A stretch of 64,000 nucleotides of DNA from positions 384,001 through 448,000 of the forward strand of contig CAWEMM010000007.1 of the NCBI GenBank assembly GCA_963810095.1, read 5' to 3'. The notes beneath the pieces were generated by a model that searched no databases, was not told the origin of the DNA, and worked only from the letters and a program-made list of their open reading frames with translations. Below are positions 1 through 64,000 of this stretch, piece after piece. The translations under genes were made by a program, and so were the position numbers. Numbering within the stretch: position 1 is the first letter of the stretch; every line of letters begins with the position of its first letter. The stretch comes from an uncultured Chloroflexia bacterium. Its GTDB lineage: Bacteria > Chloroflexota > Anaerolineae > CG2-30-64-16.

Positions 1-83
1 GCGACTGGTTGCGATGACGCAGCCTTTCTGGCCGAAACCCGCCTTCTCTTCTAGAATGTCGCGAGAGACCCAAGGAGGCTCGC

Positions 84-1763
84 ATGGACTATCCGAAGTT
101 TGATCCGTTTGATTGGGAGAGCGTCCGGCCGCATGTCGACGCGCTGCTCGCTGGCGACCTCACGCCCGATTCCGTGCCGGCGTGGCTGGCGCAGTGGAGC
201 GGCATCGAGAGCGTAATGTACGAGGCTCAGGCCCAGGTGTACCGCGATACGATGGAAGACACGACGAACGCGGACGCGGACCGCCGCTTCAAGATCCTGG
301 TCGACGACATCGTGCCCAAGATGCGGGTTGCGCAGCAGGCGCTGCGCGGCAAACTGCTCGCCGTGCCGGGCTATGTGCCCCAGGCGGACCATGCGCTGCT
401 GGTGCGGCGCTTTCGGGCGCAGGCCGCCATCTTTAGCCCGGAGAATGTCCCGCTGCTGAGCGAGCTCATGACCCTGGAGAACGAGTTCGAGAAGCTGATG
501 GGCGGGCTGATGGTGGACCTGGACGGCGAGAAGAAGACGGTGCCCCAGGCCACCGCGCAGCTGTCCATGAACCCCGACCGGGCCGCACGCGAGCGCGCCT
601 GGCGGGCCGTGCAGGCCGCGTACCTGGAACAGCGCCAGGCGCTCAACGAGCTCTATCTCCGGATGCTGAAGCTGCGGCGGCAGGTGGCGAGGAACGCCGG
701 CTTGCCTGACTTCCGGGCGTACAAATGGCAGGAGCTCTCCCGCTTCGACTACACGCCCGAAGATTGCTTCACCTACCACGACGCCATCGAACACGCCGTG
801 GTGCCCTTGGCGTCGCGGATCTATGCCGAGCGCGCCGCCGCGCTTGGACAACGCTCGATGCGTCCCTGGGACACCAAGTTCGACCCGCACGGCGAGCCGC
901 TGCGCCCGTTCGAGAACGTGGCAGAGCTCGAGGAGGGTTGTCAGCGGATCTTCGACAGCCTGGACCCAGCGCTTGGCGCCGACTTTCGTGTGATGCGCGA
1001 CGGCTTCCTCGACCTGGCGTCACGGCCGAACAAGGGCGGCGGGGGCTTCTGCGACATGTTCCCCGTGTCGGGCAAGCCCTACATCTTTATGAATGCGGTG
1101 GGGTCGGACGACGACGTTCATACGCTGCTGCACGAGGGGGGCCACTCGTTTCACTTCATGGCTTCGCGGAACGAACTGCACTGGAACCAGAACGGGCCGA
1201 TGGAGTTCTGCGAGGTTGCATCTATGGGCATGGAACTGCTGGCCGCGCCGTTCCTCACCAAAGAGCGGGGCGGCTTCTATACAGCAGCCGAAGCCCGCCG
1301 GGCGCTGGCCCACGGGCTGGAAGAGACGGTCACCTTCCTCCCCTACATGGCCGTGGTCGATGCCTTCCAGCACTGGGTGTATGTGGATGCGCCCGAGGAC
1401 GTAACCGCCGCGGACATGGACGCCAAGTGGAGCGAGTTGTGGGACCGCTTCATGCCGGGCGTCGACTACAGCGGGCTGGAAACCGAGAAGGAAACCGGGT
1501 GGCACCACAAGCTGCACATCTTCAGCGTGCCCTTCTACTATATCGAGTACGGCCTGGCCCAGCTTGGCGCGCTGCAGGTGTGGCAGAATGCCCTGCGCGA
1601 CCAGCCGAAAGCGCTGGCCGACTACCGCCGGGCGCTCAGCCTGGGCTACACACGCGATCTTGCCGACCTCTTTTCCGCCGCAAACACGAAGTTTGCGTTC
1701 GACCGGCAGACGGTCGGCGGGCTGATGTCCCTGATCGAGGAGCAGCGGTCGGCCGGCGCCTAA
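84..1763 (+). CDS. pepF: Oligoendopeptidase F, peptidase family M3B
   Basis: 559 aa ORF with AAGGAGG RBS; HEGGH zinc motif, downstream EFCEVAS and HIFSVPFYYIEY motifs typical of M3B. Confidence 0.9.
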   Translation: MDYPKFDPFDWESVRPHVDALLAGDLTPDSVPAWLAQWSGIESVMYEAQAQVYRDTMEDTTNADADRRFKILVDDIVPKMRVAQQALRGKLLAVPGYVPQADHALLVRRFRAQAAIFSPENVPLLSELMTLENEFEKLMGGLMVDLDGEKKTVPQATAQLSMNPDRAARERAWRAVQAAYLEQRQALNELYLRMLKLRRQVARNAGLPDFRAYKWQELSRFDYTPEDCFTYHDAIEHAVVPLASRIYAERAAALGQRSMRPWDTKFDPHGEPLRPFENVAELEEGCQRIFDSLDPALGADFRVMRDGFLDLASRPNKGGGGFCDMFPVSGKPYIFMNAVGSDDDVHTLLHEGGHSFHFMASRNELHWNQNGPMEFCEVASMGMELLAAPFLTKERGGFYTAAEARRALAHGLEETVTFLPYMAVVDAFQHWVYVDAPEDVTAADMDAKWSELWDRFMPGVDYSGLETEKETGWHHKLHIFSVPFYYIEYGLAQLGALQVWQNALRDQPKALADYRRALSLGYTRDLADLFSAANTKFAFDRQTVGGLMSLIEEQRSAGA

Positions 1764-1772
1764 ACGGGTCTT

Positions 1773-1870
1773 AAATGGGACGCTGATGCAACTGATGGAA
1801 CTGATCTTCACGGTCCTTCGGGAATAAGATCGTGATAATCAGTCGGATCCGTTCAATCAGTGTCCCATTT
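1773..1870. repeat. Palindromic intergenic element, family A copy 1
   Basis: Left arm AAATGGGACGCTGATGCAACTGATGGAACTGAT, right arm ATCAGTCGGATCCGTTCAATCAGTGTCCCATTT; CTGAT recurs every 9 nt; six similar copies in the window. Confidence 0.85.
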
Positions 1871-1933
1871 CGTCCCTCGTCGTCTGTCGCGCCGCGAGGA
1901 GCGGTCGCGATTCCAGTGACTTGGAGAGGCAGC

Positions 1934-2608
1934 ATGAAGTTTCTTCTTACTTCCTCCGGCATCAAAAACGCCAGTATCCACAGCGCGCTCCTTGGCCTGT
2001 TGGGCAAACCGATCGCGGAATGCAGCGCACTGTGCATTCCAACTGCCATCTACCCCTTCCCCGGTGGCCCAACAATGGCTTACCGGTTCCTCAGCGGATC
2101 GACCTCCAACCCCATGTGCGAATTGGGTTGGAAGTCGCTGGGCGTGCTGGAACTGACTGCTCTACCGAGCATCAAGGCGGAATACTGGAAGGCCGCGGTC
2201 CGGGAGGCCGACGCCCTGCTTGTGTACGGCGGCGATGTCTGGTATCTGTGCCGCTGGATGCGGGAGTCGGGACTGGCCGAACTCTTGCCGGAATTGCCCG
2301 CGACGGTCTACGTTGGCGTGAGCGCCGGTAGCATGGTGACGGCGCCAATCTTCGGGGAGACGTACGACGATCCGGCTGCGCCCTTCGTCATCGATCAGGG
2401 GCTGGGACTGGTTGACTTTGCTTTGCTTCCGCACGTGGATCACGAGGGGCATCCGGAAAGCTCGATGGCCAAGGTAGAAAGGATGGCCGCCGAGGTGCCG
2501 GTGCCGACCTATGCCATCGACGATCAGACTGCCATCAAGGTGGTCGACGGCACGGTCGAAGTCATCTCCGAGGGGCGCTGGAGGCTGTTCAACCGGGAAT
2601 CGGCCTGA
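1934..2608 (+). CDS. Peptidase E / S51 family (class I glutamine amidotransferase-like)
   Basis: Start MKFLLTSSGI after GGAGAGG; GGD..YL and GVSAGS nucleophile motif, PH motif, YAIDDQTAI C-terminus. Confidence 0.85.
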   Translation: MKFLLTSSGIKNASIHSALLGLLGKPIAECSALCIPTAIYPFPGGPTMAYRFLSGSTSNPMCELGWKSLGVLELTALPSIKAEYWKAAVREADALLVYGGDVWYLCRWMRESGLAELLPELPATVYVGVSAGSMVTAPIFGETYDDPAAPFVIDQGLGLVDFALLPHVDHEGHPESSMAKVERMAAEVPVPTYAIDDQTAIKVVDGTVEVISEGRWRLFNRESA

Positions 2609-2747
2609 TTCGGGCGGGGCGGCGCCACGCCAGAAGACCGGACACAATCAACGAGCAATTGCCCTCGGCTCACCGCCCGCACGTCCGCCCGGTGAGTCGC
2701 AGGGAGACGGCAGTCCTGCACCCTGCCGCCTCCGGGCGCCCGCTGCG

Positions 2748-3956
2748 TCAGCCTGCCAGCCAGTCGCGAATCCTGGCGTACACTTCCGGCCGCTTAAGCA
2801 GGCCCATATGGCTCGTGTGATAACTGATCCACCGGTTCGACTCGGGGAATGCCAGGCAGTAGTCGGGGTTCTTGTGAATTCCGAGTGCGCTGTCCAGCGG
2901 GACGATACCGTCGCCCAAGACACGGCTTTTCACGTTGCTCGCCTGTGACCCCAGCGTCGCACCGATGGCATAGCACGAGACGTCGGAAGGTAAGGGCACC
3001 GGGCAGCGCGTGTCACGACCGTCGCCGAAGCGATCCAGCCCCTGCCAGTCCTCGTCGCTGACGCTGCCATGGCGGAGGTCGGTAATGCCGGCGCTGCGCG
3101 TCGTGCCGAGGCGGCGGAAGGGCGCCGAGTAGCGCGTGGCGTTCAGGAGCGCATCCGCCCGGTTGCCGGCCCGTTCGAGCCGTGAGCCGTGGTGCGGGGT
3201 CCCGAGGAAGACCATGTGGTGCAGCCGGCGAGGCCAGGTCTGATTGCCGATCGTGCCGTAGTAAACGGCACTGCGAGCCACCAGGCCGCCCATGCTGTAC
3301 CCGACAATCGCAATCTCCTCCACCGGTTCGGGCCATTCCTCGACCAAACACTCGAGCAAATCGGTCAGACGCTTCCCGTTCGTCGAAACGTGCAGCCCCG
3401 TGTTGTAGTAAAGGTAGAGGGCGGTGTAGCCCAGTTCCCGAGCCAGTTCCGCGCCGTGATCATGGTCCCCCTGCCGCCACCCCAGATCGTTCATGCAGAG
3501 GCCGTGGACGAGCACGAGCAGTCTCTTCCCCGGCGACGGGAGAGCGGAGCGGATCGAGGAAGGGTCGAGCACCAGGGGCACGCCCTCATGCCGCAGAGAC
3601 ATCTGGATAGCCAGTGGGTTAGCGCTGGCTTCGAGATGATCTCCCCAGACACCGTTGAGGATCGCCAGCGCAGTTTCGCGCTCCGGCGTGGAGGCAGAGC
3701 GGGCTCCGGCAGTCCGCCCAGCCCTGTTCTGAGCCGCCTGCGCGCCCACGTCCGCCACTTTGTAACCCACGCGGATGCCTCGGTAGACCAGGCCGGGGAT
3801 GCCCCCCATGTGGCGGGAGCCTGTCGACGAAAAGGGGTCCAGCGGTGCGGCGATCGATGCGTGTACGCCCTCTACAACGTCCGTAATCGTATATGCCCCG
3901 TCCAAAGCGAAACGGCCAAGGCCCAGCAAGTCAATCAGTCCGGTATTGCTCTTCAA
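2748..3956 (-). CDS. PGAP1-like alpha/beta hydrolase
   Basis: VHGLCMND oxyanion motif, GYSMGG lipase box, LGTPHHGS, GDGIVP and C-terminal His; TTG start chosen from an AAGGA RBS (ORF open to 4085). Confidence 0.8.
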   Translation of the reverse strand: MKSNTGLIDLLGLGRFALDGAYTITDVVEGVHASIAAPLDPFSSTGSRHMGGIPGLVYRGIRVGYKVADVGAQAAQNRAGRTAGARSASTPERETALAILNGVWGDHLEASANPLAIQMSLRHEGVPLVLDPSSIRSALPSPGKRLLVLVHGLCMNDLGWRQGDHDHGAELARELGYTALYLYYNTGLHVSTNGKRLTDLLECLVEEWPEPVEEIAIVGYSMGGLVARSAVYYGTIGNQTWPRRLHHMVFLGTPHHGSRLERAGNRADALLNATRYSAPFRRLGTTRSAGITDLRHGSVSDEDWQGLDRFGDGRDTRCPVPLPSDVSCYAIGATLGSQASNVKSRVLGDGIVPLDSALGIHKNPDYCLAFPESNRWISYHTSHMGLLKRPEVYARIRDWLAG

Positions 3957-4201
3957 AACAAAATCCTTAGTTAGCAGCAAAATTGAGAGCCCGCAGCCCG
4001 ACCATCCGGTTGGGTCGACATTACGATCACAGCCGCACTGCGCACAGAATGGCACCGTAGCCGAATACGGAGAGTTGATATGCAAGGAGCGCTACCATGC
4101 CCGTGTGCCTTAAGGCAAACAAAAGGATGTCTCCGTGAGACCGCCGTGCCCGAACACGGGGCCTGAACCTCCATTTGCCCACGATCTGTTTCAGGGTCTC
4201 G

Positions 4202-4247
4202 CCCTAACGAAGAAGACGACCGTCGCCGGCCGTCTTCTTCGTTAGGG
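4202..4247. terminator. Strong hairpin downstream of the GH3 gene (probable terminator)
   Basis: Perfect 17-bp arms CCCTAACGAAGAAGACG / CGTCTTCTTCGTTAGGG; no clear U-tract. Confidence 0.5.
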
Positions 4248-4321
4248 GGCTGCAAAGGCTATGGGAGGAATCATCGTGTCTGTTGGAAGCTGCCCTCAAT
4301 AAGGCGCTCGATCTTCCGGCC

Positions 4322-6991
4322 CTAGACTGCCTCTTGCACGAACAACCGTCCGGAAAGCCGCTGGTCCTGTGACGAGGCCCCCAGCAGCAACTCCACCTCG
4401 CCCGGCTCGGTCACCCACCCGGCGCCGCCCCAATACGCCAAGTCGGACGCGGGCAGCTCGAAGCTGACCTCTTTCGCCTCACCCGGGGCAAGACTCACCC
4501 GGGCGAAGCCCTTCAGCTCGCGCACGGGCCGCTCAACCGCTGAGTGCGGGTAGCGCACGTACAACTGCACGACTTCGTCGCCCGCGAGCGAGCCAGCATT
4601 GCGAATTGTCGCACAGATGCTCGCCCGTCCCCCACGTCGATGTGGTCCGGCGTCACCCGGAGACCGCTGTACTCGAAGTGCGTGTAGCTCAAGCCGTGAC
4701 CGAAAGGATAGAGCGGCTCGCCTGTCATGAAGCGGTAGGTCCGGGCGCCCAAGGGCGAAGCCATCGCGTAATCTTCAAACGGTGGAAGCTGATCGACGGA
4801 CTTGTAGACGGTGACCGGCAGCCGGCCAGCGGGATTGGCATCGCCGAAGAGGACGTCCGCCAGCCCGCTCCCACCTTCCTCGCCGCCGTACCACGCGTGA
4901 AGGATGGCCGGCACGTTCTCGTCCGCCCAGTTGACCGTGATTGCGCTGCCCCCCAGCAACACCAGGACCACGGGCTTGCCCAGCCCCGCAACCCGACGCA
5001 ACAGGGCCTCTTGCGGCGCAGGCAGGCCGATATCTGTCCGGTCGCCCGCCTCGAAGCCGGGGATGCGCACGGGCATCTCTTCGCCTTCCACCTCGGGTGA
5101 AAGGCCCAGAACCAGCACGACGACTTCGGCCCGCTCCGCGGCCTCCAGCGCGGCCGCCGGATCGTCTTCGCCGGGCCGCGCCCACAGCAACTGCACTTCG
5201 GGCGAGCGGCCCTCGTTCACGTACTCCAGCCGCAAGTCATAGAGTCGACCAGCTTCCAGTTCCACTGCGACCGACCGGGTGATCGGCTGATGCTCGTCCA
5301 GGTTGGCCGGCAGCAGCTCGCGGCCGTCCAGCAGGAGCCGGCACCCGCTCGATGCGCGCGCGCCGAGGCTGTACTGCCCCGAAACCGGCGCGGTAAGTGC
5401 GCCCTCCCAGCACGCCGAGAAATGCTCGAAGACAGGTCCGCCCAACGGCGACACGTCGCGCCAGGAAAAGTCCACCGTGTGGTCGATTCGGCTGAAGGCA
5501 ACCTTGCCTGACGTTCCGCCTGCGCCCGCAGCGTATGTGCCGAGCAGACCGGATGCCGGCGCTCCACACGTGTCCGTCGGCGGGCGCAGGTAGGCGGGGG
5601 GAATCGGCGCCAGGCGCGGTGCGCCCTCCGCGATCGCACAGCCCTGCGCTGTGTAGACTACCGTGGCAGGTGAGACCTTGCGGCGGATGCCTTCCAGCGG
5701 CGTCACAGCACGCGAGGCCATGCCGCAGTAGTTCCCAAGCAGCACGTCCAGTCTATCCGCGACAGGACCGATGACCGCAACGGACTTGAGGGACTTGTCG
5801 AGCGGGAGCAAGCGGACGTCCGCCAACGTCGGCGTTCTTCAGGAGCACGATACTTTCGGTTGCCGCCCGGCGGCTCAGCGCCCGGTGGGCCGCGCAGTCG
5901 TTGACCTCGTACGGTATCCCCGCGTACGGGTCCTGCTCCGGCCCGTCGAACATGCCGAGGCTGAACCGTGCTGTGAACACGCGGCGGACCGACCGGTCGA
6001 TGTCCGCCTCGGTGAGCAGACCGGACTCCACGGCTTCGAGCAGCGCGCCGAACGCGCACCCGCACTCCAGGTCACACCCCGCGCGCACCGCCAGCGCCGA
6101 CGCCTCGGCCGGCGTCTGCACCAGCTTGTGCCCGCCGTAGATGTCGTCGAGTGCGAAACAGTCCGACACGATGACGCCCTCGAAGCCCCATTCGCCCCGC
6201 ACAATCTTGGTCAACAGGGTGGGGCTGGCGCACGCGGCCTCCCCGTTCACCCGGTTGTATGCGCCCATGACGGACGCTGCGCGTCCCTCCTTCACGCACG
6301 CCTCGAACGCCCGGAGGTACGTCTCGCGCAGGTCGCGCTCGCTCACGACCGCATTGAACTCGTGGCGGCTGATCTCCGGGCCACTGTGGGCGGCGAGGTG
6401 CTTGGGTGTCGCTACCAACTTCAAGCGCCCCGCCGGCCGCGCGGGGTCATCCTCGCCCTGCAGGCCGCGCACGAACGCCACGCCGATGCGCGAGGTGAGG
6501 TAAGGATCTTCGCCGTACGTCTCCTGCCCCCGGCCCCAGCGGGGGTCGCGAAAGATGTTGACATTCGGCGACCAGGCGGTCAGGCCGGTGTATATCTCCC
6601 GGTAGCCCTGCCGGGCGAACTCGTGGTGCTTCGCGCGCGCTTCGTCGGAGATGGCCGTGGCGACCTCGGAGATCAACGCCGTATCCCAGGTGGCGGCCAG
6701 GCCGATCGCCTGCGGAAATACCGTCGCAACCCCGGCCCGCGCCACACCGTGCAGGCATTCGTTCCACCAGTTGTACTTTGGGATGCTCCGCCATTCGCCA
6801 ATGGCGCGCCATTCGTCAATGGCGGCCCATTCGTCAATGGCGGCCCAATCGTCATTGGCGGCCCGCTCGATGGGGGGCGAGTCATAGGCCATCTGGCTGA
6901 CCTTCTCCTCGAGCGTCATCCGGTTGACGAGGTCGTCGACGCGCGCCGCGATGGGCAGCGAGGGGTCGCGGTAGGCTGGGGTCGTCGTCAT
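4322..6991 (-). CDS. GH3 beta-glucosidase/xylosidase with PA14 insert and C-terminal Fn3-like domain (frameshifts near 5830 and 4590-4625)
   Basis: Three overlapping ORF pieces give WWNECLHG, RDPRWGRGQETYGEDP, KH, VSDC nucleophile, EGEE/GDR, PFGHGLSYT and QLYV..P.S...RP.RELKGF. Confidence 0.9.
6791..6862. repeat. 4 x 18-bp in-frame tandem repeat inside the GH3 gene
   Basis: Units CCATTCGCCAATGGCGCG, CCATTCGTCAATGGCGGC x2, CCAATCGTCATTGGCGGC; encodes AANDDW-AAIDEW-AAIDEW-RAIGEW. Confidence 0.9.
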
Positions 6992-7026
6992 GGTCGCCTC
7001 TTAGTGCGTGATTGCGCGCCCTTCGC

Positions 7027-7890
7027 TCAGCCTTTGAGCGCGCCGGCCGTCAGGCCCGATACGATCTGCCGCTCGGCAATGAGATAGAAGATAATCGCGG
7101 GTATTGCGGACAGGGCGACGAAAGCGGATACCGCCGCCAGGTCCGAGCTGTATTGGCCCTGAAACTGCATCGTTCCGAGTGGCAGCGTCCACTTGCTCTC
7201 GCTGTCCAGGATCACCAGGGGCGTGAGCAGGTCGTTCCAGCTGACAATCAACGTCAGCACGCCGACCGCGGCCAGCGCGGGCCGAACCAAAGGGATCAGG
7301 ACGCGCCAGAAAAAGCCAAAGGCGCTGCAGCCGTCGATGCTCGCGGCGTCCTGCAGATCGCTGGGAACGGCTGCGAAGAAGCCGCGGAGGATCAGGAGGC
7401 TGCTCGAGATCCCGAAGGCCGTTTCTACGAGGATGACGGCGAGGAGCGAATCGGTCAATGCCATCTGGCGAATCACCAGGTAGACCGGCATGATCGCAAC
7501 GGTGATCGGGAACATCAGCCCCAGGGTCAGGAACGTGAAGATTGCGTTCTTGCCCCTGAATCTCATGCGGGCAAAGACGTACGCAGCCATGCTGCACACG
7601 ATCAGCACGCCAAGCGTCGACGCGACCGCCACGATCAGGCTGTTCTTCATGAAGACCCAGTACGAGGGCGTGCCCAGGATCGACCGGTAGTTCTCCCAGC
7701 GCGGCGGATTCGGGATCGAGTAGGGACTCAGGAACATCTCGCCGGTCGTCTTCAGGCTGGCGAACAGCAGGACCACGAGGGGCACGATGATGACCACGGT
7801 GATCAGTGCAAGGACCAGGTATTGAAAGAACCTGGTCCGGAACTTGCGTCCGGCCCTTCTTCGTGGGGCACACGCTGAGGCTTGAGCCAT
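7027..7890 (-). CDS. Carbohydrate ABC transporter permease (MalG-like)
   Basis: Hydrophobic helices, DAASIDGC EAA loop, SWNDLL and GLTAGALKG C-terminus. Confidence 0.92.
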   Translation of the reverse strand: MAQASACAPRRRAGRKFRTRFFQYLVLALITVVIIVPLVVLLFASLKTTGEMFLSPYSIPNPPRWENYRSILGTPSYWVFMKNSLIVAVASTLGVLIVCSMAAYVFARMRFRGKNAIFTFLTLGLMFPITVAIMPVYLVIRQMALTDSLLAVILVETAFGISSSLLILRGFFAAVPSDLQDAASIDGCSAFGFFWRVLIPLVRPALAAVGVLTLIVSWNDLLTPLVILDSESKWTLPLGTMQFQGQYSSDLAAVSAFVALSAIPAIIFYLIAERQIVSGLTAGALKG

Positions 7891-7927
7891 GGTCGTTCCT
7901 TTCGAGCGCGCTACGGCTCGGCCGTAG

Positions 7928-8860
7928 TTAGTATTCTTCCTGCCACGCGAGGCGCATGTAGGCCACGGCGAAGCCCAGGCAGATCACCAACATGACCAAC
8001 ACGACGGCCGAGCCGTAGCCCAGCTGGTAACGCTTGAAGCCAAAGCGATACATGTAGGTCGCCATGAACTCGCTCGCGTTGACCGGCCCGCCGCCCGTCA
8101 TCACCCATACCAGGTTGAACTGCGTCAGCGAACCGAGGACGGACAGCAGGACCACCGTCTGAATGGTGCTGCTCAGCATCGGAATCGTGATGTAGCGCGT
8201 CAGCTGCCACGGGCTGGCGCCATCGATGAACGCCGCCTCGTCGACCTCCCGCGGGATATTCTGAAGCCCGGCCAGGAATAAGAGCATGTGCAGGCCAAAA
8301 TACTTCCAGCTCAGCACGACGAAGATGCAAAACACGACCTGGTGAATATCGCTCAGGAAGTTCTGGGGCTTGACTCCCGGGATGAGCACCAGGAGCGCGT
8401 TGATCAGCCCGCGCTCCGGATCGGCGTTGAAGAGGCTCATCCAGATAATGCCGGTGATCACTTCGGAAAGGACATAAGGCACGAAAAAGATCGTGCGAAA
8501 GATCGCCCGGCCCGGCAGATCGCGTCCCACCATGATCGAAAGCGCCAGGGCGAACGGCAGCTGTATCGCCAACGAGAGCACGACGATCAGGAAGCAGTTC
8601 AGGACTGCCTTCCTGAAGACGGCATCGTTGACGATTTCCTTGAAGTTTGCCAGGCCGACGAAGTCTGTTGCAGGGCCGAGGCCGTTCCAATCAAACGTGC
8701 TGAAGTAAACAGATCGCAGAATGGGGTAGACCAGGAAGGTGATGAAAAGGATCAGGGCCGGCGCCAGGAAGATGACGATCGTCGCCCGGTCTTGCGCTTT
8801 CCGGCTCGATCCACCGGCACGGCGCAGTTGGGTTACGTTACTAACGGTCGGCATCCCCAT
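7928..8860 (-). CDS. Carbohydrate ABC transporter permease (MalF-like)
   Basis: FVGLANF, AGLQNIP..EAAFIDGA EAA loop, MTGGGP, GYGSA motifs. Confidence 0.92.
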   Translation of the reverse strand: MGMPTVSNVTQLRRAGGSSRKAQDRATIVIFLAPALILFITFLVYPILRSVYFSTFDWNGLGPATDFVGLANFKEIVNDAVFRKAVLNCFLIVVLSLAIQLPFALALSIMVGRDLPGRAIFRTIFFVPYVLSEVITGIIWMSLFNADPERGLINALLVLIPGVKPQNFLSDIHQVVFCIFVVLSWKYFGLHMLLFLAGLQNIPREVDEAAFIDGASPWQLTRYITIPMLSSTIQTVVLLSVLGSLTQFNLVWVMTGGGPVNASEFMATYMYRFGFKRYQLGYGSAVVLVMLVICLGFAVAYMRLAWQEEY

Positions 8861-8924
8861 GTGAAATCATCCTTGTCCCGGATCCAGGTTGGTGTGCCTG
8901 GCGCCAGCCAATCCGCGCACTGGG

Positions 8925-8965
8925 GCGGCCGGCAATCGCCCGCGTACGAGTCGACTGCCGGCCGC
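8925..8965. other. Stem-loop between solute-binding protein and permease genes
   Basis: GCGGCCGGCA / TGCCGGCCGC inverted repeat in the position typical of mRNA-stabilising hairpins in ABC operons (function inferred). Confidence 0.45.
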
Positions 8966-8977
8966 GCTTACTGCCCA

Positions 8978-10339
8978 CTACTGCTTGATGTACTTGGCTG
9001 CCGCGTCTTCGATCGCCTTGGCAGCCTCAGCCGGCTTCGCGGTGCCCGCGAAGACCGTCTGCACCGAGGCGTTGATCGCATCGCCCACCGCCGATGGGAG
9101 GAACTGATCGTAGTATAGCTGGAAGTACTTCGCAGCCGCGAAAGCCTGCTGGACCGCGAGCATGTTGGGGTCCTTCAGGCCGGTCTCGCTGCCCTTCACC
9201 ACGGGGATGCCCATGCCCAACGAGGCCATCTGGGTCTGCGCGGCTTGGGACGAGATGAACTTGGCGAAGTCCACGGCTTCCGGCGAGGCGTTCTTGCCGA
9301 TGGCAAAACCGTTGCCGCCGCCGATAACATCCGTGGCATTGCCAGCACCCCCCTCAACCGCGGGGAAGCCGAACATGCCGAGGTTGGCAACGCCCTTCTT
9401 GTCCGCAGCATTCGCAGATTCGACCGAGGGGGCCCACTGGCCGGACAACTCCATGGCGGCCTTCCCGTTGCCGAAGGTGGCCTGCATCTCGTCGTGCGTG
9501 TTGCCGAGGAAGCCGGTCTGGAACGGCTCGAGGGCGATCAGCTCTTGTAGCTTCTCGAAAGCCTGCACGAACGCGGGGTCGGCAAAGGATCCCTTGCGGT
9601 TCAATGCAGCTTCAAAGGCGGCTTGCCCACCAATACGGGTCGCAAGATACGACCAGATGTGCATGCCGGTCCAGCTGTCCTTTTCGCCAAGGGCGATCGG
9701 GGTGATGCCGGCAGCCTTGAGCTTCTTTACCGCATCGAGGAACTCGGTCCAGTTCGTTGGGGGGGTCTGAATGCCGGCCTTGGCGAAGAGGTCCTTGTTG
9801 TACCACCAGCCGACCATGCCCATGTCCCACGGGACGCCATACTGCTTGCCGTCGTACGAGTAGACGGCCAGCGCACCCGGCGCGAAGGAGTTGCCCCACT
9901 CACCGCTCACGTCTGCGGTGATGTCCTTTAGCAAGCCTGCCTTGGCCTGTTCGACCATGGTGCCGCCGCCCCAGCTTTGGAAGATATCTGGCGGGTTGCC
10001 CGACTGCATGACGGTGCTCAGCTTGGTCTTGAAGGCCTCATTCTCGAGCACCGTGATTTTGACGTTCACGTTCGGGTGCGCGGCCATGTAGTCGTCGGCC
10101 AGCTTCTGCCAATAGCTAAGGCCGGGATCTTTTGTCGAGATGTGCCACCAGTTGACGTCTACCTTGTTCGCAGGGGCTGCCGGCGCGGTGGTAGCTGCCG
10201 GGGCTTCGGTTGCGGCTGCAGGGGCTGCCGGCGCGGTCGTCGGCTGCGCGGCGGGGGCCGGGGCAGCCGGCACGCACGCGCCCAGCAAGAGACTGGCTAG
10301 TACGATCAGGCTGATCAGGATCGAAACCTTGGTACGCAT
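8978..10339 (-). CDS. Sugar ABC transporter solute-binding lipoprotein (family 1)
   Basis: GGAGG RBS, lipobox LGAC, Ala/Pro linker, PPDIFQSWGGG, WYNKDLFAKAG, GKAAMELSGQW. Confidence 0.92.
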   Translation of the reverse strand: MRTKVSILISLIVLASLLLGACVPAAPAPAAQPTTAPAAPAAATEAPAATTAPAAPANKVDVNWWHISTKDPGLSYWQKLADDYMAAHPNVNVKITVLENEAFKTKLSTVMQSGNPPDIFQSWGGGTMVEQAKAGLLKDITADVSGEWGNSFAPGALAVYSYDGKQYGVPWDMGMVGWWYNKDLFAKAGIQTPPTNWTEFLDAVKKLKAAGITPIALGEKDSWTGMHIWSYLATRIGGQAAFEAALNRKGSFADPAFVQAFEKLQELIALEPFQTGFLGNTHDEMQATFGNGKAAMELSGQWAPSVESANAADKKGVANLGMFGFPAVEGGAGNATDVIGGGNGFAIGKNASPEAVDFAKFISSQAAQTQMASLGMGIPVVKGSETGLKDPNMLAVQQAFAAAKYFQLYYDQFLPSAVGDAINASVQTVFAGTAKPAEAAKAIEDAAAKYIKQ

Positions 10340-10448
10340 GTGTGCTCCTCCTGGTTGGATTATACTGGCACCCTTATCCACATCGATCACCCGAGCGCGC
10401 GACCTGGTGCTCTCGGGAGCAACGGCGCCACTGACTAATGGCGTGTGC

Positions 10449-11534
10449 TTATCGGCGATAGGCGGCCTCCTTAGCAGGTGTCGTGGGTAGGGACTCAGGT
10501 CGTCCGCGCGGCGGCTGGCACGACCCGCGAATGATCAGCTCAGTGGGCAGGTCGATGCGACGCGCCGGCTTGCCCGGCTCGCTCAACTGGTCGAGCAGCA
10601 TCTGGGTGGCGACGCGCCCCATCTGCACGAGGGGCTGCGAAACGGTCGTGAGCGGGGGGTGAACCTGGGCGGCCTGGGGGATGCCGTCAAAGCCGACGAC
10701 CGACATATCTTCGGGCACGCGCAGCCCCTTCTCGCGCAGCGCCTCGATTGCGGCCAGGGCCATGTGGTCGTTGGAGGCAAACATGGCGGTGGGTGGATCA
10801 GGCAGCGCCAGCAGGGACAGCGCAGCCGCGTAAGCCTCCGGGATGTGGAACTCGCCGTTCTGGACGAAGCTGGGGTTTGCGGGCAGGTGGTGGGTGCGAA
10901 GCGCCGCCTGGTAGCCTTCGAGGCGCTGCCGCGCGGCGGCCATCTCCATGTTGCCCGTAATAAAGCCGATGCGCCGGTGGCCCAGGCCGATCAGGTACTC
11001 GGTCGCGTTGTACGCGCCCTGCCAGTTCGTCGCGCCGACGGCCGGCACGTTTTCCTCGACGCCCTGGTAGTCGACCAGGACGAACGGAAACTCGATCTGG
11101 CGCAGGCGGCTGACCATGCTCTCAAGATCGCTCGGCAGGACGAGCAGCAGCCCGTCGGCCAGGCCGCGCGCGATGCTGGCGACGTAGGAGCTTTCTTTGG
11201 CGGCTTCGCGGTGGGTGGTGTAGAGCATCAAGTCGTACTGGGCCAGCTCCACCTCCGCGTCGATCCCGCGGACGATCTCGCCGATGTAGCCGGTGCCGAG
11301 ATCGGGCACGAGGACGGCGAGGACATGCGAGCGCCCGCCCGCCAAGCTTCGGGCGCGGCGATCCACGGTGTAGCCCAATCGCTCCATGGCCTCCTGGACG
11401 CGCTGGCGGGTTTCAGGTTTCACGTAAGGGGCGTTGTTGATCACGCGCGAGACGGTGCCGTAAGAGATGCCCGCTGCGGTGGCCACCTCGTGGATCGTCA
11501 CATTCTTGCCCGAGCGACTTGGATTCCTGGGCAT
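10449..11534 (-). CDS. LacI family transcriptional regulator
   Basis: [21 protein letters not shown] helix-turn-helix, ARSL hinge, [11 protein letters not shown] and LTTVSQP. Confidence 0.95.
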
Positions 11535-11573
11535 AATCTCCTCGAATGATCGAGCAGGGCGCCGTCGAGATCA

Positions 11574-11587
11574 TGTAATCGATTACA
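11574..11587. promoter_or_regulatory. LacI-family operator (perfect palindrome TGTAATCGATTACA)
   Basis: 14-bp palindrome with central CG, 40 bp upstream of the LacI start codon. Confidence 0.75.
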
Positions 11588-11710
11588 GAATTCCCAGGCT
11601 AGAGCGCAGAGATGTTCCGCCAGAGCGGAGAAATTGCGCTTCGCGTGGCAATCATCGCCCTCGATAACCGGGCAACAGCAGTAAATGCCCCAATTAGCCT
11701 AAATGCGAGT

Positions 11711-11726
11711 CTGTAAGCGTTTACAG
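11711..11726. promoter_or_regulatory. LacI-family operator CTGTAAGCGTTTACAG
   Basis: Near-perfect palindrome of TGTAANCGNTTACA type covering the predicted transcription start. Confidence 0.75.
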
Positions 11727-11730
11727 GAAC

Positions 11731-11759
11731 AAGGTAGCACAAGGCAAACGCGTTGTCAA
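11731..11759 (-). promoter_or_regulatory. Sigma70-type promoter of the LacI/ABC/GH3 operon
   Basis: Minus strand TTGACA-17 bp-TACCTT with TG extended -10 element. Confidence 0.7.
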
Positions 11760-12022
11760 TCCCCTTTTTTGATGTCTGTTACCTTTCCTACTAGCGCGTC
11801 CGTTGACCGGCACCATGCGTCTATGCCGAGAGCGTCGAACCATTCCGGCCTCAGTCCTCATGTTGGACGGGAGCCACCCATGAGACAGAGTCCAGTACAG
11901 CCCGCTTGCCGTGGCGCTGAACCTACTGCTACTGGTCGAGTCTCCCTTCTGGACGATACGCACGCCGGTGTATGGTAGAATAGTTCAGCACGTAACCTGC
12001 AGAGCGAGGCCAAAGTCCACAC

Positions 12023-12790
12023 ATGCCGACCAGTTCCAGTCCAACCGAACGCTTCTCACAAAAGGTCGAGAACTACCTGAAATATCGCCCGCACTACCCG
12101 GCCGAGGTCCTGGCGCTGCTGCAGCGCGAGTGCGGGTTGACCCCGGAATGGGTGGTTGCGGACATCGGCTCGGGCACCGGGTTCTCAGCCGAGCTGTTCC
12201 TGGCGAACGGAAACCGCGTCTACGGCGTGGAGCCAAACGAGCCCATGCGGGCCGCAGGCGAGAACTACCTGGCGCGATTTCCCGCGTTCATCAGCGTGCC
12301 CGCCACTGCCGAGGTCACGACGCTGCCCGATCAGAGCGTCGACCTGGTGCTCGCCGGCCAGGCGCTCCACTGGTTTGACCTGCCTGCCGCCCGGCGCGAG
12401 TTCGAGCGCATCCTGCGGGGCGAACAGTGGTTGGCGCTCATGTGGAACAGTCGCGACGAGGGCAGCGCGTTCCAGCAGGATTACGAGCAGATGCTGCTGC
12501 GCTACGGCACGGACTACGTCGAGGTGCGCCATACGAACCTGGAGGACGAGAATATCGGGACGTTCTTCGGGACCGGCGGCTGCCGCAAGGCCACGTTCCA
12601 GAACCGCCAACTGCTCGACCTGCCGGGCCTGACCGGCCGGGTCATGTCCTCGTCTTACCTGCCGCTGCCAGGTCATCCAAACTACGAGCCCATCGTCGCA
12701 GGGCTGGCCGAGCTGTTCCAGAAGCACCAGGTCGACGGAAAGCTGGCCTTCGATTATCACACCGACGTGTTCTACGGTCGCCTGACATGA
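12023..12790 (+). CDS. Class I SAM-dependent methyltransferase
   Basis: RF..V.NY.KYRP.YP N-terminus, ADIGSGTG motif I, AGQALHWFD. Confidence 0.9.
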   Translation: MPTSSSPTERFSQKVENYLKYRPHYPAEVLALLQRECGLTPEWVVADIGSGTGFSAELFLANGNRVYGVEPNEPMRAAGENYLARFPAFISVPATAEVTTLPDQSVDLVLAGQALHWFDLPAARREFERILRGEQWLALMWNSRDEGSAFQQDYEQMLLRYGTDYVEVRHTNLEDENIGTFFGTGGCRKATFQNRQLLDLPGLTGRVMSSSYLPLPGHPNYEPIVAGLAELFQKHQVDGKLAFDYHTDVFYGRLT

Positions 12791-13584
12791 TCGAGTACGA
12801 CCAGGGTCGTCATGCCCTCACCGCGGTGCGCTATCTCCAGCCGTTCCGCCAGGGGGGCTCGGTGCCCGCCCTCGTCGAGGCGGACGACGGCGAGCTGTAC
12901 GTGCTCAAGTTCCATGCGGCCGCGCAGGGCCGGCGGGCCCTCGTCGCCGAATTGATCGCGGGCGAGATCGGCCGGATGCTGGGCCTGCGCGTGCCCGAGC
13001 TGGCCTTCATCGACGTGGCGCCCGGCTTCGGCATGGGCGAGCCGCACCAGGAGATTCGCGAAACGCTCAACGCGAGCGCGGGGCTGAACCTGGGCCTGCG
13101 CTTCCTGCCCGACTCGCTCGAGTACAACCCGCTGCTCAAGCCGCCGCCCGCCCCGGAAGAGGCTGCGGCAATCGTCTGGTTCGACGCGTTCGTGACGAAC
13201 GTCGACCGCACCCCGCGCAACGTCAACATGCTCCTCTACCAGCACGCGGTGTGGTTGATCGATCACGGCTCGGCCCTCTTCTTTCACCACAGCCCTAACT
13301 GGTATGCCCAGCCCGAGCGGGCGCTGACCCCGTTCGCGCTGGTCAAAGACCATGTGCTGCTCCGCTTCGCCGGTCCGCTGCCCGAGGCCGACGCCTTGCT
13401 CAAGCCGCGCCTGCCCCAGGCCCAAGTCGAGCATGTGGTCGATCTCCTGCCCGATGCCTGGCTTAAGGACGGGGCCGAACCGGCCGAGCTGCGTGCCGGC
13501 TACCGGCGCTGGCTGACCGACCGGCTGGCCGCCTCCCAGGTCTTTGTCGACGAGGCTGAACGTGCCCGCACGCGCACCGTATGA
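12787..13584 (+). CDS. HipA-like (HipA_2) kinase
   Basis: ATGA overlap with upstream gene; GGS.P.LVEADD...YVLKF, NVDRTPRNVN catalytic loop, LIDHG. Confidence 0.8.
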   Translation: MIEYDQGRHALTAVRYLQPFRQGGSVPALVEADDGELYVLKFHAAAQGRRALVAELIAGEIGRMLGLRVPELAFIDVAPGFGMGEPHQEIRETLNASAGLNLGLRFLPDSLEYNPLLKPPPAPEEAAAIVWFDAFVTNVDRTPRNVNMLLYQHAVWLIDHGSALFFHHSPNWYAQPERALTPFALVKDHVLLRFAGPLPEADALLKPRLPQAQVEHVVDLLPDAWLKDGAEPAELRAGYRRWLTDRLAASQVFVDEAERARTRTV

Positions 13585-13960
13585 GTACTCGGTGATCCGT
13601 ATCGTGCCTTGCGTCGAGCGCGAGGAATTTCTCAACGCGGGCGTGCTCCTCTTCTGCAAGGCGCACCGGTTCCTCGGCGCGCGGCTGGCGCTGAATGAGG
13701 AACGGCTGTTGGCGCTGCAGCCGTGCGCCGACGTTCCCGAGATCCGGAAGCAGCTCGAACTGATCGAGGCCATCGTGGACGGCGGCCGCGACGCAGGTGA
13801 GGTGGGCGTGCTGCCCCCGGCCGAGCGCTTCCGCTGGCTTGCCTCGCCGCGCAACACGGTCGTGCAGCCCTCGCCCGTCCATCCTGGGTTGTGCGACGAC
13901 CCACAAGCGGCGCTGGACGCCATTTTTGTGCGGCTGGTGCCCTTGAGGATATGCCCTTGA
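13562..13960 (+). CDS. DUF3037 domain protein
   Basis: YEYSVIRIVP..EREEFLNAGV, ERFRWL..PR.T.VQ.SPVH.G motifs; overlaps the kinase gene as expected for this pair. Confidence 0.8.
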   Translation: MPARAPYEYSVIRIVPCVEREEFLNAGVLLFCKAHRFLGARLALNEERLLALQPCADVPEIRKQLELIEAIVDGGRDAGEVGVLPPAERFRWLASPRNTVVQPSPVHPGLCDDPQAALDAIFVRLVPLRICP

Positions 13961-14632
13961 CTCGCATCGCGGAAAAGGTGACGGCCCTGATCGTGCGGGA
14001 CACAGGCCGGGGACGCCAGGTCTTGTTGTTCCGCCATCCCAGCGCCGGCATTCAGATCCCGGCAGGCACTGTCGAAGAGGGCGAAGCCCCAATCGACGCC
14101 GCGCTGCGTGAGGCGCAGGAGGAGAGCGGGCTGCGCGACCTCGCAATCGTGCGGCCCTTGGGCGTGCGAGAGGTCACGACGCCGGAAGACCGCGCGACTG
14201 CTCGCAACGGCCTGCACTGTCTACTCGCGGCCCGACCCGACCAGTTGGGACTGGGTTCACCTCCAGCGGGGCCTGCTGGTCTACATGGTGCGCCGGGAAG
14301 ACGATTGGGTGCAGATCGACTTCCGCGAGGCCAACCGCTTTCCGAACCCCGACTACCTGACCTTCCAGGTCATCGGCTGGGTGCGCGCCGAGGTCCTGGC
14401 CACGATGGTGCGCCGCCACTTCTACCTCCTGACTCCGACCGCCCCAACCCCTGACGACGAATGGGCGGTCAACATCGACTATCATGTCTTCCGACCATTC
14501 TGGGCCCCGCTCGACGAGGTGCTCCAAGACAGGGGCGACATCGTCGAGCCGCAGCGCGAATGGCTCGATTTTCTGCGGGATTCATCTGATGCGACACCTT
14601 TACAACCTGGATCCATCCGTCCATTTCCTTAA
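13951..14632 (+). CDS. NUDIX hydrolase with extra C-terminal domain (frameshift near 14195)
   Basis: Nudix box PAGTVEEGEAPIDAALREAQEESGL in one frame; coding-like continuation (RRHFYLL, FRPFWAPL) in another. Confidence 0.7.
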
Positions 14633-15773
14633 TCACGGCTCCTTCGGCGCGTGTCCGAGGCCGGTCTTCGAGGCCTATCAGCGCTGGCAGATGGCCGAAG
14701 AACGCCAGCCGGTCGAGTTCCTGGGCCGCCGGGTGAATACCTTGCTGGCCGAGAGCCGGGCCGCGCTCGCCGTGTACCTGCACGTGGGGGCCGACGACCT
14801 GGTCTACTTTCCCAACCCAACCACGGCCGTCAATATGGTCGCCCGCAGCCTGATCCGGCGGGCGCGCGCCGATGGGGGCTGGAGCCTTCAGCGAGGCGAC
14901 GAAATCCTGACGACGGATCACGAGTACGGCGCACTCGACCGCACGTGGGATTATGTCTGCGGCGAGACCGGCGCGCAGTACCGCCACCGGCCGGTCCCGC
15001 TCCCGCTGCCCGCACCGCAGGATTTCGTCGAGCAGTTTTGGGCCGGCGTCACGCCGCGCACCAAGATCATCTATCTCTCGCATATCACCAGTCCCACCGC
15101 GGTGATCTTTCCGGTCGCGGAGATCTGCCGCCGGAGCCGCGAGGCCGGCATCCTGACGATTGTCGACGGCGCGCACGCACCGAGCCAACTGCCGCTCGAC
15201 GTCTCGGAGGTGGGCGCGGACATCTATGTGGGTGCGTGCCACAAGTGGCTGTCTGCGCCGAAGGGGAGCGCGTTCCTGCATGCCCGGCCCGAGGTCCAGC
15301 CGTGGCTCGAGCCGCTCGTAGTCAGTTGGGGCTGGCAGTCCGACGATCCCAGCGCATCGCCGTTCATCGACTGGCACGAGTGGCAGGGGACGCGCGACGT
15401 CTCCGCGTTTCTGACCGTGCCCGACGCGATCCGGTTCCAGGCCGAGCACGATTGGGCAGCGGTGCGCCGCGGCTGCCACGCCCTCGCAGTCGAAACGCGC
15501 GACCGCCTCGTCGACCTGACCGGCGTCCCGCCGGTCTGCGACGAGAGCGCCTTCGGCCAGATGTTCGCGGCCGAGCTGCCGCCCTGCGACCTCGACGCGC
15601 TCAAACGGCGGCTGTACGACGAATACCGGGTCGAAGCGCCCGTGATCCGCTGGGGCGGGCGCTGCTTTATCCGGGTCTCGTTCCAGGCGTACAATGACCG
15701 GTCGGACGCCAACGCGCTTGTCGACGCGCTCCGGGTCCTCCTGCCCGAGGTCACCCGTGGTACAGCGCGCTGA
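14589..15773 (+). CDS. Class V PLP-dependent aminotransferase, isopenicillin N epimerase (CefD)-like
   Basis: FLNHGSFGACP, SHITSPTA, VDGAHAP, ACHKWLSAPKG (PLP lysine), QGTRD. Confidence 0.88.
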   Translation: MRHLYNLDPSVHFLNHGSFGACPRPVFEAYQRWQMAEERQPVEFLGRRVNTLLAESRAALAVYLHVGADDLVYFPNPTTAVNMVARSLIRRARADGGWSLQRGDEILTTDHEYGALDRTWDYVCGETGAQYRHRPVPLPLPAPQDFVEQFWAGVTPRTKIIYLSHITSPTAVIFPVAEICRRSREAGILTIVDGAHAPSQLPLDVSEVGADIYVGACHKWLSAPKGSAFLHARPEVQPWLEPLVVSWGWQSDDPSASPFIDWHEWQGTRDVSAFLTVPDAIRFQAEHDWAAVRRGCHALAVETRDRLVDLTGVPPVCDESAFGQMFAAELPPCDLDALKRRLYDEYRVEAPVIRWGGRCFIRVSFQAYNDRSDANALVDALRVLLPEVTRGTAR

Positions 15774-15978
15774 CCTAATCGCCGCCAAAGCCGAGGTGCA
15801 GGCGCGTATCCGCAGCTTGCGCCCGAAGGTCGAAGCGGCGCGGGCCGGCGCGGAAGCTTCGGCGGGAACCCGCGGGAGCCGGCTTGCCGCGCAGGCCGCG
15901 GCGCTCCAGGCCGAGTTGGACGGCCTGATGGCCGAAGAATCACGCCTGCGCCTCGAGATCGACCGGGCTCCCCACTAG
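15757..15978 (+). CDS. Small coiled-coil hypothetical protein
   Basis: GTG start after GAGG; heptad-like LIAAKAEVQARI...LQAELDGLMAEESRLRLEIDR. Confidence 0.5.
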   Translation: MVQRADLIAAKAEVQARIRSLRPKVEAARAGAEASAGTRGSRLAAQAAALQAELDGLMAEESRLRLEIDRAPH

Positions 15979-16088
15979 CGCGCGCTCCGCTGCACCCACC
16001 GGGTCGCCGGCCGCAGCGCCGGCTCAGGCAATTTTCCCCGCAATCCCCGTAAGTTGCCGTAACTTCCCCTGTTTCGTTCGTTTATATC

Positions 16089-16117
16089 TTGTGCGACACT
16101 TGCGCATGTGCTATAGT
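16089..16117 (+). promoter_or_regulatory. Putative promoter of the BTAD activator gene
   Basis: TTGTGC-17 bp-TATAGT with TG extended -10, in an AT-richer patch. Confidence 0.4.
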
Positions 16118-16348
16118 GCCAGTACCATGGGCGGACGGTGATTCACTGTCACGTCCCATTCGCTGCCTGGACCCAGGTCTTTGTGTCTATCTGAAACACG
16201 CTGGGGCCGGTCTCTGACCGTGCCCCAGCCGGCTCGGTAAGGGAACCGCCCGAGCATTCTCGGATAGGCCCTTAGCAATTCCTGAGCCACGCGGCGTGCG
16301 CTCTGCCAGCAGGTAAGTGGGCCGGGCATCGCCCGGCAGGAGCGCACA

Positions 16349-17257
16349 ATGACCCTCTTGTCGATCCGACTTTTCGGGCGGCCGCGGGCTTGGCTGGGCG
16401 CGGACGCCGAGATCAAGTTTGCGCACACCGGCCAGACGCTGCTGGCCTACCTGCTGCTGCACCGCGACTTCAGCCCACGCGACCTGCTGGCATCGCTGTG
16501 CTGGGCCGAACAGCCCGAGGAGAGCGCCCGCAGCTGTCTGAACACGGCCCTCTGGCGCCTCCGCAGCTCGCTCGAACCCGGCCCAACCGCCCGCGGAACG
16601 TACCTTCTCACGAGCCCGGCTGGCGAGGTCGGTTTCAACTGGGAAAGCCAGCACTGGCTGGACCTGGCGGAGTTCGAGCACGTGATCGCGTCCGCGCTCG
16701 CCCGGTCCCCCGCACAACTCGCCCAGGCAGAGATCGCCGCGTTGGAACGGGCGCTTGACCTCTACAGTGGCGACCTGCTTGAAGGGTTTTACGACGATTG
16801 GGCGCTGCGGGAACGCGAGCGCCAACGTGGGCTGTACTTGGATGGACTGCAGCACCTGATGTCGCGGCACACGCTCGACGGGGCCTACCAGAAGGGCATC
16901 GCCGCGGGCCAGCGCATCCTGCGGCTCGATCCCCTGCGCGAAGACGTCCACCGGGACCTCATGCGCCTCTATGCGGCCAACGGGCAGCGCGCGCTCGCCG
17001 TCCGCCAGTACACGGTGTGCCGCGAGACACTGCACGTCGAGTTGGGCATCCCGCCCATGGACGAAACGGAAGCCTGTTACCGTGAAGTGCTCGCAGCGCG
17101 TCGAGCGGTTGCGGGCGTCGCGCCTGCACTGCCAACCAGGCCCGACCTTGCGAGCGCGCTCGCTGAGCTTGATGCTGCTCGGCGGCAGCTTCAGACGGCG
17201 CAGGAGCGGCTTAGCGAAGCTGTTTCAGCCATGGAGCAATTTGTACCGTGCTCGTAG
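16349..17257 (+). CDS. SARP/AfsR-type transcriptional activator (winged HTH + BTAD)
   Basis: IRLFGRP, LLAYLLLH..RD.LA...W, LNTALWRLR, LY.GDLLEG.YDDW...ERER, DPLREDVHRDLMRLY..GQR..A.RQY..C...L..ELGIPP..ET. Confidence 0.92.
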   Translation: MTLLSIRLFGRPRAWLGADAEIKFAHTGQTLLAYLLLHRDFSPRDLLASLCWAEQPEESARSCLNTALWRLRSSLEPGPTARGTYLLTSPAGEVGFNWESQHWLDLAEFEHVIASALARSPAQLAQAEIAALERALDLYSGDLLEGFYDDWALRERERQRGLYLDGLQHLMSRHTLDGAYQKGIAAGQRILRLDPLREDVHRDLMRLYAANGQRALAVRQYTVCRETLHVELGIPPMDETEACYREVLAARRAVAGVAPALPTRPDLASALAELDAARRQLQTAQERLSEAVSAMEQFVPCS

Positions 17258-17258
17258 G

Positions 17259-17316
17259 TCACATGCCTTCAATGTGATTCGGATGTGACCCGAATGTGAG
17301 TCCTTCCTGCTAGCAT
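17259..17316 (+). promoter_or_regulatory. Putative SARP-binding direct repeats and -10 box of the eCIS operon
   Basis: ATGTGA at 17272, 17283 and 17294 (11-bp period), inverted TCACAT at 17259, then TGc-TAGCAT at 17308-17316; no recognisable -35. Confidence 0.65.
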
Positions 17317-17397
17317 GCCGCTGTCATTTGACGGCGGCTTTTTTGTGCGCGCCGCTGCGGGGGCGCCGCAGCGTGCAGCCCTGGCCCAAGTGAGGAC

Positions 17398-17601
17398 ATG
17401 GCAGAGGACGGCGACCGGAATGTCTTCATCGTGCGCATTTGGCGCGAGCCGCGCGAGTCCGAGGCCGCGCCGACCGAGTGCCGTGGCGTAGTGGAACACG
17501 TGGCGTCGGGCCAGCGGCGCTTCTTCCGTGAGCTTGGCGACCTGGACGAGTTCATCCAACGCCTGAGCTGTCTCGGGGAATCGAAAACGAGCAGGAGGTA
17601 A
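17398..17601 (+). CDS. Small hypothetical protein, first gene of the eCIS operon
   Basis: GAGGAC RBS; FIVRIWRE...RGVVEHVASGQRRFF..L.DL.EFI pattern; stop codon 2 bp before the sheath start. Confidence 0.65.
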   Translation: MAEDGDRNVFIVRIWREPRESEAAPTECRGVVEHVASGQRRFFRELGDLDEFIQRLSCLGESKTSRR

Positions 17602-17603
17602 CC

Positions 17604-19121
17604 ATGCCCGTCACGCCCACATATCCGGGGGTGTACATCGAGGAAGTCCCCAGCGGGGTGCGGACCATTGCCGGCGTCGCCACGTCGATCGCGGCCTTTG
17701 TCGGTTGGTCGGGGCGCGGCCCCACGGATCGCGCCCGGCTCATCTCCAGCTGGGCCGACTTCGAGCGGCTCTACGGCGGCCTGGACGCGCGGAGCCTTCT
17801 CGGCTACGGCGTCTACCACTTCTTCAACAACGGCGGGCAGCAGGCTCACATCATTCGCCTCGCGGCCGCCAACGCGGACGTCGCCACCAAGACGATCGAC
17901 GGCAAGCTGATCGTGGACGCGGCGAACGCGGGCGACTGGGGCGAGCAGTACGGGGTCAGCATCAAGCGTCGCACGCCCGGCGAGTTGCCTTTTCGCCTGC
18001 AGGTGCTGTACCGGCCTAATCCGAGCGACACGCCGGTCGTGGTGGAGTCGTTTGAGAACGTCTCGCTCGATCCGCTGGACCCCCGTTTCGTCGGCAACGT
18101 GCTCGCCGCGTCGTCCGAGCTGATCACGGCCACGCTGGTCGACCCGAACGCAGCCCCTGCACCGTTCACCGCGGATTTTGCCGGCCCCGAAATGCTCGAG
18201 AACGGCGCACTCGGCGATATCCTCGCCCCGAACTCGAGCGCGTTTCACACGGCGCTGCAGGCGGGTGGGGGAACGGCAGGCGTCAACCTGCTCGACCGGG
18301 TGGACCTCTTCAACCTGCTCGTCGCGCCCGGCGAAACCGACGCGGCCGTACTCGGCCAACTCCAGAAGTATGCGCGCGACCACCGGGCCTTCCTGATTGC
18401 GGATGCGGCGGAGGATGCGACGTTCACCGGCCTCTCCACCGGTCCCGCTGGTGACCTCACTGGCGACAATGCGATCAACGCGGCCTTCTACTTCCCCTGG
18501 GTGCGGGCGGGCGACCCGCGGCAGGAGAATCGCTTGCGCGGCTTCCCGCCGTCGGGGTTCGTCGCCGGCATCTACGCCCGAACCGACGTCACCCGTGGGG
18601 TGTGGAAAGCGCCCGCGGGCGTCGACGCGAGCCTGACCGGCGTCTCGGGCGTGACCGTTCCGCTGACCGACCTGGAGAACGGCACGCTCAACCTGCGGGG
18701 CATCAACTGCGTGCGCAACTTCGCCGTCTACGGCACGGTCGTGTGGGGCGCGCGCACGCTGCGCGGCAACGACGAGGTCGGGTCCGAGTGGAAGTACGTG
18801 CCCATTCGCCGGCTGGCGCTCTACCTCGAAGAAAGCCTGTATCGCGGGCTCAAATGGGTGGTGTTCGAGCCAAACGACGAGCCGCTGTGGGCGCAAATCC
18901 GGCTGAACGTCGGCGCCTTCATGCACGACCTCTTCCGCCAGGGCGCGTTCCAGGGCGTCAGCCCGCGCGACGCCTATTTCGTCAAGTGCGACAAGGACAC
19001 GACGACGCAGAGCGACCGCAACCGCGGCATCGTCAACATCCTCGTCGGCTTCGCGCCGCTCAAGCCCGCCGAGTTCGTGATCCTCAAGATCCAGCAGATG
19101 GCGGGCCAGATTCAGGCATAA
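17604..19121 (+). CDS. Contractile tail sheath protein (Afp2/3-like)
   Basis: TYPGVYIEE, YFPWV, PPSG.VAG.YARTD..RGVWKAPAG, VWGARTL, WVVFEPNDE.LW, APLKPAEFV. Confidence 0.96.
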   Translation: MPVTPTYPGVYIEEVPSGVRTIAGVATSIAAFVGWSGRGPTDRARLISSWADFERLYGGLDARSLLGYGVYHFFNNGGQQAHIIRLAAANADVATKTIDGKLIVDAANAGDWGEQYGVSIKRRTPGELPFRLQVLYRPNPSDTPVVVESFENVSLDPLDPRFVGNVLAASSELITATLVDPNAAPAPFTADFAGPEMLENGALGDILAPNSSAFHTALQAGGGTAGVNLLDRVDLFNLLVAPGETDAAVLGQLQKYARDHRAFLIADAAEDATFTGLSTGPAGDLTGDNAINAAFYFPWVRAGDPRQENRLRGFPPSGFVAGIYARTDVTRGVWKAPAGVDASLTGVSGVTVPLTDLENGTLNLRGINCVRNFAVYGTVVWGARTLRGNDEVGSEWKYVPIRRLALYLEESLYRGLKWVVFEPNDEPLWAQIRLNVGAFMHDLFRQGAFQGVSPRDAYFVKCDKDTTTQSDRNRGIVNILVGFAPLKPAEFVILKIQQMAGQIQA

Positions 19122-19150
19122 GCGCGCCGGTCGGCGCACAGGAGGCAGCC

Positions 19151-19672
19151 GTGGCACAGTTCAGCGTCAACGCACAGCGTTTCGACCCGTACAAAAACTT
19201 CAAGTTTCGGGTCAAGTGGGACGGCCGGTACGTGGCGGGCGTGAGCAAGGTCAGTGCGCTCAAACGCACGACGGAAGTCGTGAAGCACCGGGAGGGGGGC
19301 GATCCGTCATCCTCGCGCAAATCGCCGGGGCGGACCGAGTTCGAAGCGATCACGCTGGAACGGGGCGTGACGCACGATCCCGAGTTCGAGCGCTGGGCAA
19401 ACAAGGTGTGGAACTTCGGCTCGGGGCTGGGCGCAGAGGTGTCGCTGAAGGACTTCCGCAAGGACATCATCATCGAGGTATACAACGAGGCGGGCCAGCT
19501 GGCGCTGGCCTACCGGGTGTTCCGCTGCTGGGTCTCCGAGTTCCAGGCGCAGGCCGACCTCGACGCGAACGCCAACGCGGTCCTGATCCAGAGCTTGAAG
19601 CTGGAAAACGAAGGCTGGGAACGCGACCCTGAGGTCGTGGAGCCGGCCGAGCCGTCGTTCGTCGAACCTTGA
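19151..19672 (+). CDS. Tail tube protein (T4 gp19/Afp1-like)
   Basis: GTG start after GGAGG; RFDPYKNFKFRV, HREGGD, ITLERG.T.D, DANANAV.I..L.LENEGWERD. Confidence 0.95.
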   Translation: MAQFSVNAQRFDPYKNFKFRVKWDGRYVAGVSKVSALKRTTEVVKHREGGDPSSSRKSPGRTEFEAITLERGVTHDPEFERWANKVWNFGSGLGAEVSLKDFRKDIIIEVYNEAGQLALAYRVFRCWVSEFQAQADLDANANAVLIQSLKLENEGWERDPEVVEPAEPSFVEP

Positions 19673-19683
19673 TCGAGGTCGTG

Positions 19684-20355
19684 ATGCGCGGGCTGACAGC
19701 AGAGGAAATCCTGGACCTGGCGGAGAAACCGGGTTTCTTTGGCGAAGGCGCGTCGGTCGGGCGGACCGATTCAGCCTTGCTGCAGCTTCGCGCGGCCACC
19801 TTCGGCCCCACGCTTCAGTGTGCCGTCGACTGCCCGGCCTGCGGAGCGACGCTCGAGTTCGCCGTTGACGCCGGCCAACTGTTGGCGTCCGCGGCCGAGG
19901 AGCAGGCGTCGTACCGGTGGAGCGGATTGGGCGCGGAGGTCGAGTACCGCTTGCCGTCCTACGCCGACGTCACTTCTCTGGCCGGCTGTGCCGATGCGAA
20001 GGCAGCGCAGGCTGCGCTGTTCGCCCGGCTGGTGCTGACCGCGTCGCTCGACGGGCAGCGGATCGAAGCGCGGGCCCTGCCTCCCGAGGTCGTGGAGGCG
20101 GTGGACGCGGCCATGGCCGAGGCTGACCCGCAGGCCGAGACCGAGTTCCGGCTCGACTGCGGCGAGTGTGGGCATGGGTGGGTGGTCCCGTTTGATCCGG
20201 CCGCCTACTTCGAGCGCGAGCTGGCGCACGAGGCGCGGCGTTTGATGGCCGAGGTGCATGTTCTGGCCGGCGCATACGGCTGGCGCGAGCCGGATATCCT
20301 TGCACTGAGCCCCGGCCGGCGCCGCATTTACCTGGAATGGGTGCTGGGCTCATGA
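19684..20355 (+). CDS. eCIS-associated baseplate/hub assembly chaperone-like protein with two CxxC motifs
   Basis: CPACG and CGECG motifs, ADPQAE, EVHVLA.AYGW.E.DIL.L...RR..YL; follows the tube gene. Confidence 0.75.
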   Translation: MRGLTAEEILDLAEKPGFFGEGASVGRTDSALLQLRAATFGPTLQCAVDCPACGATLEFAVDAGQLLASAAEEQASYRWSGLGAEVEYRLPSYADVTSLAGCADAKAAQAALFARLVLTASLDGQRIEARALPPEVVEAVDAAMAEADPQAETEFRLDCGECGHGWVVPFDPAAYFERELAHEARRLMAEVHVLAGAYGWREPDILALSPGRRRIYLEWVLGS

Positions 20356-21014
20356 GTTACCTTGCGCATCTTGCCGCACGCGCCCTTGGCCTGAAGGGGG
20401 CGGCGATCCGCCCCGTGCTGGCGCCGTACTTCCTGCCCGTGGCCCCCGGGCGCCCGGCGCAGGGGGCGGAGGAACGTGGCGCGCCGCCGCAAGCACAGCC
20501 GGGCGTGCTGCCGCGAGATGGGGCGCTGCCGCCGCCGCAGGCGGCGGCAGCGCCCGCCGGGTTGCCTGGGGACCCGGTGGGTGACGGCGCACGGCTCATC
20601 CGCCCTCGCCGCGCACGTCGTGCAACCGCCCACTGTCGAACCGGCCCCGGCGGTTCCCCTTACCCCCCGGGACGAGGATGCGGCTGCGATTCGGCCCGTC
20701 CGGGAACCGGGGCACCCCGTGCCCGCGCCCCGGGCCGTCTCGGTGACGCCCGAGCGCAGCCCGCTAATGGCGGCCCGGCGCACCGTCGACGCCTTATATG
20801 CCGCGCCCGCCCGCCCCCGGGGCCGGCTCAGCCGGGCCCGGCCGAGCCGCCATCCGTCCATATCCACATCGGCCGGGTCGAGCTGCGAGCCGTGCCCGCG
20901 CCGCTCGGCCCACCCCAGCCCGCGGCGTCGGAAAGCGCCCGGCGTGTGGGCGAGCGCCGCGCCGGTTCCTCGCTCGAAGAGTACCTGGCGCGGCCGCACG
21001 GAGGTGGGTCATGA
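20352..21014 (+). CDS. Pro/Ala-rich eCIS hypothetical protein (possible compensating frameshifts in the middle)
   Basis: ATGA overlaps at both ends; MSYL..LAAR N-terminus and VHIHIGRVELRA...SLEEYL C-terminus; the middle looks more protein-like in the frame of ORF 20476..21243. Confidence 0.65.
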   Translation: MSYLAHLAARALGLKGAAIRPVLAPYFLPVAPGRPAQGAEERGAPPQAQPGVLPRDGALPPPQAAAAPAGLPGDPVGDGARLIRPRRARRATAHCRTGPGGSPYPPGRGCGCDSARPGTGAPRARAPGRLGDARAQPANGGPAHRRRLICRARPPPGPAQPGPAEPPSVHIHIGRVELRAVPAPLGPPQPAASESARRVGERRAGSSLEEYLARPHGGGS

Positions 21015-22311
21015 GCAACGCGCTCGCCATTGCAGCGGTTACGGCCGTCCTGCGCGACCTGCTCAACAACGGACTGGTCGAGGGCGACGTGCCCTCACAG
21101 GTCGGCGCGGTCCAGGTGACCGCCGTTCCTCCGAGCACGATCACGGTGGGGCAGGACGAGCCCGCCCGGCTCAACCTGTTCCTCTACCGCGTCACGCCAA
21201 ACCAGGGCTGGCGCAACGAGCGCCTGCCCTCGCGCTCTCCTGACGGCGCGCGCATGACCAACCCGGCCCTGGCGCTCGACCTGCATTACCTGCTGACCGC
21301 TTACGGCGGCGACGAGTTCGTGCCCGAAATCCTGCTCGGTTATGCCATGCAGCTGCTGCACGAGACGCCGTGCCTGACCCGGGATGCGATTCGTCAGGCG
21401 CTTGCGGCGCCTTCGCCCGTGGGCGGCGCAATCCTGCCGCCCGGCTTCAAGACCCTGGTCGCGGCCGACCTGGCCGACCAGGTAGAGCAGGTGAAGCTGA
21501 CGCCCGAAGCGCTGAGTATCGAGGACATGGGCAAGCTGTGGGGCGCGTTTGTCGCGCCCTACCGGCTCACCGCCGCCTATTCCGCCTCTGTCGTGCTCAT
21601 CGAGAGCCAGCGGTCGACCCGCAGCGCGCTGCCGGTGCTGAAGTACCGCAACTACGTGATCCCGCTGCTGCGCCCGACGATCACGGGCATCACGAGCGCT
21701 GCCCTGCCACCGGCCGATCCCCGCATTACGGCCGCGAGCACCGTGGTCATTTCGGGCGCAAACCTGCGCGGGCAGGTCACCCGCGTCCGCCTGGGCGAGT
21801 TCTTCGTCCCTGCTCCCAGCCTCGACGTGTCGGCCGACCGCATTGGCTTTCCGCTGGCCGGCATTGCCGGGCTTCGTGCGGGGGTGGTGCAGGTGCAGGT
21901 CGTCCACGAGCTGCTGATGGGCGAGCCCGACCCCGGCGTGGCCCACCGGGGCGTGGAGTCAAACCCGGGCGCGTTCGTCCTCCATCCGGCGATCACGGCT
22001 CCCGCCACCATTGCCGCGGGAGCAGGGTCCATCGCGATCGGTATCACGCCCGCGGTCGGCCCAGCCCAGCGGGTGACCCTGTACCTGGTGGAAAAGGGCG
22101 CGCCCGACGACCGGCCGGCTCGGGCGTACAGCTTTGCGGCGCCGAGCCAGAACGGCATCGCCTTACCCGCCACCGAGACCGCCTCGGTTGCCTTCCCGTT
22201 CGCCAACGTCGTCCCCGGCGACTACCTCGCCTACGTGCAGGTCGACGGTGCGGAGAGCCTTCTGGCTGTAGACGGGTCCGGGGTCCTCGCGTCGCCCGTG
22301 GTGACCGTCAC

Positions 22312-22315
<4 letters not shown>
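21011..22315 (+). CDS. DUF4255/Pvc16 (Afp16) cap/terminator protein with C-terminal IPT/Ig-like domains
   Basis: MSNALAIAAVT, LNLFLY.VTPN.GWRN, LALDLHYLLTAY, YRL.AAY.ASVVLI. Confidence 0.88.
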
Positions 22316-24083
<1,768 letters not shown>

Positions 24084-24087
<4 letters not shown>

Positions 24088-24374
24088 ATATCACGCTCGA
24101 GATCGACGAACTGGTGCTGCACGGCTTTCCCGCCGAGGCCCGCTACGCGCTGGCGGAGGCGCTGGAGCAGGAACTGCGCGAGTTGCTATCGCAGAGGGCG
24201 ACGAGGCCGCCCGGTCCTCGAACGCCGGGCAGATCTGTCCCGGATGGAGCGTCCGCAATGGGTGTCGACGGCTTGCCAACCGTGACCGTCGCTTTGCCGC
24301 CCGGTGCGACTCCGCAGCAGGCGGGCCGCCTCGCGGGCCGTGCGCTGTACGCGGCACTGGAGCAGGTCCGATGA
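24084..24374 (+). CDS. Small eCIS-associated hypothetical protein
   Basis: ATGA overlaps at both ends; I.LEIDELVLHGF...LAEALEQEL..LL pattern following the ATPase. Confidence 0.7.
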
Positions 24375-25795
24375 GCGGCCGGCAGATGGCGCAGACTCTT
24401 CCCGCGGGCCAGCGGGTCGATGGCGGGAGCCAGGGCGCGGGGAGCTCGCTCGTGACCCGTCCGCCCGAGCTTTCCCATCCATCCCCGGCGTTCGATTTCG
24501 GTAAGATCGGAATTGCTGGCGGGTCACAGGGTGGCGGCCAACAACAGCAGGTCGCCCAGGTTGCGGATATCACCTTCTCGACAGGGTCGCGCGAGGTGCA
24601 CGTCCCGCTGATGGGCATTGCGCAGGTGACCGCGCGCACCTCGCCGGCCAACGTCCCGAACATCACGTGGAGCCTGGCCGCGGGCACCGCCCAGGTGGCA
24701 TCGGCGACGGCCGTCAGCACGACCGGCGCAATCACGTTCGACCCCGCGCAAACGCCGGGCACGATCACGGTCAAGGCCGAGCAGGCGCTGCCCGGTGGCG
24801 CGACGGTTTTCGTAACCCGTGACCTGCGGTTGAGCTCGCACCCCAGCGGCATCGGCAGCACGTCGGACACGGGGGGCGCAGTGGCCGCGACGGATTACGG
24901 CAGCGTCTTCGACCACAGCTTCACCGCCGCGGCCGGGACTACGGCTGATATCGAGAACGTGCCGGTGGGCGAGAAGTTCCCGGCTCTGCCCAACCCCAAC
25001 GGCACGACGCATACGTTCGCGACACCCTTCGGCCAGCTTACGCTCAACACGAAGAACCTGGCCGCTACGCCGGGGAACGGTCTCAACTGGTTCGTCACGG
25101 GCGGGGGGTTGGGCGGCACGCACGACAACGTCACGATGGGCCGGGCGGGCATCAACCTCGGCAGTTTCCTCGCGAGCGCGTCGAACCCCACGCCGGCCAC
25201 GCCGCTCAGCGGCGCGACCTTTGACGCGGGCCAGGAGCTGCACTGGTTCTGCTGGCAGGACTCGAGCTGGCGCCTGGTCGCCCCCGTGACGCACCGGCGG
25301 GCGCTCATCAACCCGTCCAGCGGACCGAAGTTCCGGACGACCGTCAACGGCACGCCGCACGACGACGATTACACGGGCCATCCGGCCATCGTCCAGGCCA
25401 TGGCCAGCCCCGCCACCATCCCGCCTTCGGTTACGGGCCAGCCGGCGAGCACGTCGACCGTGAGCGCCACAACCTTCCCGGGCACGCTGCCCGCCGGCCA
25501 CAGCTTGCGCTTCAGCCTGCGGCCGCCGGCCCTGGGCTGCACGATCAACGCGACGACGGGCGTGCTGACCGCAGGCACGCAGACCGGCGTGGTGACGGTG
25601 CGAGTGCGCGACCTGGCGACGGCCAATCCCAATTTTGACGAGACGCAGGTAACAATCGCTGTGCCCCAGGCGCCCCCGCCGCAGCCGGTGCCTCCTACAA
25701 CGGGCGGCGCTGCAGTCGGGACGGGCACGACGCCCGAGATTCCGCCGGCGGACGTACCCGCTGAAACCACCGAGGAAGGGCGGCCCAACTCATGA
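24371..25795 (+). CDS. Uncharacterised Thr/Gly-rich protein with two Ig-like repeats; candidate eCIS cargo
   Basis: 474 aa, translationally coupled on both sides; N-terminal AFDFGKIGI motif; two similar beta-rich modules; no signal peptide. Confidence 0.7.
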   Translation: MSGRQMAQTLPAGQRVDGGSQGAGSSLVTRPPELSHPSPAFDFGKIGIAGGSQGGGQQQQVAQVADITFSTGSREVHVPLMGIAQVTARTSPANVPNITWSLAAGTAQVASATAVSTTGAITFDPAQTPGTITVKAEQALPGGATVFVTRDLRLSSHPSGIGSTSDTGGAVAATDYGSVFDHSFTAAAGTTADIENVPVGEKFPALPNPNGTTHTFATPFGQLTLNTKNLAATPGNGLNWFVTGGGLGGTHDNVTMGRAGINLGSFLASASNPTPATPLSGATFDAGQELHWFCWQDSSWRLVAPVTHRRALINPSSGPKFRTTVNGTPHDDDYTGHPAIVQAMASPATIPPSVTGQPASTSTVSATTFPGTLPAGHSLRFSLRPPALGCTINATTGVLTAGTQTGVVTVRVRDLATANPNFDETQVTIAVPQAPPPQPVPPTTGGAAVGTGTTPEIPPADVPAETTEEGRPNS

Positions 25796-26442
25796 CCACT
25801 TTTCCCAACTCGCCGCGGGTGCTCAAAGGCGGCATTGTCGTCGTCGACCCGGCGTCCGGGGTCGTCAAGCAGGTGATCCCGCTGCAGTACAACCCGGACA
25901 CGGTGACGCGCAGCCTGGCGCCCAAGGCCGCGGGCGAGGGCGCGACGCCGAGTGAAGCCTTGCGCCTGAAGGGCCCACCCGTCGAGACCATCCGGCTCGA
26001 GACCGCGATCGACGCGACCGACCAGCTGGCCGTTGGCGACAGCATCGCGACGGCCAGCGGCATCCAACCGCACCTGGCCGCGCTCGAGTTGCTCGTGTAC
26101 CCGAGCGCCGCGAACCTGGCCCAGAGCCACGCCAAGGAGCAGGCCGGCATTCTCGAGGTCGCCGCGCTGATCCCCGTGCTGACCCTCTTCGTGTGGAGCA
26201 AGTCACGCGTCATGCCGGTTCGCATTACCGACTTCTCCATCGTCGAAGAAGCCTTTGATCCCAACCTCAACCCGATTCGGGCGCGCGTCAGCATCAGTAT
26301 GCGGGTGCTGAGCATCGACGACCTGGGGTTCGCATCCAAGGGAGGGAGCCTCTACATGGCCTACCAACAGCAGAAGGAGCAGCTCGCCGGGCTCTTCCCG
26401 GCCGGCAAGCTCAGCACGCTTGGGCTGGGCGGTCTGCCGTGA
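25792..26442 (+). CDS. CIS tube-initiator-like protein (Afp7 N-domain-like)
   Basis: SPRVLKG, LQYNP.T..R.L, LF.W...R..PV.IT..SI.EEAFD..LNPIRA.V. Confidence 0.75.
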   Translation: MTTFPNSPRVLKGGIVVVDPASGVVKQVIPLQYNPDTVTRSLAPKAAGEGATPSEALRLKGPPVETIRLETAIDATDQLAVGDSIATASGIQPHLAALELLVYPSAANLAQSHAKEQAGILEVAALIPVLTLFVWSKSRVMPVRITDFSIVEEAFDPNLNPIRARVSISMRVLSIDDLGFASKGGSLYMAYQQQKEQLAGLFPAGKLSTLGLGGLP

Positions 26443-26816
26443 ACGGCCTGATCGACCCCCACGCCGCGCTGCAGGCGCTGATCTCGGGGACCGGGACGCA
26501 GTCCAGCCCGTTCGGCCCGACGAGCCGCTACGCGGGCATCGAGATTGCCAAGTGGACCCGGCCGGATGGGACCGAGGCGCCCTACCTGCGCCGGCGCTTC
26601 ATCCTCCCGCCCGAGGCGTACGCCTTGCTGCAGGAGCATACCGTCGTGCAGGGCGAGCGCCTCGACCTGCTGGCGGCCCGCTACCTGGGCGACCCCGAGC
26701 AGTTCTGGCGCATTTGCGATGCGAACGCGGCGCTCGACCCCGCCAGCCTCGAGATGCAGGGGGAAATCCTCCGCATCACGCTGCCCGCCGGGGTGCCCGG
26801 CGCGACGGTGGAGTAG
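26439..26816 (+). CDS. LysM/tail-X-like baseplate protein
   Basis: SRY, YLRRRF, HTVVQGERLDLLAARYLGDPEQFWRICDAN. Confidence 0.8.
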   Translation: MNGLIDPHAALQALISGTGTQSSPFGPTSRYAGIEIAKWTRPDGTEAPYLRRRFILPPEAYALLQEHTVVQGERLDLLAARYLGDPEQFWRICDANAALDPASLEMQGEILRITLPAGVPGATVE

Positions 26817-26820
26817 GCCG

Positions 26821-27949
26821 GTGCTGGGCGGGGTGAACCTGGCGCTGATGATCGGGCCGGCCGTGCCCGTGCCCGTACCGCAGGCGATCCTGGACGCGCT
26901 CGTCGAGGTCCAGGTCGTCACGACGGCGGGCGAGACCGCGAGCGGTTTCGAGCTGACCTTTGATCTTAGCAAGGATTCGCCGCTGCAGACGATCTTTCTG
27001 CTGAGCGGCGGCGCGTCGCTGCCGTTGGTTCGGGTGATCCTCACGGCTACGGTCAACGGCACGCCCGAGGTGCTGATCGACGGGATGATGACGCAGCACG
27101 AGACGACCGAGGGCAGCAAGCCGGGCATGTTCGGGCTCAAGATCAAGGGCAAGGACCTGACGACGGTGATGGATTACATCGACTTCAGCGGCATCCCGTA
27201 CCCGGCCATGCCCGAGTTCGCCCGGGTTGCGCTGATCCTGGCCAAGTATGCCGTGTTCGGCATCATTCCGCTGGTGATCCCGCCCATCCTGCTCGACGTC
27301 GAAATCCCGATCCAGCGCATTCCCATCCAGCGGGGCAAGGACCTGCCCTACATCAAGCAGTTGGCAGACCAGGTCGGCTACACGTTCTACCTGGAGCCGG
27401 GCCCCGCGCCGGGCATGAGCATTGCCTACTGGGGTCCCGAGATCCGCACGGGGCCGGCCCAGCCGAGCCTGAACCTTGACATGGACGCCGCGACGAACGT
27501 CGAGTCGCTGCGCTTCACGTTTAACAACGAGGAGCGCACGCTGCCCGTGTTGTTCATCCATGAGCCCATCACCCACGCGACGATCCCGATTCCCATCCCG
27601 AACATCAGCCTGCTCAAGCCGCCGCTCGGCCTGATCCCGCCGATCCCGAAGCGGATCGAGCCGCTGCGCGACACCTCGCACCTGAGCCCGATTGCGGCCG
27701 CACTGCGGGGCATCAACGCGGCAAGCCGCTCGAGTGACAGCGTCAGCGGCACGGGCTCGCTGGACGTGCTGCGCTACGGCCGCGTGCTCAAGGCGCGGCG
27801 GCTGGTGGGCGTACGGGGCGCGGGAGTGGCATTCGACGGCCTCTACTTCGTCAAGAGCGTGACCCATCGCATCTCGCGGGGGGTACAAGCAGAACTTTAC
27901 GCTGGTAAGGGATGGGTTGGTGTCGACCGTGCCGGCGGTGCCGGCGTGA
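26821..27949 (+). CDS. Baseplate hub / phage late control D-like protein (VgrG N-terminal equivalent); frameshift near 27880
   Basis: G.LDVLRYGRVL.AR.LVGVRGAG..FDGLY.VKSVTH; the expected end YKQNFTLVRDGL is in another frame with stop at 27947-27949. Confidence 0.75.
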
Positions 27950-27961
27950 GCGGAGTGTCTG

Positions 27962-28471
27962 ATGCCTGAAGGTCGCTACTACGGCAAGTACCGGGGTACG
28001 GTGGTGAACAACGTCGACCCTATGCAGCAGGGGCGCATCCAGTGCAGCGTGCCGGCCGTGTCCGACATTCTGAGCAACTGGGCGCTGCCGTGCGTGCCCA
28101 TCGTCGGGCGCCAGCAGGGCATTTTTGTCGTGCCCCAGGTCGGTGCGAATGTGTGGGTGGAATATGAGGCGGGCGACCCGCAGTACCCGATTTGGTCCGG
28201 CGGCTTCTGGGGCAGCGCGGCCGACGTGCCCGTGCTGGCGCTGGCGGGCGTGCCAGGCAACCCAAATATCGTGCTGCAGACGACGCTGCAGAACGCGATC
28301 GTGTTGAGCGACCTGCCCGGGCCGACCGGCGGCATCATGCTGAAGAGCCCGACCGGCGCGTCGATCATCGTCAACGACACCGGCATCTACATCCAGAACG
28401 GCAAGGGCGCGTCGATCGTGATGGTGGGGCCGGCCGTCACGGTCAACCAGGGCGCGCTGGTGGTGACCTGA
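27962..28471 (+). CDS. Baseplate assembly protein V / gp5 OB-fold spike
   Basis: YYGKYRG.V..N.DP...GR....VP, WA.PC.P, P.VG..VWVE.E.GD...PIW.G, followed by beta-helix repeats. Confidence 0.9.
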   Translation: MPEGRYYGKYRGTVVNNVDPMQQGRIQCSVPAVSDILSNWALPCVPIVGRQQGIFVVPQVGANVWVEYEAGDPQYPIWSGGFWGSAADVPVLALAGVPGNPNIVLQTTLQNAIVLSDLPGPTGGIMLKSPTGASIIVNDTGIYIQNGKGASIVMVGPAVTVNQGALVVT

Positions 28472-28472
28472 G

Positions 28473-28793
28473 ATGCCGGGCCCGCTGTTGCACGTAGGCG
28501 CTTCCGTGTTGTGCGCGCACGGTGGGCAGGCCCAGCCGACCGCGCCAAACCCGCGGGTGACGGTCAGCGGGATGCCTACGGTCACGCTGGCCGCGCCGTA
28601 CGTCGTAGCCGGCTGCCCGTTCAACGTCGGCGGCGGACCGAGCCCGTGCGTCACCGCGCAGTGGACCGTTGCCGCGACGCGCGTCTTCTCGAACGGCCAG
28701 CCGCTGGTGCTGATGGACAGCCAGGCGATCTGCACGCCAAACGGGACGCCGCTCGTGCCCGTCGCTGCACAGACACGGGTCATCGGGACGTAA
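28473..28793 (+). CDS. PAAR-like (DUF4280-type) spike tip
   Basis: CAHGG, GCP, PC and C cysteine pattern in a 106 aa protein directly after the spike gene. Confidence 0.8.
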   Translation: MPGPLLHVGASVLCAHGGQAQPTAPNPRVTVSGMPTVTLAAPYVVAGCPFNVGGGPSPCVTAQWTVAATRVFSNGQPLVLMDSQAICTPNGTPLVPVAAQTRVIGT

Positions 28794-28814
28794 GGGGGAT
28801 GCGGGTGACGGCTA

Positions 28815-28885
28815 ACCACAAAGACACGAAGGACCAAAGGAGCACAAAGCCTTCGTGAGACTTTGGTTCTTCGTGTCTTTGTGGT
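28815..28885. repeat. Palindromic intergenic element, family B copy 1
   Basis: 25-bp arms ACCACAAAGACACGAAGGACCAAAG / CTTTGGTTCTTCGTGTCTTTGTGGT (1 mismatch), 8-nt units ending in AAG. Confidence 0.88.
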
Positions 28886-28915
28886 GAACAGGCCGTTCGC
28901 ATAGGGAGGCCACTT

Positions 28916-29269
28916 ATGACTTACCTGGACTATCCCTACAACGTCGACGGGCGGGGGCGAACAGCCACGGCCGAGCGCGACGCGCACATCCGCGACCTGA
29001 TCGAGCAGGTGCTGTTCACCTCGCCCGGCGAGCGGGTTAACCGCCCCGATTTTGGCTGCGGCCTGCTGGCGCTCGTGTTCGCGCCCAACAGCGCAGAGCT
29101 TGCCGCGGCCAGCCAGTTCCTGGTGCAGGCGTCGCTGCAGCAGTGGCTGGGCGACGTGCTCGTGGTGGAGGGCGTGAGCGTGGAGGCGGCCGACAGCAGC
29201 CTGCGGGTGACCGTGCAGTACATCGTCAAGCGGACCGGCGAGCGCGAGATCGCGGAGTTCAGCCGATGA
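28916..29269 (+). CDS. GPW/gp25 family baseplate protein (Afp9-like)
   Basis: GGGAGG RBS; IEQVLFTSPGERVNRPDFGCGL..LVFAP. Confidence 0.93.
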   Translation: MTYLDYPYNVDGRGRTATAERDAHIRDLIEQVLFTSPGERVNRPDFGCGLLALVFAPNSAELAAASQFLVQASLQQWLGDVLVVEGVSVEAADSSLRVTVQYIVKRTGEREIAEFSR

Positions 29270-31848
29270 ACGAGCTCTACTTCTGTTGCGACGAGCGCCG
29301 CCGTGCGGCCGTGGCCGACCCAGGCTCAGGGCTCAACGGGATCGCCTATCTCGAGGTCCACGACGGCCCTGGCGTGCCCGACGCGGAGCGCCAGCAGCGG
29401 CTTTTCGTCCACTGCCTAAAGCCCGACGGGCTGAGCGGCCTGGACAAGAAGAACGTCGCAATCGAGGGCGGCGACCGGATCCGGAACGTCCGCGTGACCG
29501 CGGCCGCGGTCGATGCCGCAGACGATCATCTCCTTGTGGTCGACGTGGACGGGCCCGGTGACTTCTCGACCTACACCTTGCGCCTGGTAACGTCGCCGTC
29601 AGACCAGGCGCCGCCCGAGCCGTTCGACGTGCTGCTCTCCGCGGTCGACTTCTCGTTCAAGGTCGAATGCCCGAACGAGTTTGACTGCGGGACCGCGGCC
29701 GAGTGCCCGCCCGAGCCGCAGGCCGATATCGACGTCGAGTACCTCGCCAAGGACTACGCGACGCTGCGACGCCTTATGCTCGACCGGCTGTCGGCCATCG
29801 CGCCCGATTGGCGCGAGCGCAACCCGGCGGACCTCGGCGTCGCGCTCGTGGAACTGCTGGCCTACCTGGGCGACCGGCTGAGCTATCGGCAAGACGCCAT
29901 GGCGACCGAGGCTTATCTCGGCACCGCCCGCAGCCGTGTCTCCGTGCGGCGCCACGCACGGCTGGTGGACTATTTCATCGACGACGGGCGCAACAGCCGG
30001 GCCTGGGTCCACGTTCACCTCGCCGAGGACCGCGCGCCGGCCGATGGTCTGGTGCTGAAGCAGGTGGAAGCCGGGACCGGCGTACGCACGCGGTTCCTCA
30101 CCCGTTTTGCCGATGCGACCCCGGTCGCGGATGCCGATCTGCCCGCAGTCCTGCGTGACTACGCGCCCGAGGTGTTCGAGCCGCTGCACGACGCGTTCCT
30201 CTGCCCCAGCCACAACGAAATCCAGCTCTACACCTGGGACCAGTCGGCGTGCTGCCTGCCGAAGGGCGCGACCCGGGCGACGCTGGCCGATGACCCCGCC
30301 CGGCCCCTCCGCCTGCGCAAGGGCGACGTTCTCGTGTTCGAGGAACGGCTGGGGGCTCGCACGGGCCGCCCTGCCGATGCGGATCGCACGCACCGCCAGG
30401 CCGTCCGCCTGACCTACGTTCGCCCTGAGGCAACGGTAACCGTGGTGGACGGCGTCGAGACCCACGCGCCGGGCGGCGCCGTAACGGACAAGCTGACCGG
30501 GCAGGGCGTGGTAGAAGTCGGGTGGGACAAGGCCGACGCGCTGGCATTTCCCTTGTGCATTTCTGCCGTCACCGACGACGATCACGGGGGTGCCCTGGTA
30601 GCCAACGTGAGCGTGGCAGTGGGCAACATCGTGCTGGCGGATCACGGGCGCACCGTGACGGGCGAGGCGCTCGGCTCGGTGCCGGACGTGGCCCGGTTCG
30701 TTGCCGCCCCCCCGCAAGGCGGCGCTACCGGGACGAAGGAGTGCAAGCCTCCGCCCTTGCTTCCCGTGCCCCCGCGCTTCCGGCCCCGGCTGGCCCAGGC
30801 TCCACTCTCCCAGGCCGGGCGGTATGTCGACACGGCGCCCGCCCGCTACGGCCTTACGCCGCTCGATCCGGCCGCGTATCCGTCGATCACGCTGCATGGG
30901 GAACTGGAAGGCGAACCGAGCCTGTGGACGCCCGAGCGCGACCTGCTGAACGCCAAGGACGACGACGAGCGCTTTGTGGTCGAGATCGAACGTGACGGGA
31001 CGGCCTACCTGCGGTTCGGCGACGACGTCAACGGCAAGCGGCCGGATTCGGGCGCTACCTTCACGGCCGACTACCGGGTGGGCAACGGGCTGAAGGGCAA
31101 TGCCGGCGCAGAGGCGCTGCATCATTTCGTGGCCGGCGCTTCGGTTGCTGACGCAGTCGAATCGGTGCGTAACCCACTGCCCGCCGCGGGCGGCCGCGAG
31201 CCCGAGGATATCGAGGACGTGCGCCAGGCCGCGCCCGAGGCGTTCAAGACCCAGCGCCGTGCGGTCACTGCCGAGGACTACGCCGGGGTTGCCAATCGCT
31301 TCGAGGGCACGCAGAAGGCGACCGCAACCTTCCGCTGGACGGGCAGCTGGCGAACCGTGTTTATCACGGCGGACCGGCTGGGCGGCGACCCCGTAGATGC
31401 TGCCTTTGAGGCGGGCCTGCGGGATTTTGTCGAACCCTACCGGATGGCGGGTCAAGATCTCGAAGTCGATAGCCCGAAGCCGGCCCCGCTCGAGCTGGCC
31501 CTGCAGGTGTGCGTACAGCCGGGTCATTTCCGGTCCGACGTCAAGGCCGCGCTGCTCCAGGTGCTCTCGCGGCGCACGCTGCCCGACGGCCGGCGCGGCC
31601 TCTTCCACCCAGACAACTTCACGTTCGGGGCGACGCTGTACCTGAGCGCCATCCTGGCCGCGTGCCAGGCGGTGCCGGGCGTCGCGTCGGTCGAGGCCAC
31701 TGTCTTCCGTCGCCGGGGCGCGCAGGGCGAAGCCGTGCCCGCAAGCGGCAAGCTCACCTTCGGCTGGCTCGAGATCCCCCGGCTGGACAACGATCCGAAT
31801 TTCCCCGAGCGCGGGGTCCTCAGCCTTGCGCTTGACGGCGGGAAGTGA
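29266..31848 (+). CDS. Baseplate J-like protein 1 (Afp11-like)
   Basis: YLAKDY..LR.LMLDR, DLG..LVEL.AY..D.LSY.QD..ATEAYL.TAR.R.SV.RHARLVDY, RFGD...G.RP, RAVT.EDY. Confidence 0.9.
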   Translation: MNELYFCCDERRRAAVADPGSGLNGIAYLEVHDGPGVPDAERQQRLFVHCLKPDGLSGLDKKNVAIEGGDRIRNVRVTAAAVDAADDHLLVVDVDGPGDFSTYTLRLVTSPSDQAPPEPFDVLLSAVDFSFKVECPNEFDCGTAAECPPEPQADIDVEYLAKDYATLRRLMLDRLSAIAPDWRERNPADLGVALVELLAYLGDRLSYRQDAMATEAYLGTARSRVSVRRHARLVDYFIDDGRNSRAWVHVHLAEDRAPADGLVLKQVEAGTGVRTRFLTRFADATPVADADLPAVLRDYAPEVFEPLHDAFLCPSHNEIQLYTWDQSACCLPKGATRATLADDPARPLRLRKGDVLVFEERLGARTGRPADADRTHRQAVRLTYVRPEATVTVVDGVETHAPGGAVTDKLTGQGVVEVGWDKADALAFPLCISAVTDDDHGGALVANVSVAVGNIVLADHGRTVTGEALGSVPDVARFVAAPPQGGATGTKECKPPPLLPVPPRFRPRLAQAPLSQAGRYVDTAPARYGLTPLDPAAYPSITLHGELEGEPSLWTPERDLLNAKDDDERFVVEIERDGTAYLRFGDDVNGKRPDSGATFTADYRVGNGLKGNAGAEALHHFVAGASVADAVESVRNPLPAAGGREPEDIEDVRQAAPEAFKTQRRAVTAEDYAGVANRFEGTQKATATFRWTGSWRTVFITADRLGGDPVDAAFEAGLRDFVEPYRMAGQDLEVDSPKPAPLELALQVCVQPGHFRSDVKAALLQVLSRRTLPDGRRGLFHPDNFTFGATLYLSAILAACQAVPGVASVEATVFRRRGAQGEAVPASGKLTFGWLEIPRLDNDPNFPERGVLSLALDGGK

Positions 31849-31861
31849 GCGGAGGCGCACC

Positions 31862-34351
31862 ATGGCACTCGATCCGACGATTCGCGGGCTGGATAGCTGC
31901 GGCTGTTGCGAGGGCGTGACCGCCGAGACGCCGGCCGTCATCTACAACCGGCCGGGCCTCCCCTCTATCTCATATCGCACCGGCGAGCACGCCGCGTTCC
32001 TGCGAAGCATGCTGGCGCGGCTGTCGGCCACCTCGAACGCGGGGCTCGGCCGTCTGCAAACCCGCGAAGCCGACGATTTCACGGTCGCGCTGCTCGACGC
32101 ATTTGCGACGATGGCCGACGTGCTCACGTTTTACAACGAGCGCATCGCGGAAGAGTCGTACCTGCGCACGGCGAAGGAACGGCTGTCCATCCTCCACCTT
32201 GCGCGGCTGATCGGGTACGAGCTGGCCCCCGGCGTTGCGGCGGCGACGCCCGTCGCCTTCAACCTGGAGACCGCGGCAGGCGCGCCGGAAGAAATCACGC
32301 TCGATCCGGGTGTCCGCCTGCAGAGCATCCCGGGTCCGGGCGAGACCGCGCAGATCTTCGAGACCGTCGAGACGATCACAGCACGGGGTGCGTGGAACGC
32401 AATCAAACCCCGGCTCACCGCACCGGCCGCGCCCGACCCCGCCGCTTCCACCGTGTACCTCCAGGGCACGGACGCTAATCTCAAACCCGGCGACCGGCTC
32501 CTGATCGCCGGTTCAGCGACGAGCTGGGCCGTGCGCCGGATCGCCGCAGTGACTCTCGAGAATGACCCGGGCCGCACGAAGCTGACGCTCGAAGGTGCGA
32601 CCGGGGGGAACGGCGCGGCGCCCGCGGGCCTCGCTGCGGGCGTCTGGGCGCTGCGGGTCAAGGCGACCCCGTTCGGCAGCAACGCGCCGCTCAAGCCCGA
32701 CCCGGAGACCCCGGGAGATCTCGACGCGGCGACCGAGTGGGATTTGTCTGAGACGGCGGGCGTCCTCAGCCTTGACTCGGTCCAAGACAGCATCAGCACC
32801 GGCAGCTGGGTGGTCGTCGACCGCATCTGGTACTACTACGGCTACACACTGGGACTGCCCTACCCCGCGAACGGGCGCATCGACCTGCTGCTCAAGGCGA
32901 ACCAGGTGCAGACGTTGGCTCGCGCCAACTACGGCATAGCCGCCCGCGTCACGTCTCTGACTCTGAGCGGCGGCTGGCTCGATCCGCTCGAGTGGTCGCT
33001 CTGGTGGGTGCGGAACACCGTCGTCTACGCGGGCAGCGAGCTGCTGGCGCTGGCCGAGGCGCCGCTGCCCGACGCGCTGGAGCCGAACACCATCACGGTC
33101 GCCGGCGATGTCTCCGCTCTTCCTCCCGGCCGCAGCCTCGTCTTCTCGGGCCGCTTGCTCGGGCAGGCGCCTGACGCGCCCCTTACGATTGAGTTGGCAG
33201 CACTCAAGTCCGTCAGCGTCGTCGACGCTAACAGCGTCCTGACGCTGGAAAAGTCGCTGGTCAGCGCCTTCGACCGGCGGACCGTGGCCATCAATGCGAA
33301 CGTCGCGGCGGCCACGCAAGGTGAGACGGTGAGCGAAGTGGTGGGCGGGGGTGATCCCGCGCGGGCGCACCAGGCCTTCGTCCTGAAACAGGCGCCGCTA
33401 ACCTACACGACCGGCGCGGCCGGCATCCAAAGCTCGCTCTCGGTGCGGGTGAACGATGTGCTGTGGCACGAAGCGCCGACGCTCTACGCGACCGGGCCGC
33501 GGGACCGTATCTACGCTGCCCGCACCGAGCCGGACGGCCGCACCACGATCCGATTCGGCGACGGCGAAGCGGGCGCACGCCTGCCCCGCGGCACAGATAA
33601 TGTCCGGGCCATCTACCGCAAGGGCGCAGGCGTCGCGGGGAACGTCAAGGCGGGCCAGGTCAGCATGCTGCTGACCCGGCCGCTCGGCGTCAAGGATGTA
33701 GTCAACCCGCTGCCCGCGAACGGCGGCGCCGACCCGCAAAGCCAGGAACAGGCGCGCGCAAATGCGCCCATCGCCGTTCTGACGCTGGGCCGGGTCGTGT
33801 CCCTGCTCGACTACGAGGACTTCGCCCGCGGCTACCCCGGCATCGCGAAGGCGCTGGCAACGTGGACCTGGGACGGGCGGCGCCGCGGCGTGCTGCTGAC
33901 CGTCGCAGGCCCGGAAGGCGCACTCATCGAGGAGGAAGGCATCGCGTGGCCCGGCTTGCTGAGCAGCCTGGTCGGCGCAGGCGACCCGCATGTGCCCCTC
34001 CGCCTGCGAACGCACCGCCCGGTCGGGTTCGTGCTGACCGCGTCGCTGGCCGTCGCGCCGGATTATCTGCCCGAAAAGGTCGTCACAGATGTCGAGACCG
34101 CCCTTCTTGCCGCGTTCTCGTTTGACGCCCGTCAGCTGGGGCAGGCGGTCGCGCTGAGCGAAGTGTTGGCCGTGATGCAGGCAATCCCGGGCGTGCTCGG
34201 GGTGGATGTGGACCGCCTGCACCGGCCCGACCAACCGCCTGGCGCCTATCCGCGGCTGCGTGCCGCCGTGCCGCAGCCCGGTGCGGCCGACGGACCCGGC
34301 GCCGAACTCCTGACCCTTGACGCGGCCGCGTTGTCGCTGGCGGCAGGCTGA
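31862..34351 (+). CDS. Baseplate J-like protein 2
   Basis: DVLTFYNERIA.ESYLRTA.ER.S...LARLIGY...PG.AA, RFGDG..GARLP.G..N, R.VSL.DYEDFAR. Confidence 0.9.
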   Translation: MALDPTIRGLDSCGCCEGVTAETPAVIYNRPGLPSISYRTGEHAAFLRSMLARLSATSNAGLGRLQTREADDFTVALLDAFATMADVLTFYNERIAEESYLRTAKERLSILHLARLIGYELAPGVAAATPVAFNLETAAGAPEEITLDPGVRLQSIPGPGETAQIFETVETITARGAWNAIKPRLTAPAAPDPAASTVYLQGTDANLKPGDRLLIAGSATSWAVRRIAAVTLENDPGRTKLTLEGATGGNGAAPAGLAAGVWALRVKATPFGSNAPLKPDPETPGDLDAATEWDLSETAGVLSLDSVQDSISTGSWVVVDRIWYYYGYTLGLPYPANGRIDLLLKANQVQTLARANYGIAARVTSLTLSGGWLDPLEWSLWWVRNTVVYAGSELLALAEAPLPDALEPNTITVAGDVSALPPGRSLVFSGRLLGQAPDAPLTIELAALKSVSVVDANSVLTLEKSLVSAFDRRTVAINANVAAATQGETVSEVVGGGDPARAHQAFVLKQAPLTYTTGAAGIQSSLSVRVNDVLWHEAPTLYATGPRDRIYAARTEPDGRTTIRFGDGEAGARLPRGTDNVRAIYRKGAGVAGNVKAGQVSMLLTRPLGVKDVVNPLPANGGADPQSQEQARANAPIAVLTLGRVVSLLDYEDFARGYPGIAKALATWTWDGRRRGVLLTVAGPEGALIEEEGIAWPGLLSSLVGAGDPHVPLRLRTHRPVGFVLTASLAVAPDYLPEKVVTDVETALLAAFSFDARQLGQAVALSEVLAVMQAIPGVLGVDVDRLHRPDQPPGAYPRLRAAVPQPGAADGPGAELLTLDAAALSLAAG

Positions 34352-34362
34352 GGTTGATGCTC

Positions 34363-36409
34363 ATGGATGCGAAACAGCTTTTAGATCTGCTCCCCGCCAT
34401 TTACCGCCTGCGCGATGCAGAGCAGGGCGGTCCGCTGGAGGCCCTGCTCGAGGTTCTGGCCGAGCAGCTGGCCGGGCTCGAGGAGAGCCTGGACCAGATG
34501 TACGACGACCAGTTTGTCGAGACGGCGGCGCCCTGGGTGCTGCCGTACATCGGCGATCTGATCGGCTACCGGGCCGTCAACCTCGATGCGTCGCCGGTGC
34601 TGGGCAGCCCGCGCAGCGAGGTGGCGAACACGATTGGCTACCGGAGGCGCAAGGGCACCGCGGCCATGCTCGAGCAACTGGCTCGCGACACGACGGGGTG
34701 GGACGCGTCCGTCGTCGAGTTCTTCGACCGGCTCGCCACCACCCAGACCATGAACCACATCCGACCCGCTAACCTCTACGCGCCGCATCTGCGCCGCATC
34801 GGGGAGCTTCCGCCGGTAGACTCGCCGTTTGACCGGATCAGCCACACCGCCGACGTGCGCCGGATCGGCGCGGGCCGCACCGGCCGGGCGGCCGGGGGCC
34901 AGGGCAAATACAACATCCCGAATATCGGGCTGTTCCTGTGGCGAATCCAGGAGCAGCGTCTCACCCGTTCGCCCGCGGTCGCGCTCGGCGGGGGGCGCTA
35001 TCTCGTTCATCCGCTCGGCGTCGACGCAGCGCTCTACAACGACGCGCGGCCGGTGCCCGATTTTGCGGGGCTCGCCACGCCCGCCAATGTTCCCGCAGCC
35101 GATCGGCCGGCGCCATTTGTCGCGGCAGCCGGCGGAGTACTACGGCCTTGGTCAGAGCTTGCTCGTCGAACTGCACCCCGTGGACGGCGGCGGACTCTTC
35201 GACCCCGCCGCTTCGCCCACTGCCGTCCCGGTTGGGGACATCGTCGCCTGTGACCTCTCGGACGTGCTCGACGGCTCGGGTGGGACCACCTGGGCACATC
35301 TGCCCATTCCCGGGGGCCGGGTCGCGGTGGACCCCGTCCTCGGCCGGCTCGCGTTTGGCACGGCGCCGGCCGAGATGGTGCTCGTCACCTTCCACTACGG
35401 CTCCCCGGCGGAGATTGGCGGCGGCGAGTACGAGCGGGCGGCGACTTTCCAGGCGAAGCTCGAGCCGCTCACGCCGGTCAGCATGCCCGGTCCGTTGCAA
35501 GCTGCGCTGGCGGGGCTAACGACGGGCGGCGTCGTCCAGGTCCAGGACAGCGGGCGCTATGCCGAGACGTTGTCGCTGTCGCTCGACGCCGGCGCACACG
35601 TCGAAATTCGGGGGCGGAACGGCGCGCGGCCCACGCTCGAACTGGGCGCGGAGTGGATCGTCGACGGCGGCGCGGGCAGCGAGCTGACCTTGAACGGCCT
35701 TCTGATTGCGGGCGCAGGGCTGCGGGTGACGGGCAACCTGGCCCGGCTGAGCCTGGTTCACTGCACGCTGGCCGGACCGCTCACCGTGGAAGCGGCCGGA
35801 GTGCAAGTCATGGTCGAGTCGAGCGTCACGGCGGGGCTGTTCGTCCATAAAGAGAGCAGCATGTCTGTCGAGAACAGCATTGTCGACGCGGGGGCCGACG
35901 CCGGCTGGGCCTATTCCGGCTCGGGGGCAGCTGCGGGAGCGGCGCCGGGCGGCCCGTTGACCGCGACCGGTTCGACGGTGATCGGGCGGGTATGGACGAC
36001 GGAGATGCCGCTGGCCTCAAATGCGATCTTTGACGCGCGCGTGCCCGAGGATGCGCCGGACACACCGCTCCAGTACCCGGTACGCGTCGACCAGCGGCAG
36101 GAAGGCTGCGTGCGTTTCTCTTACGTGCCGCCCGGCTCGCGGACGCCCCGGCGCCACCTGTGCCAGCCGGCCGGCGACGTGGACCCTCGCCGGGTGCAGC
36201 CCGACTTCACGTCCCTGCGCCTTGGTGATGCGGGCTACGGGCAGTTGAGCCAGCGCGGGCCCGTCGAGATTTCGACCGGCGCGGACGACGGCGGCGAGAT
36301 GGGCGCTTACCATCACCTGCTCGGCCAGCAGCGCGTCGCGAATCTGGGCGTGCGCCTCGACGAGTACCTGCGCTTCGGCCTCGAGGCCGGCATCTTCTTC
36401 GTTTCGTGA
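34363..36409 (+). CDS. Phage tail protein I-like baseplate wedge (Afp12-like); frameshift near 35095
   Basis: LLPAIYR.RD, YDD.F.ET...WV.PY.GDLIG, RRRKGT...LEQLA; second frame has VAVDP.LGR, GCVRFSYVP, GA.DG.EMG and L.EYL.FGLEAG. Confidence 0.85.
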
Positions 36410-36418
36410 GGTGAGAGT

Positions 36419-39199
36419 ATGAAGGGCGATTTCAGCCGGCAAACGTTTGACCCCCGCAGGCACCACAGCGCCGTGCTCATGCAACAGGGCCGGGTGCAGC
36501 TCGATGCGGACTGGAACGAACAGGATGCCATCGGCCGCTACCGGGACGAGAAGGAAGCCGTCGACACGATTGGACGCTGCGGGGGCCCCCTGCACGCGGC
36601 CGGCTTCGAGATCACCTCTGACGGCCAGCAGTTGTTCATCGGCCAGGGCCGCTACTGGGTGGACGGCATTCTCGTCGAGAACGATCTTGGCGACCTCCGC
36701 TATGACCAGAGCGGCGCCGGCGAGACTGCGGCCGTGGCGTTCGACGTCCAACCGTACTTCGCCGGCCCCACGCTGGCCGACCAGCTCGCGGCGATGAAGG
36801 AAAATGGCGCGGCGGCCGCGCTGGCCTATCTCGACGTCTGGGAGCGCCATGTGACGGCGCTCGAGGACCCCAGGCTGCGCGAAGTGGCGCTCGGCGGTCC
36901 CGATACGACGACCCGGCGCCAGGTCGTGTGGCAGGTCAAGCTGCTGGCCATCAGCCGGGACGACCAGGACGAGCGCACCGCGCTGCTGGAGCGGCGCAAG
37001 TCGCTGCAAGTCGACCTGGACGGGGTGAAGCAGGCCTCAGAGCAGCTGGCGGGCCAGATCAAGGAGCTGGAGGACAAGCTGGCCGCGGCACCGGCCGGCG
37101 GCGCCGCGGCCAGGAAGCTGCAGGCGCAAATTGCCAGGCTGCAGACCCAGCAGAAGGAACTGGACGCGAAACAGGCCGAGGTCGGGGCGGCATTGGCCGA
37201 GGTCGACAAGGAATTGCAGGCGCTGGGCGGCGGCAGCGAACCGGCCTGCGACGGCGAGATCCCCGGGTGGGCCGAGCTGTGGCCCCAGCCGGGCACGCTC
37301 AACGCACGGGCCCAGCCGGGCGACCCGGCAGACGACCCCTGCGAGCTTCCGCCGGGCCGCGGCTACCGGGGACTGGAGAACCAGCTCTACCGGGTGGAGA
37401 TCCAGCGAGGCGGCGCGGCCGGCGTTGCAACGTTCAAATGGTCTCGCGACAACGGCACGGTCGTGGCGGGCATCGAGGAGATCTCCGGCTCGACCGTCCG
37501 GTTGGACACCCTCGGCCCCGACGACGTGCTCGGCTTTGCGAGCGGGCAGTGGGTCGAACTGCTGGATGACCGGGTGGAACTCGGCGGGCAAGGCGGCCAG
37601 TTGGCGAAGATCACGGGCATTACGACGGCCACCCGCGAGTTGACCCTTGACCCTGCACCCCAGCCGCTGGCCGCGAGCGCAGGCGGGATCGACCGCTCGC
37701 TGCATCCCCGTTTGCGGCGGTGGGACCAGGCCGGCGACACCGCAACCGCGGACGGGGTCCTCACGGGCGGCGGTTGGTTGGAGCTGGAAAACGGGGTCGA
37801 GGTCCAGTTTGGCGGGGAGCCGGGTGCGGCCTACCGGCCCGGCGACTACTGGACCATCCCGGCCCGGGCCGCCACCGGCGACCTCGAATGGCCGCCCTAC
37901 GAGACGCCGAATCTCAATCCCGTGCCCCAGGAGCCGGCCGGCATCGAACACCACTTCTGCCGCCTTGCCCTGATCCAGTGGGAGGGCGACAAGCTGAGTG
38001 TCTCGGATGACTGCCGCCAGATCTTTCCGCCCCTGACGGAAATCTGCTGCACCCGCGACGCGCTGCACGTGACGGCCATCAACTGGACGAACGACGGGGC
38101 CGCGCCGGCAAGCCTCCTCACGGACCCCGGGCTTCGCATCACGCTGGACGCGGCGCCCGAACCGGCTTCAGTCAGCAACGACAGCCTCCTGGTCACGCTC
38201 GACTTCCCGTTCAATACGGGGAACACGACCGTCCCAAACATCCGGCAGCGGCTGGTAATTCTGGGAAGCACGGTGGGCGTCGACCCGAACGATCCGCGCA
38301 CCATCGTCTGGCAGTTCCGCGAAGCGAATGTTGGCACGACGAACGGCGGTGCGCAGCCACCCACGACGGGTGGGACGGCTCAGCCGCCCACGGGAGGCAC
38401 GGCGCAGCCGCCGGCCGGCACGCCCACGACGCCGCCGATCGGGATATTCCATCCCCCGATCTTTGGCGGGCTCAATCCCGGCATCCTGAATCCCGCCATC
38501 GTCGTCGAGCGAGCGGTGGCGCCCGCACAGTCGCAGCTCCGGCTCAACGTGACCCTGCGGGGCAGCTTCATCTGGCGCGCAGAGGGGCGCAAGCGAATCT
38601 ACCTGGACGGGGAGACGCTGGGCGTGCCGGTGACCGACCCGGGGAGCCAGCAGGTGCGGACCGGGCTCGATCTCCCGTCGGGCGACGGCCGGCGGGCAAG
38701 TGACTTCGAAAGCTGGTTCTTCCTGGGCACGGGCCGGCCGGCGCCGCAGCCGTTGCAGGTGGCTGCGGTGACCTTCCGGACGACGTTTGGTGCGGCGCCG
38801 CGCGACGTGGTCACGGTGAAGGAGTTCACCACCGATCCGGCCAAGTTCCAGCCGATCCAGTCAAAGGACGCGGTGAACGTGCTCGATCTGCAGTTCAACC
38901 GGGCCGTAAATCCGGAAGGCGATTTCGCCAGCGACGCGCCTGCGCCAGTCTTTGTCGAGTTTCTGGGTCCGAACGGCAGGCGCTGTTTCGGAGATCTGAC
39001 GGTGAAGGGCACCCGGGCGCTGTTCACCGCCCGGCAACCGGAGGTCTTCAAGCAGCCGGGCGACTACCGGCTCACCGTGTTCGCCGCGACGGGCAACGGA
39101 GGCATCGGGGTCACGGCGCAGGACGACGGCTCAGCCTTGGATGGCGATTTCGACGGCCAGCCCGGGACGAATTTCTTCCTGATGTTTCGGGTCGCTTAG
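36419..39199 (+). CDS. DUF6519-domain protein (probable tail fibre/accessory), last gene of the eCIS
   Basis: MKGDFSR.TF, QQGRVQLDADWNE, GRYWVDGIL.EN, YLDVWER, GGPDTTTR, YRGLENQLYRVEI, FKWSRDNG, GDYW.IPAR; coiled-coil insert; Ig-like C-terminus ending LDGDFDGQPG. Confidence 0.85.
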   Translation: MKGDFSRQTFDPRRHHSAVLMQQGRVQLDADWNEQDAIGRYRDEKEAVDTIGRCGGPLHAAGFEITSDGQQLFIGQGRYWVDGILVENDLGDLRYDQSGAGETAAVAFDVQPYFAGPTLADQLAAMKENGAAAALAYLDVWERHVTALEDPRLREVALGGPDTTTRRQVVWQVKLLAISRDDQDERTALLERRKSLQVDLDGVKQASEQLAGQIKELEDKLAAAPAGGAAARKLQAQIARLQTQQKELDAKQAEVGAALAEVDKELQALGGGSEPACDGEIPGWAELWPQPGTLNARAQPGDPADDPCELPPGRGYRGLENQLYRVEIQRGGAAGVATFKWSRDNGTVVAGIEEISGSTVRLDTLGPDDVLGFASGQWVELLDDRVELGGQGGQLAKITGITTATRELTLDPAPQPLAASAGGIDRSLHPRLRRWDQAGDTATADGVLTGGGWLELENGVEVQFGGEPGAAYRPGDYWTIPARAATGDLEWPPYETPNLNPVPQEPAGIEHHFCRLALIQWEGDKLSVSDDCRQIFPPLTEICCTRDALHVTAINWTNDGAAPASLLTDPGLRITLDAAPEPASVSNDSLLVTLDFPFNTGNTTVPNIRQRLVILGSTVGVDPNDPRTIVWQFREANVGTTNGGAQPPTTGGTAQPPTGGTAQPPAGTPTTPPIGIFHPPIFGGLNPGILNPAIVVERAVAPAQSQLRLNVTLRGSFIWRAEGRKRIYLDGETLGVPVTDPGSQQVRTGLDLPSGDGRRASDFESWFFLGTGRPAPQPLQVAAVTFRTTFGAAPRDVVTVKEFTTDPAKFQPIQSKDAVNVLDLQFNRAVNPEGDFASDAPAPVFVEFLGPNGRRCFGDLTVKGTRALFTARQPEVFKQPGDYRLTVFAATGNGGIGVTAQDDGSALDGDFDGQPGTNFFLMFRVA

Positions 39200-39257
39200 C
39201 GCGAGCGTGGGCGGCAAGCGGCGTCCGCCGGACGCCGCATGCCGCCCACGCTCGCGC
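39199..39257. terminator. Long GC-rich hairpin between the convergent eCIS and RCC1 genes
   Basis: About 28-bp arms GCGCGAGCGTGGGCGGCA-A-GCGGCGTCC / GGACGCCGC-A-TGCCGCCCACGCTCGCGC. Confidence 0.6.
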
Positions 39258-39278
39258 GAGGAAATCCCCTCGCGGTTC

Positions 39279-41910
39279 CTACTTGCGGATGATGGGCAGG
39301 AAGAGGTATTTCAACACGATAGGCTGGGCGCCGGGCGCGCTGATCGTCAGGCTGCCGCCTGCGACCTGGCGCACCGGCAGGCTGTCGCTCAGCGAAACGC
39401 CGGCACTCGCTGCCACGCCCGGCGCCGGCTGCGCGGCCCGCACCAGGTAACGGCCCGCGGCGTTCCCCGTCGTATCCAGCACCACCACGAAACTCCCGCT
39501 GTCGGTGGGGTCGGTCGCTAACGTCAAGCCGGCCGGCACGTCATTCAGGGTGAAGGTGATGGGCTGTCCGGGCGTGAACCGGAACCCGGTCACCAGGAAC
39601 TGGCTTCCGGGCTTGCCGTTGGCGGGATCGACCGTGACCGTCGCGGGCATGAAAGCCTGGCTCGCCACGGGCGCCAGCCGGCGCGTCGTCGTGCCCTGCC
39701 CGAGTTGGCCGCTGCCGTCCCAACCCCAACACGCCGTAGCCTGGTCGCTGAGCTCCGCGCACGTGTGCGATTGGCCCAGGGCCAGCGCGGTGGTCCCGGC
39801 GCTGGCACCCTGGATGGCGACGGGCTTGTTCTGGTTCTTTAGCCCCCAGTTGCCCAGCTCGCCCAGGCCGCCGCTGCCCCAGCAGTAGAGCGTCGCACCC
39901 GTCGAGCTCACCGCGCAGGTGTGCGGCCCGCCGGCTGCGATCTTCGAGACGGGCGGCAGGCCCGACACCGCTACCGGCGTGGTGCTGCTCGTGAAGGTCT
40001 CGTTGCCCAGCTGCCCCTTGTCGTTCAGGCCCCAGCAGCGCACCGTGTCGTCGTTGAGCAGTGCGCAGGTGTGCGCGCCGCCCGCGGTGATCGCCTTCGC
40101 AGCGGGTAGGCCCAGCACGCTCACCGGCACGAGCGAGCCCGTCTGTGTGCCGTCGCCCAGCTGGCCGTTGTCGTTCGAGCCCCAGCACTTCACACTACCA
40201 TCGCTGCCGAGCGCGCACGTATGCTCTGCGCCCAGCGCCAGCATGGTTGCGTTCGACACCCCCGACACATTCACCGGCTGGTAGCGGGTCTGTCCCGCAC
40301 CGTCGCCGATCTGTCCCTTTGTCCCATTGCCCCAGCACTTCACGCCGCCGCCCAGGATGGCGCAGCTGTGGCCGAGGCCGCTGGCAACGCTTGTGACCCC
40401 AATCAAGGGCGGGTTCGTGGGGCCAGGGGTGGGGCGATCCGTCACCGTGCCGTCCCCCAGCTGACCTTCCTGGTTGCGGCCCCAGCACGAGACCGATCCA
40501 CCGGCCAGGGCGCAGGTGTGAGCGCCGCCCGCTGCCAGTTGCGAGGAGCCCTTCATCTGTGGCACCGCCACCGGCGTGCTGCGCTGCACCTTCGTGCCAT
40601 CGCCCAGCTGGCCCCCAAAGTTGTTGCCCCAGCACATGACGTCGTCGTTGGCCTTGATCGCGCACGTGTGGCTATAGCCGGCGGTCAGCTGCTTCACCGG
40701 ACCGAGCCCGGCGATGTCGCTGCGGACCGCCCGGAAAATCATGCTGCCGTCGGCGAGTTGGCCGGTGGCGTTGTCGCCCCAGCAGCTCAGCGCACCCCCG
40801 CTCAGCGCGCAGGCGAACGTGCCGCCGGCCGCGACATCCGAGACGCCTGCCAGCGACGCGACCGCGACGGGCTTCAGGCTGTCCGCACCGGTTCCATCGC
40901 CCAGCTGCCCTTCCTGGTTGCGTCCCCAGCACGATACCGTGCCCCCTGCGAGCACCGCACACGAGGACGCGCCGCCCGCGGTCACGCGGGTCGCAGCAAG
41001 GCCCGGGACGGTCTGGGGCTCGTTCTGGTCTGCCGTGCTGTCGATGCCCAGTTGACCCTGGCCGTTTTCGCCCCAGCACTTGACCCCGCCGGCAGCGACG
41101 GCGCACGTGTGTTGGTCGCCCGCCGCAACGTCGGTCACGCCCGAAGCCAGGCCGATGACGTCCTGGGGCGTCTTGCTGGAGAAGTCCGAGAAGGTGCCGT
41201 TGCCCACCTGGCCGCTCAGGTTCGCGCCCCAGCACTTCGAGCGCGCCGCCCGAGACGACCGCACAGGTGTGCTTGGCGCCGGCCGCGATGGCCGTTGCAC
41301 CTGAAATACCCAGCACTTGCTGGGGGACCAGCCGGCGGGTGGTGCTGTTATCGCCCAACTGCGACTTATCGTTGGCGCCCCAGCACTTCACCGTGCCATC
41401 CGAGAGGAGCGCACACGTGTGAAGGCTGCCGGCCGCAACGGCCGTCGCGCCTGAGGTCAGGCCGCTGACCTGCACGGGCGAAAGGCGGTTCGTGCCGCGC
41501 TGGTTGTCGCCCAATTGGCCTTCGCTCGCATCGCCCCAGCACTTGACCGCGCCGCCCGAGGTCACCGCGCAGGTGTGCGCGGCGCCCGCCGCGATATCCA
41601 CCACGCCCGTACCGAGCGCGGTCACCTTAACCGGGAGATCCCGGCTGCCGGTGCTGCCGTCGCCGATCTGGCCCGAGCTGTTCGAGCCCCAGCAGCTAAC
41701 CGAGCCGTCGCTTTGATTGATCACGCAGGTATGCGCGCCGCCCGTCGCAAAGGCCTTGACGCCGGTCAGCGCGGCTGCGGGGGCCGCCGCAGCGGGCGCA
41801 GCCGGCTCGCTGCCGGCCAACCCGCTGGCCCCGGCAACGAGAGGCGCACCGGCAAGCACGACCAGTGCGAGCGCGAGCATCGATAGGAGACAGAGTGAGC
41901 GATATTTCAT
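39279..41910 (-). CDS. Secreted RCC1/BLIP-II repeat protein with C-terminal YLFLPIIRK tail; frameshift near 41240
   Basis: AGGAGG RBS, signal peptide MKYRSLCLLSMLALALVVLAG; about 14 repeats of AG..HTCA...G.V.CWG.N..GQLG.G. Confidence 0.9.
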
Positions 41911-42058
41911 GCGAGACTCCTCCTGGTGTGGGGAGAAATGTGGTGTATCCGAGGCGCCAGTATAACACACGCGAGCGGATAGCCGCGACAAAACCCGGGC
42001 GCCGAGTTGGCAGCTCCAGGCGTGGCTGGGGCAACAGAGACCCGGCCCGATCTGGAGC

Positions 42059-42838
42059 CTACCGGCTCGTCGTCCCCTCAATCGAGAGCCAGAACGGGCC
42101 CGGCGCGACGTGCCAGCCCGTGAGCCTGGAAGCCTGTGCGAGCCCGGCGGCCTCGGCTGGCGTGTAGGACGCGTCGCGGCTGCCCATTGGCTCGCCGATG
42201 TAGCGAAGCGCCTTCGGGACGATGAAACGTGAAGCGAACCAGATCAGGAGATAGAAGGGCGGAACCATGTCCCTGCGCAGGTCGAAGATGACGAAGTGTC
42301 CGCCCGGGCGCAGGATGCGGCCGACCTCATTCAGGACGGCAATGGGGTCATCCCAGTGGTGCAGCGAGAGCGTGCTGATTACGAGGTCGACAGATGCGTC
42401 CGCAAGCCCGGTCGCGCTCGCGTCGCCGGTCCGGAACTCGGTCTGGTAGGTCAGCCCGGCCTCGATCGCCCTGCGCTGTGCATCGCCCAACAGGGGAGTG
42501 GACAGGTCAATGCCCATCACCCTCAGCCCCGGCGCGGCGGTTGCCAGCTCGACCACCAGGTGCCCCGGGCCGCAGCCCAGGTCCACCGCGCGGCCGTCGA
42601 CCGAGCCTTCTCCCAAGAGTGCCAGGGCGCGGCCAATCGCGAGGCTTCGCAGCAGGCGCATTTGGGGCATGGAGGCGATGCGGGCAAACGCAGCCGACAC
42701 CTCGCGCGACTCGATCGCCTCCGCGCTGCTCACCCGGTCAAGCGCCCGCTCGCCATAGATCTGTGAAGCTGCCGCGACAAGCGCGCCCACCGCAGCCCCG
42801 CCCAACGCTCCAAGCACGACAAAACGACGTCCGGACAT
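42059..42838 (-). CDS. Class I SAM-dependent methyltransferase with N-terminal hydrophobic segment
   Basis: VDLGCGPG, GIDLS, DLVISTLSLHHW, RILRPGG. Confidence 0.88.
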   Translation of the reverse strand: MSGRRFVVLGALGGAAVGALVAAASQIYGERALDRVSSAEAIESREVSAAFARIASMPQMRLLRSLAIGRALALLGEGSVDGRAVDLGCGPGHLVVELATAAPGLRVMGIDLSTPLLGDAQRRAIEAGLTYQTEFRTGDASATGLADASVDLVISTLSLHHWDDPIAVLNEVGRILRPGGHFVIFDLRRDMVPPFYLLIWFASRFIVPKALRYIGEPMGSRDASYTPAEAAGLAQASRLTGWHVAPGPFWLSIEGTTSR

Positions 42839-42894
42839 GGGTCGTCTCCCTTCGGCCAGCGCGTCTGCCGATGGCTGACGCTGCCTGTCAAACC

Positions 42895-43386
42895 CTACTG
42901 GTGAACCGGCACGTTGAGGGTGATGTCGCCCGCCTTCTCGAAGCTGAGCGTGATCTCGATCTGCTCGCCTTGCTTCAGCGCCGACGACAGCCCGACGAAC
43001 ATCATGTGCCCGCCGCCCGGTTTGAGTTCCAGCTTGCCCCCGGCCGGCACCTCAAAGCCACCAGCCACGGGGCGCATCTTCATCACGCCGTTTTCTTCGA
43101 TCGTTTCGTGCAGCTCGACCGCTTGCGCCACGGACGTGCGTGCGCCCACCAGCCGGTCGGGCGTTTGGCCTGCGTTACGCACGGTCAGAAACGCGCCGCC
43201 GATGCCCCCTGCCGGCGCGGGCCGGGCATAAATGTCGTCCACCGTCAGCGGCCCCACCGAGCGGCCGGCCGGCGTCGGGCTTCCCGCACACCCGACCAGC
43301 AGCAGGGCGCTTGCCAGCAAGACGACGCACGCGGCAGCAATCGGATGCCAGCCCTCGTACCTTCGCGCTTCGTGCACTTGGCTCAC
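42895..43386 (-). CDS. Copper chaperone PCu(A)C lipoprotein
   Basis: Lipobox LVGC; ELHE......MKM...LKPGGGHMM copper motif. Confidence 0.92.
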   Translation of the reverse strand: MSQVHEARRYEGWHPIAAACVVLLASALLLVGCAGSPTPAGRSVGPLTVDDIYARPAPAGGIGGAFLTVRNAGQTPDRLVGARTSVAQAVELHETIEENGVMKMRPVAGGFEVPAGGKLELKPGGGHMMFVGLSSALKQGEQIEITLSFEKAGDITLNVPVHQ

Positions 43387-43430
43387 CTTTCACCGCCAGC
43401 CAGGCCGGCGTCTTCGCGTCCGAAAACTCG

Positions 43431-44021
43431 CTACCGGATCAGGTACTCGAGATCCTTCTGGATGCTGGCGATGTCCGTCCCGTAGGGGTATGACGTGGCC
43501 AGCCGGCCCTTCGGACCGACGAGGTACGTGCGCGCCGTGTGGTCGACCGTGTAGCCTGCGGACGGATTGGCCGGGTCCGTGTACACCTTCTCCGCTACAA
43601 CCCCATACCCTTGCTTGATGGTCTCCAGGTCAATGCTGTTGACATGGATGCCGTTTATGGCGGGGTCGAACGGGGGGATGTATTCCTTGAGCCGGGCGAC
43701 CGTGTCGCGCTCGGGGTCGACGCTCACGTACACAAAGGCCGCTTTGTCTGCCTTTGCGCCCAGGTTCTGGCGCAGCTGCCGCCACTCGGCCAGGGTGGTG
43801 GGACATACGTCGGGGCAATTCGTATAGCCAAAGAACACCAGGACGGGCTTGCCCTCGAGCTGGGAGAGGTTGAACTGGGAGCCATCCCAGTTCAACCCGC
43901 TGATGGCGGGTGCCGTCTGCGGCGGCTGGTAGGGCGTGCCGTGGAGTTCGTAGCCCTTGCACCCGGCCAGAAGAAGGGCGACGAGGGCTATTGCGGCGAG
44001 CAGCTTGACATGCTTATGCAT
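43431..44021 (-). CDS. SCO1/SenC family lipoprotein
   Basis: Lipobox LAGC; FGYTNCPDVCP, SVDPERDT, VDHT. Confidence 0.94.
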   Translation of the reverse strand: MHKHVKLLAAIALVALLLAGCKGYELHGTPYQPPQTAPAISGLNWDGSQFNLSQLEGKPVLVFFGYTNCPDVCPTTLAEWRQLRQNLGAKADKAAFVYVSVDPERDTVARLKEYIPPFDPAINGIHVNSIDLETIKQGYGVVAEKVYTDPANPSAGYTVDHTARTYLVGPKGRLATSYPYGTDIASIQKDLEYLIR

Positions 44022-44066
44022 CGATCATTTCTCCCGGATAAGTAATGCCGTAAGCCGGCTTGCGGC

Positions 44067-44549
44067 TTACCTGAGCGTGTGATAGGCGCGGTTCCAATAA
44101 ACCAGGGGCGGCTCGTCGGCGTGCGGGACGGAGGAGGCCTGCACCTCTCCGACGTAGATGGTGTGGGTGCCGGCGCGTTTGTGGCAGAACACCGTGCAGT
44201 CGAGCCAGGCCAGCGCGTCCGCAAGCACCGGCGCACCTGTCGCTGCCGTGGTCCACGTACCCAGCGCGAACCGGTCCTCGTCCTTGAGGTAGGCGAAGCG
44301 GTTGGAGAGCTCCTGCTGGTCTTCGCGCAGGATGTTGACCGCAAACGTCGCGCCCTCTTCTCGCAGCAGGTCGTGCGCATGGTGCCGGTGGTCGATGCAC
44401 ACCATGATCAGCGGCGGCTCGGGCGACACGGACGCAAACGCGGATACAGTCAGCCCGTGGACCTCCTGGCCCGACCGGATGGTGACGATGGTGACGCCTG
44501 CCGGGAAATGGCGGAGCGCGTCGCGGAAAGCGTCTGAAGTAATGGACAT
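44067..44549 (-). CDS. Flavin reductase (HpaC/DIM6 family)
   Basis: FRDALRHFPAGVTIVT, GLTVSAF.SVS.EPP, GTHTIYVGEV, PLVY. Confidence 0.92.
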   Translation of the reverse strand: MSITSDAFRDALRHFPAGVTIVTIRSGQEVHGLTVSAFASVSPEPPLIMVCIDHRHHAHDLLREEGATFAVNILREDQQELSNRFAYLKDEDRFALGTWTTAATGAPVLADALAWLDCTVFCHKRAGTHTIYVGEVQASSVPHADEPPLVYWNRAYHTLR

Positions 44550-44700
44550 GCAAAGACCTGCGCGAAGCGAACAGAGCAACGCCCCTGTTATACCCGATAA
44601 TGCCGGGGAGTACAAGCACGGTTGACCGCGAAAGGCGGGCTGCCGCGAGCAAGGCGCCCGTTCTTCGCGCCCTGGTGTGTTTGTGGTAAGCTTTTGGCCT

Positions 44701-46065
44701 ATGCTTCGCGAACTCTTCGCCGACCGCAAATTCTATTCCGTCATGCTGAAGATTGCGCTGCCGATTGCGGCGCAGTCGCTCGTCTTTAACCTGCTGAACG
44801 CCGTCGACGTGCTCCTGATTGGCCAGTTGGGCGCGACCTCTGTGGCTGCGGTCGCCCTGTCCAACCAGTGGACCTTCCTCATGAACCTGTTCCTCTTCGG
44901 GACGGGCAGCGGCACGGCCATCTTTACCGCGCAGTTCTGGGGCCGCGAGGATGTGCCAAACCTTCGCAGGGCCGCGGGCATCGGCCTGGGGGTTGGCCTC
45001 GCGGGCAGTGCGCTCTTCACCCTGGTGGGGCTGCTGGCCCCGGCCCAGGTGCTGACCGTTTACACGAATGACCCGGCCGTGGTCATCCTCGGCGCGCCCT
45101 ACCTGCGCATCGTGGCGCTCTCATACGTCTTTACCGCGCTGACCACGCTCTTCGGCATCACGCTACGCACGACCCGCAACGTCAAGCTGCCCGTGGGCGT
45201 GAGCATCGGTGCACTGATTCTGAAGACGGCCCTCTCCTACGTCCTGATCTTCGGTTACCTGGGTTTCCCAAGGTTGGGCATCGAGGGTGCGGCCATCGCA
45301 ACCGTCATCGCCAGGGTGCTGGAGTGCGGGGTGCTGCTGGCCCTGACGTACCGCTGGCGGCTGCCGGCTGCACTTCGGCCGCGCGATCTTCGCGGTCTCG
45401 AGCGGGCCTTTACTCGCACGTTCGCAGTTACGGTCGTTCCGGTGGTGCTCAACGAGTTGTTCTGGGCGCTGGGCACCTCTGTCTACGCCGCGATCTACGC
45501 TCGCATCGGCACTGATTCCATGGCCGCCGTGAACATCGCGAGCACGATCGAGGGGGTCGCACTCGTGCCGTTGTTCGGGGTCGGCAACGCGTGCGCAATC
45601 ATTCTCGGGAACGCGATCGGCGGGGGCGACAGCCCGCTCGCCCGCGACTACTCCCGGAAGTTCCTGGCGCTGGCGATCGCGCTCGGCCTCGGACTGGGCA
45701 CGCTCATCTTCGCGGCGTCCCGCTTCATCCTGGACGCGTATAACATCTCGCCCCAGGCGAAGCTCGACGCGCAGGGGGTGATGACCGTGATGGCCTGCGC
45801 CCTCTGGCTAAAGGCCGCGAACCTGTTGATCGTGGTCGGCATTCTGCGCAGCGGCGGCGACACCAAGTTCAGCCTGGCCATCGACGTCGGTCCCATGTGG
45901 CTCCTGGGCATCCCGCTCGCGCTCCTCGGCGCATTCGTGCTCGATCTGCCCGTCTACACGGTCGTCATGATGGTCTTGGTGGGCGACGAGTTCACCAAGT
46001 TCTGCCTTGGCATGTGGCGCTTCCGCTCGGGCCTCTGGATCCGAAACGTGGTGCAGGCGATCTAG
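44701..46065 (+). CDS. MATE family efflux transporter
   Basis: About 12 hydrophobic segments; D..LIGQLG..SVAAV, GFPRLGIEGAAIAT.IAR, GILRSGGDT. Confidence 0.92.
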   Translation: MLRELFADRKFYSVMLKIALPIAAQSLVFNLLNAVDVLLIGQLGATSVAAVALSNQWTFLMNLFLFGTGSGTAIFTAQFWGREDVPNLRRAAGIGLGVGLAGSALFTLVGLLAPAQVLTVYTNDPAVVILGAPYLRIVALSYVFTALTTLFGITLRTTRNVKLPVGVSIGALILKTALSYVLIFGYLGFPRLGIEGAAIATVIARVLECGVLLALTYRWRLPAALRPRDLRGLERAFTRTFAVTVVPVVLNELFWALGTSVYAAIYARIGTDSMAAVNIASTIEGVALVPLFGVGNACAIILGNAIGGGDSPLARDYSRKFLALAIALGLGLGTLIFAASRFILDAYNISPQAKLDAQGVMTVMACALWLKAANLLIVVGILRSGGDTKFSLAIDVGPMWLLGIPLALLGAFVLDLPVYTVVMMVLVGDEFTKFCLGMWRFRSGLWIRNVVQAI

Positions 46066-46099
46066 GAGCGGCTGCGGCGCACACGTGGCACCTGGGCAA

Positions 46100-46180
46100 G
46101 ACGCTGACGCTGCATGCCTCATATCTACAGGATCTCTGCCTGTCAGGATCACGTAAATCAGTTCGGTCAGCGTCCCGTTC
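46100..46180. repeat. Palindromic element, family A copy 2 (degenerate)
   Basis: GACGCTGAC ... AAATCAGTTCGGTCAGCGTCCCGTTC between convergent MATE and srlD. Confidence 0.65.
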
Positions 46181-46181
46181 C

Positions 46182-46973
46182 CTACCGCATCTCCTGGCCG
46201 CCGGTGACGTTGAGGGCCTGGCCGGTCATGTAGCTCGACTGGTCAGAGGCGAGGAAGACTACGACGTTGCACACGTCGTCATACGTGCAGCCGCGCTTCA
46301 TGGGCACCTGGTCGACGTACTTCTGGCGCACCTGTTCGGGTGTGAGCCCCTGGTTGCGCGCGTACTGATCGAACAGCGACTGCTGCCACAGCGTGCCGTC
46401 CAGCAGGTTGCCCGGGCAGATCGCATTCACCCGGACGCCCTGCTCGGCCAGCTCCAGCGCCAGCGACTGGGTAAACCCGATGCCGCCGAACTTCGACGCC
46501 GCGTAGGCGGAGTTCTTGAAGCTGCCCTTCTTGCCCGACTTGGAGTTGATCTGGACGATCGCGCCGCTGCCTTGCGCCTTCATGATGCGGGCAGCCTCGC
46601 GGGCGGTCAGATAGTAACCGAACAGGTTGACCATCATCACGGCCTTCCACTTGCCCGCGTCCGACTCGGCCACCTCTTCCGCAATCAGGATGCCCGCGTT
46701 GGAGACGAGGACGTCCACCCGGCCGAATTCCCGGACGCACGCCGCGAACCCCTCGGCCACCGACGCCTCGTCTGTCACGTCCATCCGCACCGCGAGGCTG
46801 CGCTTGCCCGTCTCCGCGCACACCTGCTCGGCCGTTGCCTGCGCCTGCTCGATCTTGACGTCTGCCACAACGACGTCACACCCCTCGCGCGCCAGCCGCA
46901 GGCAGATCGCCTGGCCCAGCCCCTGCGCGCCCCCCGTCACCAGCGCCACTTTGCTCGTGAGTAGTTCTGCCAT
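46182..46973 (-). CDS. srlD: Sorbitol-6-phosphate 2-dehydrogenase (SDR)
   Basis: TGGAQGLG, QINSKSGKKGS..NSAYAASKFGG, GNLLD, Y..QVPMKRGC.Y.DV, GQALNVTGGQEM. Confidence 0.85.
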   Translation of the reverse strand: MAELLTSKVALVTGGAQGLGQAICLRLAREGCDVVVADVKIEQAQATAEQVCAETGKRSLAVRMDVTDEASVAEGFAACVREFGRVDVLVSNAGILIAEEVAESDAGKWKAVMMVNLFGYYLTAREAARIMKAQGSGAIVQINSKSGKKGSFKNSAYAASKFGGIGFTQSLALELAEQGVRVNAICPGNLLDGTLWQQSLFDQYARNQGLTPEQVRQKYVDQVPMKRGCTYDDVCNVVVFLASDQSSYMTGQALNVTGGQEMR

Positions 46974-46989
46974 GAGAGAAACCCCTTCT

Positions 46990-47075
46990 GCCACGAATTA
47001 CACGAATTCTCACGAATTTTCAAAGGACCTGCAGAGCAGTTCGTGTCAATTCGTCGAATCCGTCGAATTCGTGGC
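46990..47075. repeat. Palindromic element, family C
   Basis: GCCACGAATTACACGAATTCTCACGAATT ... TTCGTGTCAATTCGTCGAATCCGTCGAATTCGTGGC; CACGAATT units every 9-10 nt. Confidence 0.85.
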
Positions 47076-47082
47076 GACCTCG

Positions 47083-48869
47083 TCAATCCTTCAGCATGAC
47101 GCGCAGCAACTCGGCTTCGGCCTCGTTGGTCCACTCGCGGCCGTCTTTCAGCTTGGCGTACACGGTGGGCAGCACCGGCTCCAGGTCCATGATCGCGGTC
47201 AGCTGCAGCGGCTTGATGTGCGGGTAGATGACGACCTTGCCGGGATAGACCGTGTCCATCACCGACTTGATGCCGTCCTTCACCGCCTCGAGCGAGCCGA
47301 TCGCCGCCACCGAGCGGTTGGGCGAGAGGACCCCGGTTTCTGCATAGTGCAGCATGAGGCGCAGGTCGTCGATGCTCGACGCCGAGTGCCCGATCACCCG
47401 CACGCCCCGCAAGTACGCGTCCGAGAGGTCTAGGCTGACGAGCGTCCCGCGCCCCACCCCGGCAAATACGTTCATCACCCCGCCGGGCGCCAGCCAGCGT
47501 GCGGAGTCCGCGATCAAGGCGCCGACAGGTGCGAGCACCACGATGTCGTCAAACCCACCGGCGCCGTCCGTGCCGCCCTCAAAGCGTGCCATGCCCGGCC
47601 GCGTAGGCGTCCTTGTTCTGCGGGTTCAGGCAGATGAACTCGACGCCGTTCGCCTCGGCCTCGGCCCGGTAGGTGTCTGCCAGGTCTTGCAGGCGCAAGT
47701 CGCTCACGTCGGTCGAGATAACGACCTTGGGCCCCTCGGCCACCTGCAGCGCCCGCTGCACGTGCATGCGCCCCATCGGCCCGCCTGCACCGACAAACCA
47801 TGCCCGTCCCCCCGGCTTCAGGGTCGACCGCACCGGCGTCTGCAGGTAAGCCGCGGCTGCCGTCTGTGCCCATAGCGCCGACGAACACCCAGCGGTTGTA
47901 GTGCACCCGGCCCACGTCGACGTTCGCCGGCCGGTCGAGCGGCTCGTCGCCCAGCAGCGCGCAGACGCCGAAGTCCGCCAGGTGCGGGCTCACCGTCTCG
48001 ATGAGCTCCGCCGTCGGCCGGAGGAGAATGATGTCGTCGAAGTGATTGGACGCCGGCTTCCCGTCGTAGTTCGTGCGCAGTGCGGCGATTTCGGCGGGAA
48101 TCCGGGGCTGCGCGGGGTCGTCGACCATCACGACGGGCACGCCCAGCTCGGCCGCCCGGGCCTTGATCCAGGTGGCGAAGGCCGGCGGCACATTGCTCAG
48201 GCACACCACGGCCGGGTGCGACTCCGCGTCGAAGCCGCAGCCGATGGTGTACAAGCGGTCTTCGACCTCGGGGCCGCCTGCGATCCACAGGCTGCCGCCC
48301 GGCTTGATCCCGCCGCGATACTTGAGCTCATACGCGGCCGTCACGCACGCCCACGGCTCGGTCAGCGCGCTCTCGGCGTACCCCGTACCCGGCTGGACCG
48401 GAATCAGGTAGTTGCCGTCGTCGCCGTTCAGGATCGTGTCGGTCATCAGCCCGTACTCGGACAGGCCGCCTCGAATCATGTAGCCGTAGGACAGGTTGAT
48501 GCCGTTCTTGAAGATCTCGGCCTGAACGATGAAGCGGTCGCCCGGCCGGTACTGCTCTCGCAGCGCCTCGCCCACCTGCACGACGGTCACGGAAACCTCG
48601 TGGCCCAGCACGACCGGGTCCGTCTGCATGTCTTTGAAGATGCGCGGGTGCTGCTGGCCCAGGCGGATGACTTTCACGTCGGAGAAGCACAGCCCGCACG
48701 CATCATGCCGCACGAGCAATTGGTCCGCCCCAATGGCCGGCAGCGGCGAGTCCAGCGGCTTTCCGTCGACCCCCAGGTTGTCCAGCCCCGCCCCATAAAG
48801 CGGCCAGATGCGGTACGTGTCCTTCTTCGGGGCCTCGCCCCGGCGGTAGGTCTCGAGCTTATCGGTCAT
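47083..48869 (-). CDS. Zinc-dependent MDR dehydrogenase, L-sorbose-1-phosphate reductase (SorE)-like, with duplicated nucleotide-binding region; two frameshifts (about 47850 and 47595)
   Basis: GLCFSD.K, VLGHE, LTEPWACV, GAGGPMG, GFDDIVV, PGKVVIYPHI, WT.EAE..LL. Confidence 0.8.
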
Positions 48870-48890
48870 TGTGTTCTCCTGACAGACTTG

Positions 48891-48965
48891 AACCACGAAG
48901 CCACGAAGACACAAAGTTTCACGAAGACGTCTTGGTGAACCTTCGTGTCTTCGGTTCTTTGTGGT
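48891..48965. repeat. Palindromic element, family B copy 2
   Basis: AACCACGAAGCCACGAAGACACAAAG ... CTTCGTGTCTTCGGTTCTTTGTGGT. Confidence 0.88.
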
Positions 48966-49793
48966 GAGCACTACCTGCCGGCAGCAGATCTGCCAGCTGT
49001 CGCAGCGCATACGTCGGGCGGATCGGCGACGTCACCAGGGCCGACTCGGGCGTCGCGCCGGTCAGCGCAAGGGCCGCGTCCATCCCCGCGTTGAGCCCCA
49101 TCAGCACATCCGTTTCCAGCCGGTCGCCCGTCATGATGCACTCGTTCGCGGGCAGGTCGAGCAGGTCGAGCACGGCCTCCACGGTATAGCGCGACGGCTT
49201 GCCCACCACCGCCTCGACCGTCGTCGCCGTGCATGCCTCGATGGCCGCAATCACCGCGGCCGCGTCGGGCTGGCCGCCGCCGGGGACAGGGCAGTACCGG
49301 TCGCCGTTGGTGGCGAAGAAGCGTGCGCCGGCCCGGATCGCGTCAAACGCGGTCTGTAACTTGGCATAATGGAAGGTCCGGTCGAAACTGGCGATGACGG
49401 CGTCCACGTGGGGCGAGTCGACCACGGCGAAGCCCGCCGCGTCGAGTTCCTCCTTCAGCGGTTCCTCGCCCACCACGAAGAGGCGCGCGCCGGGCATGCG
49501 GTGCTGCAGGAAGTTCGCCATGACCAGCGACGAGTGGATGATGTCGCGCTCGGTGACCGCGAGTCCGAGCCCGTTCAGCCGCGTCCACGTATGCCGCCCG
49601 GGTGTGCGTCGGGTTGTTCGAGAGGAAGGCGACGCGGCTGCCCATGGCCCGTAGCGCGGCGATCGTGTCCCCAACCGTCGGAAGCAGGCTGTCCCCGAGA
49701 TACGTGGTGCCGTCGAGGTCGAAGATGTAGCCCCGGTACAGCGCGGCGAGCGCGGGTGGGGATGCCGTGAATCAGTGCAGGTGTCGTTGGCAT
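48919..49793 (-). CDS. HAD-IIA phosphatase (NagD/AraL-like); frameshifts near 49750 and 49585
   Basis: YIFDLDGT, LSNN, ATNGD, GKPS and GDRLETD motifs across frames; the C-terminus reads into the family B repeat. Confidence 0.82.
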
Positions 49794-49868
49794 AGACTCA
49801 GTCGCGACAGGGAATCCACGATGAAGGTACTTTCATTATACTGCGATACGAAAGCAAACGCAAGTTGA

Positions 49869-51124
49869 CTAAAGCCCCAGGTAATGCGCGAGCTTCTTGC
49901 CGGTAAAGCGCGGCCGGTAGTAGTGGCCCACGGCCAGGCCTTGCCGGTACTCATCTTCTGTCAGCCCCAACGCTTCGGGCGTCGTTGCGCCCCCCAGCTT
50001 CTCCAGCCATCCGCGCACCTCGCCCGCGGGTGGCACCTGGGCGAACACTCGCGCAGGTCGTCCCAGCGCGCCACAATGCGGTCGCGGAGCGCCGCGTACT
50101 GCTCGTCCGACATGCCGAGGAAGGGCTGTTGGATCGCGATCACCTGGTCGGCCAAGGGGCCGTAGCCTGCGCGGATGACCGCCTCTTCTCCTGCTTGCTG
50201 CCACCGCCGTACCTTCAGCCGCGCCTCGACCTCCTGCTTCGAGAGGGAACGCAGGGACTCGTACACGCCCGCGCTCGCCAGCACCGCCACGCCGACCTTT
50301 GCCCCGTGGAACACCGAGTGGCGGCCCTCGCGCAGCAGCTTCATCTCCCAGAAGTGCGACACGTGGTGCTCGTAGCCCGATGCCGGCCGCGTCTCGCCAA
50401 AGTCGAGCATGCAGAAGCCGGATTCGATCAGCCCGGCGAGGAGGGCTTCGACGCCGTCGCACTCGGCCGCGGCCAACTCGTCCAGCTTTGCCACGCTGTC
50501 GAGCACGGCTTGCCGGGCGCGGCGGGCAATCTCGGCGTCGAACGGCTCGTCCCACACGAGGTGCCCGATCTCCCAATCCGCCACCGAGGTCAGCTTGGCG
50601 ATCAGGTCGCCGAAGCCCGCCGCGGTCAGCGCCCGGGGCGCGGCGCAAAGCGTCGGCAGGTGTGCGATGACCGCCAGCGGTCCCTGGCAGACCACGGTGA
50701 CCTTGGCGCCGTCCAGGATCATCGGCGCGCCGATGGAGGTGTAGCCATCCACCGATGCCGCGGTGGGCAGCGAGATGAAGTCGGAGTTCGAGCGGTGGCT
50801 TGTGAAGCGGGCGACGTCGGTGACGGTGCCCGACCCGACGGCGACGAAGGTGCGCGGGGCCTTGTCCAGCGCCATCAGCACCTGGTAGACCGACTGCGCG
50901 TCCGCGCCGATGTCGTCACCCTGCAGGATGGCCGTGCGAACGTCCAGCCCGGCCGCCACGAGCGCTTCTTCGGCCGCCCGCCCCAGGGCCTCGTAGGTGT
51001 TCGGGTCGGCCACGAGCGCGAGCGAGCGCAGTCCGCGCTCGGCGCAGAAAGCGGTCAGGTTGGCTAGTGCGTCGCCCCCAATGTAGACGGGCAGATGGGC
51101 GGGAGCGGTCGTGTCTTGATGCAT
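49869..51124 (-). CDS. sn-glycerol-1-phosphate dehydrogenase (AraM/EgsA family); frameshift near 50030
   Basis: AVGSGT..D.ARF, PTAASVDGYTS, AGFGDL..K.TS.ADW, RPASGYEHHVSHFWEM, HGAKVG, R.RFT. Confidence 0.87.
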
Positions 51125-51166
51125 TTCGGGCGCCTCCTGAGCAGATAGTGGCAGTGTAGCACCTTA

Positions 51167-51237
51167 TGAAATCGTTGCCAATTGTCGGCCCGTTTTGTGT
51201 CCTGAACTACACAACGGTGCGTCCCTTGCACTATAAT
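51167..51237. promoter_or_regulatory. Divergent promoter region with LacI-type operator TGAAATCGTTGCCA and TATAAT
   Basis: Imperfect TGNNANCGNTNNCA palindrome at 51167-51180 and TATAAT at 51232-51237 between the divergent operons. Confidence 0.45.
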
Positions 51238-51314
51238 TCCATTGTCTTCCGATCCGGCGCCCACCGCTGCGTGCCCCTCTTCCGTGTTTGCGGCTCAGAT
51301 AAGGAGTAAGGCGA

Positions 51315-52273
51315 ATGGCCCTGGCCCAGGAACGTCTCCTAGAGATTTACCGCATGATGCTGTTGATCCGCCGCTTCGAAGAGCGCGCGACGCAGTACTT
51401 TCTGAACGGCCAGATCCGCGGGTCGTTCCACCCCTGCATCGGCCAGGAGGCTACTGCGGTTGGCGCGGTCTTCGCACTGCGGCGCGACGACTATCTCCTC
51501 TGCACCTACCGCGGCCACGGTCACTCGCTGGCGAAGGGACTGGACCCTAAAGAGGCCATGGCCGAGTTGCTGGGCAAGCGCACGGGCTGCAGCAAGGGCA
51601 AAGGGTCCTCCATGCATTTCACCGATCCCCGCGTCGGGCTGCTGGGCGAGAACGCGATCGTCGGGGCGGGCGTTCCGATCGCGGCCGGCGCGGCCCTGCG
51701 GGCGCAGCTCGACCACACCGGCCAGGTCGCCATGACCGTCTTCGGCGACGGCGCGCTGAATCAGGGTTCGCTCCTCGAGGCCCTCAACCTCGCGGCGGTC
51801 TGGAAGCTCCCACTGGTGATCGTCTGCGAGAACAACCTCTACTCTGAAATGACTCCGATTCGCGACATGGTCGCACACGACCGGTTGCTCGACCGCGCGG
51901 CCGGGTTCGGCATCCCCGCGGTGGTTGCCGACGGATATGACCCGGTGGCGATGCTCGCAACGACGCAAGCCGCCGTCGACCGCGCCCGAGTGGCGCGGGC
52001 CCCCAGTTCATCGAGGCCATGACTTACCGGCTGGTTGGCCACATGGTGGGCGACTCTGAGCCGTACCGCACCAAGGAAGAGGTGGGTCAGTGGCGCGCAA
52101 AGGACCCCGTCGCCCGGTTCCCCGAGCGCCTGGTGGCCGAGTTCGGGGCGCCTGAGGCCGTCGTGGACCAGGTGAAGGAGTCCGTCGAAGCCGAGCTTGC
52201 CGAGATCACCCGCTTCGCCGAGGAGAGCCCTTGGCCTGAGCCGGAAGAAGCCTTCGAAGACGTGTGGGCATGA
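51315..52273 (+). CDS. TPP-dependent 2-oxoacid/acetoin dehydrogenase E1 alpha subunit; frameshift near 51990
   Basis: GQEA, YRGHGH, GSSMH, FGDGA..QG...EALN.A..WKLP....ENN TPP motif, TYR..GH..GD...YR. Confidence 0.9.
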
Positions 52274-52279
52274 AAGGCC

Positions 52280-52361
52280 GAATGGCACGCAGATCCGCCT
52301 GATTCGACATGATTCTTTACGAGACAAGATCAGGAAGATCAGTTCGATCAGCGGGCCGTTC
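52280..52361. repeat. Palindromic element, family A copy 3
   Basis: GAATGGCACGCAGAT ... AAGATCAGGAAGATCAGTTCGATCAGCGGGCCGTTC. Confidence 0.8.
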
Positions 52362-52375
52362 CGTTGGAGGACGCG

Positions 52376-53218
52376 ATGATTATCGACACGCACCAGCACT
52401 TGTGGGACCTGGACCGGGTGGCGTACCCCTGGCTGCTGCCCGAATTTGGGCCGATCGCGCGCACGTTCGTGCCTGCCGACCTCGAGCCGCAGTTGGCCGC
52501 CGCGGGCGTAACTCACACGGTCCTCGTCCAGTCGGCCAACAGCTACGCGGACACCGAGTACATGTTCGAGCAGGCGGCGCTGCACCCGTGGGTGACCGGG
52601 GTAGTCGGCTGGGCGCCGCTGCTCTATCCCGACGTCGCGGCCCGGGCCTTCGATCGTTTCGGCGCGAACCCCCTGTTTGCCGGCATCCGCCACCTCATCC
52701 ATAACGAGGCCGACCCGCACTGGCTGCTGCAGGACCGGGTGATCGAGAGCCTCAAGCTGCTGGCGGCCCGCGGGCTGACTTTCGACGTGGTCGCCACGCT
52801 GCACGAGCACCTGGCGTGCATTCCGATGCTGAGCGAACGCGTGCCGGGCCTGAAGATGGTCATCGACCACCTGGGCCAGCCGCCCATTTCGAGCGGGACG
52901 CTCGGCCAGTGGGGCGAGGATGTGCGGGCGGCTGCGCAGAACCCGAACGTATACGCCAAGATTTCCGGGCTGGGCACGGCCAGCGGCCTGCCCGACACCT
53001 GGAGCGCCGGCGACATTCGCCCCTACCTCGACTTCGTGCTCGAAGTTTTCGGGCCCGAGCGCTGCATGACCGGCGGCGACTGGCCCGTCTGCGTGCTGGC
53101 CGGCGGGTATGAAAAGGCGTGGCGCACCTACCGGGAGGCATACGCAGCTTACGGCGCGGATGTCCAGGACCAACTCTTGTACAAAACCGCCATCGCATTT
53201 TACGGACTGAAGAGATAA
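52376..53218 (+). CDS. Amidohydrolase_2, sugar lactonase-like (L-fuconolactonase family)
   Basis: IIDTHQHLW, GIRH, VIDHLGQP, AKISGL, FGP.R.M.GGDWPVC. Confidence 0.85.
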   Translation: MIIDTHQHLWDLDRVAYPWLLPEFGPIARTFVPADLEPQLAAAGVTHTVLVQSANSYADTEYMFEQAALHPWVTGVVGWAPLLYPDVAARAFDRFGANPLFAGIRHLIHNEADPHWLLQDRVIESLKLLAARGLTFDVVATLHEHLACIPMLSERVPGLKMVIDHLGQPPISSGTLGQWGEDVRAAAQNPNVYAKISGLGTASGLPDTWSAGDIRPYLDFVLEVFGPERCMTGGDWPVCVLAGGYEKAWRTYREAYAAYGADVQDQLLYKTAIAFYGLKR

Positions 53219-53285
53219 CAGAAAGCACCGAAGAACAGAAGGCGCGAAAGGCTTTGCGAATCTTTGGTTCTTCGATTCTTCCTGT
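53218..53285. repeat. Palindromic element, family D
   Basis: ACAGAAAGCACCGAAGAACAGAAG ... CTTTGGTTCTTCGATTCTTCCTGT starting at the upstream stop codon. Confidence 0.7.
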
Positions 53286-53312
53286 GCCATCAGAGTCTCG
53301 GGAAGGTCTTAC

Positions 53313-54300
53313 ATGCGGGAATTGACGTACAGCCAGGCGCTCCGCGAGGCGCTCGCCGAGGAAATGGCGCGCGACCCCAACATCATCCTCCTGGGTGAGG
53401 ACATCGGCGTCTACGGCGGCGTGTTCAAGGTGACCGAAGGCCTGCTGGCGAAGTTCGGCCCGGAGCGCGTGCGCGAAACGCCCATCAGCGAGTCCGCGTT
53501 CGTCGGCGCGGGCGTGGGCCTCGCCATGACGGGCAAGCGCCCCGTCGCCGAGCTGATGTTCATGGACTTCATGTGGGTCACGTCCGACCAGATCATCAAC
53601 CAGGCGGCCAAGATGCGCTACATGACCGGCGGCCGCGTCAAGATGCCCCTGGTCATTCGCACGCAGCAGGGCGGCGGACGAGGCAACGGCGCGCAGCACT
53701 CGCAGAGCCTCGAGGCCGTCTTTGCGGCCACCCCCGGCTTGCAGGTCGTCTTGCCCAGCACCCCCGCCGACGCCAAGGGCCTGCTCAAGACGGCGCTGCG
53801 CCAGGATAACCCCGTCATCTTCATCGAGCACAAGCTGCTTTACAACACGAAGGGCCCCGTGCCGGAGGAGGACTACGCGATCCCGTTCGGCAGGGCGGAG
53901 GTCAGGGCCGAGGGCAGCGATGTCACGCTCGTGAGCTACTCTCGCACGGTGCTCCACGCGCTCGAAGCTGCCGAGGAAGCGCGGGCGCGAAGGCGTTTCG
54001 GTGGAGGTTATCGACCTGCGCACGATTGCGCCGCTCGACCTGGACGCGATCATCAGGTCGGTGAAGAAGACGGGCCGCCTCGTCGTCGCACACGAGGCGC
54101 ACCGGTCAGCCGGCTTCGGGGCCGAGATTGCCTCGCTCGTGCAGGAGCAGGCGTTCGACTACCTGGACGCACCCGTGCTGCGCGTCGGCGCGGCTCACGT
54201 CCCCATCCCGGCCTCCAAGCCGCTCGAGGACGTAGTGCTGCCGGGAAAAGCCCAGATCCTGGAAGCGATCCGGACGATTTGCTTGAGTCGGTTTAGCTGA
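53313..54300 (+). CDS. TPP-dependent dehydrogenase E1 beta subunit; frameshift near 53980
   Basis: GEDIG.YGG.F, TPISE, QHSQS.E, PVIFIEHK, EVIDLRT..PLD, SVKKTGR, LDAP..RV. Confidence 0.9.
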
Positions 54301-54369
54301 CCACAAAGTCACAGGATCTCAAAGGTCCACAAAGGTCTTGTTGATCCTGCGTCCTGTTGTCTTCGTGGT
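54300..54369. repeat. Palindromic element, family B copy 3 (degenerate)
   Basis: ACCACAAAGTCACAGGA ... TCCTGTTGTCTTCGTGGT starting at the E1 beta stop codon. Confidence 0.7.
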
Positions 54370-54380
54370 GAAGGGTGAGC

Positions 54381-55483
54381 ATGTCGGATGATCTGCTGGA
54401 CCTGGACTACAAGCCGCATCTGCCGCCGAAGACCGACTACGGCATCGGCATCATCGGCTGCGGCGGCATCGTCAACTACGCGGCCCTGCCCACATACCGG
54501 AAGCACGGGCTGAATATCGTCGGATGCTATGATGTTCGCCCCGAGGCAGCCGAGAAGACGGCGGCCGAGTTCGGCATCCCGAAAGTCTATCGTACGCTGG
54601 AGGAGGCGCTGGCCGACCCGGCCATGGAGATTGCGGAGATTTCGGTACCTCCCTGGGTTCAGCTCGACATCGTGTGCCAGGCCATCGACGCGGGCAAGCA
54701 CCTGCTGTGCCAGAAGCCCCTGTCGGACACCCTGTCGCATGCGGCCGAGATCGTCCGGGTGGCGCGCGACAAGGGCGTTAAGCTGGCGGTCAACCAGCAG
54801 CTGCGCTGGGGGCAGGGGCTGCGCGCCGCCGCACCCTCATCCGGAAAGGGTGGATCGGGCGGCCGACGGATGCGTCGATCCAGGTGAGCGTCAACACGCC
54901 CTGGGACATGTGGCCGTGGCTTGCCGCGCAGCCCCGGCTCGAGATCCTCTTCCACTCGATCCACTACCTCGACGCCATCCGCTCGCTGTTCGGCGACCCC
55001 GAGCACATCACCTCCCGCCACACCCGTTACCCCCTCCAGGGCGTGGTCAAGGGGGAGACCAAGACGATCACGATTCTGGATTACGCCGACGATATGCAGG
55101 CAATGGTGGCCGACAACCATTACAACCTGAGCGACGACTACTTCGCCGTCTTCCGGTTTATCGGCACCGAGGGGGTCATCACCGGCACGCTCGGCGCGAT
55201 GTACAACTATCCGGACGGACAGCCCGACACCCTCGCCTGGAGCAGTAAGCGCCACTATCCCGATAAGCGCTTCGAAGCGAAGCTCGAGGGCAAGTGGATT
55301 CCCGACTCGTTCATCGGGCCGACCGCCTCGTTGATGCAGGCGATCCAGGAGGACGGCGTGCCCGAGACGGACGGCTACGATAACCTGCAGACGCTGCGGG
55401 TAGTCGAGGCGTGTTATCTGTCGGCAGCCGAGAACCGCACGGTCTACATCGGGGAATGCGAAGCCATTCCATGCCGGGATTAG
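54381..55483 (+). CDS. Gfo/Idh/MocA family oxidoreductase; frameshift near 54830
   Basis: GIIGCGGI, HLLCQKPL, VNQQLRW, HSIHYLD. Confidence 0.88.
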
Positions 55484-55576
55484 GAATGGGACGCAGATTG
55501 AAGTGATTGAACTGATCTGCATGGTCTCCGCAAGATCAGGTAAATCAGTCCGATCAGTTCAATCAGCGTTCTATTC
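55484..55576. repeat. Palindromic element, family A copy 4
   Basis: GAATGGGACGCAGATTGAAGTGATTGAACTGAT ... ATCAGTCCGATCAGTTCAATCAGCGTTCTATTC, starting immediately after a stop codon. Confidence 0.88.
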
Positions 55577-55588
55577 AGGAGACACTTT

Positions 55589-56465
55589 ATGCAGAGATTC
55601 ACTGGGAAGGTCGCGATTGTTACCGGCTCGGGGCAGGGGATCGGCAAGGGGATCGCGGCCCGGCTCGCGGGAGGGCGCGCATGTCGTGATCGCCGAGTAT
55701 TCCGCCGAGACCGCTGCCGCAGCGGCGGCGGAGATTCGGGCGGCGGGCGCCGAGGCGACCGACTACCGCATCGACATCTCGGACGTCGAGGCAGTCGCCG
55801 CGATGGTGGCCGCGCTTGCGGAACGCCTCGGGCACGTCGACATCCTCGTAAACAATGCGGGGCTCGCACAGACCAAGCCGATGATGGAGCTAACGCCCGG
55901 CGATTGGGACCCCATCCTCGCCGTGAACCTGCGCGGCACCTTCTTTCTCATTCAAGCGGTTGCCCGGCAGATGATCGCCCAGGCGCCCGCTGCACTGCGC
56001 GAGGCGGGGGCCGCGCCCGCAGACATCTTTGCGACGAAGAAGAGCGATGCCCCGAGCCTCGACACGCCGGCGCTCGCCGGCAGCTACGGCAAGATCGTCA
56101 ACCTCTCGTCGGTGGCGGGCCGGCGCGGACGGCCCCTGCAAACGCACTACGCCGCGTCAAAGGCGGGCATCATCAGCCTGACCCAGTCCGCCGCGCTCAC
56201 GCTCGCGCCGTACCGGATCAACGTCAATGCCGTCTGCCCGGGCATCGTACCCACGCCCATGTGGCAGCGCATCGACGAAGAGCGTGGCAAGCTGTTTGGT
56301 GCGAAGCCGGGCGAGGCGATGGCGGCGTTCATCAACACGGTGCCGCTCAAACGGCCCGCCACCGCCGAAGACATCGCGGGCGCAGTCGCCTTCTTCTGTT
56401 CGTCGGATGCGGACTACATCACCGGGCAGGCGCTGAACGTCGACGGCGGCTTTGAGATGGATTAG
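55589..56465 (+). CDS. Short-chain dehydrogenase/reductase with about 30-aa insert; frameshift near 55670
   Basis: TGSGQGIG, NNAG, YAASK, NAVCPG, ITGQALNVDGG. Confidence 0.88.
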
Positions 56466-56533
56466 GGTGCGTGCACCTTCGCGTTCCAACTTGCTTCGTG
56501 ATATGCTTCTCTGCCAACAGGAGGACGAATTCG

Positions 56534-56980
56534 ATGAACACACCCCAACAGGAACTCCCGCTCGAAGCGACCATCTCCAGCCTGGAGCGCAAGTGGGCGG
56601 CCGCTTTCGCACGGAAAGACATCGCTGCACTGCAAGAGATGATGGCCGACGGTTACTCCCTGGTCATCGCGGTCGAAGGCCTGCCCCTGCAGGTGGTGGG
56701 CCGCGACGCGTGGTTGGAGGCGCTCGAGCATTACGAGGTGCAGGAAGCGTCGGTCGACCACATCCACGTTCGCATTTATGACTGCGTCGCGGTCGCGCTC
56801 ATGCTGTGGCGCCAGAAGGCCACGCTGGAGGGCGCAGACCGGTCGGCCGTCTTCATGCTGACCGATATCTGGGTGGACGTCGGCGGCGAGTGGAAGCTGG
56901 CGGAACGCCACTCCTCGCGGCCCGAACACCCCGGCGCGGCGCGGCCGCGTACCGCCCCGCTCGAATGCGACGTGTGCTAG
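56534..56980 (+). CDS. NTF2-like / DUF4440 protein
   Basis: LE..W..A....D...L...MAD, VRIY..VAV, TD.WV..GGEWKL..RHSS. Confidence 0.75.
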   Translation: MNTPQQELPLEATISSLERKWAAAFARKDIAALQEMMADGYSLVIAVEGLPLQVVGRDAWLEALEHYEVQEASVDHIHVRIYDCVAVALMLWRQKATLEGADRSAVFMLTDIWVDVGGEWKLAERHSSRPEHPGAARPRTAPLECDVC

Positions 56981-56993
56981 AGGTAAGGACGAC

Positions 56994-58043
56994 ATGCTCA
57001 CCTACCAACCCGGCGAACTCCCCCTGATCCCGACACAGGTTATCGGCTCATCCGGCGTCCCCGGGTGGATGTGGGTTGTCCGCGACGCCGTCGCGGCCGG
57101 CAAGATGGGCCCGTACGATATCGACGAGGCGTTGAAGGACGCGGTGCGACTGGCGGTGCTCGAGATGGAGCAGGCCGGCGTCGACATCATCTCGGACGGC
57201 GAACTGCAGCGGGCCGACTTCACGTGGCACTTCCACGGCAAGGTGAAGGGCCTGCAGCCGGTCGAGTACGCCCGCAAGCTAGGGTACCCCGGCCCCGACC
57301 AGCTCGACGCGTTCCTGGTCGTCGAGCCGCTGACCGTGCCCGAGGGTTACGGCCACGCGGAGGAGTTCCGCTACGCCCGCACCCTCACGGATCGCCCGCT
57401 GATCTCCCCCATCCAGAGCCCGCTTACCCAGGCCTTCCGGATCAATCCGGGCAGCGTGTACAAGTCCAAGAGCGAGGTCGCCTGGGCGCTCGTCCCATTC
57501 ATCAACCAGGAGCTCAAGGACGTGGTGGCGGCGGGCTGCAAGCACATCCAGTTCGACGAACCGGCGTATTGGATCGCGGACGGCGGCCCCGAGGAGATGG
57601 TCGAGATCTTCAACGCGTGCGTCGAGGGCGTCGAAGCGACCATCGGGTTCCACCTGTGCTTCGGCAACTTCCGCGGCCGGCCCGCCACCTCGCATCGCTC
57701 CTTCGCAGCGTTTGCGCCCTGCTTCAAGGACCTTAACGTCGACGTGATCCACATCGAGTTCGCCAACCGCAACATGTACGAGGTCGAGCTGTGGGAGAAG
57801 TACGGCGGCGACAAGATCCTCTGTGCCGGCGTGATCGACGTCAAGGGTCGCAGCCTGGAGCCCGTCGAAGTCGTTGCGGACCGCATCCGGGCGTGCCTGC
57901 GCCACTGCGGAGCCGATAAGCTCTGGGTCGCGCCCGACTGCGGCTTCTCGCAGACACCCCGTGCCCTGGCGGTCGACAAGATGCGGGTGATGGTCGAAGC
58001 CGCGCGGTTGGTGAGAGAGGAAATAGGACGCGGATCGAACTGA
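56994..58043 (+). CDS. Cobalamin-independent methionine synthase II (MetE C-terminal domain only) family protein
   Basis: GVDIISDGE..R, IQFDEP, HLCFGN zinc ligands, GVIDVK, APDCGF. Confidence 0.85.
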   Translation: MLTYQPGELPLIPTQVIGSSGVPGWMWVVRDAVAAGKMGPYDIDEALKDAVRLAVLEMEQAGVDIISDGELQRADFTWHFHGKVKGLQPVEYARKLGYPGPDQLDAFLVVEPLTVPEGYGHAEEFRYARTLTDRPLISPIQSPLTQAFRINPGSVYKSKSEVAWALVPFINQELKDVVAAGCKHIQFDEPAYWIADGGPEEMVEIFNACVEGVEATIGFHLCFGNFRGRPATSHRSFAAFAPCFKDLNVDVIHIEFANRNMYEVELWEKYGGDKILCAGVIDVKGRSLEPVEVVADRIRACLRHCGADKLWVAPDCGFSQTPRALAVDKMRVMVEAARLVREEIGRGSN

Positions 58044-58115
58044 TCGGACTGATTTGCCAGATCTCTCGACAAGATCATGAAAATCAGTTCGATCAGTCTG
58101 ATCAGTGTCCCATTC
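58021..58115. repeat. Palindromic element, family A copy 5 (supplies the stop codon of the MetE-like gene)
   Basis: AAATAGGACGCGGATCGAACTGATCGGACTGATTT ... AAATCAGTTCGATCAGTCTGATCAGTGTCCCATTC. Confidence 0.88.
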
Positions 58116-58134
58116 CTGTTCGAGGAGTACGGGC

Positions 58135-59167
58135 GTGCTGAAGCTGGAGTACAGTCCTGTTCTTGGCCGGGTGATCCGGCTGGACGACCTGGACACCCTG
58201 GGCGTCTCTACCCAGACGCTGGCGGAGGAGGCACTCGCGGCGGAGCAGTGGGATGAGGCCGCGGCGCTCGTCGATTACTTCTATGACGAGATGCTCCGCA
58301 TGCACGGCATCCTCACCACCTGGATCAAGGATATCCTGCGCTACACGGTCGCCCGGGTGAGTGGGGTGCATGGGGGCGCGCCGGATGAGGCGGCTCGCGG
58401 CGGCATCGGCCGGCATGACCCGCATGTTGGAGACGTACCCGCTTGGCCTTGCGCCCCGCCACCAGTGCCAGGCCGCGATCTTGCAGCGCGACCCCCAGGC
58501 GGCCGCCGGCTGGCTCGACAAGATGCGGCTCGAGTTCAAGAATCCGCACGAGATGCTGGTGGCTTGGGTGCAGGACCTGCTGGCCTACATCGCGAAGACC
58601 TGGGGCGAGGATGCCGTCCTTGAGTCAATCCTCGAAACGCATCAGAGCATCTGGGGCGACCGGTACGCGGCCTGGAATCAGATGACCCCCCACGAGAAGC
58701 TGGCGCTGACCGTCGAGGGGATGCGCGGCGGGCACTTCTCGGGCGCGCGGCGCCGCGGCGACATGCTGCTGCGCGACGAGGGCGACCGGCTGGTCATGGC
58801 GATGGACCCGTGCGGCTCGGGGGGCGTGCTCCGCCGCGGCGACCCGGAAACGGGCCGCGAGGCGTACCCCATCACGGCGGACGGGGTGAACCAGGAGCCG
58901 CACCTGTGGACGTGGCGCAAGACGGGCGTCCACTGGTACTGCAGCCACTGCGCGATCTCCATGGAGTGGCTGCCGGGCCGCCGCCGGGGACACCCTCTGC
59001 GGCCGCTCGACCACGTGATGGACCCGCAGGCCCCTTGCACCTGGTACGTGTACAAGGACGAGGGGCAGACTCGGGCCTACCACTACCCCCGCACCGGGCT
59101 CGACACCCCGCCGGGCGCCCCCGATCGCGGCGAGGACTGGCGCGCCGAGTACCCGGGCGGGAGTTGA
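58135..59167 (+). CDS. Hypothetical Cys/His-motif protein with internal duplication; frameshift near 58370-58385
   Basis: GAGGAG RBS and GTG start; two similar helical segments, then DPCGSGG, YCSHC and PCTW motifs. Confidence 0.7.
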
Positions 59168-59176
59168 GAGAGACGG

Positions 59177-59762
59177 ATGCCAAAACTGGAATACACCTTC
59201 CTCGATTCGCAGGACCTCTACCGCGGCGACCGGATGGCGCTGCGCGGCGAGACTTATCGCCTGCCCGACGGCCGCACCTACGGCCCGTACCGCGTCCTCG
59301 ATTATCCGGACTGGGTCAACGCGCTGGCCATCACCCGCGAGGGCCAGGTCGTCCTTGTGCGCCAGTTTCGACCCGGGCCCGAAGAAGATCACGCTCGAGC
59401 TGCCCGGCGGCGCGGTCGAGCCGGGCGAAGAATCGCTCGATGCGGCCATGCGCCGCGAGCTGGAGGAGGAAACCGGTTACGGCGGCGGCGAGATCACCTA
59501 CCTTGCCAGCTTTTCGCCCAACTCCGCCAGCCACACGAACCGCGTCCACAGTTTCCTTGCCACAGGTGTCGAGCGCATCGGGGATCTCCGGCCCGACGAC
59601 ACCGAGTTTCTGGAGGTCGTGCTCATGCCGCTGCAGGAAGCGTTCGAGGCGGCGGTGACGGGCGGGCTGGACCAGGCGATGCACGTCGCGACGTTGCTCC
59701 TGGCCCTCGCCAAGCTCGCCCCGCCCGGTTTGACTGACCTCCGAGGGCCCGTAGGGCCATGA
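59177..59762 (+). CDS. NUDIX hydrolase (ADP-ribose pyrophosphatase-like); frameshift near 59378
   Basis: DWVN.LAIT..G.VVLVRQFR then ELPGG.VEPGE....A.RRELEEETGY. Confidence 0.85.

Positions 59763-64000: not shown

Follow-up and report, generated by a model that had tools for sequence, protein, structure and literature searches.

A 64,000-nt stretch of DNA (the window) contains a run of phage tail-like genes. The question it raises is whether these genes form a complete contractile injection system (CIS) and, if so, how it would be controlled, what it would carry and where it would act. Our analyses indicate that the cluster is very probably a SARP-headed lineage-II CIS operon. That it is a complete, IIa-like operon from an Anaerolineae-like Chloroflexota, under its own SARP control and working as proposed below, is as a whole reasonably probable.

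Layout and gene content of the cluster

The initial annotation described about 20 co-oriented genes bordered by an activator and a terminal hairpin, and this was borne out by the family matches and by folding of the hairpin. Twenty genes lie on the forward (+) strand at 16349-39199, namely a SARP activator gene and 19 closely spaced CIS genes; with the closing 25-bp hairpin, the cluster spans 16349-39255. "Mostly ATGA-coupled" proved an overstatement, as 4-nt overlaps occur at 8/19 junctions (9/19 with 20352 as the start of the 225-aa gene), and 17/19 junctions are overlaps or gaps of ≤29 nt. The sole large intra-operon gap (122 nt) holds a hairpin with a 25-bp stem (28815..28885, +; −62.2 kcal/mol, z = −7.8, matched by 0/200 shuffles), the arms of which have no second copy in the window. 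At the operon end, a near-perfect palindrome (39201..39255, no strand assigned; −70.5 kcal/mol, z = −9.1, 0/200 shuffles) separates the cluster from a convergent RCC1-repeat gene; it has no T-run, and the terminator scan made no call there. Flanking housekeeping peptidase matches that carried an organism name were Chloroflexota in 6/6 cases, in agreement with the host proposed at the outset.

The sheath (Cis2/Afp2-like, 505 aa, 17604..19121) matched PF04984 and PF17482. Its closest database relatives are at 92%, then 76% (Anaerolineae MAG). Among solved structures 9ezm ranked first (264 bits), followed by the Streptomyces-type 8bky and 8bl4; the code 9ezm was found only in the paper that describes the clade IIa CIS of Halogeometricum. 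The single tube gene reported previously is present, with its position corrected to frame 2 at 19151..19672 (gp19/Cis1-like, 173 aa; PF06841, 2.5e-44; TIGR02241, 4.7e-44), and its product is 82-91% identical across related loci. The 434-aa Pvc16/Afp16-like cap (DUF4255; 21011..22315; Pvc16_N, 1e-49, residues 9-210) is extended at its C-terminus, and five related loci encode homologues whose alignment covers residues 1-416 to 1-419. Next comes an Afp15/Pvc15-like AAA+ ATPase with a winged-helix domain (591 aa, 22312..24087; AAA, 1.1e-26; WHD, 6.5e-16).

Most of the families named in the earlier inventory were matched, but three conserved genes had gone unnamed. The first encodes a T4_baseplate-like protein (228 aa, 19669..20355; PF12322, 6.5e-11; phrog_150 'baseplate hub', 1.3e-8) and occurs in 76/80 related loci, taken as the best 80 of at least 604 matches. 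The second (225 aa, 20337..21014, alternative start 20352) is of low complexity at its centre and bears a conserved motif in its C-terminal part, IGR(I/V)E(V/I)RA ... SL(D/E)(D/E)YL; it matched no Pfam, NCBIfam or PHROG family, and an ORF at the same position carries the motif in 65/65 loci tested. From its position, it is a candidate tube-lumen or length-determining protein. The third, a 96-aa protein (24084..24374) with no family match, has same-position relatives in 19 loci (phmmer, E < 1e-3).

Several baseplate assignments rest on matches below curated cut-offs together with conservation. The Afp7-like tube initiator (216 aa, 25792..26442) matched CIS_tube at E = 2.7e-4 (21.2 bits, cut-off 27), and homologues 48-61% identical occur in 36 of the best 80 loci. 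What had been read as a hub frameshift is really two genes: a separate frame 3 ORF for a tail X/LysM-like baseplate protein (125 aa, 26439..26816; phrog_46 'baseplate hub', 2.2e-5; Phage_tail_X, E = 0.0024, 17.9 bits against a cut-off of 22), and then the hub gene. The latter encodes a gp27/gpD-like protein, the N-terminal half of a split VgrG (382 aa, 26821..27969). It had no Pfam match on its own and was identified through its family profile A4, which matched VgrG chain 9rce_F (5.3e-9); Phage_GPD was matched by 3/18 family members. The gpV/gp5 OB-fold spike (169 aa, 27962..28471; Phage_base_V, 2.8e-21) precedes a PAAR-like tip (106 aa, 28473..28793), assigned by its place after the spike and by matches below cut-off (DUF4280, E = 9.5e-4, 20.2 bits against 26.3; PAAR_motif, E = 0.17). 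Homologues of the tip, 60-62% identical, occur in 16 of the best 80 loci. A gp25-like wedge protein (117 aa, 28916..29269; GPW_gp25, 8.7e-18) and two baseplate J/Afp11-like proteins follow: copy a (860 aa, 29266..31848; TIGR02243, 1.8e-81), with weak matches to 9gtp_1K and T4 gp6, and copy b (829 aa, 31862..34351; TIGR02243, 3.5e-65).

From these genes, a baseplate would be built of gp25, the two J proteins, the Afp12-like and tail X-like proteins, a split VgrG comprising hub and OB-fold spike, and the PAAR-like tip. The tube initiator, tube, sheath, Pvc16 cap and a DUF6519-anchored fibre would complete the particle, with the AAA+ ATPase serving assembly or loading.

A regulatory cassette 5′ of the sheath gene

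The first gene (16349..17257) encodes a small SARP-type activator of 302 aa, with a putative OmpR-type winged helix and a BTAD domain. Its description as the cluster's own activator was supported by the BTAD match (E = 6.2e-24, residues 104-248), by alignment with the NCBIfam AfsR-type SARP model over residues 7-258 (2.7e-8, far under that model's whole-protein cut-off), and by a unique triple repeat nearby. The winged-helix domain is the weak point, as Trans_reg_C reached E = 0.003, below the Pfam cut-off.

A putative SARP box (17259..17299, +) comprises three direct ATGTGA repeats starting at 17272, 17283 and 17294 (11-nt spacing) and one inverted copy at 17259-17264. The triple repeat occurs once in the window at ≤2 mismatches and was matched in 0/100 shuffles. 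SARP homologues lie 5′ of the sheath gene in 7/80 related loci (the best 80 of at least 604), and triple 11-nt-periodic repeats were found in 7/7 of these BTAD loci vs 3/72 loci lacking BTAD. The repeat core varies with regulator similarity: L030 and L042, whose regulators are 43-49% identical to that of the window, share its GTGA core, and the remaining five BTAD loci (regulator identity 32-35%) have AGACG or TGACG. These data suggest that the SARP may bind the repeats.

A candidate −10 hexamer, TAGCAT (17311..17316, +), starts 15 nt beyond the last repeat's GTGA core, and the same spacing was read by eye in L042 (TATATT) and L030 (TACAAA). A sigma-70 consensus scan found no site at TAGCAT, as would be expected of a promoter without a −35. 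Immediately 3′ is a terminator-like hairpin (17317..17344, +; 9-bp stem, 7 GC pairs, then TTTTTT). By the proposed scheme, the SARP would bind the three repeats, one helical turn apart and just 5′ of the −10-like hexamer, and drive a single ~22-kb transcript from the 67-aa gene through the DUF6519 gene. The SARP gene's own transcript would end at the hairpin and T-run, whereas SARP-driven transcripts, with a predicted start at 17323 inside that hairpin, would bypass it. Folding of the leader from this start gave ordinary structure (z = 0.11). The hairpin lies 3′ of the repeats in the window but 5′ of them in L030, L004, L078 and L079, the four relatives in which one was seen by eye, so the promoter model for the window is no simple copy of theirs.

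The first operon gene (17398..17601) encodes a protein of 67 aa bearing the motif F-I-V-R-I-W ... R-G. It had no Pfam, NCBIfam or PHROG match; GC3 supports coding. The profile derived from the window sequence and its counterparts in seven loci matched those 8 sequences only, which places the gene in 7/7 BTAD loci vs 0/73 loci lacking BTAD at E ≤ 1. The suggested synteny of BTAD, 67-aa gene and sheath thus recurs: SARP gene, three repeats and 67-aa gene are found together in 7 of the best 80 related loci, all from Chloroflexota or Actinomycetota.

The combination of regulator, promoter and cargo had been put forward as possibly undescribed. In part this did not stand, since BTAD is a listed eCIS 'shell' regulator domain (Geller 2021; also a 2026 review), and the CIS type is itself already catalogued and widespread. 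Novelty is confined to the SARP/repeat/67-aa cassette, a modestly new finding, and to the likely cargo.

The 474-aa protein in the effector slot

In related loci, the largest ORF of the slot between the 96-aa and Afp7-like genes carries DUF4157 (eCIS_core, PF13699) in 23/26 cases. In the window, the slot is occupied by a gene for a 474-aa protein (24371..25795) that lacks this domain and for which Pfam, NCBIfam, PHROG and PDB gave no match. Its family is rare, with 96 relatives among 1.84 billion representatives. Of 40 scanned relatives, 15 carry PF13699, and in 14 of these it lies on the N-terminal side of the shared module. As 25/40 also lack the domain, its absence is a family trait rather than a local lesion.

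Slot position and family relatives make the 474-aa protein the likeliest cargo, in the place where relatives encode DUF4157-fused effectors; it could instead be structural. No recognisable toxin-immunity pair had been reported, but this candidate nonetheless sits in the DUF4157 effector slot. The archaeal CIS of clade IIa secretes DUF4157 proteins as CIS-dependent cargo, and in S. davawensis the DUF4157 protein Tme occupies the equivalent slot. Occupation of the usual DUF4157 effector slot by a rare-family protein without that domain is, again, modestly new.

The search for DUF4157 genes that had been advised covered all frames of the 64 kb and found none (best E = 4.4). The segment 'AFDFGKIGI' of the 474-aa protein resembles the start of eCIS_core, but a profile made for this analysis did not support the resemblance (E = 14, with the match elsewhere). 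In relatives this domain marks cargo, and its absence from the window counts against the cargo reading.

Classification and mode of action

The gene-content rules of Chen 2019 place the cluster in eCIS lineage II, as IIa-like and not IId; the subtype call is one of gene content rather than of a tree with dbeCIS references. These rules give IId one afp11 and an unsplit afp8, and assign two afp11 with a split afp8 to the IIa/IIc pattern. The window differs from the Streptomyces/Roseiflexus IId CIS accordingly, with two afp11, a split afp8 and PAAR-like and Afp12-like genes.

The last gene (36419..39199) encodes a 926-aa fibre-type protein, DUF6519 over residues 1-518 (2.8e-71). Its C-terminal ~400 aa matched no known family (Pfam or phage), and the whole protein had no meaningful PDB match. 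DUF6519 is eBAP5, the baseplate anchor domain of tail fibres (PMC12923769), and the same source suggests that loci without fibre candidates might act intracellularly. Since the cluster encodes a fibre-type protein and, as far as seen, no membrane protein, a surface-binding particle, either released or acting on an envelope, would be favoured over free cytoplasmic firing. This is the least certain part of our reading. Against it, the lack of linked lysis or release genes would equally fit a non-released system, the only characterised clade IIa system is membrane-anchored, and that of S. davawensis appears to target its producer's own envelope.

The initial annotation suggested Streptomyces-type intracellular action, in which free particles fire under stress and kill or remodel the producer (S. 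coelicolor; proposed for Roseiflexus). We consider this unlikely here. Cytoplasmic CIS particles have been imaged in Chloroflexota (PMC12998442), and Streptomyces sheaths are the second and third best solved relatives of the window sheath; however, the imaged systems and CIS-Sc of Streptomyces coelicolor are IId by the rules of Chen 2019. CIS-Sc has no tail fibre, whereas the window operon ends in a DUF6519/eBAP5 gene, and a hydropathy scan of the cluster revealed no Sco4256-4258-like transmembrane effectors or CisA-like membrane protein. It was correctly noted that holin and endolysin genes are absent: no lysis or secretion genes were seen among the ORFs scanned in cluster and flanks. Such absence would suit cytoplasmic action but is common among eCIS loci and does not separate modes. 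The reported lack of an Afp14-type tape measure holds and would also suit cytoplasmic action, but is usual in lineage II (Chen 2019).

Decay into a non-functional cluster, with loss of DUF4157 as part of it, is improbable. The tail I/Afp12-like baseplate gene (34354..36409, ~683 aa) has one +1 frame change at 35092-35095, and a real break would leave the baseplate defective. Its product scored below cut-off against Mu gp48 (26.1 bits vs 37.4) and TIGR02242 (25.3 vs 51.85). Among its 120 best relatives, most are undivided proteins of ~640-700 aa, a few of those listed being much shorter; on P0122, the N piece aligns over residues 1-249 and the C piece from residue 250 on, and the annotation supplied by the source has a 381-aa piece (P0121). 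At least five similar breaks, however, occur in four flanking housekeeping genes, for GH3 (twice), an E1 dehydrogenase, a GFO/IDH oxidoreductase and adenylosuccinate lyase. The same defect in these genes of the 658,558-bp contig makes an assembly indel error likely. Of the frameshifts suspected in hub and tail I, only the latter was confirmed, in the sole broken operon gene; in every other operon gene the frame is open and GC3 high, and relatives, wherever compared, align over the full length. The missing eCIS_core is explained above as a family trait.

Anchoring in the cytoplasmic membrane with T6SS-like firing into neighbours is quite improbable. The model is Halogeometricum borinquense, the only characterised clade IIa system, which is membrane-anchored and not released. 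It shares with the window two Cis11 copies and the lack of Cis6 and Cis14, DUF4157-type cargo logic extends to the wider lineage, and its sheath (9ezm) is the best solved relative, but a distant one (264 bits vs ~700-1070 for database relatives). In the archaea, this mode is correlated with the presence beside the cluster of a gene for a six-helix membrane protein (haloarchaeal CIS paper), whereas the flanking ORFs scanned are metabolic or transport genes and a crude hydropathy scan found no convincing membrane-anchor-type span in any cluster protein.

A prophage remnant or R-type tailocin is very improbable: myovirus tails do share the cluster's sheath, tube, gp25, baseplate J, tail I and tail X-like genes, but its Pvc16_N cap, its AAA+ ATPase and its DUF6519 protein mark an eCIS, the 64 kb hold no integrase, lysis cassette, phage-type tape measure or tRNA, and capsid, terminase, portal and TssJLM genes, in part named beforehand as contrary evidence, were absent from 43 flanking ORFs. 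The family matches accordingly uphold an Afp/PVC-superfamily CIS over a prophage or canonical T6SS, and the related loci (best 80 of at least 604) span many phyla, with gene order common wherever the fetched flank reaches.

Gene content and subtype of the operon

Twenty genes, all on the plus strand, were called between 16349 and 39199 using third-position GC and start-codon context. The GC content of the window was 0.62-0.73 in 2-kb steps and that of the cluster 0.66-0.725, above most of the flanks; because the window is GC-rich, raw ORF lists were full of spurious frames. Family scans bore out the gene list of the initial annotation. Matches were obtained for the BTAD regulator, the sheath (PF04984 and PF17482), a gp19-type tube (PF06841, 2.5e-44), the cap (Pvc16_N, DUF4255, 1e-49), an Afp15-type AAA+/winged-helix ATPase inside the cluster (AAA 1.1e-26, WHD 6.5e-16), the OB-fold spike (Phage_base_V, 2.8e-21), the gp25 wedge (8.7e-18), two tandem baseplate-J genes (both TIGR02243) and, as the last gene, DUF6519 over residues 1-518. 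The labels Afp7-like, PAAR-like, tail I and tail X/LysM-like came from matches under curated cut-offs, that of the PAAR-like gene being to DUF4280 at 20.2 bits. As a single sequence the hub gene had no Pfam match; a profile of its 18-member family matched a VgrG chain (5.3e-9), and three of the 18 members matched Phage_GPD.

Three conserved plus-strand genes were absent from the earlier list: a T4_baseplate-like gene (19669-20355), a 225-aa gene (20337/20352-21014) and a 96-aa gene (24084-24374). The 225-aa protein has a centre rich in Pro, Ala, Gly and Arg and a C-terminal motif that was found in the same-position ORF of all 65 loci tested. As lineage II has no recognisable Afp14, a role in the tube lumen or in setting length is a fair guess for this protein, and no more. 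The genes are tightly packed, with 4-nt overlaps at 8 of the 19 junctions (nine with an alternative start) and only two gaps above 29 nt, one following the regulator (140 nt) and one preceding gp25 (122 nt). At 28815-28885, in the only large intra-operon gap (between the PAAR-like gene and gp25), lies a hairpin with a 25-bp stem (z -7.8), AT-richer than its surroundings, which could be a processing element, a stability element or a partial terminator. The operon ends in a palindrome with a 25-bp stem (z -9.1), facing a convergent gene for a 673-aa RCC1-repeat (beta-propeller) protein (39279-41300, minus strand).

The products of the 43 flanking ORFs are metabolic or transport proteins, including peptidases, a sugar ABC transporter, a glycoside hydrolase and dehydrogenases. 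No capsid, terminase, portal, integrase, lysis protein or type VI secretion (T6SS) membrane part was found among them in the 64-kb window, and none of TssJLM, TssA/F/G/K or ClpV among the Pfam matches of the cluster or flanks. The gene set, with no head, packaging or TssJLM genes beside it, thus shows that the locus was rightly identified as a contractile injection system (CIS) operon, and not as a prophage or T6SS. It is real and essentially complete, and of a kind already known and catalogued. The proposed Chloroflexota host was also supported: all six organism-named matches of a flanking M3 peptidase were Chloroflexota (Anaerolineae, Anaerolineales, Ardenticatenales and unclassified), and the nearest named sheath relative, at 76%, is an Anaerolineae MAG. 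Positions 20001-42000 had a G+C content of mostly 0.67-0.725, against 0.62-0.68 in the flanks. The higher G+C of the cluster fits horizontal acquisition; no integrase or tRNA was found at the cluster borders, and the window held no tRNA (ARAGORN) and no Rfam match. In the upstream flank, a DUF3037 ORF (13544-13960, plus strand) overlaps a family-less 481-aa ORF (12772-14217, minus strand), and one of the two is probably spurious.

Two genes had been suspected of carrying frame breaks. The supposed hub frameshift was rejected, as the region comprises two separate genes, the hub gene in frame 1 being preceded by one of 125 aa in frame 3. Tail I does contain a break in the sequence as given: the frame moves +1 at a short C-run (35092-35095), the N-terminal piece aligning to residues 1-249 of P0122 and the C-terminal piece resuming at residue 250. 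P0122 (686 aa) and P0123 (679 aa) are the two closest full-length relatives. A programmed frameshift was rejected because in the majority of the 120 best relatives the protein is in one piece, at about 640-700 aa. At least five similar breaks were seen in four flanking housekeeping genes, namely a GH3 glycosidase in three pieces (4322-6991, minus strand) and, each in two pieces on the plus strand, an E1 dehydrogenase (51315-52273), a GFO/IDH oxidoreductase (54375-55483) and an adenylosuccinate lyase (59759-61172). Breaks of the same kind in housekeeping genes, on a long contig, suggest indel errors of the assembly rather than decay of the injection system.

Relatives of the sheath number in the thousands, and those at 60-66% identity come from phyla that include Acidobacteriota, Pseudomonadota, Verrucomicrobiota, Myxococcota and Gemmatimonadota. 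When species-representative genomes were scanned, at least 604 matches were obtained; the best 80 loci, none above 63% identity, were used for comparison. Where their 10-kb flanks reach, gene order is kept: sheath, tube, T4_baseplate-like gene, small low-complexity gene, cap, ATPase, small gene, slot gene, tube initiator, tail X-like gene, hub, spike and PAAR. Two of these loci, L002 and L023, lie on archaeal contigs (Methanothrix/Methanotrichaceae MAGs) and have sheaths belonging to this lineage, which points to either cross-domain transfer or mis-binning of the contigs; in the sheath tree no row lies nearer to the window than L002 (64% identity). In two Anaerolineales loci, L030 (10001-11932) and L079 (10001-12259), the match to window sheath residues 226-505 begins 1.1-1.4 kb into the gene, and these sheaths appear to have a sizeable additional part, either N-terminal or inserted.

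Subtype was called by setting gene content against the rules of Chen 2019. As given in the available part of that source, two afp11 copies occur in IIa and IIc, and a split afp8 (gp27-like and gp5-like ORFs) in IIa, IIb and IIc; afp10 is absent only in IIb; a divergent afp12 is retained in IIa and IIb and absent from most IIc and IId loci; lineage II is generally without afp14; and IId has one afp11 and a contiguous afp8. The cluster has its afp8 split into a hub gene (26821-27969) and a gpV gene (27962-28471), a tail I/Afp12-like gene, and a weakly matched PAAR-like (afp10) gene. It fits IIa on all of these gene-content rules, and with two afp11 genes and a split afp8 it fails the IId pattern. 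The best solved relative of the sheath, though a distant one (264 bits), is 9ezm from the Halogeometricum borinquense CIS. This code occurs only in the paper on that haloarchaeal system (PMC11566945), the available text of which places it in clade IIa and describes two Cis11 genes and no Cis6 or Cis14, as in the window. The window has in addition the SARP cassette and the DUF6519 fibre-type gene. Afp and PVC (subtype Ia) share with the cluster the sheath, tube, Afp7, spike, PAAR, gp25, Afp11, Afp12, Afp15 ATPase and Afp16 cap. They have three sheath genes, however, where the window has one (159-182 bits to theirs); gene order differs as well, the cap and ATPase of the window being mid-operon, and the window is without Afp14, Afp6 and an Afp13-type adenovirus-like fibre.

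A SARP regulator, triple repeat and small protein upstream of the sheath

SARPs (ActII-ORF4, DnrI, and AfsR, which acts on afsS) are small regulators with winged-helix and BTAD domains, associated with heptamer direct repeats. Their targets carry direct repeats of 11-nt periodicity in place of the -35 element, and in the afsR-afsS pair a small ORF just downstream of the regulator gene serves as target. The 302-aa product of the first gene of the cluster carries a BTAD domain (6.2e-24, residues 104-248) and aligns from residue 7 with the SARP part of the AfsR model; its putative N-terminal winged helix was matched only weakly (Trans_reg_C, E 0.003, 18 bits where the cut-off is 26.2). ATGTGA occurs three times, at 17272, 17283 and 17294, between the stop codon of the regulator gene and the 67-aa gene that follows (17398..17601). 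This triple was unique in the window and matched by none of 100 shuffles. An inverted copy lies at 17259-17264 and TAGCAT at 17311. The cluster resembles known SARP systems in its small regulator with a BTAD domain, its 11-nt direct repeats and the small ORF downstream. It differs in that the putative target is a phage-tail-like machine instead of a biosynthetic cluster, the core is ATGTGA, the host is a member of the Chloroflexota and the 67-aa protein has no evident likeness to AfsS.

This arrangement is consistent with a SARP-dependent promoter, which would start near 17323, within the 5′ arm of a hairpin with a T-run (17317-17344). The hairpin would end the regulator's own transcript, yet would not form in operon transcripts because the predicted start lies inside its 5′ arm. 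The leader folded from 17323 was unremarkable (z 0.11). In the four relatives where a terminator-like hairpin was seen (L030, L004, L078 and L079, by visual inspection), it precedes the repeats, so that a start lying inside the hairpin would be specific to the window. Upstream of the SARP gene, TTGTGC and TATAGT with a 17-nt spacer were noticed by eye at 16090-16118; this pair, uncalled by the consensus scan, is a possible promoter of the SARP gene with a leader of about 225 nt.

In seven of the 80 loci (five Chloroflexota, one Amycolatopsis and one Thermoleophilia MAG), a regulator homologue precedes the sheath gene on the same strand. A triple repeat of 11-nt period, defined as at least 5 of 7 positions identical across three copies, occurred upstream of the sheath in all seven, against 3 of 72 loci without the regulator (one locus with too little upstream sequence was left out). 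A repeat score of 6 was reached by none of the 72. The core of the repeat follows regulator similarity across loci: GTGA in the window, L030 and L042, the regulators of the latter two being 43-49% identical to that of the window; AGACG in L004, L078 and L079; and TGACG in the two actinobacterial loci. By visual inspection, the distance from the beginning of the last core to a TA-rich hexamer is exactly 15 nt in all three loci with GTGA. The 67-aa protein, marked by the motif F-I-V-R-I-W ... R-G, has a counterpart in all seven loci, and its profile matched none of the other 73. The combination of BTAD gene, small gene and sheath gene, for which the initial annotation had proposed a synteny search, occurs in 7 of the 80 loci. 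In one of them, L042 (Anaerolineae), a gene for a 500-aa calcineurin-like phosphoesterase (8319-9821) lies between the small gene and the sheath gene.

In a FastTree sheath tree with local supports (75 of 81 sequences, six being dropped because the sheath was partial or not extractable), the seven loci and the window were spread over several separate positions, interspersed with loci from other phyla. This scatter indicates that the cassette tracks host phylum and not sheath lineage, and its use as a clade marker was rejected. Novelty of the regulator is not supported; BTAD is already among the eCIS 'shell' regulator domains of Geller 2021, repeated in a 2026 review. In literature searches combining contractile injection with SARP or BTAD, none of the titles listed suggested a study of the binding site or a small partner; such a description may exist elsewhere.

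Lineage II CIS are plentiful in soil and sediment microbes, few have been characterised, and little has been reported on how they are switched on. The window locus and its seven relatives present a compact putative regulatory unit, in which a single activator is combined with three repeats and a small protein, and the cassette could serve to induce such machines in heterologous hosts or in hosts that so far cannot be manipulated.

The protein in the cargo slot

Both genes flanking the position occupied by the 474-aa gene (24371..25795) were found within 4 kb in 33 of the related loci. The gap between ATPase and tube initiator was below 400 nt in five of these 33, whereas in 26 it contained an ORF of 250 aa or more. 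In 23 of the 26, this slot ORF carries PF13699 (eCIS_core, formerly DUF4157, a 'core' eCIS domain in Geller 2021), with variable C-terminal parts (VanY, OmpA, Tse3-like, NS_2 endonuclease and others). According to the available text of PMC11126660 (Nagakubo 2024), the loaded effector Tme of the Streptomyces davawensis CIS is encoded in this same place, its gene coming directly before those for the tube initiator and spike. The cluster described there also ends with receptor-binding-type proteins, like that of the window, and its sheath clade spans Proteobacteria, Chloroflexota and Actinobacteria and is distinct from that of the S. coelicolor system (CIS-Sc); the word 'regulator' is absent from the text of the paper. 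In the clade IIa archaeal system, DUF4157 proteins are described as CIS-dependent secreted cargo in the portion available of PMC11566945. Slot proteins of 1141-1172 aa with eCIS_core and an NS_2 endonuclease, recalling Tme, were seen in L031, L032 and L033 (Acidobacteriaceae/Terracidiphilus).

The slot protein of the window is different. Tme, as described in the accessible part of its paper, has 2247 aa, DUF4157, membrane helices and a nuclease domain, and the 474-aa protein has none of these. It had no Pfam, NCBIfam or PHROG match (no DUF4157 by Pfam at E ≤ 1) and no hydrophobic segment. No solved (PDB) relative was found with the single sequence or with a profile, and no match in plasmids or, by tblastn and phmmer, in the 80 loci. 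A profile from the 23 locus domains likewise detected no eCIS_core when all six frames were searched across the window, its best E being 4.4. A vestigial eCIS_core start in the 474-aa protein received no support from a profile search, and a duplication of its halves was undetectable (E 5.1).

An exhaustive HMMER search of 1.84 billion representatives, however, gave 96 relatives (35 at E ≤ 1e-30), which share residues of about 55-450. Among 40 scanned relatives, 15 had an eCIS_core, N-terminal to the shared module in 14, and 25 had none. The module is thus eCIS-associated, and in the window it sits in the cargo slot without the domain that is thought to mark cargo. Judged from these sequence comparisons, the 474-aa protein is a candidate cargo, and it bears on what marks a protein for loading.

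What is modestly new here is the conserved cassette of SARP, repeat and small protein, together with a slot protein that has no DUF4157; the general picture of eCIS is unaltered by them. A broader reading, which we put forward only tentatively and consider doubtful, is that a portable ignition cassette, made up of the SARP gene, its triple 11-nt repeat and a 65-85-aa 'IVRxW' protein (the family of the 67-aa protein), plugs a horizontally roaming lineage II machine into Chloroflexota and Actinomycetota regulatory networks only. The repeat would co-vary with the regulator, the small protein might act as a SARP partner or as a CIS assembly factor not yet described, and the 474-aa protein would found a DUF4157-less cargo class.

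Mode of action of the particle

The DUF6519 domain of the last gene corresponds to eBAP5, the baseplate anchor of eCIS tail fibres in a 2026 catalogue (PMC12923769), which also suggests that loci without fibre candidates might act intracellularly. The remaining C-terminal part of this protein (about 400 aa) had no match, the phage collection included. No convincing membrane span was found in any cluster protein. Together, the fibre-type gene and the lack of a membrane span tilt the balance somewhat towards a fibre-bearing particle that binds a cell surface. Against this, there are no linked release genes, and the S. davawensis system appears, from the available text of PMC11126660, to act on its producer's own envelope.

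A cytoplasmic particle is unlikely. Chloroflexota of another subtype do make such particles (PMC12998442), and the cytoplasmic IId systems of S. coelicolor, Roseiflexus, Thermogemmatispora and Deinococcota (PMC10066040, PMC12998442) are, like the cluster, of lineage II, without an Afp14-type tape measure or linked lysis genes, Roseiflexus and Thermogemmatispora sharing the host phylum. IId loci have one afp11 and an unsplit afp8, however, and CIS-Sc has no fibre; the two afp11 genes, split afp8 and DUF6519 fibre-type gene of the window thus speak against the intracellular action that had been suggested by analogy with Streptomyces. More improbable still is a membrane-anchored particle: the sole characterised IIa system, that of H. 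borinquense, is anchored, but through a linked six-helix membrane protein (according to the part available of PMC11566945) that the window lacks. By its gene content, the locus shows that a CIS in the Chloroflexota may differ from the cytoplasmic IId type reported in 2026.
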